In this document: piece by piece, positions 1-59,993 of the stretch | Layout of the letters: every line of letters starts with the position of its first letter | Numbering within the stretch: the first letter of the stretch is position 1 | Source of the DNA: Patescibacteria group bacterium | GTDB taxonomy: Bacteria > Patescibacteriota > Minisyncoccia > Phycocordibacterales > UBA2100 | Assembly (NCBI GenBank): GCA_015485505.1 | Contig: WFTK01000003.1 | Span: 1 to 59,993, forward strand | DNA length: 59,993 nt | Reading direction: 5' to 3' | Position numbers and translations under genes: made by a program | Notes under the pieces: generated by a model | Told to the model about the DNA's origin: nothing | The model's input: only the letters and a program-made list of their open reading frames with translations | Database searches by the model: none

Positions 1-648
1 CTGAGCGACCCTGAGGATGAGTATGTGCGCATAGTGGCCAATCGCACTAATAACTCAGCAATAGATATGACGGGTTGGTCTATACACTCAATTGTATCTG
101 ATACACGTATCTATATACCTAAAGCGACACTTATGCTTAAGATGGTTAAGGGTGGCAATACTATACAAAAAGTTTCTCTCGCTCCAGGTGAATATGCAAT
201 ACTCAAAACGGGACAGTCGCCGATACCTGAGTATGCGCAATCATTCCACACCAACAGATGCACGGGTTATCTTAATCAATTTATAGGCTTTAGTCCTAAG
301 TTGCCACAACAGTGCCCTTTGCCAAGTAGCATATTACCTGCCACTGTAGAGAATGTGCGTACTTATGGTAGTGAATGTATAGAGTTCTTACAAGGTGCTA
401 ATAGGTGCACTACATACAACAATGCAATGCCTGCAGATTTGTTACCTGCGTGCCGTGACCTAATATCTAAAAAGCTTACCTATAACTCTTGCTTATCTGA
501 TGAGTTTGCAAAAGATGGATACGACATATTTAATAATGGTGGGTGGTATCTATATTTAGGTATGGACTCTGAGATATGGCGCAACAATTATGAGGCGTTG
601 CAGCTACTAGATGCTGATGGTAAGGTGGTTGATGTACAGCGTTATTAG
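1..648 (+). CDS. 5'-truncated secreted protein; N-part resembles a lamin-tail domain (LTD), C-part is Cys-rich
   Basis: Frame 1 is open from nt 1 (LSDPEDEYVRIVANRTNNSAIDMTGWSIHS...), which resembles the LTD signature EYVEL.N....DLSGW. The C-terminal half has several Cys. Stop at 646-648. Confidence 0.4.
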   Translation: MSDPEDEYVRIVANRTNNSAIDMTGWSIHSIVSDTRIYIPKATLMLKMVKGGNTIQKVSLAPGEYAILKTGQSPIPEYAQSFHTNRCTGYLNQFIGFSPKLPQQCPLPSSILPATVENVRTYGSECIEFLQGANRCTTYNNAMPADLLPACRDLISKKLTYNSCLSDEFAKDGYDIFNNGGWYLYLGMDSEIWRNNYEALQLLDADGKVVDVQRY

Positions 649-680
649 TGTACAATCTCTTGCATTGAAAACCAGTATAT

Positions 681-753
681 CCGCCCATAGCTCAGCTGGT
701 AGAGCAACGGACTTTTAATCCGTGTGTCGCAGGTTCGAGCCCTGCTGGGCGGA
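681..753 (+). tRNA. tRNA-Lys (anticodon UUU), no encoded CCA
   Basis: Cloverleaf read by eye: acceptor CCGCCCA/TGGGCGG, D arm GCTC..GAGC, anticodon arm ACGGA-CTTTTAA-TCCGT, T arm GCAGG-TTCGAGC-CCTGC, discriminator A. Confidence 0.9.
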
Positions 754-754
754 C
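740..754 (+). repeat. Direct repeat copy 1 (CCCTGCTGGGCGGAC), the 3' end of tRNA-Lys
   Basis: Exact 15-mer recurs at 893-907. Confidence 0.9.
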
Positions 755-892
755 TGAATGAACGAAGTAAATGAAGGACAACCAGAGAAAGCTCTGGGAG
801 AGCTTTCGTCAGGGCTCGAAAAGGTTGCCAGCATTTTATAAGCTTGCGAAATAAAAGGCGGCAACCTGTACTGGTCATGTAATGACCGAGAT

Positions 893-907
893 CCCTGCTG
901 GGCGGAC
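893..907 (+). repeat. Direct repeat copy 2 of the tRNA-Lys 3' end (att-like remnant)
   Basis: Exact 15-mer CCCTGCTGGGCGGAC. Upstream context CGAGAT vs CGAG in the tRNA. Confidence 0.9.
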
Positions 908-919
908 AACATATATAAT

Positions 920-2140
920 TTATTTAACCTCACAAGTAGCCTCTGCCACAACCTTGTCAGACTGTGCGCAGATTATCTTATACATACCACTAGGTGCATT
1001 AATAGCCTCTATGGCCCCAACATTAGCTCCATGAGTATTAAACCTGTTACCCTTAGGGGCATACCCCTTGGCTGCAGTCGTAACGCTCGGGCACGCCCAC
1101 TTAAGTTTAATCCCCCTACCTGTAGGCTCACACTGTAGCGTTGCCTTACTAAAGCCATCATTCTTTATAACTTTACCCTGTTGTGAGTCGCCTCTATATT
1201 TATCAAGCCAATTTGACTCACCCCTTGAAGATGACGGTTGCGGAGCCCTATAAGAATTATTAGATTTCTGGCTGTATTGTGTATATGCAGACTGTCTTAT
1301 CGGAGACACTGGTACTTGTTGCTGTACCTGCTTACCTCTATATGAGCCCCACCACTGTTGAGCTAAATTCTGTACCTGGTCTGTAACTCTGGTTGCAGCA
1401 GTACTTTGTGACGGTATGTCTGACGGTACTCCTGCTGCACCCCCGAGAGACATTCTGCCCTCCGTTAAGACAGCTACTCTAGCCACCATAGCCTTCCAGA
1501 GGGTGTTATTTATCGGCGAGACACCATTCTTTACAGGATTAAAACAACTAGGCAATTTACTATACGCATAATCACGTGTCTCTTTAGGCAATCTACTCTT
1601 AGGCAAGCCAACTCTACCGGGGCCACCATTGTATGCTATAGCTGCTACCGTCCTACCATTTATTGGCCCATATCTAGGCACATACTTCATTAGATGATCG
1701 TTAAATATAAGAGCTCCCGCCTCTATAGAAAACCGTGTGTCTCTATAGAGTAAATCAGGTCTATTATCTAGATAAAAGCCACCTTTCTTGGTGCGTGCAT
1801 AATCAGCAAGTGTAGCAGGCATAACTTGAGTAATGCCACGAGCTCCTGCTCCAGATGTTATGTTTTGCCTTGTGCCTATCTGTCCCCCACTCTCCATACA
1901 CATAATCGCTAATACATCTGCATGAGTTATTTGGGCATTAGGCACCCTAGCATGTATATTGTTAACTACAGCATGTATCTCATCACCTAATCTCTCCCCT
2001 AGAGCCTGCTGAGATTGAATACCGGCCGCCGCTATATTGTTTATTGCTGAGCGCATGACACCCTGAAGAGGCTGTGGCATTTGAATAAACAATAAACTCA
2101 ACGCCAATGTCAGTGATGATGCTAACACTATGTTCTTCAT
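920..2140 (-). CDS. Secreted lytic transglycosylase (SLT/GH23-like) with a C-terminal Cys-bounded beta module
   Basis: Signal peptide MKNIVLASSLTLALSLLF. SLT motifs CMESGG (catalytic E-S), GITQVMP (GLMQ-like) and AYNGGPGRV (AYNxG). C-terminus LQCEP...KLKWACP...YKIICAQ...ATCEV. Confidence 0.75.
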   Translation of the reverse strand: MKNIVLASSLTLALSLLFIQMPQPLQGVMRSAINNIAAAGIQSQQALGERLGDEIHAVVNNIHARVPNAQITHADVLAIMCMESGGQIGTRQNITSGAGARGITQVMPATLADYARTKKGGFYLDNRPDLLYRDTRFSIEAGALIFNDHLMKYVPRYGPINGRTVAAIAYNGGPGRVGLPKSRLPKETRDYAYSKLPSCFNPVKNGVSPINNTLWKAMVARVAVLTEGRMSLGGAAGVPSDIPSQSTAATRVTDQVQNLAQQWWGSYRGKQVQQQVPVSPIRQSAYTQYSQKSNNSYRAPQPSSSRGESNWLDKYRGDSQQGKVIKNDGFSKATLQCEPTGRGIKLKWACPSVTTAAKGYAPKGNRFNTHGANVGAIEAINAPSGMYKIICAQSDKVVAEATCEVK

Positions 2141-2142
2141 AC

Positions 2143-3834
2143 CTACTTCTGTAAAACATTAACTGTACTTATGTATACAGACTCCTCCCCTATTGTGTTA
2201 ACACAATTTAACTTAAATTCAGTAGTGTCGTTAGCTATACCCTTTAGACTACCATTACTGTTAAGTTTAGATCTTAACTGTGAGTCCTGTGTGCTAAGAG
2301 TACATGTATTGCCACATTGCACACCCCAGCTCAGATTAACCTTTTTGCCAGCCCAAGACTCTTTACATTCTTGCTCTGTCATATCTGGAGTACAGGCCTC
2401 TCTATATACCTGATCTGGGTCTACAAATATACCCGTATCAGCAATCTCTGTAGTACACTCACCAACGGCAGCATCATTGATAACTTCATTAGAAGCAACT
2501 GATAGAGACTTTAGGGCTGCCGCTGTTACAGCACTATTATTAATAGGCATAGATGTATTAGTATCACACCAAAAACATAGTGCCTCTTTGACCCACTTAC
2601 CAATACGAGTAAATACTCCGGGGGTTTCTCCACCACTAGTCTCTATAGAGTTACCATCTATATACCCCCCACCGAGACCTAAACCACCCGTGGTAGGACT
2701 CTGGGGCCTACTCCAGACACCGTATATCTCTTGATCTGTTAATCCGTTAGTATCCCTCCTTATGTCTTTTGTATTTATATTATAGTCTCCACCACTATTA
2801 TATAAGTTCCTATCTGTATAGTCGTACCAATCATCTTTATTTATACTATTAACATTTTGAGGGTTCTGTCGCCTGTTAGTATTATTGTTAATATTCACCT
2901 CAGAATACACATCACCACCAGTGATAACACCCGGCACATTTGTTGAGCCATCAGTAGGCGTGTCACTATCATTATCAGATGTTATTGAGTCTAAGTATGA
3001 GCTAGTATCATCATCATATAAAGGTCCGGTATCTTGTAGAGAGTCACTATTATCAGACCAAATATCTACCCCATAGTCGTCAGTGACACCTGTTGACACA
3101 TCAGAGGTACTCTCATCATCAGTTGGATTATCAGGACCAACATACACACGCACTGGTGCACACTTAGCCTCACCTTTGCTATTTTTAAGCGTTACTGTGT
3201 ACGTAGTACTCTCACTTGGTGATACTTGTACACTTGTACCCCTAACAATACCTACTGAAGGCATCACTGTAGTAACCTCTGCCAAGCCCCCACTAGACAC
3301 CCAAGATATTGTAGCGCTCTCTCCCGGCCTTAGTGGTAAGTTCGGACTCTTGCTTATAGATGTACACCTGGGCCTCTCTCGACCATCACCTGTACCCCCA
3401 TATCCTCCACCCCCACCTCCAATTTGACCTATCAACCCCTTGATTGTGTCACTTAAAAAATTGTCTCCTAGCAGGTCTTTAAGCTGCATTTTTGTAGATG
3501 TTTGTGCATCTACCCAACTTGTTGCCATACAGCACCCTGTACCTTGAAAATCCATACAAACACCCTCTATTGTCCCTGATTTTGGAGTCTCAGCATAGCA
3601 AGGGTTCGGTAAAACCTTACCTGTAAAGGGGTCTCTAGCCTTACACATACTGTCTTGCACTACTATTGTGCCGTTTTGAGGGCATGCCCCATCGGCATAT
3701 GCAACAGATAATGCAGATTGACGCTCTTTAGAATTTTTAACAAGCTCCGAGCTTAAGCCTACGCCACCAACTATGAGCACCACTACAAACATTGGTGCAA
3801 ATAATCTGTATAACATGTTTAAAGTCTCTTTCAT
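2143..3834 (-). CDS. Membrane-anchored/secreted repeat protein of unknown function
   Basis: N-terminal hydrophobic anchor (FAPMFVVVLIVGGVGL), Gly-rich tract, D/S/T-rich low-complexity region. Its Ig-like module ATISWVSSG...STTYTVTLKNSKGEAKCAPVRVYV is shared with the neighbouring gene. Confidence 0.6.
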   Translation of the reverse strand: MKETLNMLYRLFAPMFVVVLIVGGVGLSSELVKNSKERQSALSVAYADGACPQNGTIVVQDSMCKARDPFTGKVLPNPCYAETPKSGTIEGVCMDFQGTGCCMATSWVDAQTSTKMQLKDLLGDNFLSDTIKGLIGQIGGGGGGYGGTGDGRERPRCTSISKSPNLPLRPGESATISWVSSGGLAEVTTVMPSVGIVRGTSVQVSPSESTTYTVTLKNSKGEAKCAPVRVYVGPDNPTDDESTSDVSTGVTDDYGVDIWSDNSDSLQDTGPLYDDDTSSYLDSITSDNDSDTPTDGSTNVPGVITGGDVYSEVNINNNTNRRQNPQNVNSINKDDWYDYTDRNLYNSGGDYNINTKDIRRDTNGLTDQEIYGVWSRPQSPTTGGLGLGGGYIDGNSIETSGGETPGVFTRIGKWVKEALCFWCDTNTSMPINNSAVTAAALKSLSVASNEVINDAAVGECTTEIADTGIFVDPDQVYREACTPDMTEQECKESWAGKKVNLSWGVQCGNTCTLSTQDSQLRSKLNSNGSLKGIANDTTEFKLNCVNTIGEESVYISTVNVLQK

Positions 3835-3839
3835 AAAAA

Positions 3840-5678
3840 TTATTTAACTACAATTGTAAGCTCTTTGGTTGGTAATATAGTTTTATCTGCAATACAGATT
3901 AAACTAAATGTTGTTGTGTCATATAAAGCTGCATATATGTTACCTCTATTACCATACTTTTCTAAATTACCTACACTGCTGGTAATCCTGCAGTTATCGG
4001 TATTATCACCCCTCCACGCAATGTTAACAACCTCACCTCTTCTCACCTCTTCTTTATCTGCAGCCAAGTTAACAGTAGGCTGTCCATTACCTACTGGTGT
4101 TGGTAATGGCGTGTCAACCACCTCTATATTACAAGAGTTGCGCCCAAGTTCTTCTCCTGTATCACTCATACAACGTACTACAAACTTACCATCAGTTTGC
4201 ATATCAGGCAGCTCAGTAGATCCACTTAATTTCCCACCTGTCCTAAAGTTAGGGTACTCTGTGCTTGAGCCAGTAGCAGACGCAACTCCTCTAGGGCATT
4301 GCCACAAGATGACACCCTTACCACCTTTTGATACTCTCTCGGGGCTACAGCTAATTGTAGGCTCTTTGTTACTTGTATCCGAGTCATCATCAACCTCCTG
4401 GCTAGGTACTACTCGCACGGTTACGGGGTCACAACTCTCATATCCATTTTTATTATGCAACTGCATTGTATACGTAGTTGTCTCACTTGGTGTAATTTTA
4501 ATAGAGTCTGTAGTTGGGCGCACAAGGCCAATGTTTGGAGTAATATATGCAGAGCTAGTGTACTCAAGAGCCCACTGCAAGGTCGTGCTCTGCCCCTCCT
4601 CTATCTCTGAGTCTAGTGCAGCAAATACAGAGCACTCAGGCATTATCTTGCGTTGTTGTTGAGCACCTCTTGCACCTCCACCACCTAAAGACTGCTTAAT
4701 TGCATCCCAAATAGATTGACGTTGTTGCTGTGGCTGTTGAGGCCTCCTTAATTGTGGTGGTAATTGTTGTTGCGCCTGTGTAGGCGGCGGACTGTACCTA
4801 GCTGCAGGTGTCTGAAGTCGCGGAGTTGGAGGTGACGGTGACGTACTTTCTTCATCTGACCCAGTTAATACCGTAGGTGCACTAGATCCTGACTCTGTTT
4901 TTGGGACTATTGATGGGATAGAGGCTATAGGCCCGGATGTCTCTGTCCCTCGCTTACGCTCTTCTGTAGAAGCATCTTTTGGTAATTTACGTATACAAGA
5001 TTTTATACTACCCCCGGGAGAGTCGACCTCCACAATACCATTATAGCAAGTCAGCTTGTATTTACCCTCGCCTAAGTCTCGATTATCCTTTATGCAACTA
5101 GCATCAATAAGAGATTTGCCCGACCCTGGGCTTATAACATACTTAAGATACGGCACACTCCTATGTCCAAAACGAGCTGAGCAGAATACTTGAGCGGCCG
5201 CTCTCTGTAGATCTTCTCGGTTTTCTTTATAGTCTTCCAGTACTTTTTTATAGTTAGGCTTATAAAGACATAGAGCCCCACTGACATTTGCCGTATCACT
5301 ATCATTTAACCAAGCCAATAAATCTTGATTGGAAAAAGATTTAACCGATGATGAGTCTATAATACAAACAACACCAGAGTCAGATGAAATATTTGGAGAA
5401 CTCTTAACTATTCTCCGCCAATCTAATGGACTTAATGCACCTTTCATTAGAAGCTTGGTTGAAAATAAATCCCTACCAACTTCAGATATTACGTATGATT
5501 CTAAAATATACCCTTTATCCCTTTGCGATTTCGGCATTGCACTGTAGACCGCTCGTACTTCTTTTAACTTAGCGTCTATACTAGCTGCAAAATCCGGAGA
5601 GAAGGCTGAACTAATATTTGGTATTGAGCTAGCGCTTATAATAACAAGGGGTAATAATAAGAGTATTTTACGAATCAT
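3840..5678 (-). CDS. Secreted repeat protein of unknown function (paralogous modules to 2143-3834)
   Basis: Signal peptide MIRKILLLLPLVIISASS, P/Q-rich linker, three Cys-bounded beta modules (TTLQWALEY...TTYTMQLHNKNGYESCDPVTVRVV; ISCSPE...CNIEVV; VNIAWRGDN...SLICIAD...LTIVV). Confidence 0.6.
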   Translation of the reverse strand: MIRKILLLLPLVIISASSIPNISSAFSPDFAASIDAKLKEVRAVYSAMPKSQRDKGYILESYVISEVGRDLFSTKLLMKGALSPLDWRRIVKSSPNISSDSGVVCIIDSSSVKSFSNQDLLAWLNDSDTANVSGALCLYKPNYKKVLEDYKENREDLQRAAAQVFCSARFGHRSVPYLKYVISPGSGKSLIDASCIKDNRDLGEGKYKLTCYNGIVEVDSPGGSIKSCIRKLPKDASTEERKRGTETSGPIASIPSIVPKTESGSSAPTVLTGSDEESTSPSPPTPRLQTPAARYSPPPTQAQQQLPPQLRRPQQPQQQRQSIWDAIKQSLGGGGARGAQQQRKIMPECSVFAALDSEIEEGQSTTLQWALEYTSSAYITPNIGLVRPTTDSIKITPSETTTYTMQLHNKNGYESCDPVTVRVVPSQEVDDDSDTSNKEPTISCSPERVSKGGKGVILWQCPRGVASATGSSTEYPNFRTGGKLSGSTELPDMQTDGKFVVRCMSDTGEELGRNSCNIEVVDTPLPTPVGNGQPTVNLAADKEEVRRGEVVNIAWRGDNTDNCRITSSVGNLEKYGNRGNIYAALYDTTTFSLICIADKTILPTKELTIVVK

Positions 5679-5731
5679 ACCGTTAATAATACACCAAAAG
5701 GCTTTATTAAGGTCTTAGTTATACACAAATA

Positions 5732-6376
5732 TTAGACTTGTAATAACAGTCTCTCTAGCGCATTAAATACGCTTACGGCGTCTCTACGTGCTTTATGAGG
5801 CAGCCCAGCTAAGCTTATAGCTAGATGCTTAAGTTCACTCTCGCTCCACTTATTATTTTGCCTTTTAATCAACATATCTTTGACTGCCCAAAAGAGCATC
5901 CCTGCAACTCCTTCTCCCTCTACACCGCTTAGTCTTGCTATTGTTAGCTCTGTCCATAATCGCTTCTTATCTCTACTCTTAAGTGCGTTAGCAATACCAA
6001 ATATATTAAACTTTCCTGTACTCTTGCTCGCCTTACTCTCAACTAATTTATCACAGTTACCCTCCAAGTCTCTCAAGACTACCACACCTAATCTCTCGGC
6101 AAGTAGTACACACACATGCCCAGACACGTGCATCTTTTTATACTCCTCTTTGCTCCACTCTTTGTATAAATCATTAAGATTATCTAGGTAAATTATATAA
6201 CTACTCTTAAAGAGCCCTTGAGTGGCTAATAAATTCTCTAGGTTTAGGTCCCCAGTTTCATCTTGAGTTACTCTTACAAGCTCCGCATCTGCATGCTTAC
6301 TCTGCAGAGCTTGCACAAGAGCATTGGCCTTAGCTCTACTACTCTCTGCATCACTGCCATAAAATACATATAACAT
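5732..6376 (-). CDS. Possible compact DNA polymerase III delta subunit (HolA-like)
   Basis: MLYVFYGSD start, GLFKSSYIIYLDN (LF..r.v.l pattern) and C-terminal FGIANAL..RDKK..W..L pattern typical of HolA. Only 214 aa. Confidence 0.5.
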   Translation of the reverse strand: MLYVFYGSDAESSRAKANALVQALQSKHADAELVRVTQDETGDLNLENLLATQGLFKSSYIIYLDNLNDLYKEWSKEEYKKMHVSGHVCVLLAERLGVVVLRDLEGNCDKLVESKASKSTGKFNIFGIANALKSRDKKRLWTELTIARLSGVEGEGVAGMLFWAVKDMLIKRQNNKWSESELKHLAISLAGLPHKARRDAVSVFNALERLLLQV

Positions 6377-6377
6377 A

Positions 6378-8783
6378 CTATAGCTCTAACTTAGTCATAT
6401 CAGCCCAATTACTACCAACCTTAACATCTACCACTAGCGGCACTGGCAACTCGGCAACATTCTCCATAATACTCTTTAACTCTTTTATATTGTCAGTTAC
6501 TACTACATTATCTGCACTACCTTCAACCTCATATATAAGCTCATCATGCACTTGCAATAATAACTTAATATCACTACTGAGCTTGTGCTCTTTAATGTAT
6601 TTATCTGTAGCTATCATCGCAAGTTTGGTGATGTCGGCCGATGTACCTTGCACAGGAGCATTGACCGCCATCCTCTCTGCAGCTGCACGTATAAACGGTA
6701 ATTTAGAATTAAGTCCCTCAAAGTAACGCCTACGGCCAAAGATTGTCTGCGTATAACCGAGTCTCGCTGCCTCAGACTTGGTCTTATCTATCCACTGGGC
6801 CAAGCCACTAAAGCTCTCAAAGTACGCCGCCAAGTACTCCCGAGCCTCCTTAACAGTTACCGGCTCGTCACTACCCTCTTGCAAACTTGCACGTAAGGCA
6901 TTGACCCCCATGCCATAGAGTATGCCGAAGTTTATAACCTTGGCCTTGCGACGCATGTCTGGTGTCACACTCTCTGGCAGCACACCAAATACCTCACTAG
7001 CAACCTTATTGTGTATATCCTCACCATTTTTAAATACCTCTATAAGCTTAGGGTCGCCAGAGAGCACCGCTGCACAACGCAACTCTACCTGAGAGTAGTC
7101 TAATGCTACTAAGGTGCTACCTGCGGGAGCAACAAAGCCTCCGCGGACCCTCTTGCCATACTCACTCTTAGTAGGGATGTTCTGCACATTTGGATTTTGG
7201 CTTGCCATACGCCCTGTGGTGGTGCCTGTTTGCAAAAACTCTGTATGCAGCCGCCCATCATTACCAACCATCTTGGGCATATTATCTACATATGTTGAGA
7301 GTAACTTCTGCAACTCTCTATACTCAAATATTTTGTTTATTATAGGGTTCTCCTCTGCGAGCTTTTTAAGCTCCTTTTCATTAGTGCTGTATTGCCCGCT
7401 TGCTGTCTTCTTCTTAGTCGCCAGCCCCATCTTATTAAAGAGCACTTCACCAAGCTGCTTGGGCGAGCGGATGTTAAACTCTACGCCAGCCATATCAAAT
7501 ATCTCTCCCTCAATCCTATTAAGCTCGCTATGGTACTCCTTAGAGAGTGCTTGCAGATACTCAATATCTAGCTTAATGCCCGTCTTATTCATCTGCTCTA
7601 TTATAGGTATCAGTGGCTCCTCTATATCTTTAAACACCCTTTCTAGCTCTCGCTCTTTAAGTAGCTGCTCTATTGCCTCCTTAGCTTTACTAAATTCTCT
7701 TTGGTGAGTAAATTGTAATATATCATCTAGTGTTGGGTTTGTGATATCAGAGTTAATAAGCCACAGCATTATACCTACTCTCTTTAGCTCCAACTCATCA
7801 ATCTCCTCATTCTGCTCTAGGCTCTGCTGCGTCTCCTCTTTAGCGCTCTGAGGCTCTAGTAGCTCTCTAACCCGATTAACAAGAGTACGCAGCTCGAGCT
7901 CTTGCAAGAGCTTGTACACCTGCTGGGTGTCCACACTCTCAAGCCACTTCCCTTTAGGGAGCTTATACTCAATATCAGCATCTGTCTTAATTGTCGCCAG
8001 CATCTTAGAGAAGTAGGCCTCATCCTTACCCTCTAACAGTAATCCTAATGTACGAGGAGTGAGCCCGACCTCTTTCAGCTTAGTCTTGTCAGTAGCGTCT
8101 AATGTCTCAAGAGTTTTATATATATTGTCTAAGTTGCCATATTTAACTATTAGTGTTGTTGCCGTCTTCTCCCCTATGCCCTTAATACCGGGGATGTTGT
8201 CTGAGGGGTCACCTCTGAGACCCTTATAGTCTGGTAGTAGTTTAGGTCCAAATTTAAATCTCTCAAGTACTGCCTCTTCGTTATATATAACAGTATCTTT
8301 AACTCCCTTCTTTAGTGTATATACACGCACCTTATCATCATTTATAAGTTGCATGGTATCCATATCACCAGATGCTATTACAACATCAAGGTTCTTATTG
8401 TCACTCACTTGCTCTACTATTGTACCCAACAGGTCATCTGCCTCGTAGCCCTCGAGCTCGTATATTGGTATGTTAAACGCTTTAAAGACATCTCGTGCCC
8501 GCACAATCTGCTCCACTAAGGCATCGTCACTCTTCTTGCGAGAGCCTTTATACTCTTTAAAGACTTCATGACGAAATGTCGGCTTAGGTAAGTCAAAGCA
8601 TGCAGCTATATAATCGGGCTTAATGTCTTTAATTATATTGACCAGCATTGCCACTATGCCGTAGAGAGCCCCAGTAGGCTCGCCTTTACTACTACTAAAG
8701 TCGGGCAAAGCGTGATATGCGCGGTGGATTATAGCGTGCGCGTCTAGTAGCACCAGTGTCTTCTTTTTACTCTCTTTTGCCAT
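6378..8783 (-). CDS. polA: DNA polymerase I (5'-3' exonuclease plus polymerase domains)
   Basis: N-terminal FEN-like LVLLDAHAIIHRAYHAL. Pol A motifs DYSQVELR, RRKAKVINFGILYGM, QVHDELIYEV. Confidence 0.95.
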   Translation of the reverse strand: MAKESKKKTLVLLDAHAIIHRAYHALPDFSSSKGEPTGALYGIVAMLVNIIKDIKPDYIAACFDLPKPTFRHEVFKEYKGSRKKSDDALVEQIVRARDVFKAFNIPIYELEGYEADDLLGTIVEQVSDNKNLDVVIASGDMDTMQLINDDKVRVYTLKKGVKDTVIYNEEAVLERFKFGPKLLPDYKGLRGDPSDNIPGIKGIGEKTATTLIVKYGNLDNIYKTLETLDATDKTKLKEVGLTPRTLGLLLEGKDEAYFSKMLATIKTDADIEYKLPKGKWLESVDTQQVYKLLQELELRTLVNRVRELLEPQSAKEETQQSLEQNEEIDELELKRVGIMLWLINSDITNPTLDDILQFTHQREFSKAKEAIEQLLKERELERVFKDIEEPLIPIIEQMNKTGIKLDIEYLQALSKEYHSELNRIEGEIFDMAGVEFNIRSPKQLGEVLFNKMGLATKKKTASGQYSTNEKELKKLAEENPIINKIFEYRELQKLLSTYVDNMPKMVGNDGRLHTEFLQTGTTTGRMASQNPNVQNIPTKSEYGKRVRGGFVAPAGSTLVALDYSQVELRCAAVLSGDPKLIEVFKNGEDIHNKVASEVFGVLPESVTPDMRRKAKVINFGILYGMGVNALRASLQEGSDEPVTVKEAREYLAAYFESFSGLAQWIDKTKSEAARLGYTQTIFGRRRYFEGLNSKLPFIRAAAERMAVNAPVQGTSADITKLAMIATDKYIKEHKLSSDIKLLLQVHDELIYEVEGSADNVVVTDNIKELKSIMENVAELPVPLVVDVKVGSNWADMTKLEL

Positions 8784-8786
8784 TGT

Positions 8787-9275
8787 TTATATTGTAGCAT
8801 TAATACAAACCTTGCGCGTTGTATCATCAATATACTCAAATGTCATATTTAATACATCTTTAGGTAAAGCGCTCTTAATATTCTCTGGCCACTCTATAAC
8901 TATTAATGTATTTGGATCTGCTAGGGTCTTATTAAAATCTAACACTCCCATATCTGTACCACTCTCTAATCTGTATGCATCTATGTGCACTAATTGCCTA
9001 ATTCCATCAACAGCGAGGCCTTGCCTCGCTGTTTGAGGTGGTATGTTATACGCCTTTTGTATTACAAATGTTGGACTTGTGATTGGTTCTACTATACCAA
9101 GCTGTTTAGCCAGGCCCTTAGTAAAAGTTGTCTTGCCAGTGCCTAAATCCCCATTAAGTGCCCATAACTTGGCGGTCGAACCACCAAGTTTCAAAGTGTC
9201 TAATACAACTTTAGCCACCTCCTCCATTTTTTGTTCACTATCAACTATATATTCTCTTTTATCCATACCAAGCAT
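8787..9275 (-). CDS. tsaE: tRNA t6A biosynthesis ATPase TsaE
   Basis: P-loop LNGDLGTGKTTFTKGLAKQLG plus SPTF and HIDAYRL motifs. Start set at the first ATG (M16 of the tracked ORF, which begins at a TTG). Confidence 0.85.
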   Translation of the reverse strand: MLGMDKREYIVDSEQKMEEVAKVVLDTLKLGGSTAKLWALNGDLGTGKTTFTKGLAKQLGIVEPITSPTFVIQKAYNIPPQTARQGLAVDGIRQLVHIDAYRLESGTDMGVLDFNKTLADPNTLIVIEWPENIKSALPKDVLNMTFEYIDDTTRKVCINATI

Positions 9276-9283
9276 GGTATCAT
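9275..9283 (+). promoter_or_regulatory. Extended -10 (TGGTATCAT) placed 7 nt before the pilB ATG
   Basis: TGnTATCAT-N7-ATG(9291). A mirror copy TGGTATCAT lies on the minus strand at 9315-9307. Confidence 0.55.
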
Positions 9284-9290
9284 TAAGGTA

Positions 9291-10982
9291 ATGTCTATAC
9301 AATTTAATGATACCAAGCAAACCGAGCGCCTTGAAGAGCTACATACAAAAGAAGAGGAGCAACTTGCTAAGATGCTATCTAAAAAGTATGGAGTAAATTA
9401 TGTAGACCTAACAAGGCAAGGTATAAGCCCAGATGCACTCAAGCTCATACCAGAGGAGGAAGCTCGTGCTGCTGAGATAGCTGCCTTTAAGCTTGCTAAT
9501 AAGACTGTTTATATAGCAGTACGAGCCCCGCAGAGAGCGGACACTGTAGAGAGCATACAACGAGTTAAGAGTTTAGGCTATAACGTCAAGCTATATATGG
9601 TCTCACTTAAAAGTCTTGAGTATGCCTGGGGACATTATAAGGACCTGTCCTTTGCAGCGGCGTCTGATGGTGGTGTGATCAACCTCTCATCAAAGACTAT
9701 TACATCTATGCAAGATGATCTTAAGAGTATTGAGGATATTAAGGTTAATATCGGGCAAGCATTGGCAAGCTCTAAGGCTCATAGAGTATCTCGCATACTT
9801 GAGGTACTCTTGGGTGGCGCCTTGGCGCTCGGAGCATCTGATGTACACATTGAGCCTGAAGATAAATTTATACACGTACGATACCGACTCGACGGTGTTT
9901 TAACAAATATAATGGACTTTGATGCGGCTACATATAAACTGCTAAGATCTCGTATTAAACTCCTCTCTGGTATGAAGATTAATATTACCAACACGGCACA
10001 AGACGGTCGTTTTAGTATCAACGTAGGTGAGCAAGAGATAGAGATAAGGTCATCTGTGATACCCGGCGCTTATGGAGAGAGTGTAGTTATGCGTGTACTT
10101 GACCCATCGGCACTTGGGTTGGATATAGATGCAATAGGTATGGATGAGCATCTTAAAAAGATCTTTATGCGTGAGATGTCTAAGCCTAACGGAATGATAC
10201 TTAATACCGGACCAACAGGCTCAGGTAAGACGACTACACTGTATGCCTTCTTAAATAAAGTTAACAAGCCAGATGTCAAAATAATCACACTTGAGAATCC
10301 TATTGAGTATCATCTTCAAGGTATTGTACAAACACAAATTACTAAAAATTATAGCTTCGCCGATGGCTTACGCGCTATCTTGCGTCAAGACCCTGATGTA
10401 ATAATGGTTGGTGAGATCCGTGATCCTGAGGTAGCCTCTACTGCTGTCAATGCTGCCTTAACAGGACACCTAGTCTTCTCTACTTTGCACACCAATAATG
10501 CTGCGGGTACCTTCCCTAGGATTATAGACCTTGATGTGGCACCTGAGATTATTGGCGCTGCATTGTCTGTCTCTATGGCACAACGCCTAACACGCAAGCT
10601 CTGCACAGAGTGCCGCGTAGCCAAGCCCATGACCAAAGATGAACAACTGGTAGTAAATAGAATCTTAAAGAACATCCCAAGGCCAGGAGACCTACCAACA
10701 AATAGAGACACCCTATGGCACCCAGCTGAAGGTGGTTGTGATAAATGCCAAGGCAGTGGCTACAAAGGCCGTATAGCTATACTTGAGGCCGTATTAGTAG
10801 ACGCTGCTATAGAGCAAGTGGTACGCAATAACCCAAGTGAGGCTGATATATGGCGAGCTGCCAAACCGCAAGGTATACGTCGCATGGCTGAGGACGGTAT
10901 AGTTAAAGCACTTGAAGGTATCACCAGTTTAGAGGAACTCTCTAGAGTAGTAGACCTCACTGAGAACTTGTTTAGAGATTAA
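9291..10982 (+). CDS. pilB: Type IV pilus / type II secretion assembly ATPase (PilB/GspE family)
   Basis: Walker A GPTGSGKTTT, Walker B DVIMVGEIRD, His box GHLVFSTLHTN, C-terminal tetra-Cys CTEC...CDKCQGSGYKGR. Start at ATG 9291 (MSIQFNDTKQ). Confidence 0.9.
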   Translation: MSIQFNDTKQTERLEELHTKEEEQLAKMLSKKYGVNYVDLTRQGISPDALKLIPEEEARAAEIAAFKLANKTVYIAVRAPQRADTVESIQRVKSLGYNVKLYMVSLKSLEYAWGHYKDLSFAAASDGGVINLSSKTITSMQDDLKSIEDIKVNIGQALASSKAHRVSRILEVLLGGALALGASDVHIEPEDKFIHVRYRLDGVLTNIMDFDAATYKLLRSRIKLLSGMKINITNTAQDGRFSINVGEQEIEIRSSVIPGAYGESVVMRVLDPSALGLDIDAIGMDEHLKKIFMREMSKPNGMILNTGPTGSGKTTTLYAFLNKVNKPDVKIITLENPIEYHLQGIVQTQITKNYSFADGLRAILRQDPDVIMVGEIRDPEVASTAVNAALTGHLVFSTLHTNNAAGTFPRIIDLDVAPEIIGAALSVSMAQRLTRKLCTECRVAKPMTKDEQLVVNRILKNIPRPGDLPTNRDTLWHPAEGGCDKCQGSGYKGRIAILEAVLVDAAIEQVVRNNPSEADIWRAAKPQGIRRMAEDGIVKALEGITSLEELSRVVDLTENLFRD

Positions 10983-11082
10983 GCCATTTACACCCTTGCC
11001 ACCCTCTTTAGAGTGTTTTGTAATTATGATTTTATTTGCCATACACTACCCTCTCTGGTAGTGTCAGATGCGAGAGTTGATG

Positions 11083-11091
11083 TGGTATAAT
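11083..11091 (+). promoter_or_regulatory. Extended -10 promoter element TGGTATAAT
   Basis: Perfect TGnTATAAT. The predicted start, about 7 nt downstream, coincides with the first base of a 16-bp helix. Confidence 0.6.
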
Positions 11092-11099
11092 AAAAGCAC

Positions 11100-11249
11100 A
11101 CAATTCTCTAAATGATACTTTCGTGAATCTCGGGGAGAGAAACATTGGTGAAAGCTGAATATGATCTGAGGATAGTCGCAGTAGTTTGGTCGAGACCTTG
11201 TACCACTTCGTCCTTGACCAGATTCATATTATGGTCATTTAGAGAATTG
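11100..11249 (+). ncRNA. Candidate structured RNA (stand-alone ncRNA or ruvB 5' leader), class unknown
   Basis: Perfect 16-bp closing helix 11100-11115 (ACAATTCTCTAAATGA) / 11234-11249 (TCATTTAGAGAATTGT). Second helix 11124-11130 / 11220-11226. Promoter lies immediately upstream. Confidence 0.5.
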
Positions 11250-11289
11250 TATGCTCTAACGGGCAAGAATATAGCACATAAGTTGCAAC

Positions 11290-12297
11290 ATGTCAACACC
11301 TAATAACCAAGAAACTACTAAAAATATGGACTCTAGAGAGTCTATTATTTCAACTACCTTAGACTCAGACTTGCGCCCAAGCGCTTGGGATGACTACATT
11401 GGACAAAAGCGAGTTAAAGACAATCTACACATATTACTAAGTGCTGCCAAGGCGCGCGAGTTACCACCTGAGCATATACTCTTCTATGGCCCTCCTGGAC
11501 TTGGCAAAACTACCCTAGCGCACCTTATAGCCCGAGAGCTTGGCGCTCAAATGAAGCTCACTAGTGGCCCAGCCATAGAGAAGGTTGGCGACCTTGCTAG
11601 TATTATAACCAACCTTAATAAGGGCGACATACTATTTATAGATGAGATACATAGACTCAATAAAAGTATAGAGGAGGTACTCTACCCTGCTATGGAGAGT
11701 GGTACACTAGATATTATTATAGGTAAAGGCCCATCAGCACGTACACTGCAACTTGAGTTGCCGCCGTTTACTCTCGTGGCAGCTACCACCCAGGTGGCCG
11801 GCCTCTCTGCCCCTCTTAGGAGTCGCTTCTCTGGTGGAGCCTTCCGCCTTGAGTATTATAAGCAAATAGATATTGAGCAAATACTAGAGAGGAGTGCTAA
11901 AATATTAGGTGTTAAGCTTGAGGACTCTGCTATAAGTGAGATAGCTAAGCGTAGCCGCTTTACTCCCCGCATAGCCAATTACTTACTTAAGCGCTGTCGC
12001 GACTTTGTAGAGGTGCGTGGCGGAGAGCTTAATGCCAGCTCGGCACACAAGGCACTTGAGCTACTTGAGGTAGATGAGCTCGGTCTCAACCACTCAGATA
12101 GAGAGTTGCTTGATGTTATAATAAACAAATTCTCTGGTGGCCCAGTAGGACTATCAACTCTTGCGGCTGCTACCGGAGAGGATGCAGACACTATAGAGAG
12201 CGTGCATGAGCCATACTTGATACAGTTAGGCTTAATAGAGCGCACTCCAAGAGGTAGAGTAGCCACCCAAGCAGCTAAAGATCATTTGAATAAGTAG
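11290..12297 (+). CDS. ruvB: Holliday junction branch-migration helicase RuvB
   Basis: Walker A GPPGLGKTTLA, Walker B LFIDEIHRL, sensor and arginine-finger regions. Full-length similarity pattern to RuvB. Confidence 0.95.
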   Translation: MSTPNNQETTKNMDSRESIISTTLDSDLRPSAWDDYIGQKRVKDNLHILLSAAKARELPPEHILFYGPPGLGKTTLAHLIARELGAQMKLTSGPAIEKVGDLASIITNLNKGDILFIDEIHRLNKSIEEVLYPAMESGTLDIIIGKGPSARTLQLELPPFTLVAATTQVAGLSAPLRSRFSGGAFRLEYYKQIDIEQILERSAKILGVKLEDSAISEIAKRSRFTPRIANYLLKRCRDFVEVRGGELNASSAHKALELLEVDELGLNHSDRELLDVIINKFSGGPVGLSTLAAATGEDADTIESVHEPYLIQLGLIERTPRGRVATQAAKDHLNK

Positions 12298-12345
12298 TAA
12301 ATATATTGTACTCTTTAAACAACTATAAATTTAATAAACTAAAAT

Positions 12346-12876
12346 ATGAGTGGACACAATAAATGGAGTAAGATTAAGCATAAGAAGGCAGCGACAGATG
12401 CGGCTAAGAGTAAAGTATTTGGTAAGTATGCACAGCTTATAGCATTGGAGTCTAAGAAGTGTAATGGCGATGTTAACTCCCCTGCCTTGCGTAATGTACT
12501 AGAGCGAGCCAAGAAAGAGGGTATGCCTAAAGCCAACATGGAGCGTGCCGTCGCCAAGGGTGCTGGAGCCGGAGGTTCTGATTTTGAGGAGATTATATAT
12601 GAGGCATATGGTCCAGGAGGAGTAGCTATGATAATAGAGGCCATAACAGATAATAAAAACAGGACAACACCGGAGATACGCCATATATTGAGTAAACAAG
12701 GCCTGGAGTTAGCTGCCAGTGGCTCTGCCACATGGGCATTCACTAAGACAAGTGAGGGTTACGAGCCAAATACAAATACTGAGATAAGTGAGGATGATGG
12801 GGAGAAATTAGAGAAGTTGATGGAAGCTCTAGACGACCACGACGATGTACAGCAAGTGTACACCAATGCATCATAA
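12346..12876 (+). CDS. yebC: YebC/PmpR-family regulator, compact form (176 aa)
   Basis: MSGHNKWSKIKHKKA start, YEAYGPGGVAMIIEAITDNKNRT, C-terminal DDVQQVYTN. The middle domain appears to be missing. Confidence 0.8.
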   Translation: MSGHNKWSKIKHKKAATDAAKSKVFGKYAQLIALESKKCNGDVNSPALRNVLERAKKEGMPKANMERAVAKGAGAGGSDFEEIIYEAYGPGGVAMIIEAITDNKNRTTPEIRHILSKQGLELAASGSATWAFTKTSEGYEPNTNTEISEDDGEKLEKLMEALDDHDDVQQVYTNAS

Positions 12877-13352
12877 TGAAAGTGCTCGGTATAGACCCCG
12901 GATATGAAAGATTGGGAGTCTCTATAGTAGAGACTGCCGACAACTCTCCCAAAGACACTTTAATATACTCTACGTGTTTACAAACAAGTGCTAAGCTATC
13001 ATTTACAGATAGGCTACTACAGTTGGGGAATAAGATTGAGCAAATAATAAATGAGTACAGGCCAGAGGTATTGGTTATAGAGCAGCTATACTTCACCAAT
13101 AATCAAAAGACTGCAATGCACGTATCACAAACAATAGGAATGCTCATATTTATTGCTAAGTCGCATAATTTAGACATATTTGAGTATACACCCATGCAGA
13201 TTAAGGTCGCCTGTGGAGGTAATGGCAGGGCCGATAAAAAGCAGATTATGGCAATGCTCCCCCATTTAATACAAATAGATAAAAATATTAAATACGATGA
13301 TGAGTATGACTCTATTGCAGTCGCATTAACTCATTTAGCTCATACCAACTAA
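12876..13352 (+). CDS. ruvC: Holliday junction resolvase RuvC
   Basis: MKVLGIDPGYERLG (catalytic Asp), EQLYF, DDEYDSIAVAL. The start ATG shares one nt with the yebC TAA stop. Confidence 0.9.
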   Translation: MKVLGIDPGYERLGVSIVETADNSPKDTLIYSTCLQTSAKLSFTDRLLQLGNKIEQIINEYRPEVLVIEQLYFTNNQKTAMHVSQTIGMLIFIAKSHNLDIFEYTPMQIKVACGGNGRADKKQIMAMLPHLIQIDKNIKYDDEYDSIAVALTHLAHTN

Positions 13353-13392
13353 CCTAAATACAGGATAACCTGTGGATATTATGTGCTAATAA

Positions 13393-13401
13393 TGGTATAA
13401 A
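13393..13401 (+). promoter_or_regulatory. Extended -10-like element TGGTATAAA, 10 nt before the PBP ATG
   Basis: TGnTATAAA-N10-ATG(13412). Confidence 0.4.
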
Positions 13402-13411
13402 GCTGTATATT

Positions 13412-15856
13412 ATGAGGAAAAAAGGTGAACAAAAGAAAGAGAAGAGGGTTAAAAATAAACTGTCTTTAATGAAAATAGTTAAAATACTCTCTATAGTTGG
13501 AGTCTTGACAACTCTTGCTGTTATATCTTATATCTTTTGGTGGGCAGCCACTTTAGAGATCCCCTCTGTAGACAACTTTGATACTCGGCAAGTAGAGCAA
13601 TCTACCAAAATATACGATCGCACCGGTGAAATACTCTTATTTAATATTTATGGAGATAAGAGACGTACCGTAGTACCTCTTGAGGATATATCTAGACATC
13701 TACGTAATGCCACCATAGCTATTGAGGACGCTGAGTTTTATCAACACAGAGGTATACGCCCAATGCGTATACTTAAAGCTGTATTTGATAACCTTGTATA
13801 TGGTACTCACCAAGGTGCATCAACCCTAACCCAACAAGTGGTTAAAAATGTATACTTATCTAGAGAAAAAACTCTAAGTAGAAAGGTTAAAGAGTGGATA
13901 CTAGCATTAGCCCTAGAGAAGAAGTTGTCTAAAGATGAAATACTCTCAGTATATTTAAATGAGATGCCTTATGGTGGCACAATATACGGAGCTGAGGAGG
14001 CCTCTAAATACTTCTTTGGTAAGAGTGCCAAAGATTTAACCCTTGCTGAGGCATCGTACCTGGCCGCGCTACCCCAGCGACCTACTTATTACTCACCACA
14101 TGGATCTAACAAAAAAGCATTGGATGCAAGACATGAGTTAGTCCTCTCTAAGATGCTTGAGTACGGGTTTATATCACAACAAGAATATACTAACGCAATG
14201 GCTGAGGAGGTAACCTTTAATAAATTTAAAGATTACAATATCTTAGCTCCTCATTTTGTATTTTTTATCCGAGATTATCTAGAGCAAAAATATGGTGCAG
14301 AGGCAGTATTAACAGGAGGACTTAAAGTTACAACTACTATAAATGCAGACTTACAAGAGGCTGGTGAGAGGATAATAAAAAAATATGCTATAAGTAATGA
14401 AGAAAAGTTTAATGCGGAGAACGCCGCCCTGGTAGCAATAGACCCTCGCAACGGGCAAATCCTTGCCATGGTTGGCTCTAGAGACTACTTTGATGACAAG
14501 ATAGACGGCAAGTTTAATGTAGCCACAGCACACAGACAACCAGGCTCAACCTTTAAACCTATTGTGTACAGTACAGCATTTGAGATGGGTTACGCTCCTA
14601 GCACAGTCTTATTTGACCTACAAACACAATTCTCTACAAGCTGTGCTCCTGATGATTTTTCTATGAGTTCTGTATGTTACTCTCCCGTCAACTACGATGG
14701 TAAGTTCCAAGGCCCTATAACTTTGCGTAATGCACTTGCCCAATCTGTTAATATACCTGCCGTTAAGCTCTTACACTTAGTAGGTATTAAAAATGCATTA
14801 GACAAGGCCAAGGCACTTGGTATTAATGGTTTAAAAGAGGGTGCCAGTCATTATGGACTCTCCTTAGTCCTTGGTGGCGGTGAGGTTACCCCACTTGAGC
14901 TCACTGGTGCTTATGCAACATTTGCTAATGACGGCATCAACAACCCCACGGTAGGTATTTTAAAAGTCGAGGACTCTCAAGGTAATATATTAGAAGAATT
15001 TAAATCAAATCCAAAAAGAGTATTGTCTGAGCAAGCAGCACGCAACTTATCAAGTGTATTATCTGATGAGGTGGCTAGAATCCCAGCATATGGACGTCGA
15101 TCTTTTGCATACTTTGATAATTGGGATGTTGCAGTTAAGACAGGTACAACCAATGACTTTAGAGATGTGTGGGTTGTTGGTTATACTCCAGCACTAGCGG
15201 TTGGCACCTGGGCCGGTAACAATGACAACTCCCCTATTGTTAAGAAGGTTGCCGGCTTTGTAATAGCCCCTATGTGGAGAGCTTTTATGGATGAGGCTCT
15301 ACCCCATATACAAAACTTAAAATTCATAGAACCTGATCCATTACCTAATGATGTAAACCCTATGATAGCCGGAGATTGGCAAAAAGCCTTCTCTCAAGCT
15401 GGTGGTGCTCACTCCATATTACACTTTATAGACCCTAAAAAGCCAAGGAGTATGGCACCTGTTATACCTGGTCAAGACTCACAATATGCTAATTGGGAGT
15501 ACCCTGTACAACTCTGGGCATCTGGGTTAAATATAGAAAATACTAACTTTAATAGCCCTGATCTTAATAATATAAATATTAATACGACCTCAGATGAATC
15601 TTTTACAATATCTTACCCACAAGATAACTCTACAGTTCCAGCAGGGAGACCATTAACAGTATTTATACAAAGTAATAAAAACATAAATAAAGTAGATTAT
15701 TATCTAAACGGAGCTTATATTGGCTCATCAAGTAAGGCTCCATACTCTATAACAACAGTACCTCAAAAACGATCTGCACCCAGCACTATTAAAGCCGTTG
15801 CACACTTAACCAACTCCAGTGTATTGATAGATAGTGTTACTTTTAATAGTCAATAA
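13412..15856 (+). CDS. Class A penicillin-binding protein (glycosyltransferase plus transpeptidase) with a C-terminal Ig-like extension
   Basis: TM anchor. GT51 motifs EDAEFYQHRGI and GASTLTQQ. TP motifs STFKP (SxxK), SVN and KTGTT. Confidence 0.9.
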   Translation: MRKKGEQKKEKRVKNKLSLMKIVKILSIVGVLTTLAVISYIFWWAATLEIPSVDNFDTRQVEQSTKIYDRTGEILLFNIYGDKRRTVVPLEDISRHLRNATIAIEDAEFYQHRGIRPMRILKAVFDNLVYGTHQGASTLTQQVVKNVYLSREKTLSRKVKEWILALALEKKLSKDEILSVYLNEMPYGGTIYGAEEASKYFFGKSAKDLTLAEASYLAALPQRPTYYSPHGSNKKALDARHELVLSKMLEYGFISQQEYTNAMAEEVTFNKFKDYNILAPHFVFFIRDYLEQKYGAEAVLTGGLKVTTTINADLQEAGERIIKKYAISNEEKFNAENAALVAIDPRNGQILAMVGSRDYFDDKIDGKFNVATAHRQPGSTFKPIVYSTAFEMGYAPSTVLFDLQTQFSTSCAPDDFSMSSVCYSPVNYDGKFQGPITLRNALAQSVNIPAVKLLHLVGIKNALDKAKALGINGLKEGASHYGLSLVLGGGEVTPLELTGAYATFANDGINNPTVGILKVEDSQGNILEEFKSNPKRVLSEQAARNLSSVLSDEVARIPAYGRRSFAYFDNWDVAVKTGTTNDFRDVWVVGYTPALAVGTWAGNNDNSPIVKKVAGFVIAPMWRAFMDEALPHIQNLKFIEPDPLPNDVNPMIAGDWQKAFSQAGGAHSILHFIDPKKPRSMAPVIPGQDSQYANWEYPVQLWASGLNIENTNFNSPDLNNININTTSDESFTISYPQDNSTVPAGRPLTVFIQSNKNINKVDYYLNGAYIGSSSKAPYSITTVPQKRSAPSTIKAVAHLTNSSVLIDSVTFNSQ

Positions 15857-15871
15857 TAAAGTAACTTAACT

Positions 15872-16132
15872 TTATTTAATATCTTTTATACTTGAGTTTA
15901 ATAAAAGATTATTAATACGAGCTATAACACTACTCTTAACCTCAAATACTGCTGATTTAATACCTGATTGTGTGTTTAAAAATAGTATTCCCTTATTATT
16001 AACTTTTATATCTTCACTATTTAATTCTACTCTCATAATATCTTTAACAGCCTGTATAACAGCATTTTTAACAACTCTCTCAGGCGGCTCTAAGTGCCTA
16101 AACCTATCGAGTAAATTACCTACAACCTTCAT
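15872..16132 (-). CDS. Small DUF721/DciA-like protein downstream of dnaN
   Basis: 86 aa, 2 nt after the dnaN stop. Shows the pattern ...GILFLNTQSGIKSAVFEVKSSVIARIN seen in DUF721 proteins. Confidence 0.4.
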   Translation of the reverse strand: MKVVGNLLDRFRHLEPPERVVKNAVIQAVKDIMRVELNSEDIKVNNKGILFLNTQSGIKSAVFEVKSSVIARINNLLLNSSIKDIK

Positions 16133-16134
16133 GT

Positions 16135-17244
16135 TTAATTATTCATTGGCATTACAAGATAAGTAAATGATTTATCTCCAACTCCTGTAATTATAAGGGG
16201 TTTACCTTGACCAAAAAACATCAATATAACACTGTCTGAATTAATACTATTTAGGCAGTCTAATATATATTTATGATTAACTGATATAGTAGATGACTCT
16301 CCCTCTAATACACCTTGTATAGTATCTTCAGTCTCTCCAAGCTCTCCATTACTTGTACTTACTACCAGCTTTTTATCTTCGGCATCTACTTTAATTGTTA
16401 CCTTATTAAATTTATCTGAAAAGGCTCCGGCCTTTTTGATTATTTGTGACAAATCTTGCTTAAGTATAGTAACAGTTGTAACAGGGTCTTTTGGTATTAT
16501 CTTTCTATAATCAGGGAAGGCTCCATCTATGGTCCTAAGTGTAATATATATATTATTTGTATAGAGAGAAAACTGATCTTTATCTACAATAACAGTAATA
16601 TCATCACCTTCATTTAATTGCTCTAATATACCTAATAGGTCTTGCGTATTTTTTTGAGGTATTAATATGGATAACTCATCTATTGTTGTTATATCTTGAT
16701 TAACTTTCTTCTCTGCTAATCTAAATGAATCTGTCGCCACAAACACTAATTGTTGAGCATCCTTCCATATATATAAGCTAGCCAACTCAGGTTTAATGAT
16801 GGAGTTTGACACAGCATATATTACAGATCTTATACCATTTATAATATTCTTAACTTTTAGTTGTAATTTATCTCCACCATCTTGCTTTATAATATTGGGG
16901 AAGTCATTAGAGTTAAGAGTCTTTATTGTAGTATTACCGTTGTCTAGTTTAATATTTAATACTCCTGACTCTCTAGCACTTAGAGTAACATTATTAGAAT
17001 TTGAATATTTAATGGCATCTAATAAAACCTTAGGAGTAACTAACACACTCCCCTCCTTAAGGCCTGATGCTACAACAGCAACCTCAATACCAACTTCTAG
17101 GTTAGTAGCTTTAATATAAACTTTATCTTCAATAACCTCTATTAGTACACCTTGTAAAGACTCTAGAGTTGCTGACTGATTAACAACTCTTGTTACTAAC
17201 TGTAATGACTTTATTATGTTGTCCTTATTTGTAGTTAATTGCAT
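16135..17244 (-). CDS. dnaN: DNA polymerase III beta sliding clamp
   Basis: 369 aa directly downstream of dnaA. Three-domain clamp-like periodicity; C-terminus ...LVMPMNN. Confidence 0.9.
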   Translation of the reverse strand: MQLTTNKDNIIKSLQLVTRVVNQSATLESLQGVLIEVIEDKVYIKATNLEVGIEVAVVASGLKEGSVLVTPKVLLDAIKYSNSNNVTLSARESGVLNIKLDNGNTTIKTLNSNDFPNIIKQDGGDKLQLKVKNIINGIRSVIYAVSNSIIKPELASLYIWKDAQQLVFVATDSFRLAEKKVNQDITTIDELSILIPQKNTQDLLGILEQLNEGDDITVIVDKDQFSLYTNNIYITLRTIDGAFPDYRKIIPKDPVTTVTILKQDLSQIIKKAGAFSDKFNKVTIKVDAEDKKLVVSTSNGELGETEDTIQGVLEGESSTISVNHKYILDCLNSINSDSVILMFFGQGKPLIITGVGDKSFTYLVMPMNN

Positions 17245-17486
17245 AAGTTGTTAGTTATTTTATTAATTTTATCAATTTAGTATATTAGACTTGTGGATAT
17301 GTGGATATTGATTAATATAGGTATGTATTTAATTATATTTTACCATTTATTTATGTGTATAAATAATGAATATTATTTGATTAAATGTTAATTAATATAT
17401 TTATTTTTATAATTACTATATTTTTATCTAGTTATTAATATTTTATACACAGTTATTTTTACTATTTATTAACAACTTAATAACAT
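17245..17486. other. oriC part II: very AT-rich dnaA-dnaN spacer (candidate unwinding element) with DnaA boxes
   Basis: Tandem TGTGGATAT boxes at 17292-17300 and 17300-17308, TTATACACA at 17443-17451. The rest is almost pure A/T. Confidence 0.65.
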
Positions 17487-18860
17487 TTATAAATCTCTAA
17501 TAATAGTCCGTATCTGCTCCACCTCTTGTTGTAATACATGATCGTCCTCCAACATATTTTTAACCCTGTCACATGAGTGTATAACTGTGGTGTGGTCTCT
17601 ACCACCCATCTGCTCTCCTATTGTTGGGTATGAAATGCCAGCGTCCTCACGTAATAAATACATTATTATTTGTCTTGGTTTTACAACCTCCTTTTTGCGA
17701 GTTTTCTCATAGATTATAGTTGGGTTTAGTCCATAGTAATCTGCAACAATATCCACTACATCCTTTGGTGTTATATTTTTAGTTGGTCTTATGTTGTTTT
17801 GTATTATAGATCGTATCTCAGGTAATCTTAAATCACGCCCTTTAGATTGTGTTGTTAATACTATATTATTAACTATACCCTCAATATCTCGTATATTACC
17901 GCGCAACTCCTTAGCTATTACCTCTATAGTTTTATCATCTAGACTAAAGTTGTGTATAGACAACTTCTCTTTAAGTATAGCTATACGTGAGTCAGTATCT
18001 GGAGCTGGTATCTCTGTTATCATACCTGAGCTAAATCTACCACGTAGCCTATCCTCAAGACCCTTCATTGTATTTGGGTGCTTATCCGATGAAAATATTA
18101 TTTGTTTATTATTATCATACAATGCATTAAATAGGTGGAACAACTCCTCTTGAGTCTTTTCTTTGTCTGCTATAAATTGTACATCATCTACTATTAATAC
18201 ATCATATTGTCTATATTTATCCTTAAACTGTTTAGCTCGTCCTGTTTGTACAGAGCTTGTATAATCTTGAGTAAACTTCTCTGAGCTTACATAAAAAACT
18301 TTTTTACTTGGGTATAATTGTTTAAACTTATTGCCCAGGGCTTGTATGAGGTGAGTCTTACCATGTCCCGTAGAGCCGTATACATACAGTGGATTATATG
18401 TAAGTGCAGGACTTGAGAGTATGGCTTGTGCCGCGGCATTAGCAAGTTGATTAAATGGACCAACTACAAATGTGTCAAAGGTATACCTTGGGTTTAGGTT
18501 ATCATTTTTATCTACATACAGGTTATCTATTGGTAGAGTGTTTGTAACTGTGTTAATTTTAGGTGATTGGTCTTTCTGTGTCTTCTTTTTTTTATTTACC
18601 ATCTTACTGACAGTGAACTCTACATTACGCAACTCTGGATTTATCTCTCTAAGGGTCTTTAATATTAGTTTATAGTATTTGTCTTGTAACCAATCACGCA
18701 TAATGCGCGTGGCAACACCTATATATACTATCCCACCCTCCTCTTTAAGGAGGATACTATCTTTAAACCATGTTTTAAAACTAGCTTCAGTAGTCTCCTC
18801 TCTAATCTTAAGTAATGCTGTCTCCCAGAGATTGGTGGTGTCTATGGTTGAGTTGGTCAT
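17487..18860 (-). CDS. dnaA: Chromosomal replication initiator DnaA
   Basis: AAA+ Walker A GSTGHGKTHL, Walker B VLIVDDVQF, C-terminal DNA-binding domain ...GGRDHTTVIHS. Confidence 0.95.
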   Translation of the reverse strand: MTNSTIDTTNLWETALLKIREETTEASFKTWFKDSILLKEEGGIVYIGVATRIMRDWLQDKYYKLILKTLREINPELRNVEFTVSKMVNKKKKTQKDQSPKINTVTNTLPIDNLYVDKNDNLNPRYTFDTFVVGPFNQLANAAAQAILSSPALTYNPLYVYGSTGHGKTHLIQALGNKFKQLYPSKKVFYVSSEKFTQDYTSSVQTGRAKQFKDKYRQYDVLIVDDVQFIADKEKTQEELFHLFNALYDNNKQIIFSSDKHPNTMKGLEDRLRGRFSSGMITEIPAPDTDSRIAILKEKLSIHNFSLDDKTIEVIAKELRGNIRDIEGIVNNIVLTTQSKGRDLRLPEIRSIIQNNIRPTKNITPKDVVDIVADYYGLNPTIIYEKTRKKEVVKPRQIIMYLLREDAGISYPTIGEQMGGRDHTTVIHSCDRVKNMLEDDHVLQQEVEQIRTIIRDL

Positions 18861-19056
18861 GCGCGCTATATTTAGTTGTTAACAGTGTTATCCACAGAGC
18901 TTCATTATACTAAAATAAAACAACTCTACAAAACTTTAAAAAATCCATAAAAGTTAAGAACTCTGTGGATAACTTGTGTGTATATGTGGATAGTATAGTT
19001 ACTTCTAATGTTGTTTATTATTGCTTTTATTTTAAAAGTGTGTAAAATACTCTGCA
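18861..19056. other. oriC part I / dnaA promoter region with consensus DnaA boxes
   Basis: TTATCCACA at 18888-18896 (perfect), TGTGGATAA at 18964-18972 (perfect, inverted), TGTGGATAG at 18985-18993. Confidence 0.7.
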
Positions 19057-19218
19057 ATGTCAACAAAAAGAACATATCAACCATCTAAACGTAAAAGAGC
19101 TAAAAAGCACGGCTTTTTATCTAGACTCAAGTCATCATCTGGTAAACGTTTAATACTACGTCGTCGTCGTAAGGGACGCAAGCAGTTAGCCGTGCCGACA
19201 CATCGTAAAAATGGTTAG
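19057..19218 (+). CDS. rpmH: 50S ribosomal protein L34 (not in the ORF track, 53 aa)
   Basis: Translation [54 protein letters not shown] -10-like TAAAAT at 19043-19048 lies 8 nt before the ATG. Confidence 0.9.
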
Positions 19219-19477
19219 TATTAACTCAAAGAGCTTAACTTTTAAACCTGGCACAACCATAAACTCTTCGTTTATGGTTGTTGTTATTGTAAGTAAGAAG
19301 GTGTTAAAGAAGGCGGTAGATAGAAATAAGCTTAAAAGACGATTAAGAGAGATATTTAAAGACTCCCCCACTAAAGGTATTATCTACACAAAGAAAGGGA
19401 TTGGAGATTTAACTTATAAAGAACTTAAAACAGAGTCAGAGGAGATATTAAATAAATTGAAAAAGGAGGTAAAGTAA
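19211..19477 (+). CDS. rnpA: RNase P protein component
   Basis: [15 protein letters not shown] motif. Overlaps the rpmH end by 8 nt. Classic rpmH-rnpA order. Confidence 0.85.
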
Positions 19478-19484
19478 TGTACTA

Positions 19485-20261
19485 TTGCCAGCAATGTTGA
19501 TTGATTTATTTAATACTTTTGTGCATACTCCTTTATATAATGGCTTAGTACTATTTATAGATTTTGTGCCGATGGCGGATGTTGGTATTGCGGTCATATT
19601 GTTAACTGTGTTGGTTAAGTTGCTATTATTCCCTATTGCGCAGAAGGTTGCACGTACACAGGTAATAATCAAAAGAGTACAACCAGAGATAGACAAACTC
19701 AAAGAGGAGTATAAAGATGATAAAGCGGAACAAACTCGTAAGATAATGGCGCTGTATAGAGAGCACCAAATCAATCCGTTTTTTGGATTTTTAATATTAT
19801 TGATACAGCTCCCTATTGTATTTGGATTATATTGGGTTTTTTATAAGGGTGGATTACCAAATGTTGATCCTTCACAATTATACTCATTTGTACCGATACC
19901 AGATGAGGTTAATATGCTCTTTTTAGGTCTTATACCAATGGCTGGTAAGAGTATATTACTAGCAGTGCTTACAGGTATTACAATGTTTATTAATATGCAA
20001 ATAGTACTCCCGTCCAAACCTAAAAAGGCTGAGGGAGAGAAGTCTAGTCTTAAAGACGAGGTGGCAAATAGTATGCATATACAAATGAAGTATGTAATGC
20101 CGGTATTTATAGCAGTGATAGCTTATACTATATCAGCAGCCGTAGCGCTATATTGGGTCACAAGTAATATATTTGCCATTGGACAAGAGCTCTTAGTGCG
20201 TAAGAGGCTTAAAGATGAGGAAGACAAAGAGAATAAGGGTAATAATAAGAATAAAGAGTAA
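19485..20261 (+). CDS. yidC: Membrane protein insertase YidC (short Oxa1-like form)
   Basis: VILLTVLVKLLLFPI, MALYREHQINPFFGFLILLIQLPIVFGLYWV, basic C-terminal tail. The start may be TTG 19485 or ATG 19494. Confidence 0.9.
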   Translation: MPAMLIDLFNTFVHTPLYNGLVLFIDFVPMADVGIAVILLTVLVKLLLFPIAQKVARTQVIIKRVQPEIDKLKEEYKDDKAEQTRKIMALYREHQINPFFGFLILLIQLPIVFGLYWVFYKGGLPNVDPSQLYSFVPIPDEVNMLFLGLIPMAGKSILLAVLTGITMFINMQIVLPSKPKKAEGEKSSLKDEVANSMHIQMKYVMPVFIAVIAYTISAAVALYWVTSNIFAIGQELLVRKRLKDEEDKENKGNNKNKE

Positions 20262-20262
20262 C

Positions 20263-20724
20263 ATGACAGATATACATAACAAAGTTAAAGAAGTGACTAC
20301 TACCCTACTTGGCAAGTTAGGAGTACACAATGGGGGTGTAGAGGTTAAGGAGGTTGCCGGGCAAACTCTATATTGTATTAAATCAGACGACAGTGGACTC
20401 TTAATCGGGCGCAACGGTGATGCCCTCCGCTCTATTAATATGTTGGTGAGTCACTTACTTGAGAGAGAGCTCGGAGAGAGGCAACGTATAACAGTAGATG
20501 TTAATGATTATAAACTCTCTAAGATAGAGGAGGTTATAAAGACTGCGCAGATGCACGCTAATAGAGCTAAAGAGCTTAGGTATGATGTAGAGTTGCAGCC
20601 TGCTAATGGCTATGAGCGCATGCTTGTGCATGCTCACCTAGCAAATGATCCAGAGTTAGAGACAGGCTCTATAGGAGAAGGCTCAGACCGCCGAGTGGTA
20701 ATTAAGTTTGTTAATTTTTCGTAA
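20263..20724 (+). CDS. jag: Jag/KhpB-type RNA-binding protein (KH-like plus R3H)
   Basis: LIGRNGDALRSINMLV (KH-like GxxG region) and the R3H-like segment ERMLVHAHL...RRVVIK. Position after yidC. Start at ATG 20263, 2 nt after the yidC stop. Confidence 0.8.
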   Translation: MTDIHNKVKEVTTTLLGKLGVHNGGVEVKEVAGQTLYCIKSDDSGLLIGRNGDALRSINMLVSHLLERELGERQRITVDVNDYKLSKIEEVIKTAQMHANRAKELRYDVELQPANGYERMLVHAHLANDPELETGSIGEGSDRRVVIKFVNFS

Positions 20725-21592
20725 AGTTTCTCCCATACATGAACTCTAGTGTTTCCTGGCTGCCACGACACACATCGGAAATTGTTCCTATTGATTCTAC
20801 TTTGAATCCTCTGTCTGCATCATATTTAGCCCTTTGGTTACAATTAGCCCTTGTTAAGCTATATATTCGCTGGTCTTTAGTTTCCGTACTATTAAAAATT
20901 GGTGCATCTTTAAGAGTATAGTAAAAGACAGTTATTGTTTTATTTGGTGGATACAACTCACATTTTTCAGGATTTTCTAAGACACATTGGTCTATACTAG
21001 AGAAGCATCGAGTGCTAGAGGTTTCAATCCCTGTGCCAGGATCATAGAAACAGGCTAAATAGTCATATTTTTCACCAGACTTTTCTTCATATAGTTTAGC
21101 TATTCTATTTCTAGCTGCTGCAGTTGCTTGTGACATTTCTAAGCTAGGTGCATTACCAAATAAAGCAAGGCTGGTTAATTGTGGGTTGATGGTATTGAGG
21201 GTTATGTAGGTGGCCAAGAGCATCAGGAGGCCTACTACCGCATTTTTCATCTTCTCCTTCCCTTTCGTTATGTTACCCGCATTGTCTCGAGCTGTTATCA
21301 AGTTAAGTCCACCCCAAATAAACATAAAAACAGCAAGCATAGCCCCAATACGTATAGAGAGAGCAAAGAGTTGATTGAATACCCCAGAGGCACTATCTGC
21401 TACCTGCACTGTCTCCCCTGGATTCCAACTATCTAAGAGTGGTATATCTGTGAGTGGAGTAAACTGCACAGCTTCAGCAGCATAAGCTACTGTGCCATAC
21501 AGTGTAAATAACATTATGAATATTATAGGTAGTATTGTAATAGTTTTGTATATTAAATGCCTTAACATAATTACTCTTTTATTATACTCCAT
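20711..21592 (-). CDS. Candidate T4SS pilin (TrbC/VirB2-like) with a long Cys-containing C-terminal extension
   Basis: Signal peptide ending AYA|AEA, then two hydrophobic helices separated by a short polar loop (LSIRIGAMLAVFMFIWGGLNLITARDNAGNITKGKEKMKNAVVGLLMLLATYITL). Last gene of the VirB4 operon. Alternative start ATG 21568. Confidence 0.4.
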   Translation of the reverse strand: MEYNKRVIMLRHLIYKTITILPIIFIMLFTLYGTVAYAAEAVQFTPLTDIPLLDSWNPGETVQVADSASGVFNQLFALSIRIGAMLAVFMFIWGGLNLITARDNAGNITKGKEKMKNAVVGLLMLLATYITLNTINPQLTSLALFGNAPSLEMSQATAAARNRIAKLYEEKSGEKYDYLACFYDPGTGIETSSTRCFSSIDQCVLENPEKCELYPPNKTITVFYYTLKDAPIFNSTETKDQRIYSLTRANCNQRAKYDADRGFKVESIGTISDVCRGSQETLEFMYGRNFTKN

Positions 21593-22821
21593 ATTGACTG
21601 ATCACGCTTGTTCTTAAAGAGTATTGTATCACCTAAGATTTGTGTATCTATTATATCAAGGCCAATAAACTTCTTTAACTCTATTGCACTACCACTCTTA
21701 GTATTAATGCGCCACAGAGAGTCAGAGAAGTTTGTTAAACCCTTATACCGCGAGTCTGGTAGGTTTTTATAATACTCTATATTAAATGGTATTGCACAGT
21801 ACACATCTATTGAGTCGTCGCCCCAAGCGCACTTACTTGCCAAGGTTGGGGTATAGAGCTGCGTAACCTCGCCCGTTGCGGTGTCTTTAATATATAGCCT
21901 AACACCACCCTTACCAGAGGTTGAGTATAGTAGGGTCTTGCCATTTGGTGAGAGATTTGTTATTAACCCTGGTAGGTCTCTGGCAAGAGTGGTCTCACCA
22001 CCCTTATTAGATATTAAGTAGGAGTAGCCTGGGATGTTATAAGAGGCCTTTTGAGTAACATATACATTAGTAGGAGTAGCCTGGAGTAGCCAATTACTTA
22101 GTGGAGAGCTCCATAGTGATATTGCTTTAACATCCCCCTCCCCTAACTGGGTATATAGTAGCTTTTTGATACTTGCCCCACCTTTGTCATTAGGGGTTAG
22201 ATAGTAAAGTGCCTTATCTGTTATTGCCACTTGTAGTATGTCATCATAGATAGTTGATTGCTTAACTACTGCGGAGTCAACCACTTTTGCTATATAAGGC
22301 CTAGTATCTTTAGGGACTATAAGTAGATACTCATTAGGTAGCGTATACACATCTCTTAAATTTGGTAGAGTCTCCTGAGAGAGCGTTGTGTGAGTGTCTT
22401 GCTTTGGTGAGTATGAGTTAATTACTCCGGTTTTAGCATCCGTATAATATAATTCCTCTGAGTTGGTGCCTAACTGTAGTACTGGGTCTGAGTATACTTG
22501 TTTAAGTATCCACTTTATAGGCTTAATTATCTTATTTGCGGTTTCTGGTTCTTCTGAGGCAGTCTCGGTAGAGTCATTTGTACTAAGAGCATTACCTATG
22601 TCATTAGTTGGTGTGGTATCTGCACTCTCTTTTTGAACTGTTGTAGGGTTTGTAGTGTTAGTGGGAGGTGTTGGTAGTATGGTTGGCTCTGGTATGGTTA
22701 TGTCTTGTGTCTCTGTTATAGAGGCCTCCTTTTTAGTAATATATGAGTACCAAGCAGCCAGACCAGTCAATAAGGCCATTATTATTAGTGTTGTGATTAT
22801 ATATATTTTGCGCTTGTCCAT
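21571..22821 (-). CDS. Membrane-anchored protein, T/P-rich linker plus beta-rich (propeller-like) ectodomain, unknown function
   Basis: N-terminal TM IYIITTLIIMALLTGLAAW, linker PTILPTPPTNTTNPTT. Operon position. Confidence 0.5.
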   Translation of the reverse strand: MDKRKIYIITTLIIMALLTGLAAWYSYITKKEASITETQDITIPEPTILPTPPTNTTNPTTVQKESADTTPTNDIGNALSTNDSTETASEEPETANKIIKPIKWILKQVYSDPVLQLGTNSEELYYTDAKTGVINSYSPKQDTHTTLSQETLPNLRDVYTLPNEYLLIVPKDTRPYIAKVVDSAVVKQSTIYDDILQVAITDKALYYLTPNDKGGASIKKLLYTQLGEGDVKAISLWSSPLSNWLLQATPTNVYVTQKASYNIPGYSYLISNKGGETTLARDLPGLITNLSPNGKTLLYSTSGKGGVRLYIKDTATGEVTQLYTPTLASKCAWGDDSIDVYCAIPFNIEYYKNLPDSRYKGLTNFSDSLWRINTKSGSAIELKKFIGLDIIDTQILGDTILFKNKRDQSIWSIIKE

Positions 22822-22827
22822 ATTATT

Positions 22828-23835
22828 TTATTGTACTGCATTAAATGGTGAGTCTACAACTGCATCAATATTGTCATTATTTATAGATGCGTCTTTGGGG
22901 ATACTTGGCAGAGAGTAAGATCTTTGAGCGGATTGAAATAGCTCCTCTGGGTTGGATACCTCTACAGAGATGTTAGTGCTATCCTCTCCCATGCTCACAA
23001 TTGTTATTGTGTCTGCTGTGTCACGAGTGTACTTCACCCCCGGTATATTCCAAGTGTATTTGAGTTGTTCCTCACTTGGTAGAGTTAAGTAAAACGGCAC
23101 AGCAGTGAAGCTCGGTTCCGACTCTTGTATATCTAAGATTGATGATGCTTGCAGGGCTGTATTGTATAGTACTCCCAATAATGGGTTATTGCGGTATAAT
23201 ATAAGCTCTGGATTGGTGAGTTGTATATTAGAGCCGGCTCGGCCAAGCAAGTTACCCTTAGCATCTGATACATCTACTGAGAGTATATAAGACCTATATG
23301 TTTGCGGTGCTTTGGTTATTAGTATATTAGCATCAGCTTGAGCAGATTGCTTAATAAGTTTGGTACCCTTATACCACTTAAATTGTAGAGGCTTTGGTAC
23401 GTTGTTATTAGGGTTGAGTTTAGCTACCGCCTTAATGTATGAACCATCGGTTGGTAGTGCCCTGCCCTTATACCATGGTGGCGTGATGGTTTGTGCCTCC
23501 CAGAGCAGGTCTATAAAGATCGGGTGCAGAGTGACAGACACAATTGGGAGATTACCTGCTTGTGCTGATACTTCAGCGCTCGCTCCTTCGCCAGGGGCTG
23601 TTACTTGTAGTGTGGTTGCACCTATACCCTCTTTAACTTGTTTGCTATTTATATACCAAGTTATATTTTGTGTATCTAAATTATATAAGAAGCTCTCTAA
23701 ACTTATGGTCACCTCCTCCCCAGGTGAGGGTGCCTCTGGGTCCATGCGCATAGATACACTTTTAAAAGCAAATGCCGATGAGTAACTGACAGGTATGAGT
23801 ATAAGTATAAAGACTACGGGTAATGATCGCTTCAT
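22828..23835 (-). CDS. Secreted protein, unknown function (T4SS-like operon)
   Basis: Signal peptide MKRSLPVVFILILIPVSYSSAFA. 335 aa ORF, 6 nt from the next gene. Confidence 0.5.
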   Translation of the reverse strand: MKRSLPVVFILILIPVSYSSAFAFKSVSMRMDPEAPSPGEEVTISLESFLYNLDTQNITWYINSKQVKEGIGATTLQVTAPGEGASAEVSAQAGNLPIVSVTLHPIFIDLLWEAQTITPPWYKGRALPTDGSYIKAVAKLNPNNNVPKPLQFKWYKGTKLIKQSAQADANILITKAPQTYRSYILSVDVSDAKGNLLGRAGSNIQLTNPELILYRNNPLLGVLYNTALQASSILDIQESEPSFTAVPFYLTLPSEEQLKYTWNIPGVKYTRDTADTITIVSMGEDSTNISVEVSNPEELFQSAQRSYSLPSIPKDASINNDNIDAVVDSPFNAVQ

Positions 23836-23866
23836 AACCGTATTATAACATTATCTTTATGAGTTT

Positions 23867-24352
23867 TTATGTAGACTGTTGTCTGTCTGCGGCAGTAGCT
23901 CCACGACGGCCTTTACCGTATCTTTTATTGCGCTCATTAACCTTTTGTATAGTTTTTAGCCTTCTGTTAATACGTTTTTTGCTATAGGCTATATCTTTAG
24001 TTATGTGCCTGCGCGCTAGGAGTCTTACAGTATTTTGTAAATCCTCTGGTAATACAGTATCTACTATACGAGATATTTTAATCTGTACCCACACAGTTAA
24101 GAATATAGCGGGTAAGTTACCAACTACGAGCTCTGATATAGGTAAGACTATACGCAAGAGCTTAAGAGCCCCTTTACCCTTTAATGTGAGAGCTCCACTC
24201 TCTAAAAATATAATACCAAATACCACAGCCGCTGTAAGGGAGACTACTATGTCTACAGCTACCGGAGTTGCAAACTGTATGCCATCAAATAAGAGTGCCA
24301 GCGACAACATGCCGAACTTTTTACTCTCGCCTATGCGGTAGTTAGCGCTCAT
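23867..24352 (-). CDS. Small polytopic membrane protein with a basic C-terminal tail (T4SS-like operon)
   Basis: Three or four hydrophobic segments. Begins 4 nt after the virB4 stop. Confidence 0.5.
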   Translation of the reverse strand: MSANYRIGESKKFGMLSLALLFDGIQFATPVAVDIVVSLTAAVVFGIIFLESGALTLKGKGALKLLRIVLPISELVVGNLPAIFLTVWVQIKISRIVDTVLPEDLQNTVRLLARRHITKDIAYSKKRINRRLKTIQKVNERNKRYGKGRRGATAADRQQST

Positions 24353-24356
24353 ATTG

Positions 24357-26225
24357 TTATAGTTCTACAGAGTCTAGAGTATTTTGCACAGAGTCTGTTG
24401 ATTCAGTGCTCTCTGCCAACTCCTTCTTAGCTTTTTTTATGGCTAGTATTTGAGAGGGGTCACTTGTAATTATCTGGTCCTCAGTATAACTAGCTATAAC
24501 CTTGATGGCCACATGCTTAAGACCAGCAAAGAAGATGCCCTCCCCCACGGCACTCTCTAGTAGTAGATACTTCTCCTCATCAGAGAGCTTGAAGGTCTCT
24601 TGTACAAGATCTACGGACGTTGGAGATTGTCTTAAGAGTATCTGCATTGAGGAGTTGGTAAGCATGGGCTTGCCATATTTAGAGTTGAGGAAGTCGGCGA
24701 CATCTTGAGTGATAGTAGCTAGGCCAAGGAAGTACTTACGCCCTCTCTTAGCTATACCGTATAAGAAGCTGGCAGTGTCGTCACTCTTCATCATCCACCA
24801 CGCCTCGTCTATTACCAAGAGTCGCTTCTTTAGCTCTTTGCGTACCATATTCCATATATGGTGAGTTATAATGTACATAGCTACAGGTTTAAGCTCATCT
24901 TCCATGTCTCTTACAGAGAAGACGATCAATCTCTTATTCATTGAGACGTTAGTCGCTTGGTTTAAGAAGCCGCTCCAAGTACCTTGAGTGTATTTAGTGA
25001 GTCGTTGTACTAAGCTCTCTGATCCCTCCATACCAGAGAGTACAAGGTGAAAGTCAGAGAGTATAGGAGGCTCAATATTAGAGAAGTTGCTTTGTGGGGT
25101 AATATCTTTAAGAGCGTATGTCTCCGTAATAGCCTTGTCTATTATAGAGTCCTCCTCAGGAGTTAACCCCCCAAGCATAATACGGAAGAGCCCAACAAGA
25201 GTGATAATGTTAGAGCGGAGGACGTCTGCCGGATTCTCATCCTCTCTTGGTATTGGTAGGTCAAATGGGTTTATATGGTGCTCGCTAGAGAGGGTGATGT
25301 TGAAGTAGCGCCCTCCTGCCGTCTCTGCTAAGTACTCGTACTCCCTCTCTGGGTCTATGATAATAACATCAGCATCAAACATTAAACTCCTTAAGATCTC
25401 AAGCTTCATCATATAGCTTTTGCCGGCACCAGACTTGGCGAAGACTACTGAGTTATAGTTCTCTAAACTAAAGCGATCAAAGAGCACCAAACTAGAGTTA
25501 TGCCTATTGATACCGTATAAGATCCCTCTGTCGGAGGTGAGGTCAAATGATACGAATGGGAAGAGACTTGAGAGTGGGTCGGAGTTTAGCTTGTTGCGTA
25601 CATTAAGCTCATCGTTAGCTAATGGTAGTACACTCTTGAGGCCCTGCTCTTGCTGGAAGAGTGCCGGCTTAATATACACAAGGCGCGCCTCGAGTATAGA
25701 GCGGATCTCTGTCTCTATCTTATCTATCTCCTCTCTACTGTCTCCATATATGGTTATATATAACCCAGCTTCAAAGAGTTTCTCTTGGGCTTGTTGTAGC
25801 CTGTCACGTAGGTACTCTAGGTCGGCATATGCTGTGTCTAGCTTTGGGTCTCGCACAAGACCCTTCTCTTCTCTTATTAAGATTTGACTCTCTATCTCAG
25901 CAACTCTCTTTTGGAATTGGCGCAGTATTGTGGTCGTGTCTAATGGGTGGATGTGTATAGCAATGTCAAACATCTTATCTAGGTTGATTATTGGAGAGAA
26001 CCACCCAGTAGTTAAGAATCTAGGATATGAAATCACGAAGAAGGTACGGGCCATCTTCTCCCCTAGTGAGAGGCTTTTAGAGGTTATCTGTAGCGCAGAA
26101 GGTGCTATAACATCTTGTAGCTCTAGCACTCCTTGCTCGTAGATTTCAGCTGGCAATACAGGCATTACTTTTGTGTCAGCATTTTCAGTTAGTTTATTCT
26201 TTTTAAATTTGTCTAATAATCCCAT
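24357..26225 (-). CDS. virB4: VirB4/TrbE-family type IV secretion ATPase
   Basis: Walker A VFAKSGAGKSYMMK, Walker B RLLVIDEAWWMM (the DEAW typical of VirB4), C-terminal motifs TQDVADF and SMQILLRQ. Confidence 0.85.
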   Translation of the reverse strand: MGLLDKFKKNKLTENADTKVMPVLPAEIYEQGVLELQDVIAPSALQITSKSLSLGEKMARTFFVISYPRFLTTGWFSPIINLDKMFDIAIHIHPLDTTTILRQFQKRVAEIESQILIREEKGLVRDPKLDTAYADLEYLRDRLQQAQEKLFEAGLYITIYGDSREEIDKIETEIRSILEARLVYIKPALFQQEQGLKSVLPLANDELNVRNKLNSDPLSSLFPFVSFDLTSDRGILYGINRHNSSLVLFDRFSLENYNSVVFAKSGAGKSYMMKLEILRSLMFDADVIIIDPEREYEYLAETAGGRYFNITLSSEHHINPFDLPIPREDENPADVLRSNIITLVGLFRIMLGGLTPEEDSIIDKAITETYALKDITPQSNFSNIEPPILSDFHLVLSGMEGSESLVQRLTKYTQGTWSGFLNQATNVSMNKRLIVFSVRDMEDELKPVAMYIITHHIWNMVRKELKKRLLVIDEAWWMMKSDDTASFLYGIAKRGRKYFLGLATITQDVADFLNSKYGKPMLTNSSMQILLRQSPTSVDLVQETFKLSDEEKYLLLESAVGEGIFFAGLKHVAIKVIASYTEDQIITSDPSQILAIKKAKKELAESTESTDSVQNTLDSVEL

Positions 26226-26232
26226 AATATCT

Positions 26233-26895
26233 TTAAGTATTATTTTCGTTAGCTCCTTGTTGCATCGGTTGGTCTAGCTCGCCAGGGTTAAATATTTTAT
26301 ATAGCAACTCTACAATCTCCTCTGTGCCGAGTTGTACCGTGCGCACTCCGGAGCGCACGAGGCCCTGCTGTACAATAGAGACTCTCTGCTCAAGCTGAGA
26401 TACATTCTCGTCAAAAGATAAATCTACCTTTGGGGTTGTACCCTTTTTACTCCAAGGCATTTTGCTTAATATGCTGGAATTAGACACATTAATAGTTGCT
26501 GGTGTATATGGCACAATAACAAAGAAATGTTTCGTCATTATGTTAGCCGCTTCTGTAAAGCTCTTGATAAAGTCTATATACTCGCGAATCTGTATACGCA
26601 TCAGCTCGTCTATAGTCTCTTTTAACCTATCCTCAAGAGTGGCTATATAGGGGCGTATATCTAACTTACGTGATTGTATAGATATCTGCACAGAGAAGTC
26701 TAGAGAGTTAAGGAAGTTTTGAAATTGCATTATAAAGGCATTTTGCTCATCCTCACTCTTGAGGGCAAAGTTGAGTGAGCTTGCCATCAGGACCGCCCGC
26801 AGACCACCATTTTTAAGTGTTACTATACCATCTCGTACCTCTTTAACAGGTACGAAGTCTTGAGATGGTCTGGTCTTTTTGGCTTTTGTTGGCAT
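26233..26895 (-). CDS. Protein resembling the N-terminal domain of Gram-positive VirB4-type ATPases (no P-loop)
   Basis: SQDFVPVKEVRDGIVTLKNGGLRAVLMASSLNFALKSEDEQNAFIMQFQNFLNSLDFSVQI matches the pattern I recall at the N-terminus of Tn916 ORF16/PrgJ-like ATPases. Lies directly upstream of virB4. Confidence 0.35.
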   Translation of the reverse strand: MPTKAKKTRPSQDFVPVKEVRDGIVTLKNGGLRAVLMASSLNFALKSEDEQNAFIMQFQNFLNSLDFSVQISIQSRKLDIRPYIATLEDRLKETIDELMRIQIREYIDFIKSFTEAANIMTKHFFVIVPYTPATINVSNSSILSKMPWSKKGTTPKVDLSFDENVSQLEQRVSIVQQGLVRSGVRTVQLGTEEIVELLYKIFNPGELDQPMQQGANENNT

Positions 26896-26908
26896 TGGTA
26901 TTATATTG

Positions 26909-27367
26909 TTATATTGTACTTAGTACATTTTGCTCGGTTATGCTCTTGGCATGCTCTGCTCTCTGTACATTTTCATTAATGTCTAGGCTCCAGGCAAGGT
27001 CCTTCATCTTACTATCGTTAATATTAGGTACCTCTACCTGACTTTTAGGTTGCTCTGAGGTTATCTGTTTATTCTTCTTCTTAACCTTCTTCTTATGACT
27101 CCATAAGTATAGCTTATTGCGCACAGAGTAGTAGAAGGCGGACTCTAATATATTTATAAAGGGCTGGTTGTTGATTTTGTAAAAAGCCAATGCAAGAGAA
27201 AGGCCTGCTACGGGTGCCACAAGTAAGTAATTAAGCCCGGTAGGCAATGATTGGAGTATTGCATAAGAGAGGCCGGTGCCACCCAGAATGTATATAAACT
27301 GCTTAAAGGTGAACGGCCCTATTATCTTGTCTTCAACATCTTGGAATTGTGGTACGGGGTATTGCAT
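26909..27367 (-). CDS. PrgI-family / VirB3-like small membrane protein
   Basis: MQYPVPQFQDVEDKIIGPFTFKQFIYILGG followed by two TM helices, the layout of PrgI/VirB3-like proteins. Confidence 0.45.
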   Translation of the reverse strand: MQYPVPQFQDVEDKIIGPFTFKQFIYILGGTGLSYAILQSLPTGLNYLLVAPVAGLSLALAFYKINNQPFINILESAFYYSVRNKLYLWSHKKKVKKKNKQITSEQPKSQVEVPNINDSKMKDLAWSLDINENVQRAEHAKSITEQNVLSTI

Positions 27368-27414
27368 ATAAATATATTATACCACCCTTAAAGACTAGGC
27401 ATTAAGCATATCCA

Positions 27415-27930
27415 CTACTCTATAGGCTCATGGTATGGATCATCTACCTTTGATGTACTATTTACTTTGGGAGTATATGTTGATGGATTTGTAGGAGCCT
27501 CGGAGAACTTACTGATGTCTATAGGGTTCTTCGCAGGAGTAGTATCGTCTATAGTCTCTAGTGTACTCTGCGCCTCCCCCACCTGCTCTTTTAAGGACTC
27601 TTGTATAGGGTCAAAGACTATAGCTATCACAGCCTCTGTTATCTTATTAGCTTGCTCGGGTGTAAGGCCAACATCCTTAACTATATTCTCCGGCAAGTCT
27701 TGAGGTTCTGTAATACCTAATAATGCCAGCATAATCTCATTCTCTAACAAGCGCCACTTATCAAGGTGTAGGCTATAGGCCTTAGAGAGTTCTCGGAGCT
27801 TAGCTTGTACATCTGCATTAGCTATAGTCTCTTGTACCACTTTAGGTAGTGAGTTATAAGCATCTTTTATTTGTTGTTGTATATCTGCCTCTTGCATATT
27901 AATTGTTTTATCTTTGTGTGCCTTCAGCAT
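27415..27930 (-). CDS. Acidic helical protein, unknown function (T4SS-like operon)
   Basis: 171-aa ORF with no TM segment. Overlaps the upstream gene by 23 nt. Confidence 0.45.
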   Translation of the reverse strand: MLKAHKDKTINMQEADIQQQIKDAYNSLPKVVQETIANADVQAKLRELSKAYSLHLDKWRLLENEIMLALLGITEPQDLPENIVKDVGLTPEQANKITEAVIAIVFDPIQESLKEQVGEAQSTLETIDDTTPAKNPIDISKFSEAPTNPSTYTPKVNSTSKVDDPYHEPIE

Positions 27931-28258
27931 TTAGCCTTTTAAAGTCGGCTATGGTGTCACCTATTACAGTATTGGCTATCTTGTCTATTTTATCTCGTTC
28001 TATATGCTTTAAGAAGATGACTTCAACGGCCTCGCTCTGTCCAGACTCAAGTAGAGTATTAACATGATCCATTATCTCCTCTGGTAGCTGAGAGACTAAC
28101 GCTATGGCAATTCGGTCTAATATTATTGTGCTTAGTTTGGTTATAATCTCAGCTTGCTCCTCCCTACTCAGGTGGGTCAAGTCTAGTTGCTCTACAAGTT
28201 TATTGCGAATCTCCTTAACCTCTGGGGGTGCTTGAGTGTTTATGCTATTAGTATCCAT
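27908..28258 (-). CDS. Small acidic helical protein, unknown function (T4SS-like operon)
   Basis: 116-aa ORF in operon context. Confidence 0.45.
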   Translation of the reverse strand: MDTNSINTQAPPEVKEIRNKLVEQLDLTHLSREEQAEIITKLSTIILDRIAIALVSQLPEEIMDHVNTLLESGQSEAVEVIFLKHIERDKIDKIANTVIGDTIADFKRLNAEGTQR

Positions 28259-28302
28259 AGTGTATTTATATTAACATATTAATTCATTGATAATTTAGCA
28301 AG

Positions 28303-29628
28303 TTACGAGTTACCCATATGCATCCAGAGAGTGCTCAATGTACTGGCTGTAGCAACTGCTAGACTCGTCTTTTTTTGTCTATCTTTGAGTTCTGGGAGTC
28401 GTTGGTCTAAGATATTCCTAAGTGCTGTACGAGATATTTTATGAAAGGCCGTTCCACGCGTAGGAGGCTCGCTCCAGAGCCTCTTGAGAGTCTCTCTTAC
28501 TATTTTAATGTTAGGTTTATGTAAGTATATACCCTCCTTTCTATCAAGCTGTTTATTAAATTCGTATAAAGTCTGTAAGAGCTGAGCATCATATAGCCGG
28601 CTACCTGACTCTCCGCGCTTGTTCCACAGTGCGCTGCCGACTAATCCGGCTCCACCTCCGGCCACAGAGTACCCTACGTGTGCTAGTACCCCGGCTCCAC
28701 CTGTAAGGGCTCCCGCTGTTATAGCTCCACCTACAGGCAATATGGTGTGCCCTATTGCTCTGCGTATATCTAGAATCTTTTTATATTTTTTGTCTTTAAG
28801 TAGTTGTTCTATAGTCATATTCTTTGGGGCTTTAGCTTCTGAGTCATTATTTATCTTTTGGTAATACCAATCAAGAGATTCTTGCTCCATTTCTTCTATA
28901 GAATTTAATTCTATATTTATGCCGTGCTTCCGTGCTATGTCTCTATCTATGGGGCTACTTGCATCGAACTCATCACGCGGTAGTAAGCTCAAATTATACT
29001 TACCCGCAAATTCATCAGCTGCGCCTCCTAAACGGATTATATCAGTAGTATTATTACGTATAATATCTTCACTTACGTGGGGGCTTGCTAAAGCTACAAT
29101 TTGTTTACTTAGTTCATCTGCTAAGGGGTCTAAGTATTCAAGGTATTCATCGATGGTTTTACTTACACGTATATAAGTGGCGAGTCGAGCATATCTATTA
29201 ACTACTTGTTCTATTTTACTCCTATTTCCTTTATCAATTTTGTCTCCAGACTCTTTTAGTATGTTTGTTATAAAATGCTGGTTTTCTCTTCTTAAATACC
29301 TGGTAAGTATCTGTTCCCTCTTAAGCCCCTCAGGCGTATCATTATATATATTAGGTACAGGCAAATTTGGATTTTGTATCAAGGCTTTTATATCATCTGT
29401 AAGCTCCTCTGGTGACTCACCTGAGTGTTTTTTAGGTGTAGGACCTTCAACAACCTCTGTACTGTTACTTATTTGGTGTATTTTGGGATTATGGTGAGGG
29501 TATAAGAAGCTAGGTATATTATTTTTATCCATACGGTGCAGCATCATCTCCTCATCATGCGTCTCACGTAAAAGCTCCTTTTGCTTGTCGGTCAATAGCT
29601 CTCCTGGTCTCTTCTCAAACTTTGGCAT
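28303..29628 (-). CDS. Unknown protein with a C-terminal Gly-rich membrane segment (T4SS-like operon)
   Basis: 441 aa. GGAITAGALTGGAGVLAHVGYSVAGGGAGLVGSAL near the C-terminus. Starts 2 nt after the upstream stop. Confidence 0.5.
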   Translation of the reverse strand: MPKFEKRPGELLTDKQKELLRETHDEEMMLHRMDKNNIPSFLYPHHNPKIHQISNSTEVVEGPTPKKHSGESPEELTDDIKALIQNPNLPVPNIYNDTPEGLKREQILTRYLRRENQHFITNILKESGDKIDKGNRSKIEQVVNRYARLATYIRVSKTIDEYLEYLDPLADELSKQIVALASPHVSEDIIRNNTTDIIRLGGAADEFAGKYNLSLLPRDEFDASSPIDRDIARKHGINIELNSIEEMEQESLDWYYQKINNDSEAKAPKNMTIEQLLKDKKYKKILDIRRAIGHTILPVGGAITAGALTGGAGVLAHVGYSVAGGGAGLVGSALWNKRGESGSRLYDAQLLQTLYEFNKQLDRKEGIYLHKPNIKIVRETLKRLWSEPPTRGTAFHKISRTALRNILDQRLPELKDRQKKTSLAVATASTLSTLWMHMGNS

Positions 29629-29629
29629 A

Positions 29630-32089
29630 CTATTTTTCCTCTTTAGTAGCGTCTTTATTAGCTTCTTTTACTGCATCAGATATATTCTTATCTTTGCTAG
29701 AGAGTGCCGCAAGTAACGCTTTACGTACCTTGGCGTCCTCTTCTTGTTTAGCTATGTCGCTTTTACTCATACCGGCTTTTTGCATTTGCTTAGACATAAA
29801 CTTTAGATTTGCTGTGTGTTGTCCTAATAACTTATTTAGCTTATTTAATGAGTCTGGGTTCATTGTAGCTATAACGTCTGCAGACGGCATCGATACAACC
29901 TTGTTATTTTTATCAAATTGTATACCTAGTTGCTCTAGCCAATCTCTGTCTGTAGTTGATAGACTGCTGGCAGCTTTAGCAAGACGAGTTTTACTTATTG
30001 TCTCTTGCCACTTTTGTTCGTAACTCTTTAATGTGCGGTCTAGCTCTTGTATTTGGTCTTGGTAGTTGGTGTGTTGTTTCTCTAACTCATCAATCTCACG
30101 TTTGTGTGCAGTAATTTGGGCATCACGCTCTAGTTGCTTTAACTTATTCTCTTCTTGTATCCTACTTAAGTTTGCTTTAGCTATACTTAATTCATCGTGA
30201 GTCCTTTGTGCCTCTTCTTTTAATTTCTCTGCCTCTTGTAATGTATTTGAGTGAGTTTGTATTCTTGCTTGAGTATCTGACTTTTCTTTACTTAACTCGG
30301 CGATCTCTTTATTTAAGCTGTCAAAGTCTGCATTACCCACACTTAGTCCATCAGCTCGTAACTTCTCCAGCTCTAATGATTTACTATCTAATTTAGCTTC
30401 GATGTTTTTAATTTTACTTGTCTCCTCAGCCATAAGAGCACCTGCCTCTTGTGCGGTATTGCTGGCCTGCTTACTCCTCTCCTCGATCTCTGTAACTTTA
30501 CGCTCTTTCTCTTCAACTGTCTTCTGAGCTGCTTGCTGAGCCGTAGAGTCGTCTTTATTTTGTTTCTCCAGCTTTCTCATTTCGGCTTCTTGCTTTTTAA
30601 TCTGTTCTTCTAGATCCTTTTGCGCCTTTTGTGCTGCTGTCTTGGCACCCTTTGTGGCGTTATATACCCCACTACCCTCTGCAATAGCCTCTTGTACTTG
30701 CTTTAGCTGAGCCTCATCATGTTTTTTGTCATACTTTTCTCTTTGTTCTTTGATCTTTTTAAATCCGTCTGTAACACCCTTACCTAAGTTAATACCAGCC
30801 TGCTCCATGAACTTTTGTGCATTTTTATTTTGACGGATATCATATGAGGAGTTTGCCACGCTCTTAAGTGCACCACTATTTGCAAGAGAGTTTAATCCGC
30901 GACTTAGTCGAGCACTATTGGTACTATCAGCCCACTTGCCTAACCTGTCACTCATATAACTTGCACCACGGCCGAGAGTGCCTCTACCTGCCCAGCCTGC
31001 AGATGCTATAGCTGGTCTACTTACGGTTCTTTGTGCCCAGTTCATAAGTCCATTTACTCTGCCTCCAATAGCGCCCATAGAGTCCGCGGCTTTGTTAGAG
31101 AGTATCGTAGAGATACGTATTGCTCCCCAAAGTAGACCTATACCTATTAAGAATTTAACTATAACTAAAGCAAAACCACTATCTAGTGTACCAGTGGTAA
31201 GCTCACCGCCTGCAATACTCCCACTAGACTTTAGCGGTCCCATTACCTCCATTAACTTAGTGACCATAAATAGAGTTAAAAGCAGTATTGGTGCTAGTAG
31301 AGAGTTATATAAAAGACCATTGCGCCAAGATATCCAATATTTGTTAAGTGCCGGTATAAGCATGGCGGCGAAGGCGAAGGAGGATGTTGCCAAAAGGATA
31401 AACAATAATATTGCCCTAGCTATAAACATAAATGCCATACGGAAGAACATTATCGATGCAAGTAGGGTCAATACAAGTGTGGCCGTAAATTGACCTACGA
31501 TACTGGCGAAGTCATTAGTATTAGTTGTAGTATCTAACTCTTCTGAACCAATATATTTTTTAAGTGAATCCCAAGTCTTAGACAGTAGTTCACCCGTCAT
31601 CTCTACGCCATTCATATTCGTTACAATTATATCTGCCAAGCCCTCATTTTGTATTGATTGCACGTTACCTGCTTTATCCTTTGGTAGCATGGCGTTGTAT
31701 GTTTGGACAGACATCCAGTTGGTGATGTCTATAGCAGTGAGGGTGAAGAAGAAGCTAAAGTTGATGAGGATGGCTACTGTCAGTAGTGTAACTATCTCTC
31801 TACGGTAGTCCTTACTAATACTAAGTATCTTAGATATAGCAATATAAACAAAGGCACCGATTATAAGGATATTTGATATATCTCGTATCATTAGCCATAT
31901 ACTCTTTATTGCAGACATTAGTCCAGTATCTCCAGACTGGCCCTTAACAGTTTTATAGAACTCTAATACGGTATAGTTTAAAGAGGAGTCAAACATGCTA
32001 ACAGAAGCCCAAAGCATGATGCCAGGCACAATTATAAGTAGTGCTATTTTACCTCCAAGACCCGCTAGATTTAACGCTAGGTTTAACAT
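29630..32089 (-). CDS. VirB6/TrbL-like polytopic membrane protein fused to a ~400-aa coiled-coil tail
   Basis: At least 7 hydrophobic helices in the first ~370 aa, then a K/E/Q/A-rich heptad-like sequence up to the C-terminus. Confidence 0.45.
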   Translation of the reverse strand: MLNLALNLAGLGGKIALLIIVPGIMLWASVSMFDSSLNYTVLEFYKTVKGQSGDTGLMSAIKSIWLMIRDISNILIIGAFVYIAISKILSISKDYRREIVTLLTVAILINFSFFFTLTAIDITNWMSVQTYNAMLPKDKAGNVQSIQNEGLADIIVTNMNGVEMTGELLSKTWDSLKKYIGSEELDTTTNTNDFASIVGQFTATLVLTLLASIMFFRMAFMFIARAILLFILLATSSFAFAAMLIPALNKYWISWRNGLLYNSLLAPILLLTLFMVTKLMEVMGPLKSSGSIAGGELTTGTLDSGFALVIVKFLIGIGLLWGAIRISTILSNKAADSMGAIGGRVNGLMNWAQRTVSRPAIASAGWAGRGTLGRGASYMSDRLGKWADSTNSARLSRGLNSLANSGALKSVANSSYDIRQNKNAQKFMEQAGINLGKGVTDGFKKIKEQREKYDKKHDEAQLKQVQEAIAEGSGVYNATKGAKTAAQKAQKDLEEQIKKQEAEMRKLEKQNKDDSTAQQAAQKTVEEKERKVTEIEERSKQASNTAQEAGALMAEETSKIKNIEAKLDSKSLELEKLRADGLSVGNADFDSLNKEIAELSKEKSDTQARIQTHSNTLQEAEKLKEEAQRTHDELSIAKANLSRIQEENKLKQLERDAQITAHKREIDELEKQHTNYQDQIQELDRTLKSYEQKWQETISKTRLAKAASSLSTTDRDWLEQLGIQFDKNNKVVSMPSADVIATMNPDSLNKLNKLLGQHTANLKFMSKQMQKAGMSKSDIAKQEEDAKVRKALLAALSSKDKNISDAVKEANKDATKEEK

Positions 32090-32127
32090 ATTCTTATTTT
32101 ATATTGTGAGAAACCGAGCATACAGAT

Positions 32128-33867
32128 TTAATTCTTCTCTTGGTCGCGCCATTTTGTTGGGTCGCACCATGACGCTTCCCACTGTGAGCTTGTCTCGGTT
32201 ATAAGGTCTGACATTGATGATTGTATCTGTGCTTGTTGATCTTGAGCTATCAGTACATCTGAGGTTTTGTGCAACGTGCCACTTGCAACTAGTTGATCTA
32301 TCTCCCCTAGCACAGCGCGTGTCTCAGTTGGGGTAGTAGCAGATGAGAGTCTTACTTGTAAATCTGTTAGCTTGGTGAGGGCTGCGTTAGAGTCTTCAAG
32401 ATTTTGCTTTATTGTGGCCAGTAGAGGTACTATGTCTGTTGTGAGCACTGATAAGTAGTATTTGGTAGTACGCAGTATTGTAGCCTCAGCCTTATTCCCC
32501 CCACCTGCTGCTACTATATCAATGTCTATTGTCGTCTCTTGGGTGTCTGTGAGAGGGTCCTCACCATATGGAGGCTCCTCTGTGCTTGGTGTAGATATGG
32601 CAGTGCCGTTAACGGTATTGAGCTCAGCCAGCAAGTCTACCTTTGCTTGTGCTACTAAGCCACCCCAGCATGCGGCATCTTTGGTTTGTAGAGCTTGGAT
32701 CGTGCGGTTGATGGTGTCAAATGATGCTTTACGTGCCATGTTATACTCAGACTCGGCTATTATAGCTTTAGATAGGGTGTCATTTGCTATTGATGTATAC
32801 TGCCCTCTGGCACGTGCAGCAGAGTCCTGGACTATCCTATCTAAGAAGGAAAGCCCGCCATTGATGGAGTCTGGCAAGCCCTTAAGACCGCCTACACTTG
32901 TGAGTATTTGAGTGTGTATGTTACTCATGAGAGAGCCTATAAGTTCACCCGTTGCGTCGGCATTTTCTAGCTGTCTCTGGCCTGTTAGAGATGTGTAGCT
33001 TATGATATCCTTAACAACAGCGCCTGGAGTGACTATCTGCTCTACCTCCTCAAACTCGCCATTACCCTTAGGTATACGCTTCTTCTCCTTTTTAGACTTG
33101 AAGCCATCTCCCCAGCCTAATAGGGTAAATTCGTCTTTTATTTTCTCCTCCTTGTCTTTTTGTAATTGGTCGGCTGCCCCCAAGTATACTAGTAGCGGGT
33201 TGTTCTCTGGAGAGATGACCTTTAGGTAAATGTCTTTATTAAATCTACCTTTGCCGTTTAAGAAGTCTTTAAATGCCTGCTGCTCCTCACTCGGTACGCT
33301 ACAACTATATGACACCTCGGGGTTATTAACCTCTCTGTCGGTCTGAGCTTTTAGAGTCTTTTTTACATCTTCTTTAAAGGGTTCACAGATGTTCTCTGTC
33401 CTTGGGCCAGAGATAAAGTCGTCTGTTACTTTTGTTTTGAGATCGTCTCTAAATTTCTTTGGGTTTTCCTCAAAGGCTGGTTGATTAGCAGCCCAAGAGA
33501 GAGTGCTCTTGGCCATTGCGGCTATCATCGTCTCACGAATGCGAGTTACTACTCCGTCTAAGATACACTGCTTATACAAGAGTATATTTGTATTAGTGAT
33601 GGTTGCTTGATCTGCAACGGGTACAAATACACCTTGTGCCCTTTCCGCCCCAACAGAGCCATACTTACCTCCCTCACAGCTATATAGCCCCTCTGTGCTA
33701 TAGCCCTCGGGTATAGAGTCGCTGTCACCTACTGTCGGCAATGGGTCACCTGGAGTGACTGTAGTGTCAGTGGTCTGTGCGGTAGCCGTCTGAGCAAATA
33801 ATAAGAACACTACTATTAATAGTATGGCGAGTTTATCAGTATTGTTTTGTGTGTGTGTCTTTATCAT
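32128..33867 (-). CDS. Secreted protein, unknown function (T4SS-like operon)
   Basis: Signal peptide LAILLIVVFLLFAQTATA. 579 aa. 4-nt overlap with the upstream gene. Confidence 0.5.
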   Translation of the reverse strand: MIKTHTQNNTDKLAILLIVVFLLFAQTATAQTTDTTVTPGDPLPTVGDSDSIPEGYSTEGLYSCEGGKYGSVGAERAQGVFVPVADQATITNTNILLYKQCILDGVVTRIRETMIAAMAKSTLSWAANQPAFEENPKKFRDDLKTKVTDDFISGPRTENICEPFKEDVKKTLKAQTDREVNNPEVSYSCSVPSEEQQAFKDFLNGKGRFNKDIYLKVISPENNPLLVYLGAADQLQKDKEEKIKDEFTLLGWGDGFKSKKEKKRIPKGNGEFEEVEQIVTPGAVVKDIISYTSLTGQRQLENADATGELIGSLMSNIHTQILTSVGGLKGLPDSINGGLSFLDRIVQDSAARARGQYTSIANDTLSKAIIAESEYNMARKASFDTINRTIQALQTKDAACWGGLVAQAKVDLLAELNTVNGTAISTPSTEEPPYGEDPLTDTQETTIDIDIVAAGGGNKAEATILRTTKYYLSVLTTDIVPLLATIKQNLEDSNAALTKLTDLQVRLSSATTPTETRAVLGEIDQLVASGTLHKTSDVLIAQDQQAQIQSSMSDLITETSSQWEASWCDPTKWRDQEKN

Positions 33868-34673
33868 ATGCTTGTGTCGTAGACTCCCTTAAGGATGAAG
33901 TAAGTTTTAAGATCCTCAAAAGCGCGCCCAAGCTCCTCCTCAGCTTGAGAGAAGTTGGCTGTGCCAGAGAGGCTCGCAGCCGGGTCGTCGTAACCTTTAG
34001 AGAGCTCTGTAAGTATAACAGAGAATTTGCGCAAGCTATTAACTATAGCTAAGTGTACGGCTGATACGTCTTTAGGTACAGGGACTTTTAGTACCTCTAG
34101 TGCGGCATTGTTGTATACAGTTGCTATATTAGCTAGAGAGTCAAAGTCGTCTTTAGAGTTGTCTCTTATAGCGCGGGCATATATTGTGAGCTCATACTCC
34201 TTAAGGTTAAAGATCGGTTGCAGTGCTTGTTGTAATTGAGTTTTATAGATCTCAACAGCGGGTTTACTTGTGTCGGTTATTATATTAAGCTCCGTGGCTG
34301 TTGTGGGAGTAAAGTTGAGTTGTAGCATGTAGTCTGTGGCCCTCTCTACTATTTGTTGTCCACTCTCTGGAGTATAGTTGCCATCTTTAAGTTGTTTAAG
34401 GTACGGACCTATTACATTGCGGGTTAGTATGTCAGTCTCTGTTAGTGACTCCGGCTCGTCTGTTGCAGAGTTGTCAGTAGAGTCTTCTGTCGGGCTATTA
34501 TCAGGGTTATATACCAGCTTATCGTCAGTAGTAGCTGTATTTTGTACTGGTGTTTCAATGATTATAGGTGTACTGTTGCGCTTATTGCTTATATAAAATG
34601 CTCCTCCAATTATAAGTACACCCAATACGCTGGACACTAACAACTTTTTACTTAGTACAAGAGGCTCACCCAT
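33864..34673 (-). CDS. Single-pass membrane protein, T/D-rich linker plus helical ectodomain (T4SS-like operon)
   Basis: TM LLVSSVLGVLIIGGAFYI. Same architecture as 34692-35573. Confidence 0.5.
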   Translation of the reverse strand: MGEPLVLSKKLLVSSVLGVLIIGGAFYISNKRNSTPIIIETPVQNTATTDDKLVYNPDNSPTEDSTDNSATDEPESLTETDILTRNVIGPYLKQLKDGNYTPESGQQIVERATDYMLQLNFTPTTATELNIITDTSKPAVEIYKTQLQQALQPIFNLKEYELTIYARAIRDNSKDDFDSLANIATVYNNAALEVLKVPVPKDVSAVHLAIVNSLRKFSVILTELSKGYDDPAASLSGTANFSQAEEELGRAFEDLKTYFILKGVYDTSI

Positions 34674-34691
34674 ATGGCTATTATAGCACTA

Positions 34692-35573
34692 CTATAAGCT
34701 GGGAGGCATGAATATATCCCCACCCTCACCTTTATTAAACTTGATGCCATAGAGCTTGAAGATCTTTGCAAATTTGATATAGCTCTTTGCAAATTCGTCT
34801 ACCGTGGCATTGTACCTATATATCTCATCTAGTAGGTCCTTGTCTGAGACTTTACCTACTAGGGCTATTGTTGCCTCCCCTACCTTTTTATAACCTTCAC
34901 TGAGTTTAGTGACAGGCTCTACTAAGGGTATGGGGGCTTGTGCTACTTTGAGACTCTCGGAGAGGGTTATGTATTGTTGCCCTAGTTGGAGCAGAGCGTC
35001 GCCCGTTTGTTGACTCTCTCTGTCGTCTACAAAATTTTGTATTAATTGGGGTTGATCTCCAGCCTTGAGCGTAAACTCTTTTATAGTGTTGCCAACCTCA
35101 TTACCATAGTCATATATTGCCAGCTCTAGTGGTGTTTTGCTAGGGGTTGGTGTTTGCTCTTGCGATGTACTTGGTTGTTTGGTTGGTAGCCATGACCACA
35201 GGTCAGATATATAGTCTGGTAGTATTGATTGTTCTTTTGGTTCATCTGTTATGGTTGTAGGCATAGACTTTGTTGGTGGAGGAGATGTGGGTTCGTCGTT
35301 ATTAACAACCACCACTTGAGTCGTAGTGTCTTTAGTTTGTTGCCAATCTGGTAGAGAGTCAGCTTGCGGTTTAGGAGTGTCACTTTCTCTAGGAACAAAT
35401 GCATTGTATTTAGTTACCGGCCTTGTCTGCATCACCTCTACATTAGAGAAGGTGTCAGATTCTTGCTCGGTAACGCTTATCATCTGTTTTATTAATATAG
35501 CCGCTGATAGCAACACAACAGCCATAAAAGCTAATATTAGTATAAATACCAGTCTTTTATTATCTTTTATCAT
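34692..35573 (-). CDS. Single-pass membrane protein, T/P-rich linker plus helical ectodomain (T4SS-like operon)
   Basis: TM LVFILILAFMAVVLLSAAILI. Likely a distant paralogue of 33864-34673. Confidence 0.5.
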   Translation of the reverse strand: MIKDNKRLVFILILAFMAVVLLSAAILIKQMISVTEQESDTFSNVEVMQTRPVTKYNAFVPRESDTPKPQADSLPDWQQTKDTTTQVVVVNNDEPTSPPPTKSMPTTITDEPKEQSILPDYISDLWSWLPTKQPSTSQEQTPTPSKTPLELAIYDYGNEVGNTIKEFTLKAGDQPQLIQNFVDDRESQQTGDALLQLGQQYITLSESLKVAQAPIPLVEPVTKLSEGYKKVGEATIALVGKVSDKDLLDEIYRYNATVDEFAKSYIKFAKIFKLYGIKFNKGEGGDIFMPPSL

Positions 35574-35574
35574 A

Positions 35575-35898
35575 TTATCTACTTGAGCCCATCATCATGA
35601 TTAACCATCCGGGTCGTACATCTAATGGCAATACTGTGACAAGGCAAAAGTAGCTAGGGCCAGCATTACCAAGCAGCCATTGACCTCTGCGAGTAGGTGG
35701 GCCAAAAGAGTATGTATCAGTTATAGATGGACTCCACAAGTACTCACCACCTCTTGGTGGTCCTAATACGGTATATGTGACCATGTTTAGACAACCTATA
35801 ATTGTGTTTATGGGCCCGCCAAAGCTTATTGCAGCCGCAGCAGTATTGGGTACAACTAACGTTAATAGTAACATTATAGCTATTGCATATTTACGCAT
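35575..35898 (-). CDS. Small secreted protein, first gene of the T4SS-like operon
   Basis: Start set at MRKYAIAIMLLLTLVVPNTAAAA (signal peptide). The longer tracked ORF would overlap the rsmA 3' end. Confidence 0.45.
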   Translation of the reverse strand: MRKYAIAIMLLLTLVVPNTAAAAISFGGPINTIIGCLNMVTYTVLGPPRGGEYLWSPSITDTYSFGPPTRRGQWLLGNAGPSYFCLVTVLPLDVRPGWLIMMMGSSR

Positions 35899-35906
35899 TG
35901 CTTTGA

Positions 35907-36680
35907 TTATAGCATATGAGCTAAGGTCTTTGTTAGGGTTGCCCACTCCTCAAGAGTCAGAGTCTCGGCTCTGGCTGAGTCGCTTATGTCTAATCTTTCA
36001 AGCTCCTCTTTACTTATGTTTAAATTATTTGCGAGTATTTTGCGCTTTTGAGAGAAGCCGAGCCTTAGGACTTTAAAAAAATCCTTTTCAGTAATATTGT
36101 TAGTTATAAAGAAATCTTTAGAGATATCTGCAATGTGTAATATCGCAGAGTCTACTCGTGGCTTGGGGTTGAAGAGCATTGCTGGTACCTTCTGTACATA
36201 CTTTGGCTCCCCATAGGCTTTGACACTCATGCTTAAGATGCTCTCTTTGGCATCTCTGGCGACTATGCGTTGTGCTACCTCCTTTTGTACTAAGAGAGTC
36301 ATGCTTATGGGTTGTTGCTTAGACTCTAAGAACTTTCTTAATATCTCCCCTGTTATATAATACGGTATGTTTGCTATGAGCTTGTAATGTTTGGGTAGTG
36401 TAGAAATATCAAATGTGGAGATGTCTGTATTGATTAGGGTCAATTGCTCGGAGGTTAGCTCTTTTGCAAATTTCTCTTGTAATAGTGGCATCAATTCAAT
36501 GTCTTTCTCTATAGCTATAACGGTAGCCCCAGTGTTGAGTAGTTCTACGGTGAGTGCTCCCTTGCCCGGGCCTATCTCTACAACAACATCTGCACTTGAT
36601 AAGCCTGCTGTTTCTATCATCTTGCGTACTACGGCCGGGCTCTTTAAAAAGTTTTGCCCTAATGACTTTTTAGCTCGCAT
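35907..36680 (-). CDS. rsmA: 16S rRNA (adenine1518/1519-N6) dimethyltransferase
   Basis: KSLGQNFL start motif, SAM-binding VVEIGPGKGALT, ANIPYYIT. Confidence 0.9.
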   Translation of the reverse strand: MRAKKSLGQNFLKSPAVVRKMIETAGLSSADVVVEIGPGKGALTVELLNTGATVIAIEKDIELMPLLQEKFAKELTSEQLTLINTDISTFDISTLPKHYKLIANIPYYITGEILRKFLESKQQPISMTLLVQKEVAQRIVARDAKESILSMSVKAYGEPKYVQKVPAMLFNPKPRVDSAILHIADISKDFFITNNITEKDFFKVLRLGFSQKRKILANNLNISKEELERLDISDSARAETLTLEEWATLTKTLAHML

Positions 36681-36696
36681 ATACTTGAGTTTACAG

Positions 36697-38739
36697 TTAG
36701 AAGTCTATTAAGTCTACCCGCACACCTTGCGACAAGGTGTGCGGGTCTACCTTATCACTCTCTCCTCCTGCCCCACCATCTTCGCCTGTTAGAGTGGCTC
36801 GGGCGTCCTCGAGATAGCTTGGGTCTAAGTCGTTTAAGAATTGGCTCGGCATATTAACCTGCTCTTTACCATATATGGTGCGGGTAGTGGCATGGGTTAA
36901 ATATAGCTTCTGCCCTGCTCTTGTAATAGCAACATAAAAGAGCCGTCTCTCTTCTTCTTCGTCTATATCGGCACTATCCCCCATCTTTTCATGAGGGAAG
37001 AGGCCTTCCTCAAGCCCTGTTACAAACACATAGTCAAACTCTAAACCCTTACTTGCATGTACCGTCATTAGCTTAACTGCGTTGTTATCCTCCTCTAACT
37101 CATCTTGATCTGTGGCCAGAGCCGCATCTTGCAATATATGCTCTATACCCTCTTGCGGCTCTAGGGCATCGTACTTTGTGGCTAGAGTTACAAGCTCTTT
37201 AAGGTTCTCTAAGCGCTCGCGCTCCTCCTCTGTGCCATTTTTATACTTGCTCTCCATGCCACTCGCTTTAATAATATGAGTAAAGGTTTCTGACGGCTTA
37301 CTTGAGAGGGCGACATGCTTAATCTCAGTGAGGAGGTTGTTGAACTTGCGAGCCTTCTCTTGTAGTGCTGGGCCGAGAGTGTGCTCCTCACCACTGAGCA
37401 TCTTAGTGAGTGTCATCTTACCTATACCTCTTGGTGGTGATGCTACTGCGCGCGCCATGTCTACCGTACTCTTAGGGTTAAGAGCTGCTTTTAAGTAGCT
37501 AAGTACATCCTTAACCTCTTTGCGGTCAAAGAACTTGGTCCCAAGCACCTGATAAGGTACTCCCGAGTAGAGGAATCTCTCCTCAAGTCCTCGTGATTGG
37601 AAGTTGGCGCGGTAGAGTACGGCAATATCGCGAGGCGCTACACCTCCATCATTAATCAGTCTCTCACACTCCCCTGCTATGTAGCGAGCCTCATCTCCTG
37701 CGCTATATGCACTGTATACACTGATGTTGTCACCCTCGTTATTTTGAGTAAAGAGCTTTTTGTCCTTCCTGTTAGTATTCTTCGTTATTATATCGTTGGC
37801 TGCGGCTAATATGTTCTGCGTAGAGCGATAATTTTGCTCAAGTAATATTGTCTTAACGTTGTCAAACTCCTTCTCAAAGTAATTAATATTCTCTGGTTTG
37901 GCCTGCCTCCACGTATATACACACTGGTCGCCATCACCTACAACGCAGATATTCTGCTCTTCTCCCACAAGGAGCCGCACTAAGTCGTATTGTACGGCAT
38001 TGGTGTCTTGGTACTCATCTATGTGCAGGTATTGCCACCTTTTTTGGTATTTTTTACGCACCTCCTCATGCCCTGCGAGCAGGTCGTGAGTCTTTATTAA
38101 GAGGTCATCAAAGTCTAGCGCCCCCTCCTTGTTAAGCGTCTTGTCATACTCTTGCCATACCTTACCTGCTATCTCTCCATAGTAGCTGCCCCCTGCTGCA
38201 GAGCCGGTAAACTCCTCTCTGCCCATGTTACTACCCTTACTCTTAGAGATTATTCCTAATATTGTCTTAGGTTCGTATTGTTTTGGGTCATAATCTAGCT
38301 TGACTAAAGCACTCTTAATGGCTCTGAGTGAGTCTGCTCTGTCAAAAATAGTGAAGTTACGAGGTAGGCCGAGTAGCTCGTGATTCTCTCTGAGTATGTG
38401 CACTCCAAGCGAGTGGAAGGTCGCCATAAAAGGCATACTCATACCACTACTGAGTGCATTAATAGGTCGGTTAATTTCATCATCCGAATTTAATAAATCT
38501 CGCATACGCTCGCGCATCTCTTTCGCCGCCTTATTTGTAAAAGTAACAGCGAGAATATTCTCAGGTGCTACCCCACTCTTAATAAGGTGTACTATGCGAT
38601 GTGTAATTGTCCGCGTCTTCCCTGCGCCAGCACCGGCTATTATAAGTAGTGGACCGTTGGTGTGTAACACCGCCTCGCGCTGAGGCCTATTAAGCTCTTT
38701 TAAATGAGATTGTTCGCTTTGTTGATTATTTGTTGACAT
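36697..38739 (-). CDS. uvrD: UvrD/PcrA-family superfamily 1 DNA helicase
   Basis: Motif I AGAGAGKTRTITHR, motif II HIDEYQDTN, motif III VGDGDQCVYTWRQA, motif VI VAITRAGQKL. Confidence 0.9.
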   Translation of the reverse strand: MSTNNQQSEQSHLKELNRPQREAVLHTNGPLLIIAGAGAGKTRTITHRIVHLIKSGVAPENILAVTFTNKAAKEMRERMRDLLNSDDEINRPINALSSGMSMPFMATFHSLGVHILRENHELLGLPRNFTIFDRADSLRAIKSALVKLDYDPKQYEPKTILGIISKSKGSNMGREEFTGSAAGGSYYGEIAGKVWQEYDKTLNKEGALDFDDLLIKTHDLLAGHEEVRKKYQKRWQYLHIDEYQDTNAVQYDLVRLLVGEEQNICVVGDGDQCVYTWRQAKPENINYFEKEFDNVKTILLEQNYRSTQNILAAANDIITKNTNRKDKKLFTQNNEGDNISVYSAYSAGDEARYIAGECERLINDGGVAPRDIAVLYRANFQSRGLEERFLYSGVPYQVLGTKFFDRKEVKDVLSYLKAALNPKSTVDMARAVASPPRGIGKMTLTKMLSGEEHTLGPALQEKARKFNNLLTEIKHVALSSKPSETFTHIIKASGMESKYKNGTEEERERLENLKELVTLATKYDALEPQEGIEHILQDAALATDQDELEEDNNAVKLMTVHASKGLEFDYVFVTGLEEGLFPHEKMGDSADIDEEEERRLFYVAITRAGQKLYLTHATTRTIYGKEQVNMPSQFLNDLDPSYLEDARATLTGEDGGAGGESDKVDPHTLSQGVRVDLIDF

Positions 38740-38760
38740 GTTGTATTAGTTTGTTACAAT
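38733..38760 (+). promoter_or_regulatory. Near-consensus sigma70-type promoter TTGACA-N16-TACAAT
   Basis: TTGACA at 38733-38738 (overlaps the uvrD start codon on the other strand), TACAAT at 38755-38760. Confidence 0.55.
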
Positions 38761-38766
38761 TTAAGC

Positions 38767-38831
38767 AAAAGCCGGCCTTTGAGCGCGGTCCCGACCCAGC
38801 CCGTCCCTTGTGGACGGGCTGGGGCTTTTTA
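38767..38831 (+). ncRNA. Candidate ~65-nt small RNA or murA leader/attenuator ending in an intrinsic terminator
   Basis: GC-rich transcript AAAAGCCGGCCUUUGAGCGCGGUCCCGA, then a 12-bp hairpin (38795-38806 / 38812-38823) and a UUUUU run. No start codon inside. Confidence 0.5.
38795..38831 (+). terminator. Rho-independent terminator
   Basis: CCCAGCCCGTCC-CTTGT-GGACGGGCTGGG followed by GCTTTTTA. Confidence 0.75.
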
Positions 38832-38852
38832 TGGTTTGAGTTTATAGAATTT

Positions 38853-38861
38853 TGCTATAAT
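38853..38861 (+). promoter_or_regulatory. Extended -10 TGCTATAAT upstream of murA
   Basis: TGnTATAAT, ~50 nt before the murA ATG 38913. Confidence 0.5.
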
Positions 38862-38912
38862 ATTTCTTACCACTCATTGCAGTATTTTAGCATGGTGGTA
38901 TATTTGAGCCTA

Positions 38913-40241
38913 ATGACAGACTTTAAGATTAGGGGTGGGAGGAAGTTGAGTGGATCAGTGCGGGTTAATACCTCTAAGAATGGGGCGATGGGGCTTGTGG
39001 CCGCTGCACTTATAAATAAAGGCACTACTACTCTGCACGGTATACCACGCATAGAGGAGATAAGCCGTATGCTTGAGGTCTTTAAGAGCTTGGGTATTGT
39101 GGTAGAGGCTCTGCCAGACCCAAATACAGGAGAGCAGACAACCCTCAAGATAACTCCACCTAGAGAGTGGGACATAAGCAAGATTAATAGAGAGTCGGCA
39201 AGCAAGATGCGCTCCGTGCTTATGCTCTTGGGCTCACTAGTGCACTATAGTGATAACTTCTTGCTCCCCCACGCTGGTGGATGCAAGATGGGTGCGCGCA
39301 CTATTGCCGCGCACAAGCACGGCCTTGAGGAACTTGGAGTAAACATAGAGGTGTTAGATGATGATTATAAGGTTACAAATAATGGATTAAAGGCTGGTAG
39401 AGAGATTATAATGTATGAGGCTAGCGACACCGCAACTATTAATGTACTTATTGCCGCTGCGAGAGTACCCGGCAAGACGGTTATAAAGTACGCACCGCCT
39501 AACTATCAAGTACAAGATGTATGCTACTTCTTAGAGAGTCTGGGAGTTAAGATAAGTGGTATTGGCACTCATGTACTGACTATTGAGGGCTTAGCTGAGA
39601 TAGATACAGACATAGAGTGGCACAATAGCGAGGACCCAATAGAGGCAATGGGCTTTATAACAGCTGCTATAATGACTAACTCTGAGTTAACAATAGAGCG
39701 TTGCTCTATAAACTTCCTTGAGGTGGAGCTGTTGAAGTTGAAATATATGGGACTGAAGTTTGATATTGGAGATAAGTATTTAGCAGACAATGGTAAGACA
39801 GAACTTGTAGATATAACAGTACACGCAGACAAGAGCACACTCACAGCTCCTGAAGATAAGATACACCCATTGCCATACCCGGGGCTTAATGTAGATAATC
39901 TCCCCTACTTTGCCACTATTGCTACTCAAGCTGAGGGTACAACTCTTATACATGACTGGATGTGGGAGAGCAGGGCTATCAACTTTGCTGAGCTTAGTAA
40001 GCTCGGCGCACAGGTTAAGTTGCTAGACCCACACAGAGTGGAGATAACTGGCAAGACAGCCCTTAAAGGTGCTCAGGTGGTATGCCCCCCTGCTTTGCGC
40101 CCGGCTGTTGTGATATTCCTTGCGATGCTCGGAGCTGAGGGTGAGAGTGTATTGCGTAATATATACTCTATAGCCAGAGGTTATGAGGACTTGGCGCAGA
40201 GACTTAATAAAATAGGAGCAAATATAGAGGTTTTAGAGTAG
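38913..40241 (+). CDS. murA: UDP-N-acetylglucosamine 1-carboxyvinyltransferase
   Basis: MTDFKIRGGRKLSGSVRVNTSKNGAMGLVAAAL matches the canonical MurA N-terminus. Active-site loop HAGGCKMGARTI. The tracked ORF's upstream 61 aa cross the promoter and terminator and were rejected. Confidence 0.9.
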   Translation: MTDFKIRGGRKLSGSVRVNTSKNGAMGLVAAALINKGTTTLHGIPRIEEISRMLEVFKSLGIVVEALPDPNTGEQTTLKITPPREWDISKINRESASKMRSVLMLLGSLVHYSDNFLLPHAGGCKMGARTIAAHKHGLEELGVNIEVLDDDYKVTNNGLKAGREIIMYEASDTATINVLIAAARVPGKTVIKYAPPNYQVQDVCYFLESLGVKISGIGTHVLTIEGLAEIDTDIEWHNSEDPIEAMGFITAAIMTNSELTIERCSINFLEVELLKLKYMGLKFDIGDKYLADNGKTELVDITVHADKSTLTAPEDKIHPLPYPGLNVDNLPYFATIATQAEGTTLIHDWMWESRAINFAELSKLGAQVKLLDPHRVEITGKTALKGAQVVCPPALRPAVVIFLAMLGAEGESVLRNIYSIARGYEDLAQRLNKIGANIEVLE

Positions 40242-40250
40242 TATTGACAT

Positions 40251-40285
40251 AATACCACAATATGTGGTGTGGTATTGACTTTTTA
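40251..40285 (+). terminator. Probable murA terminator
   Basis: AATACCAC...GTGGTATT stem followed by GACTTTTT. Confidence 0.55.
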
Positions 40286-40447
40286 GTTATACACAGTACA
40301 ATGTTGCCACTGTTGACGATACATATATGTGCGTTACAGTTAGTAATATACAAGATATTGCCATAAGGCAACTCACCGCAAGGCTTGTTATGGATGTGAC
40401 GAAAGTAATAATATAAATATATAAAACAGAAATTTACATACTCCTCA

Positions 40448-41467
40448 GTGGGTGTCTCAATACTCTTTGCTATAGGGCTCTCAATGCCTAGTAGTGCTGA
40501 TGCTAGTGTCTTGAGCTCTATTGGCTCCCTATTTAGTAATAGGGTTACTTACACTAGTGAGAGTAGTTATGACTCACAGACAGTGCCACTATTGCGTGCG
40601 GCTCGTAATTTAGACCCTAAGGCAGCTATTGGAGGTGGTGATATTGTTGTACGTAATGGTGTGGCACTTGTGGCTGAGAGTGGCCCAGAGGGTGGTATAG
40701 CTGAGTTTGTAGAGGGTGCCAAGACAGGTGGACAGATAAGTGTGTATATTGTGCAGAAAGGTGACACTTTGAGTGACATAGCGGAGTCCTTTGGTGTGTC
40801 TGTTAACACTATTAAGTGGGCTAATGATATTAAGCGTGGCTCTACTATCAACATAGGGCAAAAGCTTGTAATACTACCTGTAACGGGCATCAAGTATACT
40901 ATTAAAAGGGGTGGCACACTAAGAGATGTTATAAAGAAGTACGGCGGGTCACTAGAGGAGGCTGCTGAGTACAATGGTGTAGGGCCAGATGAAGAGCTAA
41001 GTAAGGGTACAGTCGTTATAATCCCAAATGGTGAGTTGGCTAGTCCTAGGCCTGTACGTAGATTAGCTCGCAGTAGTGGTATAACCAGCAGGGCTCGTAA
41101 TGTATCTAATCGTGATTTAGGTGGATACTACGTGCACCCGTTAAACAATGGTGGTACTAAAACACAAGGCATACATGGTTATAATGCAGTTGACATAGCA
41201 GCTCCTACTGGTACCCCTATTGTGGCTAGTGCTTCAGGTACAGTTATACTGGCTCGTAGATATGGCTATAATGGTGGTTACGGTCGCTATACTATAATCA
41301 AGCACCCTAACGGTACGCAGACAGTATACGCTCATATGAGTAAGAACATTAGCTATGAGGGACAATGGGTCACTCAAGGGCAGGTTATAGGTTATGTAGG
41401 TAATACCGGCCGCTCTACAGGGCCACACGTACACTTTGAGGTTCGTGGCGCTAAGAATCCATTCTAG
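40448..41467 (+). CDS. Secreted LysM-domain M23 metallopeptidase (peptidoglycan endopeptidase)
   Basis: Two LysM-like repeats (YIVQKGDTLSDIAESFGVSVNTIKWAN; YTIKRGGTLRDVIKKYG). M23 motifs HGYNAVDIAAPTGTPI and GNTGRSTGPHVHFEV. GTG start. Confidence 0.85.
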   Translation: MGVSILFAIGLSMPSSADASVLSSIGSLFSNRVTYTSESSYDSQTVPLLRAARNLDPKAAIGGGDIVVRNGVALVAESGPEGGIAEFVEGAKTGGQISVYIVQKGDTLSDIAESFGVSVNTIKWANDIKRGSTINIGQKLVILPVTGIKYTIKRGGTLRDVIKKYGGSLEEAAEYNGVGPDEELSKGTVVIIPNGELASPRPVRRLARSSGITSRARNVSNRDLGGYYVHPLNNGGTKTQGIHGYNAVDIAAPTGTPIVASASGTVILARRYGYNGGYGRYTIIKHPNGTQTVYAHMSKNISYEGQWVTQGQVIGYVGNTGRSTGPHVHFEVRGAKNPF

Positions 41468-41499
41468 TAGTAAGCAATTATTTAATAAATATAGGTACT

Positions 41500-41530
41500 A
41501 AAAAGACCGTACAAATTGTACGGTCTTTTT
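41500..41530. terminator. Bidirectional intrinsic terminator between the M23 gene and rpsJ
   Basis: AAAAAGACCGTACA-AAT-TGTACGGTCTTTTT. Confidence 0.8.
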
Positions 41531-41553
41531 AATTGGTTTAAGTTAGTTTAAAA

Positions 41554-41883
41554 CTATACCATCTTTAGGTCTATTGATACTCCTGAGGGTAATGAGATGT
41601 TGGTCAATGCCTCCATCACCTTACCTGAGGGTTGCAATATATCTATGAGTCTCTTGTGCACACGCATCTCAAACTGTTCTCGCGCGTCTTTATTGACGAA
41701 GGTTGAGCGCAGTACGGTGTACTTTTTAATCTCGGTAGGCATTGGGATAGGGCCACGCACCTCAGCGTCAAAGCGCTTAGCGGTGTCTATAATCTGCTTT
41801 ACAGATATGTCTAGCAGTTTATGCTCGTAGGCTCGTACGCGTATACGTAATTTGTCTACCCCTTTTTTCTTTTTTTCTACCAT
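41554..41883 (-). CDS. rpsJ: 30S ribosomal protein S10
   Basis: LRIRVRAYEHKLLD...RGPIPMPTEIKKYTVLRSTFVNKDAREQFEMRVHKRLIDI. Confidence 0.95.
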   Translation of the reverse strand: MVEKKKKGVDKLRIRVRAYEHKLLDISVKQIIDTAKRFDAEVRGPIPMPTEIKKYTVLRSTFVNKDAREQFEMRVHKRLIDILQPSGKVMEALTNISLPSGVSIDLKMV

Positions 41884-41962
41884 AAGATTATTTTATTTTT
41901 AATGTACAATTTATTGTGGTAAGTAACTTACCACAGACTCACTTTTACCGCAAGGTAGTAGC

Positions 41963-43156
41963 TTATGCTACAACTTTAGTAACAACACCAGCTCCTACTG
42001 TGCGACCTCCCTCACGTACAGCGAAGCGCATCTTGTCCTCAAGAGCGATAGGTCCCACTAACTTAACTTTAAAGGTTACAGTGTCACCTGGCATTACCAT
42101 CTCTGTGCCCTCTGGTAGAGTTACCTCTCCTGTAACGTCCGTTGTACGCACGTAGAATTGTGGCTTATAACCAGTGAAGAATGGTGTATGACGACCACCC
42201 TCCTCTTTAGTAAGGATGTATACCTCAGCCTCAAACTCTGTATGTGGAGTTATTGAGCCCTTAGCAGCTAGTACTTGCCCACGGTGTACCTCGTCTTTCT
42301 TAGTACCACGCAGTAGGATACCAGCGTTGTCTCCTGCAAGACCCTCTTGTAGGTTCTTGTTAAACATCTCAATACCTGTGATTGTAGTTGTAGTTGTCTC
42401 TTTGATACCAACTATCTCTACCTCCTCACCTACTGTTACCTTACCGCGCTCGATGCGACCTGTAACAACTGTACCACGTCCCTCAATTGAGAAGATGTCT
42501 TCAATTGGCATAAGGAATGGCTTATCTAGCTCACGAGCCGGTACCTCGAAGTACTCATCCATGTGCTTAGTTAGCTCTAGGATCTTCTCTACCCACTCGT
42601 CCTTCTCTGTGGCTCCAGCTGCCTTAAGAGCTGAACCACGTACGAATGGAGTGTTCTCTCCATCAAAGCCGTATTGTGTAAGAACCTCACGGATCTCCTC
42701 CTCTACTAGCTCTATCATCTCCTCATCAACATCTGGCATGTCTGTTTTGTTGATAAATACGATGATCTTAGGTACACCAACTTGCTTAGCAAGCAATATG
42801 TGCTCACGAGTCTGTGGCATAAGGCCGTCAGTAGCTGCTACCACAAGGATAGCGCCGTCCATCTGTGCGGCTCCTGTAATCATATTCTTGATGTAGTCGG
42901 CGTGGCCGGGAGCATCAATGTGAGCATAGTGACGGTTAGCCGTCTCATACTCGTTGTGAGATAGGGCGATAGTAATACCACGCTCTTTCTCCTCTGGGGC
43001 ATTGTCGATATCATCGATCTTTGCCATCTTTACGTTTTGCCCATCTAGGTGCAATGAGTTAAGGATAGCTGCAGTAAGTGTTGTCTTACCGTGGTCAACG
43101 TGACCAAGAGTACCAACATTTACGTGATCCTTATCTCTGTTAAAATCTTCTGCCAT
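41963..43156 (-). CDS. tuf: Elongation factor Tu
   Basis: [22 protein letters not shown], full-length EF-Tu pattern. Confidence 0.97.
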
Positions 43157-43343
43157 AATAATTTATGTTACTTATAATTAATAATATCTGATACCGCAAC
43201 TATTGTATTGGCAACCTTTGCTTAGCTCGCGAGAACGAGCGCTTAACAAAAGTGACCATTACGCAGTATCTACACACATCAAAAGACATATGTGCGCTAC
43301 ATACTATCAAATAGCGCCTGATAGTCAACTGGATTGGCAATAT

Positions 43344-43368
43344 AAAATACCCCTACGAGGGGTATTTT
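43344..43368. terminator. Bidirectional intrinsic terminator
   Basis: AAAATACCCC-TACGA-GGGGTATTTT, 24 nt after the stop of 43392-44075. Confidence 0.8.
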
Positions 43369-43391
43369 ATAAAGTATAACCTTAACTAGGG

Positions 43392-44075
43392 TTATTTATG
43401 CATGTCGTGCTTTAGTTTCTCTAAGAACTCGGCAGCAGTCTTCTGGCCTCCAAGACCAAAAGCTAAGCCAAATGCTAGTGAGAGTGCTACTACTACTCCA
43501 GTAAAGAGTGTGTAGATAAACGACGCATCTACTCCAAGCTGAGCAAAGGCTGTAAGACCACCCATTACCCATATTGCCCATTTTGCTAGATTACCTATGA
43601 ACCCTGCGGCGTGTACACTAGCTGCCTTAGCAGAGCCAGTAACAAGGTTGTCTACAAAGCGTGCTACAACAGCTGTAATAATCAATATTGCAGCAGACAG
43701 CACAACCTGTGGGAGGATAATAAGTAGTGAGTCTTGTAAGAAGGCAGATGCTTGTCCAAGACCAATAACGCTTAGTGAGAACATCAAGAAGACTATGATC
43801 ACTAGCCACTTAACAGTCTCCCCTAAGAATACTGGAGAGTTAAGCTTGATGCCTGCTTTAGATAGTACCCCCTCTACACCAGCGTAACGTAGTGCGCTAT
43901 CTAGCTTAATAGCACGGAATACTTGAGTAACTATACGTGCCAATACTACCCCAACTAACCAACCAATGGCTAAGAACAATATTGCACCAATCACATTTGG
44001 TACAAAATTAACAAATGTGTAGAAGACATCTTGAAATGCGTTTTGCAAGATGTCTGACCATGTAACAATTAACAT
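43392..44075 (-). CDS. Membrane protein with repeated 'conserved TM helix' motifs (small MscS-related family)
   Basis: Three similar amphipathic/TM repeats (VPNVIGAILFLAIGWLVGVVLARIV etc.). Confidence 0.45.
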   Translation of the reverse strand: MLIVTWSDILQNAFQDVFYTFVNFVPNVIGAILFLAIGWLVGVVLARIVTQVFRAIKLDSALRYAGVEGVLSKAGIKLNSPVFLGETVKWLVIIVFLMFSLSVIGLGQASAFLQDSLLIILPQVVLSAAILIITAVVARFVDNLVTGSAKAASVHAAGFIGNLAKWAIWVMGGLTAFAQLGVDASFIYTLFTGVVVALSLAFGLAFGLGGQKTAAEFLEKLKHDMHK

Positions 44076-44174
44076 ATTGTATTTTAAATTAAATCCGGAT
44101 TTAATAATAATTAGGTTTCGACCTCCTATATTATACCACCTAATGTAGGTGGTAAATGAGTTAATTGTGCATAA

Positions 44175-44834
44175 TTACAAGCCTAATCTGTTGAGGAGCT
44201 TCTTATGTGGTGAGTCTAGGATGTCACAGATAAGCTTGTCGCGCATGTCTAGCCTGTATTTAAACTCATTGGTAGAGAATACGGCATAACGCAGTCCCTG
44301 TCCCATCTCTGCCTCGGTTGTGCGTATTACAGTCTCAAGTTGACGGTGTTTAATAGCGTCACCAACTATAAGTATGTCTACCCTGCTATTTGGGTCTTGC
44401 AAGAATGTACCGCTTATAATAAGAGATTTTATGCGTCCTACCTTGCGCATGCGTTTAGATAAGTCACCACTTTGATCACCACTAACCTGACTCAGTAGCG
44501 CCTTCATAGCTTGTAGGTACTCAAAGTTTTGATTCAGTTTGTAGCCGGGTTTTGACTTTTTTATTATTTTATTTTCTTTCTTTAGTTTCTTTACCTCTTC
44601 TACTTTGCATGTGGCTTTAGAGAGGAAAGTGGCTGACTCAAGTAGTTTAAGTTCTTTAGTAACCGTCTCTTTAAGTGTCTTCGTCTGACGGACTACGTCT
44701 GCTACTTGCATGCATTCATCAGGATTAGCTAAGAAGAGGCGCATAATCTTAATGCGCCCAACAGAGCCAAATATTTTTGTCAAAGGATCCTTCATTGCCA
44801 TAATGAGTGTAGTATAACATATAGCTAAAAACAA
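44175..44834 (-). CDS. Putative winged-helix DNA-binding protein, function unknown
   Basis: GRIKIMRLFLANPDECMQVADVVRQTKTLKETVTKELKLLESATFL resembles ArsR/MarR-type wHTH. The likely start is the internal MAMKDPL. Confidence 0.35.
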   Translation of the reverse strand: MFLAICYTTLIMAMKDPLTKIFGSVGRIKIMRLFLANPDECMQVADVVRQTKTLKETVTKELKLLESATFLSKATCKVEEVKKLKKENKIIKKSKPGYKLNQNFEYLQAMKALLSQVSGDQSGDLSKRMRKVGRIKSLIISGTFLQDPNSRVDILIVGDAIKHRQLETVIRTTEAEMGQGLRYAVFSTNEFKYRLDMRDKLICDILDSPHKKLLNRLGL

Positions 44835-44836
44835 AC

Positions 44837-44863
44837 AAAAAGCGAGGCAAGGCCTCGCTTTTT
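44837..44863. terminator. Bidirectional intrinsic terminator after rplL
   Basis: AAAAA-GCGAGGC-AAG-GCCTCGC-TTTTT. Confidence 0.8.
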
Positions 44864-44894
44864 GGTACTACTTAGTAGTTGGAGTACTAAGTTA

Positions 44895-45455
44895 TTACTT
44901 AAGTTCTACAGTGGCACCTGCCTCCTCTAGCTTAGTCTTCCACTCATTTGCCTCGTCGGCTTTAACCTCACTCTTAAGTGATGTCGGGGCTCCTTCTACA
45001 AGGTCCTTTGCTTCTTTAAGTCCTAAGCCTAGGATCTCCTTAACTACCTTGATTACGGCAATCTTCTTGTCGCCGAAGCTTGTTAGGGTTACGTCAAAGG
45101 CGTCCTTCTCCTCAGCACCTGCTCCTGCGTCGCCCGCTCCTCCGGCTGCTGCTACTGCTGTAGCAGATACTCCGAAGCGCTCCTCAATAGCCTTTACCAA
45201 GCCATTAAGCTCAAGTACAGTCATGTTCTCAATCTTCTCTATCATCTCTTTGTACTCAGCTGGTACCTCTTTAGGCTCTTCTACTGTCTCCTCTTTTACC
45301 TCTTCTACCTTCTCCTCGGCTGGAGTTGCCTCCTCCTTCGCTGAGGCTTCGGAGGACACGTCCTCTGCCCCCTTGTCCTGCGTAGCCTCTGGCGTAGCGG
45401 GATCCTCTTTTGCCTCAGTCTCTACTGCTGCCTCTTTTGTCTTGTCTTCTGTCAT
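44895..45455 (-). CDS. rplL: 50S ribosomal protein L7/L12, possibly with a ~70-aa acidic N-terminal extension
   Basis: The canonical part starts at [26 protein letters not shown]... and ends ...[10 protein letters not shown]. The ORF stays open 210 nt upstream (E/K/A/T/P-rich). Alternative start ATG 45245. Confidence 0.9.
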
Positions 45456-45484
45456 AATAATTATATTAATTTAGTTGTTAGTAA

Positions 45485-45979
45485 TTATGCCTTTTGCTCG
45501 GCTACTTGCCCAAGTGCTATTGCAATCCTTTGTATAGGGCTGTTAATAACATTGGCAAACATACCACGGAGCACATCTAATGGTGGTATAGTTGCTATCT
45601 CTTGCATGCCTGTTGCGTCTAGCATACCACCCTCGTACACTCCGCCTACTATAGCTAGGCGCTCGGCACCGTACTCTTTAGTAAAGCTGTATACGCCGCG
45701 TGCTGGAGCTGTGGGGTCGTCTGCACCATATGCTATGGCTACTTCTCCCTCTAACTCGGGGACATCTCCACTTATACCGGCTGCTTCAGCTGCTTTGCGC
45801 ATTAGGGTCTTCTTAGCTACAAAGTAGTTTACGTTGTCACCCTCAAGCTTGCGGCGCATTGCTGTCTCGTCTGATACACCAAGGCCTTTAAAGTGTACGA
45901 ACACTGTAGATGCTGAGTCTTTAAATATGCTTGTGAGCTTATCAAGTATCTCAGTCTTTTGTTGTCTTGTTTTTGCCAT
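45485..45979 (-). CDS. rplJ: 50S ribosomal protein L10
   Basis: MAKTRQQKTEILDKL..., the typical L10 pattern. Lies directly upstream of rplL. Confidence 0.9.
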   Translation of the reverse strand: MAKTRQQKTEILDKLTSIFKDSASTVFVHFKGLGVSDETAMRRKLEGDNVNYFVAKKTLMRKAAEAAGISGDVPELEGEVAIAYGADDPTAPARGVYSFTKEYGAERLAIVGGVYEGGMLDATGMQEIATIPPLDVLRGMFANVINSPIQRIAIALGQVAEQKA

Positions 45980-46004
45980 CTTTAATTTTTTATGAGTTGG
46001 AGTT

Positions 46005-46096
46005 AGTTTGAAGGTCTCACAAACAAATTTTAAAACCCTCTACCCCTAGCCGCCCACTGCCCCAGGTTTGAAAATTGTTTCCTCAACCTTCAAACT
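46005..46096 (-). ncRNA. Long imperfect hairpin with a conserved 25-nt loop, copy A (rplJ 5' region)
   Basis: Outer stem 46005-46015 AGTTTGAAGGT / 46086-46096 ACCTTCAAACT. Conserved core 46033-46071 is shared with 51.5 kb. Strand assignment is inferred from the flanking genes. Confidence 0.5.
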
Positions 46097-46231
46097 TAGG
46101 TACCATGGATGGCACTCACTTAATAATATTGGAGCTGCTCGACCACTCGGCACGACTGACATCTCTTTAGAGACGGCATGCTGTCTTCAGTCCAATACGG
46201 AGTATACTAACTGATTTTACTAAATAGTCAA

Positions 46232-47755
46232 TTAATATTCCTGTTTTGGGCGGTAGCTTAGGGCTTCTAGGATGTGGCTCTCTGTGATGTCCTCAGTATG
46301 CTCTATGTCGGCTATTGTGCGGGCTAGCTTGATTATCCTGTGGTAGGCGCGTGGGCTTAGGTCTAGCTTCTTAGCGCTTAAGTTAAGTACCTCTTGAGCG
46401 GGTTTTGACAGCTTTGCATGCTTGGCGATGTCTTTATTATTCATATGAGCATTTGGCTTGCCTCTTTTATTTTGTGCCACTCGCGCTTTTAGCACACTTT
46501 TTAGTGCCTCCTCACTCTGGCCTTGAGTGCCCTTTTGGTTTAGCTTCTCATGGGCTACTTGCCCCACCTCTATCCACATATCTATCCTGTCCATTATAGG
46601 GCCACTTATCTTTTGCTTATATCTACTTATCTCATGCATAGTACACTTACATTTATTACTCCCCAAGTAGCCACATGGGCACGGGTTAAGTGCTGCGATG
46701 AGTATAAACCGTGAGGGGAACTCGGCTGAGCCCTTGGCTCTACTAATAGTCACCACTCCATCTTCAAGAGGTTGGCGTAGAGCATTGATAACCTTCTTAT
46801 CAAACTCAGGGAACTCATCCATAAAGAGTACTCCGCGGTGCGCCAGTGTAACCTCGCCCGGCTTGGGGTATGAGCCCCCTCCTACCATAGATACATAACT
46901 AGCTGTGTGGTGTGGTGAGCGTATCTGCGGAGTTGTTATAAGTGGCTCAGAGAGAGTGCCAGATATAGAGTGTATGCTTGTGACCTCTAGCGCCTTATCA
47001 AAGCTCAGTGGTGGCAATATGCCTGCAAATGCTTTAGCAAGCATCGTCTTGCCTGTCCCTGGCGGGCCGTATAGTGCAATGTTGTGCCCTCCAGCAGCAG
47101 CTATGGTGAGCCCACGCTTGGCACCCTCTTGCTCAACTATGTCGTCAAAGGTTAGTTGGGGCGTGGTTTGTTGAGGTTTTATGCTTGTTGGCGGAGTTGG
47201 CTCTATAGCTTGCGACCTTATTGGTGAGTCGGCGATGTTAATGTGACGTATTACCTGCTCTAGCGACTCTGCGCCATAGACTGTGATATCGCTTACTAAA
47301 GCTGCCTCTGTAGCATTGTCACTAGGCACGAATATCTCTGTGTAGCCCGCCTCTTTAGCTGCTAGAGTGAGGGCCAGTGTGCCTGTTATGGGTCGCAATG
47401 AGCCATCTAACCCTAGCTCTCCTAAGAATATACGGTTAGCTGGCTCAAACTCTATCTCTTGTGCAGCTAGTAGATATGCCAGGGCTATTGGGAGGTCAAA
47501 TTGTGGTCCCTCCTTGCGCACACTTGCCGGGGCTAGTGAAACTACTACCTTTTTGTTGTTTTGTTTAGGTGGTTTATACCCAGTGTTTTTAATGGCGGCG
47601 CTTACTCTGCTACGTGCTTCGTCTACCGGTTTGTCTGCTAAGCCTACAACATTAAAAGAGTGCAGACCTTTAGATAAGTCTACCTCCACGTTAATAATGT
47701 ATGCATCTAATAAGTTAGTTTGAGCGCTATATACTCTAGAGAAGCTTGTTGCCAT
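46232..47755 (-). CDS. comM: ComM/YifB Mg-chelatase-like AAA+ protein
   Basis: Lon-like N-domain, Walker A GPPGTGKTMLA, Walker B VLFMDEFPEF, Cys cluster NPCPCGY...CKC. Confidence 0.9.
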   Translation of the reverse strand: MATSFSRVYSAQTNLLDAYIINVEVDLSKGLHSFNVVGLADKPVDEARSRVSAAIKNTGYKPPKQNNKKVVVSLAPASVRKEGPQFDLPIALAYLLAAQEIEFEPANRIFLGELGLDGSLRPITGTLALTLAAKEAGYTEIFVPSDNATEAALVSDITVYGAESLEQVIRHINIADSPIRSQAIEPTPPTSIKPQQTTPQLTFDDIVEQEGAKRGLTIAAAGGHNIALYGPPGTGKTMLAKAFAGILPPLSFDKALEVTSIHSISGTLSEPLITTPQIRSPHHTASYVSMVGGGSYPKPGEVTLAHRGVLFMDEFPEFDKKVINALRQPLEDGVVTISRAKGSAEFPSRFILIAALNPCPCGYLGSNKCKCTMHEISRYKQKISGPIMDRIDMWIEVGQVAHEKLNQKGTQGQSEEALKSVLKARVAQNKRGKPNAHMNNKDIAKHAKLSKPAQEVLNLSAKKLDLSPRAYHRIIKLARTIADIEHTEDITESHILEALSYRPKQEY

Positions 47756-47803
47756 AATATAGGCATTGTAGCACGTAATAGCAGAGAGTTGTTTGAAGTT
47801 GTT

Positions 47804-48157
47804 CTACTCCATACAGTGAGTGCATAGCGATGCAGCTGGGTTGGCGGCTAGGCGTGCCGAGTCTATCTCACCGCCGCACTTTGCGCATTTTCCGTAAGTA
47901 CCATCCTCTATACGCTTTAGTGCATCTTTAACATTCTTTAGTCTTATCTCTAACTCGTCTACTATTGCTTTATTAGCCTCTTGCTCTTCATCTGCATCTG
48001 CGAGATTGTTTAGGTCGGCAGTATTCATCTCGCTGGCGTTGGCTGTAGCCGTCCAGTCTGCGGGGTTAGTAGAGTTGAGCATACCAAGGTCAGTAAGCTC
48101 TAGCTCTAGGCGAGCCTCCTCTTGCTCTAGTTTTGCTTTAAACTCCTTAACATCCAT
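47804..48157 (-). CDS. TraR/DksA-family C4 zinc-finger protein
   Basis: Coiled-coil N-part and CAKCGGEIDSARLAANPAASLCTHC. Confidence 0.75.
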   Translation of the reverse strand: MDVKEFKAKLEQEEARLELELTDLGMLNSTNPADWTATANASEMNTADLNNLADADEEQEANKAIVDELEIRLKNVKDALKRIEDGTYGKCAKCGGEIDSARLAANPAASLCTHCME

Positions 48158-48225
48158 ATTAGTAGTATACTACTAAATACACAAAAATGCACTATGTAAA
48201 GTTAATCATGTGTATAATTTAATAA

Positions 48226-49296
48226 TTAAAGTTGTTGCAAGGCTGCTTTACGTATTTTGTATCTCTGAGATACTTCTCTTAGAGTATTAATGTTGTTGGT
48301 TATCAGTATAGTGTTGTCGTCTAAGAAGGAATATAAAAAGCGTATATTACCCTCGTCATCTCTCATGACTCGTGCATTTAAGTTTTCTACTTTTATATTA
48401 CTTGGTGTCCTAGAGAGTGACCTGCTACCAGGAGAGTTGAAGAATGGACGTAATTCTCTTTCCCCAACCTTCTCCCAGTCTAGTAGTGTAGCTAGAGCAT
48501 GCTCTGAAGATGTAGTTGTTAATAATATAAAAGGTGTATTGCGGTCGGCAACATGGAAGCCTACCATATACCTATCGGCTCTACCCATAAGACGTATAAA
48601 TTGGTCGTCTAGGGAGAGCCCAAATCGTATGGGTAATTCTTGTTGAGTTAATAGCCGACCGGTGTCTTTTATAGCAAATTGAGTCACAGACCCTAGAGTG
48701 GTATTAGACTCTAGCATAGCGTCATTTAATATTGAGAGCACTTTCCTGTTTGATAGGTCGGCTATGTCAACATTTATTCTATAGTCTGTAAATATCATTG
48801 ACTTATCGGCCACCATTGGCTTATTGGTAGCATTTTGTGTTACCAATTGTCTTTGGTATGCCGAGTAGGCTATATATATTGCAGACATTCCAAGTATTAG
48901 CATTAAGATACTCGAGATTATTAAGAACATCCTTGATACGCCGCCCTTAGGCTCAGCCTCTTTTGAACTTATGGTTATGAGCTCGTCCCCATCTTTTAGT
49001 GTCTTTTTGTCACTCTGCATAGCCATGGCTCGCACCATGGAGATTTTACGGTTTTTAACTAGGCTCTGCACATCCTCTTTATAAGTGTGGAGCATGGCAG
49101 ACTTGGCACTCAAACCACGACGCGGTTTAGTGTCTTTCTCTTTGTGTTTAATATCTTCCTTATCTGTGCTTTTAGCAGATTGAGGCTGAGTTATAGAGTC
49201 TAATTCTATGTTACTAGCCATTGGGTTAAGTGCTGCTTTAGGTGTTTTATCACCTGACGGTGGCTTATTTGTGTTGGGTGTCTCCTTGTTGTCCAT
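48226..49296 (-). CDS. Single-pass membrane protein, unknown function
   Basis: Basic/polar N-part, TM FLIISSILMLILGMSAIYIAY. Overlaps the pnp 3' end by 32 nt; alternative start ATG 49221. Confidence 0.5.
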   Translation of the reverse strand: MDNKETPNTNKPPSGDKTPKAALNPMASNIELDSITQPQSAKSTDKEDIKHKEKDTKPRRGLSAKSAMLHTYKEDVQSLVKNRKISMVRAMAMQSDKKTLKDGDELITISSKEAEPKGGVSRMFLIISSILMLILGMSAIYIAYSAYQRQLVTQNATNKPMVADKSMIFTDYRINVDIADLSNRKVLSILNDAMLESNTTLGSVTQFAIKDTGRLLTQQELPIRFGLSLDDQFIRLMGRADRYMVGFHVADRNTPFILLTTTSSEHALATLLDWEKVGERELRPFFNSPGSRSLSRTPSNIKVENLNARVMRDDEGNIRFLYSFLDDNTILITNNINTLREVSQRYKIRKAALQQL

Positions 49297-51466
49297 GATT
49301 GTTACTTGATGGCTTTAGACCCTTACGCTCTGCGAACTCAGGGTCAGCATCTTTGATAGATAAATCTATCTTTTGTTTGCCACCCATCTCTTTGATTTCT
49401 TTAATTATAACATTAACCTTCTCTCCCTCAGCTAGGGCATCAGAGACATTGTTGATACGGAAGGGGGCTATCTCAGAGATATGCACCAAGCCCTCCGTAC
49501 CTGGAGCAATACGCACAAATGCGCCGAAGTCTAGGATCTTTACTACCTCTCCCTCAAACTTCTCACCCACTGCATACTCGTGTGTAAGCTCTTCTATCTT
49601 ACTTTTAGCAAGCTCAGCGCTACCATTCTTGCCAGTGATGTAAATCGTGCCATCGTCTTCTATAGTTATCTCATCTACTCCAGTCTCATCTTTAAGTCCA
49701 TTTATCGTCTCACCTCCCTTGCCTATTACTAACCCTATCTGGTCTTCTTTGATTGTCATTGAGAGTATCTGTGGCGCGCGCGGACTAATATTTGCGCGCG
49801 GCTCGGCTATGGCCTTGTGCATTACCTCGAGTATCTGCAGTCGCGCTGTCTTGGCTTGCTCTATACCCTCTTTAAGTACCTCTACTGGCACACCATCAAC
49901 TTTAACATCCATTTGTATTGCAGTGATGCCGTCTTTAGTGCCGGCAACTTTAAAGTCCATATCACCAAAGTGATCTTCAGGTCCTTGTATATCTGTAAGT
50001 ATCTTATAGCGATAGTCTTGATCTCCAGGGTTACCCATACTCATCATACCCATAGCTATGCCGGCTACCGGATTCTTAATAGGTACTCCTGCATCCATAA
50101 GTGCTAGGGTTGAGCCACATACACTGGCTTGAGAGCTAGAGCCGTTGCTTGCCATTGTCTCACTTACTATACGTATTGTGTAAGGGAATTCCTCTTTACT
50201 TGGCAATACCGGTACAAGGGCCTTCTCTGCCAAGGCGCCGTGACCTACCATGCGTCTGTTGAATCCACCTACACGCCCCGTCTCCCCAACAGAGTATGGT
50301 GGGAAGTTGTAAAAGTGCATATAACGCTTTGAGCCATCTTGTGTCTCTATAGTGTCTATGAGCTGTGCATCGTCTGGTGAGCCGAGTGTAAGAGCAGAGA
50401 ATACGTGTGTACCTCCACGGTAGAAGATACCTGTGCCATGTATCATCTCACTCACTCCCCCGGCCTGAGCATAGAGCGGGCGGAGCTCGTCCATTGCTCG
50501 GCCGTCTTGGCGTTTGTCGTTGTCTAATGCCTCTGTGTGCACTACCTCGTCCACCATCTGCTCAAAGTAGTCGTCTGCATTTTGTATCTCTCCTGCAAAC
50601 TCCTCTCTCTCTTTAACTATACTCATCCACTCGTCTTTAAGAGCGTATGCCCCTTTCTCTCCAAAGACGTACTCTGTCATCTTTGGCATTATCTCCGCCT
50701 CAAACAGGGCTTTAAGCTCATCGCTTGGCTTTGGTGTTATTATCTCTACCTTCTCTTTACCTATTTCCTCTATTATCTTGTGTTGCCACTCTTGGAGCTT
50801 ATTTGTCTCGCTAGCCGCTAGCTCTAATGCCTTGCCGATAGTCTCCTCAGTTGCTTCTTTAGCGCCAACCTCTACCATATTTATATTGCCGTCTTTACCA
50901 CAGGCTAAGAGGTCTAGCTCCTCACTCTCTGCTGTGCGTTGAGAGTAGTTGGGGTTGATTATAAAGTTTTCATCTCCATTAACCCTACCAATACGCACGG
51001 CGCTCACTGGCCCTGCCCAAGGTATGTCGCTTGTACCAAGCGCAAGGCTGGCACCTATTACCCCCAATACATCTGGGTCCTCCTCGTCTATTGCTAACAC
51101 AGTGGCTATTACTTGTATATCTCGGCGCATAGATTGGTCAAATAGTGGTCTAATGGTGCGGTCTATCACGCGCGCGCTGAGCACGGCCTCCTCGCTTGGC
51201 ATGCCCTCTTTCTTACGGAATCTGCCACCAAGGATTGCTCCTGCTGCGTAGAACTTCTCTTCAAACTCCACAGAGAGCGGGAACCAGCTTTGCCCCTCCT
51301 TCTCTCTGCCCATCACGGCCGTAACCATCACGGCGGTGTTGCCATATCGGATTATTACAGAGCCATTTGCTTGGTCTGTTAGGTTAGTAAATTGTGCGGT
51401 AAGTGTCTTACCCCCCACCTCTATGCTATACTCTTTTAGTACTATACTCTTAGGGAATGCTTCCAT
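49265..51466 (-). CDS. pnp: Polyribonucleotide nucleotidyltransferase (PNPase)
   Basis: Two RNase PH domains, KH (VIGKGGETINGL) and S1 (GAFVRIAPGTEGLVHISE). Confidence 0.95.
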   Translation of the reverse strand: MEAFPKSIVLKEYSIEVGGKTLTAQFTNLTDQANGSVIIRYGNTAVMVTAVMGREKEGQSWFPLSVEFEEKFYAAGAILGGRFRKKEGMPSEEAVLSARVIDRTIRPLFDQSMRRDIQVIATVLAIDEEDPDVLGVIGASLALGTSDIPWAGPVSAVRIGRVNGDENFIINPNYSQRTAESEELDLLACGKDGNINMVEVGAKEATEETIGKALELAASETNKLQEWQHKIIEEIGKEKVEIITPKPSDELKALFEAEIMPKMTEYVFGEKGAYALKDEWMSIVKEREEFAGEIQNADDYFEQMVDEVVHTEALDNDKRQDGRAMDELRPLYAQAGGVSEMIHGTGIFYRGGTHVFSALTLGSPDDAQLIDTIETQDGSKRYMHFYNFPPYSVGETGRVGGFNRRMVGHGALAEKALVPVLPSKEEFPYTIRIVSETMASNGSSSQASVCGSTLALMDAGVPIKNPVAGIAMGMMSMGNPGDQDYRYKILTDIQGPEDHFGDMDFKVAGTKDGITAIQMDVKVDGVPVEVLKEGIEQAKTARLQILEVMHKAIAEPRANISPRAPQILSMTIKEDQIGLVIGKGGETINGLKDETGVDEITIEDDGTIYITGKNGSAELAKSKIEELTHEYAVGEKFEGEVVKILDFGAFVRIAPGTEGLVHISEIAPFRINNVSDALAEGEKVNVIIKEIKEMGGKQKIDLSIKDADPEFAERKGLKPSSNNHGQQGDTQHK

Positions 51467-51495
51467 ATTGTTATTTTTATTATGTTCTTTAGGGA

Positions 51496-51587
51496 GGTCC
51501 GAGCTATTTCATAAACAAAACTCAAACCCTCTACCCCTAGCCGCCCACTGCCCCGGGTTTGAGTTTTATTTACTCATATCTCGGACC
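51496..51587 (-). ncRNA. Long imperfect hairpin with a conserved 25-nt loop, copy B (pnp 5' region)
   Basis: Outer stem 51496-51503 GGTCCGAG / 51580-51587 CTCGGACC. Inner 13-bp stem 51517-51529 / 51555-51567. Loop TCTACCCCTAGCCGCCCACTGCCCC. Confidence 0.5.
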
Positions 51588-51688
51588 AAGCGTACCGCAT
51601 TGATAAAGAACTTTAGAGCTTGCAGAATCCAGAACTGAACACCTAAAGGTTCAATGCTGTATCTGCAAACTCGCTTATAATAAACTTG

Positions 51689-51697
51689 AGTATACCA
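51689..51697 (-). promoter_or_regulatory. Extended -10 TGGTATACT (minus strand), candidate pnp promoter
   Basis: Reverse complement of AGTATACCA at 51689-51697. Implies a ~215-nt pnp leader. Confidence 0.4.
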
Positions 51698-51733
51698 GAG
51701 TGCCGTACTTTTACAAAAGACGCTAAATGTTTG

Positions 51734-52162
51734 TTATTTTGAAGTTGTGCTTTTTATGTACTTTTTGCTTAAGATGTAGAATACGATTACTTCAGTTATA
51801 AAGAATGCTATGTTAATAGCATTGATATTGATTACTTTAGTTTTTAGTAAATCTATTAATATAAAACTTCCGCTACCGATAATTAAAAATATTGTTGAGA
51901 GCTTCACAATCTTGTCTTTATTTTTTACTACGTATGTTTTATTGATATAACTTGCAGAGTATATAACCCCAAGCCAGACACTTATAACCCCTATTACATT
52001 TGTGAAGTATATTACGGGCCCATTACTTGCAAGAAGTTTTAATAATACAGGTAATGCAATCAAACCAATTACAAACGGTATAGCAAAACCAGCGGTAAGG
52101 TAATGAGTTAGTGCAATGTACCAGTCTTTAGATTGCTTTTTGTCTTTTGTTTTAGAATCCAT
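51734..52162 (-). CDS. Small four-TM membrane protein, unknown function
   Basis: 142 aa with four hydrophobic helices. Confidence 0.5.
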   Translation of the reverse strand: MDSKTKDKKQSKDWYIALTHYLTAGFAIPFVIGLIALPVLLKLLASNGPVIYFTNVIGVISVWLGVIYSASYINKTYVVKNKDKIVKLSTIFLIIGSGSFILIDLLKTKVININAINIAFFITEVIVFYILSKKYIKSTTSK

Positions 52163-52231
52163 ATTTTTTATAAAGTTAAGTAATTATTGAATACTAGTCT
52201 CTTTAGTATTTTTTGTCAATCTCTTTTTTAC

Positions 52232-52768
52232 CTACTTTTTACGAGAAGTCACTTTATTGCGGTGGTTGCCTATTAGATATCGTTTCTTATCTTGACCCAT
52301 GTCTATAAAGTCGTCTGCAGTTTCCTTAAGCATCCCCGAGCTACTGCGAGCAAAGCTTATGACCTCTACTTGGCACTCTTGCGCTTGTAAGTACTTAACG
52401 AGAGGTACAAAGTCGCCATCTCCAGTGGCTAGCACTACGGCATCTATCTTCTGTGCTATGGCTATGGCGTCTATTGCTAGGCCTACATCCCAGTCGGCCT
52501 TCTTAGCCCCACCGGCGAAGATCTGTATGTCTTTAGTCTTGATGTCTATACCGAGTTTCTCCAGAGCCTCAAAGAAGGGTTGCTCCTCCCCTCCCTCGGT
52601 GTTTACTACATAGGCTTTGGCTCTTATTAGTTGCCTGCCTGCTACGGCGTCTTCAAGGAGATTCTTAAAGTTAACCTTGGCTCCGTAGAGATTCTTGGCG
52701 CTGTGGTATAGGTTTTGTGTGTCTATAAACACGGCAACACGTTGCTGTGGGTGTTTTGTTACTGTCAT
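52232..52768 (-). CDS. NYN-domain (LabA/DUF88-like) putative RNase
   Basis: VAVFIDTQNLYHSAKNLYG and ATGDGDFVPLVKYLQ, the acidic residues typical of the NYN/PIN-like fold. Confidence 0.7.
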   Translation of the reverse strand: MTVTKHPQQRVAVFIDTQNLYHSAKNLYGAKVNFKNLLEDAVAGRQLIRAKAYVVNTEGGEEQPFFEALEKLGIDIKTKDIQIFAGGAKKADWDVGLAIDAIAIAQKIDAVVLATGDGDFVPLVKYLQAQECQVEVISFARSSSGMLKETADDFIDMGQDKKRYLIGNHRNKVTSRKK

Positions 52769-52817
52769 TATTTATATTATATAGTATTTTGGTAAAAGTT
52801 ATTACGATTACGTAACT

Positions 52818-52934
52818 CTACAAAACTAAACTACCCAGGGGTTCACCATATTTTTACTGCGGTAAAAATTGGCTCTGCTCGCCGGCATTAACGATGCCGT
52901 CTGCGCAAGACCCCGTGGTTAGTTTGTTTTATAG
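52818..52934. repeat. Structured three-way-junction repeat, copy 1
   Basis: Core AAACTACCCAGGGGTTCACC...CCCCGTGGTTAGTTT. Extended closing stem CTACAAAAC / GTTTTATAG. Lies 29 nt after the rpsO stop. Confidence 0.8.
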
Positions 52935-52962
52935 ATTTACTGAGAGTCCGTAAAAAGCAATA

Positions 52963-53232
52963 TTACTTCTTAAGACCAAGAGTCTTTATAAGCTCCGTGT
53001 AAGTGTTTGAGTCTTTACGCTCTAGATACTTAAGGTGCTTGCGGCGGTCGGCTACCATCTGTAGTAAACCACGGCGTGAGTGATTGTCTTTGTGATTTGC
53101 CTTAAGGTGAGCTGCGAGCTTGTCTATCTTCTTAGAGAGTATTGATACTTGCACACCAGCAGAGCCAGTGTCACTTTCATGCTTTTGACCTTTCTTTATT
53201 GCTGCTGTTTTTACTCTTTTTGTTAATGTCAT
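52963..53232 (-). CDS. rpsO: 30S ribosomal protein S15
   Basis: ...DTGSAGVQVSILSKKIDKLAAHLKANHKDNHSRRGLLQMVADRRKHLKYL... Confidence 0.95.
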   Translation of the reverse strand: MTLTKRVKTAAIKKGQKHESDTGSAGVQVSILSKKIDKLAAHLKANHKDNHSRRGLLQMVADRRKHLKYLERKDSNTYTELIKTLGLKK

Positions 53233-53287
53233 ATGATTATCGTGACTTAATGCGCGCGATTATACAATATATTAGCCACCAATGCAA

Positions 53288-53319
53288 GCCCACACACCTT
53301 TAATCAAAGGTGTGTGGGC
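53288..53319. promoter_or_regulatory. Perfect 14-bp inverted repeat between the divergent rpsO and xerC/D promoters
   Basis: GCCCACACACCTTT-AATC-AAAGGTGTGTGGGC. No U-run on either side. Confidence 0.5.
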
Positions 53320-53346
53320 AAGTTCCTGCCATGGGTTAGTTATTGG

Positions 53347-53355
53347 TGTTATAAT
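53347..53355 (+). promoter_or_regulatory. Extended -10 TGTTATAAT, 7 nt before the recombinase ATG
   Basis: TGnTATAAT-N7-ATG(53363). Confidence 0.55.
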
Positions 53356-53362
53356 AATATTA

Positions 53363-54280
53363 ATGCAAAGTTTACAAGATCTTAAGCAGGAGTACTTAGA
53401 ATATTTAGAGATTGAGCGTGGGCGAGCTGCGCGGACTGTTGCTAATTATGATCAATATTTGGTGAGGTATCTTGACTACTCTGGAGTAGAGAAGCCAAAA
53501 GATATTACAGAGCAGTCAGTACGTGAGTATCGCCTGTGGCTTAATAGGCAAATTGGTACTGATGGTGACACTCTTAAGAAGAACACACAGAATTATCACC
53601 TCATAGCTCTGCGCTCATTCTTAAAATACCTTCGTAAGAGAGATATTAAGTGCCTAGCGCCAGACAAAATAGAGCTTGCCAAGCTTGGAGACAGAGATCT
53701 GGATCTAATAACTTATGATGAACTCAAGCGTCTACTTGAGGCTCCGAGGAGGGGCGAGGATAAAGATTCTATTAAGGCCCTGAGAGACTCGGCAATATTG
53801 CACACGCTATTTTCTACAGGTTTACGCGTTTCTGAGTTGTGCTCTGTGGATAGAGATTTAGACCTTACTCGTGATGAGTTCTCTGTGCGGGGCAAAGGCT
53901 CTAAGGTGCGCGTTGTCTTCCTCTCACCTGCTGCTAAGATTGCTATCAAGCTCTATCTTGCGGCTCGTAAAGATATGGATGAGGCGATGTTCATCTCCCT
54001 AGCTAAGGGTGCGGAGGAGAGCGGAGATATGCGTCTTACACCCCGCTCTGTAGAGAGGATAGTCAAGAAGCGAGCTGTTGAGGCCGGTATTAGCAAAAAG
54101 GTTACCCCGCATGTTATACGTCATAGCTTTGCTACTGATTTATTAGAAGGTGGTGCAGACCTGCGCGCTGTGCAGGCACTCTTGGGCCATGCCAACATAT
54201 CTACTACGCAGGTGTATACTCATGTGACAGATAAACACCTTAAGGATGTGCATAAGGCCTTTCATAATCGCAAGCGATAA
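53363..54280 (+). CDS. xerC: Tyrosine recombinase, XerC/XerD family
   Basis: N-terminal SAM-like domain (YLEYLEIERGRAARTVANY). Catalytic R..HxxR..Y: GLRVSEL, IRHSFATDLL, LGHANISTTQVYTHV. Start at ATG 53363. Confidence 0.85.
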   Translation: MQSLQDLKQEYLEYLEIERGRAARTVANYDQYLVRYLDYSGVEKPKDITEQSVREYRLWLNRQIGTDGDTLKKNTQNYHLIALRSFLKYLRKRDIKCLAPDKIELAKLGDRDLDLITYDELKRLLEAPRRGEDKDSIKALRDSAILHTLFSTGLRVSELCSVDRDLDLTRDEFSVRGKGSKVRVVFLSPAAKIAIKLYLAARKDMDEAMFISLAKGAEESGDMRLTPRSVERIVKKRAVEAGISKKVTPHVIRHSFATDLLEGGADLRAVQALLGHANISTTQVYTHVTDKHLKDVHKAFHNRKR

Positions 54281-54310
54281 GCTCGTCTCTGTGTAGTCTT
54301 TGTAAGATTG

Positions 54311-54319
54311 TGATATTAT
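54311..54319 (+). promoter_or_regulatory. Extended -10 TGATATTAT, 7 nt before the xth ATG
   Basis: TGnTATTAT-N7-ATG(54327). Confidence 0.55.
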
Positions 54320-54326
54320 CTAGTAT

Positions 54327-55106
54327 ATGAGAATAGTATCTTGGAATGTTAATGGACTGCGCGCAGTACATCGTAATGGGTATTGGCGCGATTTTATGTC
54401 TCTTAAGCCTGATATTATTTGCCTGCAAGAGACCAAGATGGAGAAGGGGCAACTAAGTGAGAATATCCGTGAAATGCCCGGATATATATCACTGTGGAAC
54501 AGTAGTAAGAAGCGTAAGGGCTACAGTGGTACCGCAATGTATATTGCAGAACCGATTGCCAAGAATATTAAGGAGGTGCACTATGGCCTGGGGAGTGAGG
54601 AGTATGATGGTGAGGGTCGGCTTATAACAGTAGAGTTTGATGACTTTGTAGTGTGTAACGGATACTTCCCCAATGGTGGGGGCGGACCTGAGAGACTGTC
54701 CTTTAAGATGGGCTACTACGAGACGTTTATGTCCTTTATAGAGAATGTCCGTAAGAGACAACCAAATGTCCTTTGGATGGGAGATGTCAATACAGCGCAT
54801 AATGAGATAGATCTTGCTAGGCCAAAGGCGAATGAGAAGAACACGGGCTTCTTACCTATGGAGCGTGAGTGGATAGACGAGGTGGAGGCACTTGGGTATG
54901 TAGATACCTTTAGATATTTACACCCAGAGAAGGTGCAGTACTCATATTGGGATATGAAGACGCGCGCACGGGAGAGGAATGTTGGTTGGCGTATAGACTA
55001 TATTTTTGTAAGTGAGGAGTTATTGCCTAGAGTTAAGAAGGCTCAGATACACACGAGTATATATGGCTCAGACCACTGCCCTATCTCTGTTGACTTGGAT
55101 ATGTAG
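54327..55106 (+). CDS. xth: Exodeoxyribonuclease III (AP endonuclease)
   Basis: MRIVSWNVNGLR, CLQETK, WRIDYIF, GSDHCPI. Confidence 0.9.
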   Translation: MRIVSWNVNGLRAVHRNGYWRDFMSLKPDIICLQETKMEKGQLSENIREMPGYISLWNSSKKRKGYSGTAMYIAEPIAKNIKEVHYGLGSEEYDGEGRLITVEFDDFVVCNGYFPNGGGGPERLSFKMGYYETFMSFIENVRKRQPNVLWMGDVNTAHNEIDLARPKANEKNTGFLPMEREWIDEVEALGYVDTFRYLHPEKVQYSYWDMKTRARERNVGWRIDYIFVSEELLPRVKKAQIHTSIYGSDHCPISVDLDM

Positions 55107-55124
55107 TTTAAAAGTCTCAAAGCT

Positions 55125-55241
55125 CTGCAGGACGAAACTACCCAGGGGTTCACCGTATTTTCTCTGTGGAGAAAATCGGCTCTGCTCGCCGGCATTAACG
55201 ATGCCGTCTGCGCAAGACCCCGTGGTTAGTTTGCCCTACAG
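55125..55241. repeat. Structured three-way-junction repeat, copy 2
   Basis: Same core. Extended closing stem CTGCAGG / CCTACAG. Sits between the convergent xth and cca stops. Confidence 0.8.
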
Positions 55242-55255
55242 AATTTTAATATTAC

Positions 55256-56740
55256 TTAAGACACATGATGCTTCTCTCTGAGCTTCGCCACTTCAGCTTC
55301 ATCGGCTTCTCTCTGCTTTTCTGCTCCATTCTTACCGAGTTCTCTCAGTTCTGCATCGTTTAGTTTTAAGAGCTCTTCAGCTCTTTTAGTTAGATACTCT
55401 TGAGTGTTGTTGCTTGCATCATCTAGGACATCCTCAAGTAGAGCGTGCAATAACCAGCCTATGCGTGGGCCGGGCTTCTCGCCGAATGTCTGCATTATGT
55501 AGCCGCCGTCTATCTTGAGCATGCCGACCGATATTGGGTCTCGGAGTGCTTCATCTACCATCGCCTGATATTTGCGGAAGCGGAATGGTTGCTCCTTAGG
55601 CCTACCACTACCTATCCTGTCGCACATTCTTATGTTCAGTAGTTTTTGTATATTCCCCTCCCCTACATTTGTAATCATCCTACGCACGGCAGAGAGTGTG
55701 ATGATATCTGGATCAGAGAAGAACATATGCCAGCGCACAAGACTCACTACTTGCTCGGTTATATCTTTAGAGTATTTGAGTCGTTGCATGATCTCTTTAG
55801 TCATCCTTGCGCCTATTACCTCGTGACCGTAGAAGGTGTATCCGTTACCTTTAGTCCTGCGACTCCTAGGCTTGCCTATATCGTGGAAGAGGCTTGCCAG
55901 GCGCTCCTCTAGTGTCAGGCCTTTATCAGCTGCGTGCTGTAATGCTCTTAAGTTGTGCTCGTATACATCATACTTGTGTGCCTTTTTGCCTTGCTTGCAT
56001 CCTATGCCCTCTCTTAGCTCAGGTATTATGTATTGCAATAGTTGTAGTTGCTCAGAGAGACCGAGTGCAGTGGCTGGAGTGTCAGACATCATTATCTTAT
56101 TAAGCTCGTCATGTATGCGCTCTTTAGATACCCTCTCTAGTAGTGCAGAGTTACTTGCTATAGCGAGCATCGTTTCGCCATCAATAGCAAACTCTAGCTG
56201 TGCTGAGAGTCTTAGGGCGCGCATCATACGCAAGGCATCCTCGCCAAATCTGGTGTTAGCATCACCCACTGTCTTGAGTACACCAGCCTCAAGATCATCA
56301 AGACCTGTGAAGTCGTCTACAAGCTCATCTGTAATTACTCTATAGGCTATAGCATTGATGGTGAAGTCGCGCCTCTTAAGGTCATCATGTAAGGAGTCGC
56401 TAAACTCCACAGAGTCTGGGCGACGAGAGTCGGTATATGCTCCCTCTGTACGATATGGAGTGACCTCTAGTATCTCTGTTGCTGGGTTACCACTGTCGGT
56501 CTTAACTCCTACTGTACCAAAGTTATTCTCATAGAAGGTCTCATCTTTACCGAAGATTGCCTGTATTTGCTCTGGCTTTGCGTTGGTGGTTATGTCCCAA
56601 TCTTTTGGTATTTTACCCAATAGAGTGTCTCGTACACATCCACCTACCAAGTAGGCCTCGTAGCCGGCTGACTCAATTGCCATTGTTACGTCTAGTACCT
56701 TCTCGGGTATTATTGATTTGTCCATCTGTGGCTTTGTCAT
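55256..56740 (-). CDS. cca: CCA-adding tRNA nucleotidyltransferase with HD domain
   Basis: LVGGCVRDTLLG, DITT and RRD motifs of class II nucleotidyltransferases. HD motif LFHDIGK. Start set at MTKPQMDK; the tracked ORF extends to 56809. Confidence 0.85.
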   Translation of the reverse strand: MTKPQMDKSIIPEKVLDVTMAIESAGYEAYLVGGCVRDTLLGKIPKDWDITTNAKPEQIQAIFGKDETFYENNFGTVGVKTDSGNPATEILEVTPYRTEGAYTDSRRPDSVEFSDSLHDDLKRRDFTINAIAYRVITDELVDDFTGLDDLEAGVLKTVGDANTRFGEDALRMMRALRLSAQLEFAIDGETMLAIASNSALLERVSKERIHDELNKIMMSDTPATALGLSEQLQLLQYIIPELREGIGCKQGKKAHKYDVYEHNLRALQHAADKGLTLEERLASLFHDIGKPRSRRTKGNGYTFYGHEVIGARMTKEIMQRLKYSKDITEQVVSLVRWHMFFSDPDIITLSAVRRMITNVGEGNIQKLLNIRMCDRIGSGRPKEQPFRFRKYQAMVDEALRDPISVGMLKIDGGYIMQTFGEKPGPRIGWLLHALLEDVLDDASNNTQEYLTKRAEELLKLNDAELRELGKNGAEKQREADEAEVAKLREKHHVS

Positions 56741-56825
56741 AATCTTTGTCTTGTCGGTATAATACAGTAATTGTTGCATTAGTGCGAGCTTAGCGTATGA
56801 TATCGACACACTTAATTAGTGTGAT

Positions 56826-56898
56826 GCATCCGTGGCTCAATGGATAGAGCACTTCGCTTCGGACGAAGGGGTTGGGGGTTCGAATCCCTCCGGATGCA
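56826..56898 (+). tRNA. tRNA-Arg (anticodon UCG), no encoded CCA
   Basis: Acceptor GCATCCG/CGGATGC, anticodon arm CTTCG-CTTCGGA-CGAAG, T arm GGGGG-TTCGAAT-CCCTC. Confidence 0.9.
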
Positions 56899-56909
56899 CA
56901 GTAAATATT

Positions 56910-57614
56910 ATGCTATTAATAGACAAACCAGTCGGTATAAGCTCATTTGCTATAGTAGCGCATGTTCGACGTGTAACAGGAGTTAAAAAGGTTGGTCATG
57001 CAGGTACACTAGACCCTCTTGCCTCAGGACTCATGCTTATATTAGTGGGCAGAGAGGAGACAAAGCAAGCTGCCAAGTTACTTGGTTTAGACAAGGTATA
57101 TAAAACCACAGTACGCATAGGAGAAGAGAGGGATACAGGAGATTTAGAGGGTAAAATGGTTGCACATGCAACAAATCTAGATAGTGTTACACGTGAAACG
57201 TTAGAGAGGGATATAAAACAAGCATTAGAGACAATGACAGGGATTAACAAACTACCTGTACCGGCTTACTCCGCAATTAAGCAAGATGGGCAAAGATTAT
57301 ATAAAAAGGCTCGTAAAGACCAGGAGATCATATTGCCAATGCGTGATATGCATGTATATAGCGTAAAGTTGATAAATCTTACACGTGTAACCATACGAGA
57401 TATTGTGATGTATGAGGCAGATATTGAGTTTTCTGTAGCTAGTGGTGTGTATATTCGCTCTCTTTCAGAAGAGCTGGGTAGGCGAGTAGGTTATCCTGCT
57501 ACTACTGCCAAACTTAGGCGTATAAGTATAGCCGAGTACTCTATAAAAGATGCGCAGGTCCTTGATGAGGTAAATAACAATAATGAGTTGATTCACCATG
57601 AAATTAATGTATAA
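56910..57614 (+). CDS. truB: tRNA pseudouridine-55 synthase
   Basis: LLIDKPVGISS, GHAGTLDPLASG (catalytic Asp). Start at ATG 56910; the tracked ORF start lies inside tRNA-Arg. Confidence 0.9.
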   Translation: MLLIDKPVGISSFAIVAHVRRVTGVKKVGHAGTLDPLASGLMLILVGREETKQAAKLLGLDKVYKTTVRIGEERDTGDLEGKMVAHATNLDSVTRETLERDIKQALETMTGINKLPVPAYSAIKQDGQRLYKKARKDQEIILPMRDMHVYSVKLINLTRVTIRDIVMYEADIEFSVASGVYIRSLSEELGRRVGYPATTAKLRRISIAEYSIKDAQVLDEVNNNNELIHHEINV

Positions 57615-57629
57615 TCTTGCTCATACCAT

Positions 57630-57700
57630 GCGGATATAGTTAAGTGGTATAACACATCCTTGCCATGGATGAATCGGGGTTTCGATTACCCCTATCCGCA
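57630..57700 (+). tRNA. tRNA-Gly (anticodon GCC), no encoded CCA
   Basis: Acceptor GCGGATA/TATCCGC, anticodon arm CATCC-TTGCCAT-GGATG, T arm GGGGT-TTCGATT-ACCCC. Confidence 0.9.
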
Positions 57701-57834
57701 CTAAATACTTAAGGCTATTTATACTAAAGTTCAGTGTCTTTTATAGTATATTGGCAATATTTGTTGACATATATACAAAATATCAAGCGTAATAATGGCT
57801 TATTATAAGGGTAAGTAGAAGTTATGCCCAATTA

Positions 57835-57879
57835 TGTGGATAACTGTGGGGATATGTGGATAAAGGACATTGTCCATAA
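57835..57879. promoter_or_regulatory. Phased array of DnaA-box-like 9-mers outside the dnaA locus
   Basis: TGTGGATAA (57835-57843, perfect), TGTGGGGAT (57845-57853), TGTGGATAA (57855-57863, perfect), TGTCCATAA (57871-57879). All have the same orientation. Confidence 0.6.
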
Positions 57880-57964
57880 AATCCGTACTACCTATAGTTA
57901 TAGGACAAAGTCTTAAAATATGACCAGATTAAGTTTCATAAGTAACATTGTTGCATGTGAAATG

Positions 57965-57973
57965 TGGTATTAT
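57965..57973 (+). promoter_or_regulatory. Extended -10 TGGTATTAT, 8 nt before the yraN ATG
   Basis: TGnTATTAT-N8-ATG(57982). TTGCAT lies 17 nt upstream as a possible -35. Confidence 0.5.
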
Positions 57974-57981
57974 ATACAAAT

Positions 57982-58374
57982 ATGGCTAAACATAACGACT
58001 TAGGTGCTTTAGGAGAGAATATCGCTTGTAAGTTTCTTGTGAGCAAGGGTTTAAAGGTGGTAGAGAGGAACCATTGGCGTAAGTGGGGAGAGATAGATAT
58101 TGTTGCATGTGCAACATCTGGAGTAGTACATTTTGTAGAGGTTAAGAGTACTGGTAAAGATTATCCCTCAAGAAGTTCGGGACAGGCACAGCTGGATGAC
58201 TGGAGACCAGAAGATATGTTGCATCATAATAAGATTGAGAGGCTAAAGAGAGTGATACAGACGTATATATTAGAGAATGATGTAGAAGATTGGGTATTTG
58301 ACGTGGTAATAGTGTATATAAACAAAAGGACACGGTTGGCGAGGTGCAAGTATATAGAGGACATTATACTTTAG
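57982..58374 (+). CDS. yraN: YraN-family (UPF0102) endonuclease-like protein
   Basis: LGALGENIACKFLVSKGLKVVERNHWRKWGEIDIVA...VHFVEVKS, the typical UPF0102 pattern. Confidence 0.75.
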   Translation: MAKHNDLGALGENIACKFLVSKGLKVVERNHWRKWGEIDIVACATSGVVHFVEVKSTGKDYPSRSSGQAQLDDWRPEDMLHHNKIERLKRVIQTYILENDVEDWVFDVVIVYINKRTRLARCKYIEDIIL

Positions 58375-58444
58375 TCTCTTAGGTGTCCATTATATATATC
58401 GGAAAAGGACAACATAGGGGATAGAACTACTCTGGCAATGGTAG

Positions 58445-58569
58445 CTCTCAACAAAACGAAACTACCCAGGGGTTCACCGTATTTTCTCTGTGGAGAAAAT
58501 CGGATCTGCTCGCCAGCATTAACGATGCTGCCTCCGCAAGACCCCGTGGTTAGTTTGTTTTGTTGAGAG
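58445..58569. repeat. Structured three-way-junction repeat, copy 3
   Basis: Same core. Extended closing stem CTCTCAACAAAAC / GTTTTGTTGAGAG. Lies between yraN and tRNA-Pro. Confidence 0.8.
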
Positions 58570-58632
58570 ATTAAAAATGTGAGCTTTTGTGACTGGATAA
58601 AGTTTAAAAAGTGTGTAAAATAGGTGCACTAT

Positions 58633-58703
58633 CGGGATGTAGCATAGTGGTAGTGTGCTCGGTTTGGGACCGAGTGGTCCGGGTTCGATTCCCGGCATCC
58701 CGA
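58633..58703 (+). tRNA. tRNA-Pro (anticodon UGG), no encoded CCA
   Basis: Acceptor CGGGATG/CATCCCG (C1-G72), anticodon arm CTCGG-TTTGGGA-CCGAG, T arm CCGGG-TTCGATT-CCCGG. Confidence 0.9.
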
Positions 58704-58716
58704 CAAAATAAGTTAG

Positions 58717-59727
58717 TTACTTATTGATAATGTTAACAAGTCTGTTTACTGAGTTTAATAGTGAGTCTGCTGTGATATTCGACTTTATACTTTTAGGTAG
58801 ATTTATTAGTTGATTTAAATCAACGCCTATGTCAGCCTCCATAGAGTTATTAATATGTTCCGTGCTTATTGCATTAAGCTCTCGCTCTGCGGTGGTGTCT
58901 TTGCGCGAGCTTGTGACTATAATGCCAAGTAATTTGCCTTGGCTATTTATAACAGCACCACCAGAGCTACCGCCTTGGGCTACTATAGAGCCTCCTAGCT
59001 CTAAGAGGTCGGGCGTTGCATGAGCTGAATCTTTAGAGAAGGTCTTTATAGCAAGTAGGGGAGTTATGGTAGCTACTGGGTATAGTGAGCGCATGGTTAT
59101 AGTAGAGCCTAAGAACTCTGCAGGATACGAACGTATAAGCACAGGTGTGTTGATATAGCTCACTACAGATTCTGTACTAGGCTCTATGTATGTAAATCTC
59201 TTTGGTAGTGTGCCGTTAGGCTTTATAGAGCTTGTAATTTGTAGTAATGCATAGTCATGCTCTCCCGTGCCGTATTGCTCATCAGAGGTGATTTGTGAGG
59301 CATTTGTGTTAATCCAGTTAGGGTTGATGTATATAACCTTGGCTTTGTACGCTGGCTTAGCTGGTGAGCCGGAGCGGAGGGTACATTGCATTGCTATATC
59401 AGAGAGCTGTTCTAATAGCATATATTGAGCTATGTGGGCATTTATTAGTACTAAGCCATCAGGAGAGATGATAACTCCACTGGCTACGCCACTGCGCAGC
59501 TTGCTGTTGCCGCTTATGCAGACAACGTTGATAATTGCGTCAGATTTGGCCTTATTGATAGTGTTGAGGTCTTGAGTAGGGGGGATGGGCTGCTGCACTT
59601 GCTGAGTACTTGCAGTATTTGCCGGACTGAGTTGAGTTGTAGACTGTGGCACAGAGATGCCTTGAGCGGCTAAGAGTAAGGTGAGAGACTGTAGTGTAGC
59701 TAGTAGAGTTGTTAGTAGTTCTTGCAT
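58717..59727 (-). CDS. Secreted trypsin-like (S1/HtrA-like, no PDZ seen) serine protease
   Basis: Hydrophobic N-terminus, LINAHIA (His region), GGSSGGAVINSQGKLLGIIV (catalytic Ser region). Confidence 0.65.
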   Translation of the reverse strand: MQELLTTLLATLQSLTLLLAAQGISVPQSTTQLSPANTASTQQVQQPIPPTQDLNTINKAKSDAIINVVCISGNSKLRSGVASGVIISPDGLVLINAHIAQYMLLEQLSDIAMQCTLRSGSPAKPAYKAKVIYINPNWINTNASQITSDEQYGTGEHDYALLQITSSIKPNGTLPKRFTYIEPSTESVVSYINTPVLIRSYPAEFLGSTITMRSLYPVATITPLLAIKTFSKDSAHATPDLLELGGSIVAQGGSSGGAVINSQGKLLGIIVTSSRKDTTAERELNAISTEHINNSMEADIGVDLNQLINLPKSIKSNITADSLLNSVNRLVNIINK

Positions 59728-59808
59728 TTGTAAATTATATCATTTCTGTTAGTATATTGCTCATACTCTAGAGCTTATGCGGGCCTGCCCGCCGAAGTTC
59801 TGGCGTAG

Positions 59809-59879
59809 GCGGGTGTAGTTAAGTGGTATAATATCTGCCTTCCAAGCAGAGGTCGGGAGTTCGATTCTCCCCACCCGCA
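59809..59879 (+). tRNA. tRNA-Gly (anticodon UCC), no encoded CCA
   Basis: Acceptor GCGGGTG/CACCCGC, anticodon arm TCTGC-CTTCCAA-GCAGA, T arm GGGAG-TTCGATT-CTCCC. Confidence 0.9.
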
Positions 59880-59887
59880 GTAATCCA

Positions 59888-59896
59888 TGATATTAT
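59888..59896 (+). promoter_or_regulatory. Extended -10 TGATATTAT, 7 nt before the GIY-YIG ATG
   Basis: TGnTATTAT-N7-ATG(59904). Confidence 0.5.
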
Positions 59897-59903
59897 ACAG
59901 ATA

Positions 59904-59993
59904 ATGTTTTATTTGTATGTACTTAAGTCTAAGAAAGACTGTAATTTATATATAGGCTCCACCAATGATTTGCGTAAAAGAGTCATTCAGCAC
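59904..59993 (+). CDS. GIY-YIG nuclease-family protein, 3'-truncated by the window edge (not in the ORF track)
   Basis: Translation MFYLYVLKSKKDCNLYIGSTNDLRKRVIQH matches the GIY-YIG N-terminal pattern (Y.Y.L....G.LYIG.T.DL..R..QH). Confidence 0.6.
   Translation, partial: MFYLYVLKSKKDCNLYIGSTNDLRKRVIQH

Follow-up and report, generated by a model that had tools for sequence, protein, structure and literature searches.

The gene cluster at positions 20711-35898 (minus strand) represents, with a probability of about 75%, the Paceibacteria (Parcubacteria) form of the unusual chromosomal, origin-proximal T4SS of the ultrasmall Patescibacteria, which is descended from MPF_FATA-type conjugation systems of monoderm bacteria and is not a conjugation module. 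It was found in a window (the whole analyzed stretch of DNA) of 59,993 nucleotides and consists of 15 consecutive co-directional ORFs, named g1 to g15 in the order of transcription:

35575-35898, minus strand: g1, small secreted protein with a signal peptide and a two-Cys domain of about 85 aa ending in GSS
34692-35573, minus strand: g2, bitopic protein, paralogue of g3
33864-34673, minus strand: g3, paralogue of g2 (iterated HMM, alignment A6)
32128-33867, minus strand: g4, conserved secreted protein of 579 aa with 6 Cys, directly upstream of g5
29630-32089, minus strand: g5, putative extended VirB6-like polytopic membrane protein (AF2/Foldseek, hhalign)
28303-29628, minus strand: g6, clade-specific 441-aa protein between g5 and g8
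27908-28258, minus strand: g7, clade-specific small acidic protein of 116 aa, co-inserted with g6
27415-27930, minus strand: g8, conserved cytoplasmic acidic protein (alignment A7, synteny)
26909-27367, minus strand: g9, PrgI/VirB3-like small membrane protein (Pfam PF12666)
26233-26895, minus strand: g10, TrsD-like stand-alone VirB4 N-terminal domain (NCBIfam, PF26593)
24357-26225, minus strand: g11, VirB4 ATPase, CD1110 / MPF_FATA type (NCBIfam, Pfam, BLAST)
23867-24352, minus strand: g12, small polytopic membrane protein with 3-4 TM segments and a basic C-terminal tail
22828-23835, minus strand: g13, secreted protein with Ig/PKD-like repeats (PDB profile search)
21571-22821, minus strand: g14, bitopic protein that combines a T/P-rich linker with a TolB-like beta-propeller (PDB profile search)
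20711-21592, minus strand: g15, VirB2-like T4SS pilin module with a C-terminal extension (Pfam PF18895)

The spacers from g1 to g15 are 1, 18, -4, 38, 1, 44, -23, 47, 13, 7, 4, 31, 6 and -22 nt. The layout of 15 co-directional genes given in the first-pass annotation therefore stands, and its spacer range of 0-45 nt has to be extended to 47 nt. The outer limit of the operon is 35946 instead of 35898 if the GTG start of g1 is used. Several genes in the vicinity are relevant for the interpretation of the cluster:

36697-38739, minus strand: uvrD (Pfam UvrD-helicase, 3e-86)
35907-36680, minus strand: rsmA/ksgA (Pfam RrnaAD, 7e-51)
16135-20724: dnaA, dnaN, rpmH, rnpA, yidC and jag (Pfam, for dnaN, dnaA and rpmH among them, and gene calls)
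16135-19218, no strand assigned: origin region with dnaN, dnaA, DnaA-box clusters and rpmH (Pfam, gene calls, DnaA-box scan)
9231-10982: PilB, type IV pilus ATPase of the VirB11 superfamily, apart from the operon
46232-47755: comM
53282-54280: Xer-like tyrosine recombinase, apart from the operon

As described before, the operon directly follows uvrD-rsmA, with gaps of 16 nt between uvrD and rsmA and 8 nt between rsmA and g1. Both genes are located on the same strand as the 15 operon ORFs, which therefore gives 17 co-directional genes, and uvrD-rsmA are possibly part of one transcript with g1-g15. The other end of the operon is located about 2 kb from dnaA. DnaA-box clusters were found at 17292-17451 and 18888-18993, with two perfect TTATCCACA among the boxes. 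The chromosomal, origin-adjacent location is thus confirmed, and it is kept across related loci.

A comparison of gene order across Patescibacteria had been proposed in the first-pass annotation. We analyzed 80 Paceibacteria genomes whose VirB4 is 70-80% identical; counts given below per 52 loci refer to upstream genes and those per 58 loci to downstream genes. The order was strongly conserved: rsmA, g2/3, g4, g5, g8, PrgI, TrsD, VirB4, (g12), g13, g15/g14, dnaA. Each upstream core family occupies its fixed position in 45-52 of 52 loci, and each downstream one in 53-55 of 58. The next genes after the cluster are usually dnaA and dnaN. A rsmA homologue was detected in 37 related loci; in those checked for its position, it immediately precedes the cluster.

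Judged from the sequences, T4SS affinity is present in five genes of the operon, namely g5, g9, g10, g11 and g15. Four of these had been recognized before (VirB4, a PrgI/VirB3-like protein, a VirB6-like protein and a VirB2-like pilin) and are retained; the fifth, g10, had been counted among 11 proteins with no nameable motif. The ATPase g11 matches the NCBIfam model NF045971 (CD1110-family VirB4) with 371.9 bits (cut-off 325; model positions 185-733 of 752) and Pfam P-loop_TraG (7e-26). It is 25% identical to PrgJ of pCF10 (E 1e-40), the alignment being confined to PrgJ residues 228-772, and is without a VirB4 N-terminal domain of its own. The Walker A residues G266, G268, K269 and S270 as well as D473-E474-A475-W476 are invariant in 17 homologues, and a representative library contains 9511 relatives at E<=1e-3. 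A separate VirB4 N-terminal domain seems to be encoded by g10, which matches VirB4_plasma (4.9e-13, model 98-233), TrsD (4.6e-6), CD1110 VirB4 (1.2e-5, model 2-124) and VirB4_CagE (2.6e-4) in NCBIfam and PF26593 TraC-like in the precomputed Pfam assignment. The TrsD assignment lies far under the curated cut-offs, and neither pairwise BLAST to PrgJ nor the PDB profile search gave a match for g10. Members of its family occur in all 52 loci, at a mean column identity of 56%. The small membrane protein g9 matches Pfam PF12666 PrgI (E 5e-7, 30.6 bits, cut-off 27), and its family was found in 51 of 52 loci.

The protein g5 contains about 7 TM helices within residues 1-330, followed by a C-terminal coiled-coil of about 450 aa with weak SMC-like coiled-coil matches only. 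No Pfam or NCBIfam match was obtained for g5. An AF2 model of the N-terminal 420 aa (pLDDT 66.8, pTM 0.60) was compared with the PDB by Foldseek, and the best seven matches are all R388 TrwI/VirB6 chains (E 5e-3 to 0.1; prob 0.99-1.0; TM about 0.3-0.5, target-normalised 0.40-0.52). In hhalign, overlapping parts of the g5 profile match PrgH of pCF10 (E 9e-4) and TrwI (E 4.5e-3), and TrwI is the second match in the PDB profile search (E 3.1). These signals are weak yet consistent, and suggest that g5, whose family occurs in 49 of 52 loci, is VirB6-like.

Because of the strong conservation of gene order in the 80 genomes, six further families can be regarded as real lineage-specific accessory components. 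Iterated HMM searches seeded with g2 and g3 reach the identical set of 51 ORFs; 45 of the 52 loci carry this family upstream of their VirB4 gene, mostly as a single copy. g2 consists of an N-terminal TM segment (residues 10-28), a T/P/D-rich linker and a C-terminal domain of about 150 aa. The consensus of the g3 family (A6) shows an acidic linker motif, DxDxDGxxDWEE..TDP, and a conserved VP..A..HL. No PDB profile match and no likeness to PrgL/VirB8 was found for g2. The g4 family (45 of 52 loci) has a signal-like segment at residues 13-31 of g4 and conserved motifs in alignments A3 and A9. Searches of Pfam, NCBIfam and PDB gave no match for g4. In its AF2 model (mean pLDDT 59), confident prediction is limited to long helical hairpins at residues ~360-579. 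Foldseek returned nothing meaningful for it, and neither a likeness to TrwJ/VirB5 nor a plasmid homologue was found.

The g8 family, with lengths of 105-599 aa, is located directly upstream of PrgI in 50 of 52 loci. The N-terminal domain is helical, the middle part is rich in Pro and variable, and the C-terminus carries a near-invariant DPY[RH]EP motif, in which D164, P165, Y166 and E168 are invariant or nearly so (A7). No TM segment is predicted in g8, and a significant PDB match was not found. The fast-evolving g12 family with its conserved D23 and P81 (A10) directly follows VirB4 in 28 of 58 loci and shows no likeness to PrgF or PrgG. g13 (family in 54 of 58 loci) carries a signal-like segment at residues 5-23 and matches Hoc (5e-4), a PKD domain and a phage decoration protein in the PDB profile search; the Pfam PKD_6 match is weak. 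g14 (family in 55 of 58 loci) has a TM segment at residues 6-24 and matches TolB (2.9e-3), with weak matches to the PD40 and TolB models. VirB8-like and VirB1-like components were looked for in the operon and not found. The designation of most components as new families holds only with regard to Pfam, NCBIfam, PHROG and PADLOC, which contain no model for them; the system as such is already known.

The membership of all 15 genes in the system, as assumed before, holds for the conserved families and not for g1, g6 and g7. Among the 52 related loci, 16 carry a member of the g1 family between rsmA and g2, and 15 of these 16 have the gene on the opposite strand. No match to g1 was found in Pfam, NCBIfam, PHROG or PADLOC, and it is called in one of two public annotations and absent from the other. 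It is a real family, but it seems to be a neighbour rather than a core part of the T4SS, and its membership is doubtful. For g6, which contains a hydrophobic hairpin rich in Gly around residues 295-335, searching the 80 related loci with a threshold as loose as E 10 gave no homologue, and a JGI metagenome scan gave none either. In a search of 5.8 billion proteins, the only homologue (43% identical) came from one sister genome, GCA_021129475.1, where the gene order g6, g7, g8, PrgI, TraC-like, VirB4 is identical. g7 likewise has no homologue among the 80 related loci; its only similarity there is a 7.5-bit match to a section of the g8 profile. On this sequence basis, g6-g7 is taken as a recent narrow-clade insertion, possibly encoding cargo or an accessory factor.

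The pilin-like protein g15 matches Pfam PF18895 T4SS_pilin (8.9e-9, 35.8 bits, cut-off 26.6) and weakly the Mbov_0395 pilin-like family. Its pilin module covers residues ~66-135 and is followed by a Cys-containing extension of about 160 aa. In the family (53 of 58 loci, 1-2 copies each; alignment A11) the module is conserved up to NTINP, the C-terminus is hypervariable and the total length is 106-774 aa. A canonical VirB2 filament may not accommodate such a large C-terminal domain. This architecture, together with the Ig-like g13 and the propeller of g14, both typical of surface proteins, and the lack of a T4CP close by, would fit a surface organelle for adhesion only, in which VirB4 powers a pilin-adhesin fibre with the g15 C-termini as host-binding tips and nothing is translocated. 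However, the conserved cytoplasmic g8 with its invariant C-terminal motif suggests cytoplasmic partners or cargo, as may the coiled-coil of g5, depending on the side of the membrane it faces. In addition, adhesion in Saccharimonadia is already served by separate type IV pili (PMC12102498; PMC12857230). We therefore consider this explanation unlikely.

No T4CP, relaxase, VirB11 or VirB7/9/10 was detected in the window of 60 kb or in a further 10 kb to its left (roughly 38 flanking ORFs scanned for T4CP, relaxase and VirB11; about 70 kb of the genome covered in all), in agreement with the first-pass annotation, which had named a VirD4, relaxase and oriT just outside the window as evidence against its reading. 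A relaxase, T4CP, oriT-associated gene or integrase does not adjoin the operon; the earlier statement that integrases are absent is correct for this vicinity and not for the window, which contains the Xer-like recombinase. A conjugative or DNA-export T4SS that mobilises chromosomal or element DNA with a T4CP and relaxase encoded elsewhere is very unlikely. It would be in line with the other members of the VirB4 family, which come from monoderm conjugative elements, with the ~70 kb covered here and with the VirD4-like T4CPs of many Patescibacteria, where 5,713 homologues in 2,918 genomes are mostly distant from virB4 (PMC12102498). However, the operon has the GC content of its surroundings and, unlike a mobile element, a fixed chromosomal site beside dnaA in dozens of species. 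Relaxases are near-absent, being found in only 103 Patescibacteria genomes, and in Southlakia the distant T4CP is non-essential whereas other T4SS genes are essential (PMC12102498).

DNA uptake, which had also been offered with reference to comM and pilB, has little probability. Such a machine would resemble Helicobacter ComB or archaeal Ced and act with comM and the type IV pilus genes. In its favour, comM and pilB are inside the window, comF, recG and radA co-localise with T4SS loci in the ABY1 class (PMC12102498) and g11 matches NCBIfam CedB. However, this match is weak, partial (2.4e-11, far under cut-off) and limited to the generic ATPase core. The two window genes lie amid housekeeping genes, 20 kb (comM) and 10 kb (pilB) away. 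According to PMC12857230, Southlakia (Saccharimonadia) loses competence and stays viable when comEC is deleted, whereas its T4SS is essential, so that the essential role is not ComEC-dependent DNA uptake.

An origin-proximal T4SS for epibiotic host contact, one of the roles offered in place of conjugation in the first-pass annotation, agrees with the HMM, structure and synteny results and with published work (PMC12102498; PMC10633639). The sequence encodes a membrane core that consists of the VirB6-like g5, PrgI/VirB3 (g9) and VirB4, the last of these divided between g10 (N-domain) and g11 (ATPase). A VirB4 hexamer could be docked at the membrane via PrgI and TrsD on the VirB6-like platform and pull pilin-like subunits out of the membrane, from which a short pilus or tube would be assembled. 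Those accessory proteins that are secreted or bitopic would cross the wall or touch the host cell. By analogy, proteins or other macromolecules may be passed between epibiont and host, and the own DNA would not be mobilised.

Patescibacteria T4SS without a nearby relaxase or coupling protein are already known. The same system, including the missing relaxase and the dnaA/ksgA vicinity, was described by Wang et al. (2023) and Quiñonero-Coronel et al. (2025). The known repertoire comprises TrsD, PrgI, VirB6 and VirB2-like pilins, encoded near dnaA, dnaN, ksgA, rnpA and rpmH (PMC12102498). Tn-seq showed that epibiotic growth of Saccharimonadia depends on the T4SS and its pilins as essential components, and coupling and relaxase proteins are not recognisable there (PMC10633639). 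The function proposed for the Paceibacteria system is transferred from this different class, which has another accessory gene set. Tubular structures were seen between a Microgenomatia parasite and its host and, according to the authors of the 2026 preprint, may be T4SS pili. Since the system was described in 2023-2025, the present locus is one more example of it and not a discovery. Its VirB6-VirB3-VirB4 order is the same as that of prgH-prgI-prgJ of pCF10.

The region from 20711 to 35898 most probably encodes a Patescibacteria-type T4SS, a reading to which we assign a probability of about 0.9. ORF calling revealed 15 ORFs in a row, all located on the minus strand and separated by spacers of -23 (an overlap) to 47 nt, which confirms the co-directional 15-gene layout claimed in the first-pass annotation. 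The genes are numbered g1 to g15 in the order of transcription.

Genes of the T4SS operon (position in the window, strand, description)
g1: 35575-35898, minus strand, signal-peptide protein
g2: 34692-35573, minus strand, bitopic protein
g3: 33864-34673, minus strand, bitopic protein
g4: 32128-33867, minus strand, secreted protein
g5: 29630-32089, minus strand, candidate VirB6-like protein
g6: 28303-29628, minus strand, first gene of an insertion
g7: 27908-28258, minus strand, second gene of the insertion
g8: 27415-27930, minus strand, cytoplasmic protein
g9: 26909-27367, minus strand, PrgI/VirB3-like protein
g10: 26233-26895, minus strand, TrsD-like protein
g11: 24357-26225, minus strand, VirB4
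g12: 23867-24352, minus strand, small membrane protein
g13: 22828-23835, minus strand, secreted protein
g14: 21571-22821, minus strand, membrane-anchored protein
g15: 20711-21592, minus strand, candidate VirB2-like pilin

Directly upstream of g1, the same strand carries rsmA and then uvrD, separated by gaps of 8 nt (g1-rsmA) and 16 nt (rsmA-uvrD). At its downstream end, the operon converges on jag, yidC, rnpA and rpmH, which are followed by dnaA (17487-18860) and dnaN. Clusters of DnaA boxes flank dnaA on both sides (18888-18993 and 17292-17451). The GC content of the operon is 0.40-0.45 and does not differ from the surroundings. A promoter and terminator scan of the operon detected fewer promoter-like sites than in shuffled sequences and no convincing internal terminator, and was uninformative on the operon structure.

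All 17 genes from uvrD to g15 (20711-38739) are transcribed toward the presumed oriC, i.e., the DnaA-box clusters around dnaA (17292-18993). If the origin is located at these clusters, transcription of the 17 genes opposes replication head-on. Most relatives also have T4SS genes that lead into dnaA-dnaN without a change of strand. Far from dnaA, at 57835-57863 (minus strand), two perfect DnaA boxes (TTATCCACA) are spaced 20 nt apart, near a tRNA-Gly and a UPF0102 gene. The best sigma-70-like site of the region (TTGACA-16-TACAAT with TG) precedes a 12-bp GC-rich hairpin with a T run, the whole lying within 38733-38833 (plus strand). Site and hairpin fall into the 173-nt spacer that separates uvrD from the divergent murA with its probable start at ~38913, and could represent a leader or attenuator. 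Rfam gave no match in this spacer.

VirB4 is encoded by g11. Its best NCBIfam model is NF045971 (CD1110 family) with 371.9 bits against a cut-off of 325, with only positions 185-733 of the model matched. The protein shares 25% identity (E 1e-40) with PrgJ of pCF10 and aligns only to PrgJ residues 228-772. The Walker A residues G266, G268, K269 and S270 and the D473-E474-A475-W476 stretch are invariant in an alignment of VirB4 homologues, so that both the Walker A and the Walker B motif of this ATPase are intact. From its sequence, we infer that g11 falls inside the published Patescibacteria VirB4 clade.

Beside VirB4, g10 encodes a TrsD-like protein with matches to four VirB4/TrsD models of NCBIfam, in each case in the N-terminal part of the model (VirB4_plasma, 4.9e-13; TrsD, 4.6e-6; CD1110, positions 2-124; VirB4_CagE). 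Its scores are below the curated whole-protein cut-offs (26.6 vs. 200 bits for TrsD). The precomputed Pfam assignment is TraC-like (PF26593). Pairwise BLAST against the N-terminus of PrgJ gave no match, and a PDB profile search returned nothing significant. As judged from these profile matches, g10 may supply the VirB4 N-terminal domain that is missing from g11. The first-pass annotation had named the other recognizable T4SS genes correctly but had left g10 unassigned. The split into g10 and g11 is conserved in 52/52 relatives, and g10 is the best-conserved neighbor of VirB4, which it adjoins in all of these loci. A recent frameshift in a fused gene was considered for the origin of g10/g11 and dropped, because the long N-terminal extension of a fused-looking VirB4 homologue of 836 aa (P0004) is not g10-like. 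The N-terminal architecture of VirB4 therefore seems to be variable among the homologues P0001-P0150. Many VirB4 homologues in this set, taken from a 50%-identity representative library, comprise 800-1260 aa and carry N-terminal extensions.

Two further components were identified by Pfam. The g9 protein matches PrgI (PF12666) with 30.6 bits against a cut-off of 27 and represents the PrgI/VirB3-like protein near virB4. The VirB2-like pilin is encoded by g15, which matches T4SS_pilin (PF18895) with 35.8 bits against a cut-off of 26.6; this model is the sole support for the pilin call, as a comparison with TrwL/VirB2 by hhalign was not significant. In the g15 family the pilin module is kept while the C-terminal region is hypervariable, with total lengths of 106-774 residues, which suggests a pilin-adhesin fusion.

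For g5, we propose with moderate confidence an "extended VirB6". The protein contains about seven hydrophobic helices followed by a coiled-coil of ~450 residues and has no Pfam or NCBIfam match. Its first 420 residues were modeled by AlphaFold2 from 16 sequences (pLDDT 66.8, pTM 0.60). The seven best Foldseek matches of this model in the PDB are all TrwI/VirB6 chains of the R388 T4SS (E 5e-3 to 0.1, probability ≥0.99, target-normalized TM 0.40-0.52; overall TM range 0.3-0.5). By hhalign, the g5 profile matches PrgH of pCF10 (E 9e-4) and TrwI (E 4.5e-3), both with low probability and in overlapping parts of the profile, and in a PDB sequence-profile search TrwI is the second match (E 3.1). Each of these signals is weak, but they are mutually consistent. 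In addition, the gene order VirB6-like, VirB3-like, VirB4 matches that of prgH-prgI-prgJ.

The exact VirB4 sequence of g11 was found in assembly GCA_027000585.1 and in one ENA metagenome scaffold. A VirB4 scan with one genome per species revealed at least 595 relatives, of which the best 80, with VirB4 70-80% identical, were analyzed. These 80 are all Patescibacteria MAGs and, where the titles are specific, are named as Paceibacteria/Parcubacteria lineages (Kaiser-, Nomura-, Zambryski-, Taylor- and Lloydbacteria). The families were counted by ORF calls in the related loci and by iterated phmmer/hmmsearch from each window protein. Only members at the expected position and on the same strand were counted, in loci with at least 9 kb of flank upstream (n=52) or 4.5 kb downstream (n=58) of VirB4.

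Conservation of the gene families around VirB4 (family, side of VirB4, loci with the family)
g2/3: upstream, 45/52
g4: upstream, 45/52
g5: upstream, 49/52
g8: upstream, 50/52
g9: upstream, 51/52
g10: upstream, 52/52
g12: downstream, 28/58
g13: downstream, 54/58
g14: downstream, 55/58
g15: downstream, 53/58

The low count of g12 is probably caused by fast evolution of this family. The typical order is rsmA, g2/3, g4, g5, g8, g9, g10, g11, (g12), g13, g15, g14, dnaA, dnaN, and ORFs of the size of dnaA and dnaN usually come next after the cluster. Minor deviations from this order are seen in the window. Here, g2 and g3 form a tandem pair of paralogues, although only 3 of 52 loci have two copies, and g14 precedes g15, which is a minority arrangement (5/53). 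The conserved core defined in this way consists of 11-12 genes, apart from the g6-g7 insertion and the neighboring gene g1.

The accessory proteins g2/3, g4, g8, g12, g13 and g14 have no Pfam, NCBIfam, PHROG or PADLOC assignment. They therefore stand outside any known phage, defense or other characterized system; membership in such a system had been put forward with the first-pass annotation as the case against a T4SS. The bitopic proteins g2 and g3 share a family consensus with an acidic linker motif (DxDxDG..DWEE..TDP), and their C-terminal domain is conserved. The product of g4 is a conserved secreted protein of which AlphaFold2 modeled only C-terminal helical hairpins, with low confidence in the conserved N-terminal half. 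Its Foldseek matches to flagellins and microtubule inner proteins reflect generic helical bundles and were rejected as meaningless. The g8 protein is cytoplasmic, with a variable Pro-rich middle part and an almost invariant C-terminal DPY[RH]EP motif. PDB profile searches with g2/3, g4 and g8 returned nothing significant, and no plasmid match was obtained for g4 by tblastn. A small polytopic membrane protein is encoded by g12. Downstream of it, g13 is secreted and contains Ig/PKD-like repeats; its family profile matches phage Hoc (5e-4), a PKD domain and a decoration protein. g14 is membrane-anchored and carries a TolB-like beta-propeller. Several assignments to known components were rejected: g2/3 and g13 show no similarity to VirB8/PrgL, hhalign of g4 against TrwJ (VirB5) was negative, and so was the comparison of g12 with PrgF and PrgG.

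Between g5 and g8, the otherwise conserved cluster is interrupted by a two-gene insertion, g6-g7 (27908-29628, minus strand). Neither gene has a homologue in the 80 related loci, even at E 10, and a scan of JGI metagenomes revealed no relative of g6. A search of 5.8 billion proteins found a single homologue (43% identity) in the sister genome GCA_021129475.1 (L085:92-1978), where the local order is identical. Extra ORFs between g5 and g8 in another related locus (L005) were rejected as g6 homologues, as they are alternative-frame ORFs within g5. The g6 protein contains a Gly-rich hydrophobic hairpin. The two genes could encode clade-specific cargo or an accessory factor. At the upstream end, g1 represents a real family with a signal peptide and a small Cys-containing domain, which elsewhere is also found C-terminally in other proteins. 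The gene is always located between rsmA and the first T4SS gene (examples are L005:2045-2386 and L007:1235-1549, both minus strand). Of its 16 matches in relatives, 15 have the opposite orientation to the T4SS genes, so that a single-gene inversion marks this lineage. Judged by this placement, g1 appears to be a conserved neighbor rather than a member of the operon.

Neither a T4CP (VirD4/TcpA-type coupling protein) nor a MOB relaxase domain was detected in the ORFs of the 60 kb window or of the 10 kb to its left, and VirB7/9/10, VirB8 and VirB11, as known from diderm MPF_T systems, have no Pfam or NCBIfam match in the operon. The missing T4CP, relaxase and VirB11 had already been reported from the first inspection, and the scans agree with it. 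The system is chromosomal and located near dnaA and ksgA, with no relaxase or T4CP gene in its neighborhood within the window and the 10 kb to the left. A VirB1-like cell-wall hydrolase domain is absent from all 15 proteins, as are PrgK- and PrgL-like components. An SLT-domain protein and a LysM-M23 peptidase are encoded elsewhere in the window.

Other genes of the window (position, strand, description)
920-2140, minus strand, SLT lytic-transglycosylase-domain protein of 406 aa, not adjacent to the operon
9231-10982, plus strand, PilB type IV pilus ATPase, a lone pilB between tsaE and ruvB, not adjacent to the operon
40448-41467, plus strand, LysM and peptidase M23 protein, 14 genes upstream of virB4
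53282-54280, plus strand, Xer-like tyrosine recombinase (Phage_integrase and SAM-like N-domain), not adjacent to the operon and not T4SS-associated

The tyrosine recombinase is probably XerC/D; it contradicts the earlier statement that the window contains no integrase. The SLT gene is one of four co-directional genes downstream of polA (920-6376, minus strand), together with three genes whose products (214, 612 and 563 aa) have no Pfam match. These genes, ~20 genes away from virB4, possibly form a cell-wall or surface module. The LysM-M23 gene lies on the other strand from the operon, with uvrD and murA in between. Some LysM/M23-type proteins were counted as VirB1-like in the 2025 survey (PMC12102498). 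Type IV pilus genes are scattered, pilM and, after it, three small unassigned genes being located ~8 kb to the left of the window (L086:18481-19443).

Taken at the sequence level, the locus combines a monoderm-type inner-membrane core with a pilin module, and this combination is kept at one fixed chromosomal position beside the origin. Patescibacteria account for a large part of bacterial diversity and live in dependence on host cells. We consider a non-conjugative role in host interaction fairly likely. Following R388 and pCF10, VirB4 hexamers would be docked on a VirB6-like platform by PrgI and the TrsD-like domain and would power both the removal of pilin from the membrane and pilin polymerization. 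From their topology, g2/3, g4, g13, g14 and the C-terminal domain of g15 may form the extracytoplasmic, wall-spanning or host-contact part, and g8 would have its place of action in the cytoplasm. As transferred from the genetics of Saccharimonadia, the host interaction would be needed for growth, and the machine would serve neither conjugation nor ComEC-dependent DNA uptake. A more specific model, which we regard as unlikely although conceivable, is that g2/3, g4, g8, g12, g13, g14 and g15 constitute a Paceibacteria-specific envelope/host-contact module that turns a monoderm conjugation core into a pilus-bearing conduit importing host cytoplasmic macromolecules (e.g., RNA, whose import has been proposed for a Microgenomatia parasite in culture); in this model, g8 would be a cytoplasmic adaptor acting via DPYxEP and g4 a functional VirB5 analogue on the VirB6 platform.

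With the Patescibacteria T4SS, a system of this type was for the first time shown to be essential for its own carrier bacterium (Tn-seq in Saccharimonadia), and the machine may physically connect the bacterium to its host. The locus adds no new kind of system and is a clean Paceibacteria example with a defined core. Its residual interest lies in the six families without models and the clade-specific g6-g7 insert, which are good targets for structural and genetic work but would not surprise a specialist. The six uncharacterized, strongly syntenic families are obvious targets regarding the wall crossing and the cargo of the machine.

An "apparent T4SS" (SEML1_0006-0019) of the saccharibacterium Southlakia epibionticum was described and found by Tn-seq to be essential for epibiotic growth (Wang et al., 2023; PMC10633639). 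A survey of 2,474 virB4 genes across Patescibacteria revealed a distinct VirB4 clade related to MPF_FATA, the monoderm conjugation class with pCF10 as prototype (Quiñonero-Coronel et al., 2025; PMC12102498). In this survey, TrsD is the most abundant associated component, and PrgI/VirB3, VirB6 and VirB2-like pilins occur near virB4, with very few VirB8/VirB1 homologues. Relaxases were found in only 103 genomes and T4CP homologues mostly far from virB4. Especially in Paceibacteria and Microgenomatia, the T4SS is close to dnaA, dnaN, ksgA (rsmA), rnpA and rpmH. A 2025 review summarizes the system and offers the speculation that the T4SS together with the pilus serves as a conduit through which signals pass or host molecules are taken up (PMC12857230). 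In a 2026 preprint, a cultivated Microgenomatia parasite takes up host RNA, and its tubular structures "may be T4SS pili"; the mechanism was left unresolved.

The locus shares with these systems the MPF_FATA-related VirB4 with an adjacent TrsD-like protein, the PrgI/VirB3 and VirB2-like components near virB4, to which the candidate VirB6-like protein may be added, the lack of a nearby relaxase or T4CP, and the chromosomal position close to dnaA, dnaN, ksgA, rnpA and rpmH. In contrast to an array of six pilins, the Paceibacteria layout found here contains one pilin-like gene with a long C-terminal extension, and where Southlakia has a peptidase/lysozyme gene directly downstream of virB4, g12, g13, g14 and g15 are found instead. 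The families g2/3, g4, g8, g12, g13 and g14 are not named in the excerpts of the two studies, and g6 and g7 are clade-specific, unlike the published Patescibacteria T4SS.

Compared to MPF_T systems (R388 Trw, Agrobacterium VirB), the predicted g5 fold resembles TrwI/VirB6 and the pilin module is of VirB2 type, whereas no VirB5, VirB7, VirB8, VirB9, VirB10, VirB11 or VirD4 was matched. The organism is reported as monoderm (PMC12102498, PMC12857230). The pGO1 Trs system, a subclass of MPF_FATA, likewise encodes a separate small homologue of the VirB4 N-terminus beside VirB4, but this subclass has no VirB6 homologue (PMC12102498), whereas a candidate VirB6-like gene is present here. In the Prg/Pcf system of pCF10 from Enterococcus faecalis, the order prgH, prgI, prgJ is mirrored by g5 ... 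g9, g10/g11, and PrgJ is annotated by NCBI with CD1110, the NCBIfam family of g11. pCF10 also has the T4CP PcfC, the relaxase PcfG, the hydrolase PrgK, the VirB8-like PrgL and the adhesins PrgA/B/C, for which no counterpart was detectable in the operon. Conversely, a VirB2-like pilin is present here and not in pCF10, and VirB4 is split. The HMM, fold and synteny results match the descriptions in PMC12102498 and PMC10633639 and support the interpretation of a VirB4-centered, probably non-conjugative T4SS next to the origin. Every element of this interpretation is already in print; the system is known, and the locus represents one more case of the arrangement published for Paceibacteria.

Follow-up and report, generated by a model that had tools for sequence, protein, structure and literature searches.

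The stretch of DNA analyzed here, referred to as the window, comprises 59,993 nt of a Patescibacteria group bacterium (NCBI GenBank assembly GCA_015485505.1, contig WFTK01000003.1). Its minus strand carries rplJ (45485-45979), which encodes ribosomal protein L10 (Pfam PF00466, E = 7e-22), and pnp (49265-51466), which encodes PNPase and contains two RNase_PH domains together with KH and S1 domains according to Pfam. Close upstream of each gene lies one copy of a palindromic element. Copy 1 occupies positions 46005-46096 and copy 2 positions 51496-51587 (97.9 and 96.8 bits, respectively, with a covariance model of the element); both are assigned to the minus strand, i.e., their G-rich strand is the mRNA-sense strand of rplJ and of pnp.

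The initial annotation had described a 39-nt core that recurs with one substitution, caps a long imperfect hairpin in both places and is located just upstream of the two start codons, and these observations hold. The core of copy 1 (AAACCCTCTACCCCTAGCCGCCCACTGCCCCAGGTTTGA, 46033-46071, minus strand) consists of the stem top and a 25-nt G-rich centre, and is near-invariant in a comparison of eight copies of the element. It recurs at 51524-51562 (minus strand) with one mismatch, and none of 100 dinucleotide-preserving shuffles contained a match. Under each core there is an AT-rich hairpin of ~92 nt. In the rplJ copy, its 30-nt arms (46005-46034 and 46067-46096) are 77% complementary; in the pnp copy, the arms at 51512-51529 and 51555-51572 are 94% complementary and are followed by an outer stem, GGTCCGAG/CTCGGACC, at 51496-51503 and 51580-51587. 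An outermost extra stem (GUUCUUUA/UAAAGAAC) encloses copy 2 in the minimum-energy fold, which then covers 51484-51611 (minus strand). The palindromic region around copy 1, approximated by reading the flanks, extends over 45993-46118 with no strand assigned, and has the edges TGAGT...ACTCA. The hairpin foot is 25 nt from the ATG of rplJ and 29 nt from that of pnp. The pnp copy folds with -48.5 kcal/mol (z = -4.65, a value equaled in none of 200 shuffles); the rplJ copy folds more weakly (z = -2.5), its structure of lowest free energy being different from the single long hairpin.

The anatomy of the element is thus a GC-rich centre of 37 bp, composed of AAACCC, the 25-nt G-tract-rich loop and GGGTTT, on long AT-rich arms with predicted stems of 19-29 pairs. 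As the initial annotation proposed, it lies outside known Rfam leaders: when 45900-46300, 51440-51760 and five related loci were searched at the gathering threshold and at E<=10, only tRNAs passed and no relevant family was matched. No intrinsic terminator (a GC-rich stem with a U tract) serving the upstream genes was found at either copy, and this reading was dropped because the U tract is missing. Searches with blastn-short for a source, target or complementary partner of the core in tRNAs or other genes, in a database that covered part of the loci and no rRNA of this clade, returned chance 9-10-mers only. A likeness by eye of the core to the 5' half of a tRNA and to 16S helix 45 was unconvincing, and a full-text literature search with the core sequence returned no paper.

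Leaders, promoters and gene starts

Upstream of copy 1, and outside it, there is a conserved structured rplJ leader (46126-46200, minus strand; AUUGGACUGAAGACAGCAUGC...GUGCCGAGUGGUCGAGCAGCUCCAAU), common to all seven species compared (see below), with compensatory changes in 10 of its 22 predicted pairs. It is preceded by a promoter-like site for rplJ, TTGACT-16-TAGTAT (46204-46231, minus strand), which is kept in relatives; the leader and a promoter of the TTGACT-N16-TAGTAT type are also present in the related loci L006, L008, L010, L028, L029, L030 and L039. This leader presumably mimics the part of E. coli 23S rRNA that binds L10/L11, the GTPase-associated centre, for example in UGGUCGAG and GAAG.CAGC. 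Likewise, a conserved leader hairpin precedes the element at pnp (51616-51672, minus strand; GAGUUUGCAGAUACAGCAUUGAAC...GUUCAGUUCUGCAUUCUGUAAGCUC; 21 predicted pairs). It is found in all seven species behind an extended -10 promoter-like site, TTGTAA-16-TATACT with TG before the -10 box (51689-51716, minus strand).

Neither conserved leader was matched by Rfam, including its L10_leader model. The rplJ leader is likely the real L10 regulatory RNA, probably a previously undescribed variant of the L10 leader in the Candidate Phyla Radiation (CPR), and the pnp leader hairpin may serve in PNPase autoregulation or as an RNase III site. In E. coli, the RNase III hairpin of the pnp leader and the L10 leader (Rfam RF00557) are long hairpins or structured RNA in 5' UTRs. 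Their analogues in the window are more likely the conserved upstream leaders than the G-loop hairpin, and it is these leaders that we consider candidates for L10 and PNPase autoregulation.

The two window copies lie within predicted 5' UTRs with the G-rich strand in mRNA sense, as had been claimed, and promoter-like sites are found upstream of both. Since terminator features are absent and the predicted promoters are upstream, the element appears to be co-transcribed with the gene that follows. The initial annotation also noted a genome devoid of SD motifs, in agreement with our count: an SD-like tetramer (GGAG, GAGG or AGGA at -20 to -4) precedes 3 of 53 gene starts, compared with 11.6% at random positions. 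Among all gene starts in the window, boxes resembling TATAAT or TACAAT were seen ~5-12 nt before many ATGs. The sequence suggests that leaderless or very short-leader mRNAs may be widespread in this genome. A separate observation concerns the L7/L12 ORF (44895-45455, minus strand), which is 186 aa long, compared with 161 to 175 aa in relatives, and has its N-terminal dimerisation domain from residue 69; either the protein carries about 65 additional N-terminal residues or its start codon has been misassigned.

Occurrence and orientation among relatives

The syntenic region rpsO-NYN-pnp-...-comM-rplJ-rplL-...-tuf-rpsJ was compared between the window and six further species (L006, L028, L008, L029, L030 and L010), whose L10 proteins are 85-78% identical to that of the window. 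The window's L10 protein is also encoded on the NCBI MAG GCA_027000585.1 and in ENA and Logan assemblies, and the nearest named L10 homologues belong to Candidatus Kaiserbacteria/Paceibacterota. Three genomes (that of the window, L006 and L028) have the element between leader and ATG at rplJ as well as at pnp. The other four, L008, L010, L029 and L030, have it at neither gene; there, the leaders reach almost to the start codon, and the empty sites have an AGCCAA motif in common. The proposal that the element is itself a conserved leader is therefore not supported: the hairpin occurs in three species and is missing in four, and the leaders lie upstream in all seven. Nor is the element conserved wherever gene and leader are, as it is missing in L039 as well as in these four, with leaders kept. 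A neighbor-joining tree built to polarise gain versus loss was star-like and favored neither.

Orientation also varies, and this had been named beforehand as an outcome that speaks against a regulatory leader. At pnp, the G-rich strand is in mRNA sense in all three carriers; at rplJ, this is so only in the window genome, and the mRNAs of L006 and L028 would carry the C-rich strand. The strand facing the adjacent mRNA is thus not constant among orthologues (one G-rich and two C-rich at rplJ, three G-rich at pnp, and C-rich at ruvA, a third locus described below). When the rplJ elements of the window and L006 are compared, the reverse complement is identical at 82/92 positions (score 72) and the forward strand at 72/111 (score 25). 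The inversion covers the 92-nt element (46005-46096) with its asymmetric mismatches, and the flanks are co-linear by reading. By eye, weak homology in the inverted orientation extends to the TGAGT/ACTCA repeats, which places the breakpoints outside the 92-nt element. Orientation is uniform in the consensus sequences of four independent assemblies of the window species and three of the L006 species.

In plastid non-coding DNA, a segment within inverted repeats may flip between close relatives while the flanks are undisturbed (PMC6824564). In those cases, usually the loop alone flips and no sequence is conserved, whereas here a whole quasi-palindrome has been inverted together with its mismatches, and its centre is strongly conserved.

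The slot between the NYN-domain gene and pnp (window 51734-52768, minus strand) is variable among relatives in other respects. It holds a 142-aa orphan in the window, a 353-aa orphan and a hammerhead-like RNA in L006, and a GcrA-like 68-aa gene in L010, and is empty in L008, L028, L029 and L030. The hammerhead-ribozyme-like sequence (CUGAUGAGUCC...GGACGAAA), at 4122-4189 of L006 (plus strand) between the 353-aa hypothetical gene and pnp, scored 21.4 bits with Rfam Hammerhead_1 (gathering 34; E = 0.0056).

Copy number, conservation and other palindromes

A relaxed pattern, restricted to the stem top and G tracts, had 16 sites among 185,579 species genomes. Only two of them are real, namely, the pnp and rplJ sites of one Kaiserbacteria metagenome-assembled genome (MAG), the source of L006. 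The exact 21-mer had no match in the same genome collection, and the relaxed pattern had none in viral contigs. Within 244 kb (the window and related loci), nhmmer and the covariance model found no further or diverged copies. The window together with another stretch of the same scaffold (L035; about 70 kb in all) has two copies, a count that diverged copies could escape. The reading as a generic high-copy repeat, raised earlier as an alternative, thus fails, and the many dispersed copies typical of MITE, REP, Correia or ERIC families are not seen, with two pattern matches in the only carrier MAG scanned.

In the JGI metagenome collection, a single contig (L005) contains the exact 21-mer, between the divergent genes ruvA and rpsT. 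L033 (GCA_054015255.1), whose RuvA is 94% identical, carries the element in the same spacer, with the changes AAACCC -> AAGCCC and CAGU -> UAGU. The ruvA/rpsT spacer is without the element in the window genome (L035) and in L037, where it is 58 nt long. In both carriers the element is C-rich in ruvA sense. As judged by aligning the sequence with the empty spacer, it would sit between the ancestral extended -10 box of ruvA (TGGTACAAT) and the ruvA ATG, upstream of the rpsT promoter; if so, the nearest 5' UTR does not have the G-rich strand as its sense strand.

Alignment of the eight copies, from at least five species, gave 38 invariant columns, mostly within the core, and five positions of the 37-nt centre are variable. 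Since neutral intergenic DNA cannot be aligned between these species, the near-invariance of these 37 nt indicates purifying selection, for which a function in the host would be an equally good reason. The arms pair inside every copy and form at least three unrelated subtypes that cross loci and species: CAATTTTCAAACC..GGGTTTGAAAATT in all rplJ copies and the L006 pnp copy, TTATAAACCC..GGGTTTAGAAATTAT in the L028 pnp copy and the ruvA copies of L005 and L033, and AAAACTCAAACCC..GGGTTTGAGTTTT in the window pnp copy. As read from the alignment, the two L006 copies, mutually inverted and 5.4 kb apart, agree over the inner ~61 nt, which indicates that units of about 60 nt or more may have moved by transposition or gene conversion. 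Compensatory changes occur in 12 of 24 arm pairs; the same covariation is expected of a DNA palindrome whose symmetry is maintained by template switching. In the arms, 16 G·U pairs form on the G-rich strand versus 3 on the C-rich strand, in a set of few, partly non-independent copies. This bias follows the loop rather than the gene (2:0 in L006 rplJ and 4:0 in L005), and suggests that the G-rich strand is the folding strand, whichever gene adjoins.

Other palindromes share these spacers. L039, from the same genome as L033, has no G-core at rplJ; an unrelated palindrome of ~110 nt (ACCCGCC...GGCGGGT) is present at the element's rplJ position in L039 (about 250-345) and L032 (1-71). The rplJ-rplL spacer of L039 (about 860-1000) contains an AT-rich palindrome of ~100 nt, which has an exact 15-mer, TTGAAAATTGTTTGT, in common with the element arms. 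A second palindrome family, (G/A)CCCGCACACCTT-N3-4-AAGGTGTGCGGG(C/T), is represented three times in about 70 kb of the window genome: at 36707-36755 and 53288-53319 of the window and at about 9915-9950 of L035. On either side of the copies, short direct repeats (CAAG; TCTAC) have the appearance of target duplications, and the L035 copy lies in the ruvA/rpsT spacer, where another lineage has the G-loop element. Because unrelated palindromes occupy the same spacers, small palindromic inserts appear to compete for few long spacers.

Origin and possible roles of the element

Our best reading is that the element is a small palindrome of about 90-125 bp limited to a narrow clade of Candidatus Kaiserbacteria (CPR). 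We give about even odds to its being a low-copy, non-coding insertion element whose G-rich strand folds and which is co-transcribed as a long hairpin. Such an element would have been acquired, or exchanged via gene conversion, at a few permissive transcribed spacers (L10 leader-rplJ ATG, pnp leader-pnp ATG and ruvA/rpsT), in either orientation relative to the gene, in host genomes that appear very compact and have mostly short leaders. The surplus of G·U/G·T pairs formed by the G-rich strand points to it as the one that would have to fold, whether as RNA or as single-stranded DNA. In that case, the invariant centre could serve the element's own need, e.g., recognition by a copying or recombining machinery, rather than act as an mRNA loop for rplJ and pnp. 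As a by-product, the host mRNA would gain a very stable long hairpin just upstream of an SD-less start, which could alter mRNA processing (e.g., by RNase III) or stability in either orientation, as with the Correia and ERIC elements.

The ERIC/IRU elements of enterobacteria are small palindromic inserts that occur in either orientation and are co-transcribed with adjacent genes as long hairpins, which RNase III may bind or cut, with effects on expression. The Correia elements of Neisseria are described (PMC2649163) as small palindromic inserts co-transcribed as long hairpins, which can be bound or cleaved by RNase III and can change expression. By analogy, the element would work most like these: all are small non-coding intergenic palindromes that are found in either orientation and are polymorphic for presence or absence. 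Correia and ERIC elements, however, are present in tens to hundreds of copies, their terminal inverted repeats are conserved and their target duplication is TA, whereas the G-loop element has about two copies per genome, no target duplication was found, and its centre is conserved and its arms variable. Classical MITEs conserve the terminal repeats and not the centre; here the reverse is seen, and neither conserved terminal inverted repeats nor target-site duplication was detected. The mobile GC clusters of yeast mitochondria and the Rickettsia palindromic elements are short GC-rich palindromic inserts in AT-rich compact genomes. In those elements the GC-rich part is the stem, whereas in the G-loop element it is the unpaired centre of an AT-rich palindrome.

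Several observations count against insertion. Reading of the borders of the eight copies revealed no target-site duplication (a possible duplication, TATGGCA, in the start region of L028 is ~6% likely by chance), all three pnp copies are G-rich in mRNA sense, and no candidate for a mobilising gene was found. Two copies per genome, at the same two loci in three species, make inheritance or selection more likely than active transposition. We also considered whether inverted duplication of target sequence produced the arms, since the empty L008 site (AAACAATATTTGA) is similar to the arm AAACAATTTTCAA; the likeness, in AT-rich sequence, speaks neither for nor against this origin.

It seems unlikely, though a serious contender, that the element is instead a cis-regulatory mRNA hairpin which co-regulates rplJ and pnp as an RNA G-quadruplex, a pseudo-SD or standby site, or the site of a trans-factor. 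In both window copies and all three pnp copies, which lie in predicted 5' UTRs at a distance of 25-42 nt from SD-less starts, the mRNA-sense strand is the G-rich one, and the invariant core, the arm covariation and the G·U bias toward the G strand all fit this idea. The mRNA-sense loop, GGGG-CAGU-GGG-CGGCUA-GGGG-UAGA-GGG, satisfies the G3+N1-7 rule (four G3+ runs, 1-7 nt apart), as the initial annotation stated, and in this it resembles a canonical 5'-UTR G-quadruplex (GGGG-N4-GGG-N6-GGGG-N4-GGG); the fourth GGG is the stem top. The motif is kept in seven of eight copies. The changes GGGG -> GGGA and CAGU -> UAGU, found in copies in which the G strand has the sense of the gene or of rpsT, keep four G3 tracts, and the sole tract-breaking change (GGG -> GGA in the fourth tract of the L028 rplJ copy) sits in a copy that is C-rich in mRNA sense. 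However, ~64% of random substitutions would spare the G3 tracts, so this sparing is not significant.

A G-quadruplex switch, as initially suggested, is not what folding predicts. When ViennaRNA was run with quadruplexes permitted, the hairpin was still predicted for every full element, and only the isolated 28-mer formed a quadruplex in the model (-5.2 kcal/mol). Unlike in a canonical G-quadruplex, the fourth tract is paired in the stem top, the motif is antisense at several loci, and the inter-tract loops are as invariant as the G tracts, which a bare quadruplex does not need. The element is, moreover, inverted in two of three rplJ orthologues and missing in four of seven relatives that keep the true leaders, and the L005/L033 copy, C-rich in ruvA sense, lies upstream of the rpsT promoter. 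A rare insert that is found downstream of conserved leaders and in either orientation is unlikely to be a shared mRNA regulatory loop. For rplJ, the idea of a shared regulatory RNA is accordingly weakened, a trans-factor acting on the mRNA loop being unlikely in most carriers; for pnp it is less so, and a quadruplex or RNA role is still conceivable for those copies in which the mRNA carries the G-rich strand.

A bolder proposal, which we hold to be speculative and rather improbable, is a previously undescribed self-folding CPR element. Its G-rich strand, as single-stranded DNA or RNA, would form a hairpin with a hyper-conserved, quadruplex-capable 25-nt loop read by a factor of its own, which may be an RNA-binding regulator or else a strand-specific recombinase or nuclease that acts on hairpins and would move or convert the element, and this portable module would have been recruited repeatedly to the rplJ, pnp and ruvA/rpsT leaders in SD-less genomes.

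We think it quite improbable that the element is an orientation-independent DNA control site, in which the duplex, or an extruded cruciform or G-quadruplex core, serves as operator or roadblock for rplJ, pnp and ruvA. Such a site would accommodate a variable orientation at a constant position (promoter-proximal and upstream of the ATG) at three loci and a core conserved in both orientations; the core also holds a direct repeat, GGGGYAG-N10-GGGRTAG, which is perfect in L033, and the AT-rich arms would be expected to favor cruciform extrusion. On the other hand, an operator needs neither arms of 25-45 bp at every copy nor a wobble strand bias, its regulon would be merely two sites per genome, sister species do without it, and no candidate regulator was found. 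A programmed inverton-like switch, alternating a G-rich and a C-rich loop in rplJ mRNA, is very hard to credit. In its favor, species differ by an inversion of the whole element that leaves the flanks co-linear, TGAGT/ACTCA stand at the palindrome edges, and the pnp copy is 1.7 kb away from a gene for a tyrosine recombinase. Against it, orientation is uniform in the four window-species and three L006-species assemblies, the recombinase is kept in species without the element and is thus probably a housekeeping XerC/D, and inversions at hairpins can also be passive events, as they are in plastid DNA (PMC6824564).

If the element is indeed a low-copy palindromic insertion, it calls for caution: look-alike hairpins before classically autoregulated genes would reflect a shared insertion and not a shared regulator. 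The real conserved leaders of rplJ and pnp would lie just upstream, unannotated in Rfam for this phylum. The invariant G-tract centre, free arms and strand-biased fold of the element would represent an unusual anatomy, and the dynamics of palindromic inserts, i.e., their gain, inversion and arm exchange, would be documented in ultra-small CPR genomes, where little of this kind has been described.

Follow-up and report, generated by a model that had tools for sequence, protein, structure and literature searches.

What is the short palindromic sequence that occurs three times in a window of 59,993 nucleotides (the whole stretch of DNA analysed) from a member of the Patescibacteria? The genomes of these bacteria are tiny and streamlined; few repeats have been recognised in them, and very few of their non-coding elements have been characterised. 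The first-pass annotation, made from the sequence alone, had proposed a new structured family, either an RNA or a structured element resembling a terminator or a REP. The proposal is supported by selection on the structure and by the absence of a match among known families.

Three copies in the window

The window bears three copies of a non-coding element of about 120 bases, each folding into a Y shape and all lying on the + strand within 5.8 kb (Table 1). Their coordinates and common orientation are as first annotated, and their cores are 88-95% identical. Exact searches of the window recover two stretches, the 20-mer AAACTACCCAGGGGTTCACC and the 21-mer GCAAGACCCCGTGGTTAGTTT, three times each and no more, and the expected number of matches to either was zero in 100 shuffles with up to 3 mismatches allowed. 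No fourth copy was found when the 60 kb were scanned with the full covariance model without filters. The flanks are not conserved between copies, and copy 2 is separated from the xth stop by 18 nt and from the cca stop by 14 nt. Open reading frames called mechanically do overlap copies 2 and 3, contrary to the first-pass annotation, though they are not shared between copies.

Table 1. Positions of the element copies, their parts and the neighbouring recombinase gene in the window.
Feature	Span	Strand	Conserved core (98 nt)	P1 5' arm	P2	P3	P1 3' arm	Location
Copy 1	52818-52934	+	52828-52925	52818-52843	52846-52872	52876-52907	52909-52934	Site A, between NYN-domain gene start and rpsO stop
Copy 2	55125-55241	+	55135-55232	55125-55150	55153-55179	55183-55214	55216-55241	Site B, between convergent xth and cca stops
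Copy 3	58445-58569	+	58459-58556	58445-58474	58477-58503	58507-58538	58540-58569	Site C, after yraN/UPF0102, upstream of tRNA-Pro promoter
Xer-type tyrosine recombinase	53282-54280	+						Between copies 1 and 2, outside the element

Copies 1 and 2 differ at seven core positions, six of them forming three paired changes in P2 and one lying in the P2 loop, just as had been listed. In copy 3 a G-C pair of P3 is replaced by A-U, which had been recognised, and there are also three unpaired changes, which had been missed. The outer stems, described as pairing in each copy with a different sequence, do pair and do differ, but copies 1 and 2 contain C.A mismatches, and the differences are those of homologous stems evolving fast by paired changes, not of unrelated sequences. 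Copy 3 is a mosaic: its core is nearest to copy 2 (95%) and its outer stem matches copy 1 and the copy in genome L016.

Copies in related genomes

Seven further and much more diverged copies were found in six related Ca. Kaiserbacteria-like genomes; the covariance-model search covered about 0.4 Mb from about 13 genomes, in loci centred on the Xer gene. The total of 10 distinct copies occupies five intergenic sites, and all 10 lie at the 3' end of a gene, as had been claimed for the window copies. At all five sites they share one orientation relative to the syntenic block, whatever the directions of the flanking genes, and all are found on one side of dnaA/dnaN. As far as can be seen from these genomes, the copies constitute a family of non-coding, Y-shaped palindromic repeats of about 120-160 nt that is restricted to a narrow Ca. 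Kaiserbacteria-like clade.

Fold and covariation

The three helices that had been read by eye (P1, P2 and P3) form a three-way junction, which is the minimum free energy structure of every window copy (-44 to -58 kcal/mol; z-scores from -4.1 to -8.2; none of 200 shuffles folds as well). P1 is a closing stem of about 20-31 bp with an A-rich 5' arm and a T-rich 3' arm, often of the form ...AAAAC-G-AAAC.../...GTTT-GTTTT..., whose sequence is specific to each copy and whose pairing is kept. On top of it lies the conserved junction GGGG-U-W-CA ... A-R-G-CCCC. The AU-rich P2 starts with 3 bp and a bulged U, continues through an invariant AUUUU/AAAAU stretch and three variable pairs, and ends in a UGNG loop. 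In the GC-rich P3, 3 bp are followed by the internal loop CUC.../...GUCYG, a further 4-6 bp and a loop resembling UUAAC. P2 and P3 are mutually unrelated and cannot pair together.

In the alignment of the ten copies, 94.1% of the pair cells are paired, against 41-49% when the partners are slid, and double changes occur at 31 of the 44 pairs; the observed values were reached in none of 500 shuffles. The diverged homologues thus retain P1, P2 and P3 through many double substitutions, which bears out the earlier claim of selection on structure: the fold is maintained by covariation. The outer stems change faster than the core, and the P1 of L013, a perfect stem of 31 bp, has almost no sequence in common with the P1 of the window copies. 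The three-helix architecture and specific unpaired nucleotides are kept down to 41-60% core identity, and the unpaired nucleotides of the junction and loops are more conserved than the stems.

P2 is 100% Watson-Crick, P2 and P3 together are essentially so, with no G-U pair in either, and interior G-U cells are no more numerous than A-C cells (about 10 each). Single-sided (G-U) intermediates account for 6 cells, compared with 107 double-change cells. This avoidance of G-U pairs suits single-stranded DNA, or a function on both strands, at least as well as RNA. The reverse strand folds as well as the + strand or better in six of nine copies.

Gain, loss and host relatedness

Occupancy of the sites is patchy. 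Site B is filled in the window and in L001, L013 and L023, and in seven relatives (L011, L014, L018, L020, L022, L024 and L030) it is a gap of 0-35 nt or a gene overlap. Site C is filled in the window genome only, site D in L016 only and site E in L030 only, where the element lies inside a co-directional Xer-xth pair. None of the sites is filled in L014, the closest relative of the window (CCA protein identity 86%). These observations show that related genomes have acquired and lost the element, as they would an interspersed repeat, and this goes beyond the first-pass reading.

The similarity of the copies does not track host relatedness either. The CCA proteins of L013 and L011 are 80% and 78.5% identical to that of the window, and the cores of their copies are 56-76% identical to those of the window. 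L001 is more distant, with a CCA protein 76% identical, but between its copy and the window copies identity reaches 90-95%, in flanking DNA that is only about 76% identical. Between these two genomes the core is conserved like tRNA genes (90-95% versus 89-96%). Nearly identical copies can occur within one genome, whereas closer relatives can carry very different copies at one site.

Comparison with known families

At gathering score, Rfam 15 matched only five tRNAs in the whole window, and neither the W-type nor the K-type copies matched a family at gathering score or at E<=10. Copy 1 gave nothing at E<=10, and the K-type copies gave only sub-threshold noise from miRNA hairpins (no more than 39 bits, the cut-off being 81 bits). 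None of the families considered (5S rRNA, Y RNA/YrlA, SRP, 6S, small ribozymes, riboswitches) came near its gathering threshold, in agreement with the earlier failure to recognise a known RNA. Plasmid and phage collections and viral pattern scans returned no match to the element.

The earlier statement that no transposase is nearby stands for the 54 window ORFs scanned, among which no transposase, RAYT, Y1 transposase or other candidate enzyme was found, but it passed over the tyrosine recombinase gene between copies 1 and 2, which is of a housekeeping Xer type.

The element resembles the RAYT-associated REP and REPIN sequences in being short, non-coding, intergenic and palindromic, in lying at gene 3' ends in several copies per genome, and in keeping its hairpins by compensatory changes. 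REPINs can also adopt an alternative "clover" form, in which a stem bears two small hairpins (Bertels & Rainey 2011, PMC3116915). However, a REPIN is made of two inverted copies of one REP, whereas P2 and P3 are unrelated. The element also has no REP head of the GTAG type, its copy number is far lower, and its orientation is uniform instead of alternating. No RAYT (Y1 transposase) was found in the window, and membership in this group was rejected. The same holds for a PATE derived from IS200/IS605, as P2 and P3 differ, the long P1 stem closes the element and no Y1_Tnp match occurs in the window.

MITEs that fold as RNA (Correia/NEMIS, ERIC, RUP and BOX) are likewise non-coding, about 100-150 nt long, closed by inverted-repeat ends that form a long stem, and patchy among relatives; they are co-transcribed with neighbouring genes, as the element probably is. 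In contrast to theirs, its terminal repeats are not fixed in sequence, since the P1 arms pair in every copy but differ among copies, and no parent IS was found in the window. Nor would decaying MITE copies be expected to keep an internal three-way junction by covariation down to about 41-60% identity. Short direct repeats adjoin some copies (GTATTA in L001, GTTA in L013), but they have no consistent length or sequence and the flanks are AT-rich and palindromic. The combination of fixed terminal repeats, target-site duplication and transposase that would mark an ordinary MITE, as raised in the first-pass annotation, was not found in the window ORFs and copy flanks covered.

A proposed mobile structured element

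The covariation across ten copies, the patchy occupancy, the mismatch with host relatedness, the mosaic copies, the uniform orientation, the types of base pair and the resemblance to terminators lead us to favour, tentatively, an uncatalogued interspersed structured element of REP or MITE type. The single-stranded fold itself would be the selected trait. Copies would rarely be made at new permissive intergenic sites by a strand-specific process acting at the DNA level, with an enzyme encoded elsewhere than nearby, and gene conversion would exchange sequence among them. After insertion, the copies may be co-transcribed within 3' UTRs, where P1, built of an A-tract, a stem and a T-tract like the bidirectional terminators of the genome, could serve either strand as a terminator or as a hairpin at the 3' end.

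Several observations count against this reading. The 54 ORFs offered no candidate enzyme, no consistent target-site duplication can be discerned in flanks that are AT-rich and themselves palindromic, and the copy number is low (three in 60 kb). By chance alone, five sites would share one orientation with a probability of about 0.06. The conserved unpaired nucleotides, the U.G closing pair and the C(UGCG)G loop are typical of a functional + strand RNA, a simple terminator scan does not call the element, and sites B, D and E do without any terminator in the relatives. The model search was confined to the loci described above. To our knowledge, no DNA transposition system uses a three-way junction as its substrate.

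A bolder proposal, with a lesser chance of holding, is that the element represents a new class of structure-defined element of Patescibacteria. It would be either a non-coding mobile element that travels as a strand-specific, single-stranded three-way junction, served by an enzyme not yet linked to transposition, or a new structured RNA of the clade, whose junction binds a protein or a ligand and which has spread among 3' UTRs. The covariation is unusually clear for only ten sequences, and it is accompanied by a conserved three-way junction and by turnover between close relatives. An RNA would be a new structured class, probably with a new RNA-protein interaction, in an uncultivated phylum; a folded single-stranded DNA would be a mobile element specified by structure, without a known enzyme. 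Either, if true, would be the first for such reduced, repeat-poor genomes. Whether RNA or DNA, the element is a marker of recent genome change in the clade, and its covariance model can be used for metagenome screening.

Alternative explanations

That the element is instead a structured RNA of the + strand is doubtful, though it is the alternative that survives best. It would either act in cis within a 3' UTR or be a small stable RNA released from read-through transcripts by cleavage at the long P1 stem, for instance by RNase III. Its junction and loops would bind a protein or a ligand, and the copies would be paralogous RNA genes that come and go as the tRNA genes nearby do. Strong covariation, unpaired nucleotides that outdo the stems in conservation and a core as conserved as tRNA genes between the window and L001 are all consistent with this. 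So are the U.G pair closing P1 at the junction in nine of ten copies and the UNCG-type loop C(UGCG)G of four copies, both on the + strand. A + strand gene reads into the element at four of the five sites, and tRNA and RNA-processing genes are abundant in the neighbourhood. Yet in three genomes the + strand of site A lies antisense to the transcription unit rpsO-NYN, copy 2 leaves no room for its own promoter or terminator, and flank conservation is lacking. The scarcity of G-U pairs, the folding of the reverse strand and the complete absence of the element from the closest relative also argue against an RNA.

It is unlikely that the element is a bidirectional intrinsic terminator of the host, whose loop has grown into two hairpins and which, lacking any means of its own to move, has been duplicated on a few occasions. 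The ordinary terminators of the genome are perfect palindromes with A-tract and T-tract arms, and they resemble a P1 whose loop is only 3 nt long: a G+C clamp is flanked by an A-rich and a T-rich arm, at gene 3' ends or between convergent genes, and both strands fold. Terminator stems evolve by compensatory switches as well (PMC5381666). No copy lies anywhere but at a gene 3' end, and at three of the five sites the flanking genes are convergent or require a terminator. Watson-Crick-only helices suit a structure obliged to fold from both strands, and where sites A and C carry the element, their simple hairpins are missing or degraded. Element-free genomes have a simple hairpin after rpsO at site A, and the perfect 12-bp hairpin of L001 at site C is degraded in the window. 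However, a terminator has no need of conserved junction, loop and internal-loop sequences or of an invariant AUUUU/AAAAU helix, and the loop here is a two-hairpin junction of about 70 nt with invariant unpaired nucleotides. The T-tract is short, weak and paired with the A-rich arm. A consensus scan for terminators picks out just an internal fragment. In most relatives the empty sites B, D and E are gaps of 0-35 nt without a hairpin, which indicates that no terminator is required there. A terminator would also leave the constant orientation unexplained, and the position within the co-directional Xer-xth pair at site E counts against it.

Very unlikely is a non-functional duplicated palindrome, in which paired changes would arise by hairpin-templated correction, one arm of an extruded DNA hairpin converting the other, and not by selection on structure. 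Near-perfect long stems (31 bp in L013, at least 14 bp perfect in L001), the scarcity of G-U intermediates and the faster change of the outer stems would fit such a process. Against it, the core is far more conserved than the flanks between genomes with about 76% identity in coding DNA and in CCA proteins, and the architecture persists at low core identity with its specific unpaired nucleotides. Genomes so compact would be expected to lose such a palindrome quickly.

It is improbable in the extreme that the tyrosine recombinase next to the element uses it for recombination, as either a folded site like the attC of integrons or an Xer/dif mimic. The forked hairpin of CTX phage is such a mimic of Xer/dif, and attC sites are defined more by structure than by sequence and share one orientation. 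Like the element, attC sites also vary in length, and they are recombined by an Xer-related tyrosine recombinase. The recombinase gene lies between copies 1 and 2, every copy was found within about 10 kb of an orthologue, and some outer stems end in ...AAC/GTT.... The apparent closeness to Xer is largely explained by the Xer-centred loci that were fetched. Unlike attC, the element has neither conserved R''/R' boxes (RYYYAAC/GTTRRRY) nor conserved extrahelical bases; the bulged bases of P1 are not conserved, and L013 has none. If Xer bound a fixed site here, the stem sequence would not be expected to vary, as it does, among the copies of one genome. What would be the "cassettes" on either side are core genes (rpsO, xth, cca, truB, tRNAs), whose synteny is conserved whether or not the element is there. 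The recombinase scores far below the cut-offs for integron integrases (118.5 bits against 265 for TIGR02249; 76 against 435 for NF011946), so that an IntI-type attC was rejected. It reaches that of XerA (222 bits, cut-off 220), with 235 bits for XerC and 234 for XerD, and it is a housekeeping Xer conserved across Patescibacteria (65-70% identity, up to 93% in the full range of 65-93%).

Copies and fold of the element in the window

The three copies of the element lie on the + strand, where the first-pass annotation had placed them (see the table below). Their 98-nt cores are 88-95% identical to one another, and each of the two words at the core ends has exactly three occurrences in the window; by chance none would be expected, even with three mismatches allowed. 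All copies are packed in 5.8 kb, with none in the remaining 54 kb, and a covariance-model scan of the 60 kb without filters did not turn up a fourth.

The proposed three-way junction, in which a closing stem (P1, arms plus outer extension) carries two hairpins (P2 and P3), is the minimum-free-energy structure of each copy. Folding energies range from -44 to -58 kcal/mol (z-scores -4.1 to -8.2), and none of 200 shuffled sequences folded equally well. The mirror structure that forms on the reverse strand is as stable or more so. The list of paired differences between copies in the first-pass annotation is accurate, but the outer stems, which it described as still pairing, contain C.A mismatches in copies 1 and 2. 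These outer stems are homologous among the window copies (CTCT...AC / G...AGAG) and differ through paired changes; they belong to the repeated unit and are not independent host hairpins. The copies are near-identical to each other but mosaic, the core of copy 3 being nearest to that of copy 2 and its outer stem matching copy 1 and the copy in L016, a locus of a related genome.

The closest named relatives are Candidatus Kaiserbacteria MAGs, and the window sequence matches the ENA metagenome contig ERZ23495147 scaffold_253. In the local gene order, rpsO, NYN, a hypothetical gene and pnp run leftward, with copy 1 between rpsO and NYN and antisense relative to this operon. Xer and xth run rightward from rpsO to copy 2, which sits between the convergent stop codons of xth and the leftward cca with spacers of just 18 and 14 nt. 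Beyond cca are tRNA-Arg, truB, tRNA-Gly and the rightward yraN, followed by copy 3, which is in sense orientation and has a conserved tRNA-Pro promoter downstream; the trypsin-like gene behind tRNA-Pro faces leftward. A perfect 14-bp palindrome (GCCCACACACCTTT / AAAGGTGTGTGGGC, 4-nt loop) was found at the very start of the mechanically called Xer ORF. Xer homologues are shorter by about 25 residues, which probably puts the palindrome in the divergent promoter region of rpsO and xer.

Positions of the element and of other features in the window and in related loci (L-numbers)
Feature	Position	Flanking genes	Remarks
Site A, copy 1	52818-52934 (core 52828-52925)	NYN / rpsO	also filled in L011, L023
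Site B, copy 2	55125-55241 (core 55135-55232)	xth / cca	also filled in L001, L013, L023
Site C, copy 3	58445-58569 (core 58459-58556)	yraN / tRNA-Pro	filled in the window only, among loci searched
Site D		MscS / trypsin-like	filled in L016
Site E		Xer / xth	filled in L030
C-rich core repeat	46005-46096, 51512-51572
C-rich core repeat	L013:3287-3313, 8737-8763; L022:6980-7006
C-rich core repeat	L011:3149-3175, 8629-8656		first on opposite strand
Long imperfect hairpin	11095-11255	T2SSE/PilB-like ATPase gene / ruvB	intergenic
Long near-perfect hairpins	L014:15345-15420; L030:15853-15935; L028:12140-12250; L022:8495-8580
Inserts at tRNA-Pro	L022:15040-15330; L023:10920-11200		about 250 nt (L022), 215 nt (L023)
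Large serine recombinase gene	L013:13446-15086	cca	overlaps called tRNA-Arg
Perfect palindrome	53288-53319
Probable replication origin region	16135-20724		dnaA/dnaN at 16.1-18.9 kb
Type-IV-secretion-like gene run	20711-35946		- strand

Relatives and site occupancy

An exact two-part pattern run against GTDB genomes returned one true locus (L001, from a Kaiserbacteria MAG) and four chance matches, and an 18-mer scan of JGI metagenomes gave four chance matches and no true copy. Syntenic loci of relatives were collected through homologues of the Xer protein and searched with covariance models that were updated as the alignment grew, covering about 0.4 Mb from about 13 genomes. In the searched loci, 10 distinct copies were found in seven genomes at five sites; as all relatives' loci were centred on Xer, the apparent clustering of copies near this gene partly reflects ascertainment. 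All 10 face the same way with respect to the syntenic block.

The 20-kb syntenic loci of L014, L018, L020, L022, L024 and L028 held no copy detectable by the covariance models. Empty sites B, D and E are gaps of 0-35 nt or gene overlaps without any hairpin; at these sites the element is an insertion and not a variant of an earlier structure. The intergenic DNA of the nearest available relatives is too diverged for the exact junctions to be read. L014, the nearest relative of the window by CCA protein identity (86%), lacks the element. The copies of L013 (CCA 80%) and L011 (CCA 78.5%) are 56-76% identical to the window cores, and the more distant L001 (CCA 76%) has a copy 90-95% identical to those of the window, at the same site as copy 2 and in flanking DNA that is about 76% identical. 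The two L023 copies share just 66% identity. Taken together, occupancy and identity cannot be explained by simple vertical descent; copies must have been duplicated or have transposed, been lost, and undergone gene conversion or replacement. By these comparisons the element behaves as an interspersed, gained-and-lost repeat.

Covariation and conserved features

Although only 41-76% identical in core sequence to those of the window, the diverged copies keep P1, P2 and P3. Pair variants include CCA/UGG, CCG/CGG, GCA/UGC, CGA/UCG and GAG/CUC in P2a, UGC/GCA, CGC/GCG, GUC/GAC and CAC/GUG in P3a, and GGGG/CCCC versus GGAGG/CCUCC in P1a; in L013 nearly the whole P1 is swapped for a different, perfect 31-bp stem. 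In the 10-copy alignment, which was fitted to the covariance model and hence favours the structure, 94.1% of pair cells hold standard pairs; sliding the partners by 1-3 columns lowers this to 41-49%. In this same alignment both sides have changed at 31 of 44 pairs, P2 is 100% Watson-Crick, and none of 500 shuffles reached the observed pairing or covariation score. An independent check with MAFFT and RNAalifold on six sequences gave 21 covarying pairs out of 44.

Several unpaired positions are also conserved, namely GGGG-U-W-CA at the junction and A-R-G ahead of CCCC. P2 retains a bulged U, an invariant AUUUU/AAAAU and a UGNG loop, while P3 retains CUC and GUCYG in its internal loop and a UUAAC-like loop.

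Nature of the element and its possible mode of action

The first-pass annotation could not match the element to a known family, and neither the gathering score nor E<=10 brought a real hit in Rfam; 5S rRNA, Y RNA and small ribozymes were ruled out by zero Rfam signal. No real match to the element was obtained in plasmid and phage collections (blastn) or in viral contigs (two pattern scans).

The element is a structured intergenic repeat and as such is not categorically new. Its closest known kinds are REP/REPIN sequences, MITEs that fold as RNA, bidirectional intrinsic terminators and integron attC sites, and it differs from each in defining features. Compensatory changes are known from REPINs, as is an alternative 'clover' fold (PMC3116915), and terminator stems have been documented to evolve by compensatory switches (PMC5381666). 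Unlike in REP/REPIN sequences, P2 and P3 are unrelated to each other, and no RAYT or transposase domain turned up in a scan of 54 window ORFs. The first-pass annotation had reported no transposase nearby; a tyrosine recombinase gene lies between copies 1 and 2. The ordinary MITE that it had named as a refuting outcome is not borne out: there is no fixed TIR, and neither a parent IS nor, among the window ORFs scanned, a transposase was found.

We tentatively favour a REP/MITE-like structured interspersed repeat whose single-stranded fold is under selection and whose closing stem is terminator-like; what is said of its strand, transcription, mobility mechanism and function is inference. A strand-specific process at the DNA level would act on it. 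Consistent with such a process, chromosomal orientation is constant although the transcription context of site A is opposite to that of sites C and E, P2 and P3 are solely Watson-Crick, interior cells are as often G-U as A-C (about 10 each), some stems pair perfectly over great lengths, and occupancy turns over among relatives. Against it, no candidate enzyme was found in the 54 window ORFs scanned, no clear target-site duplication was seen at the flanks of the copies, and copy number is low. We know of no system with a three-way-junction DNA substrate.

The main rival, that the element acts as a strand-specific RNA, is considered less likely. In favour of an RNA role, every copy lies at a gene 3' end and P1 resembles the genome's own bidirectional terminators (perfect palindromes with A-tract and T-tract arms). 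Where site A lacks the element a simple hairpin follows rpsO, and at site C a 12-bp hairpin is perfect in L001 and degraded in the window. On the + strand, nine of the 10 copies close P1 with U.G and four have a C(UGCG)G loop. A strand-specific RNA would be antisense to the flanking operon at site A, a promoter does not fit beside copy 2, and G-U pairs are not enriched; strand calls from G-U versus A-C counts and from folding energies favour neither strand. A pure terminator agrees poorly with the conserved cap sequence; the 'loop' of the element is a conserved junction of about 70 nt. Its weak T-tract pairs with the A-rich arm, it was not called by the terminator scan, and sites B, D and E are hairpin-free in relatives.

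That the element inserted into the loop of a terminator hairpin already present is unsupported, as the window copies have mutually homologous outer stems and the L011 stem retains nothing of the simple hairpin present in L013 at that site. Integron attC and Xer-site readings were discarded: the recombinase between copies 1 and 2 scores 118 bits against the 265-bit integron-integrase (IntI) cut-off and reaches the XerA-type cut-off, the 'cassettes' are core genes, the bulges are non-conserved, and, unlike attC sites, the element has neither R boxes nor conserved extrahelical bases.

Other repeats and genomic features

A second repeat family, unrelated to the element, has an invariant 27-28-nt C-rich core (CCTCTACCCCTAGCCGCCCACTGCCCC), whose complement carries four G-runs. 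The core makes up the loop in a long AT-rich hairpin with arms that vary among copies yet pair. The family has two conserved locations, one directly upstream of pnp and the other ahead of rplJ; the rplJ copy of L011 is inverted. The core is 93-100% identical among genomes with CCA proteins about 71-80% identical; it had no Rfam match and was absent from viral contigs.

The long imperfect hairpin between the T2SSE/PilB-like ATPase gene and ruvB in the window combines 36-nt arms (78% complementary) with an 89-nt structured interior (-53 kcal/mol) and had no Rfam match at gathering score. The hairpins of L014, L030, L028 and L022 have stems of 18-24 bp and interiors of 25-50 nt, are unrelated to the element in sequence and occupy intergenic sites of the same kinds; long decorated hairpins therefore seem to be general in these genomes.

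The inserts in L022 and L023 are flanked by a duplicated tRNA-Pro 3' end and resemble att remnants left by a small element integrated at this tRNA. The L013 recombinase carries Resolvase, Recombinase and Zn_ribbon_recom domains, and its position points to an integrated element at tRNA-Arg in that genome.

In the probable origin region, dnaN and dnaA lie on the - strand, divergent from yidC and a jag-like R3H gene on the + strand, and G+C reaches its window minimum (0.33) in the 15-20 kb bin. Judged by the position of dnaA/dnaN, all copies lie on one side of the probable origin, at a distance of 34-39 kb; GC skew in the window is too weak for replication direction to be confirmed. The - strand run at 20711-35946 has a type-IV-secretion flavour, encoding a T4SS pilin, a TraG/VirB4-like P-loop ATPase and PrgI, together with about 10 large ORFs without Pfam match.
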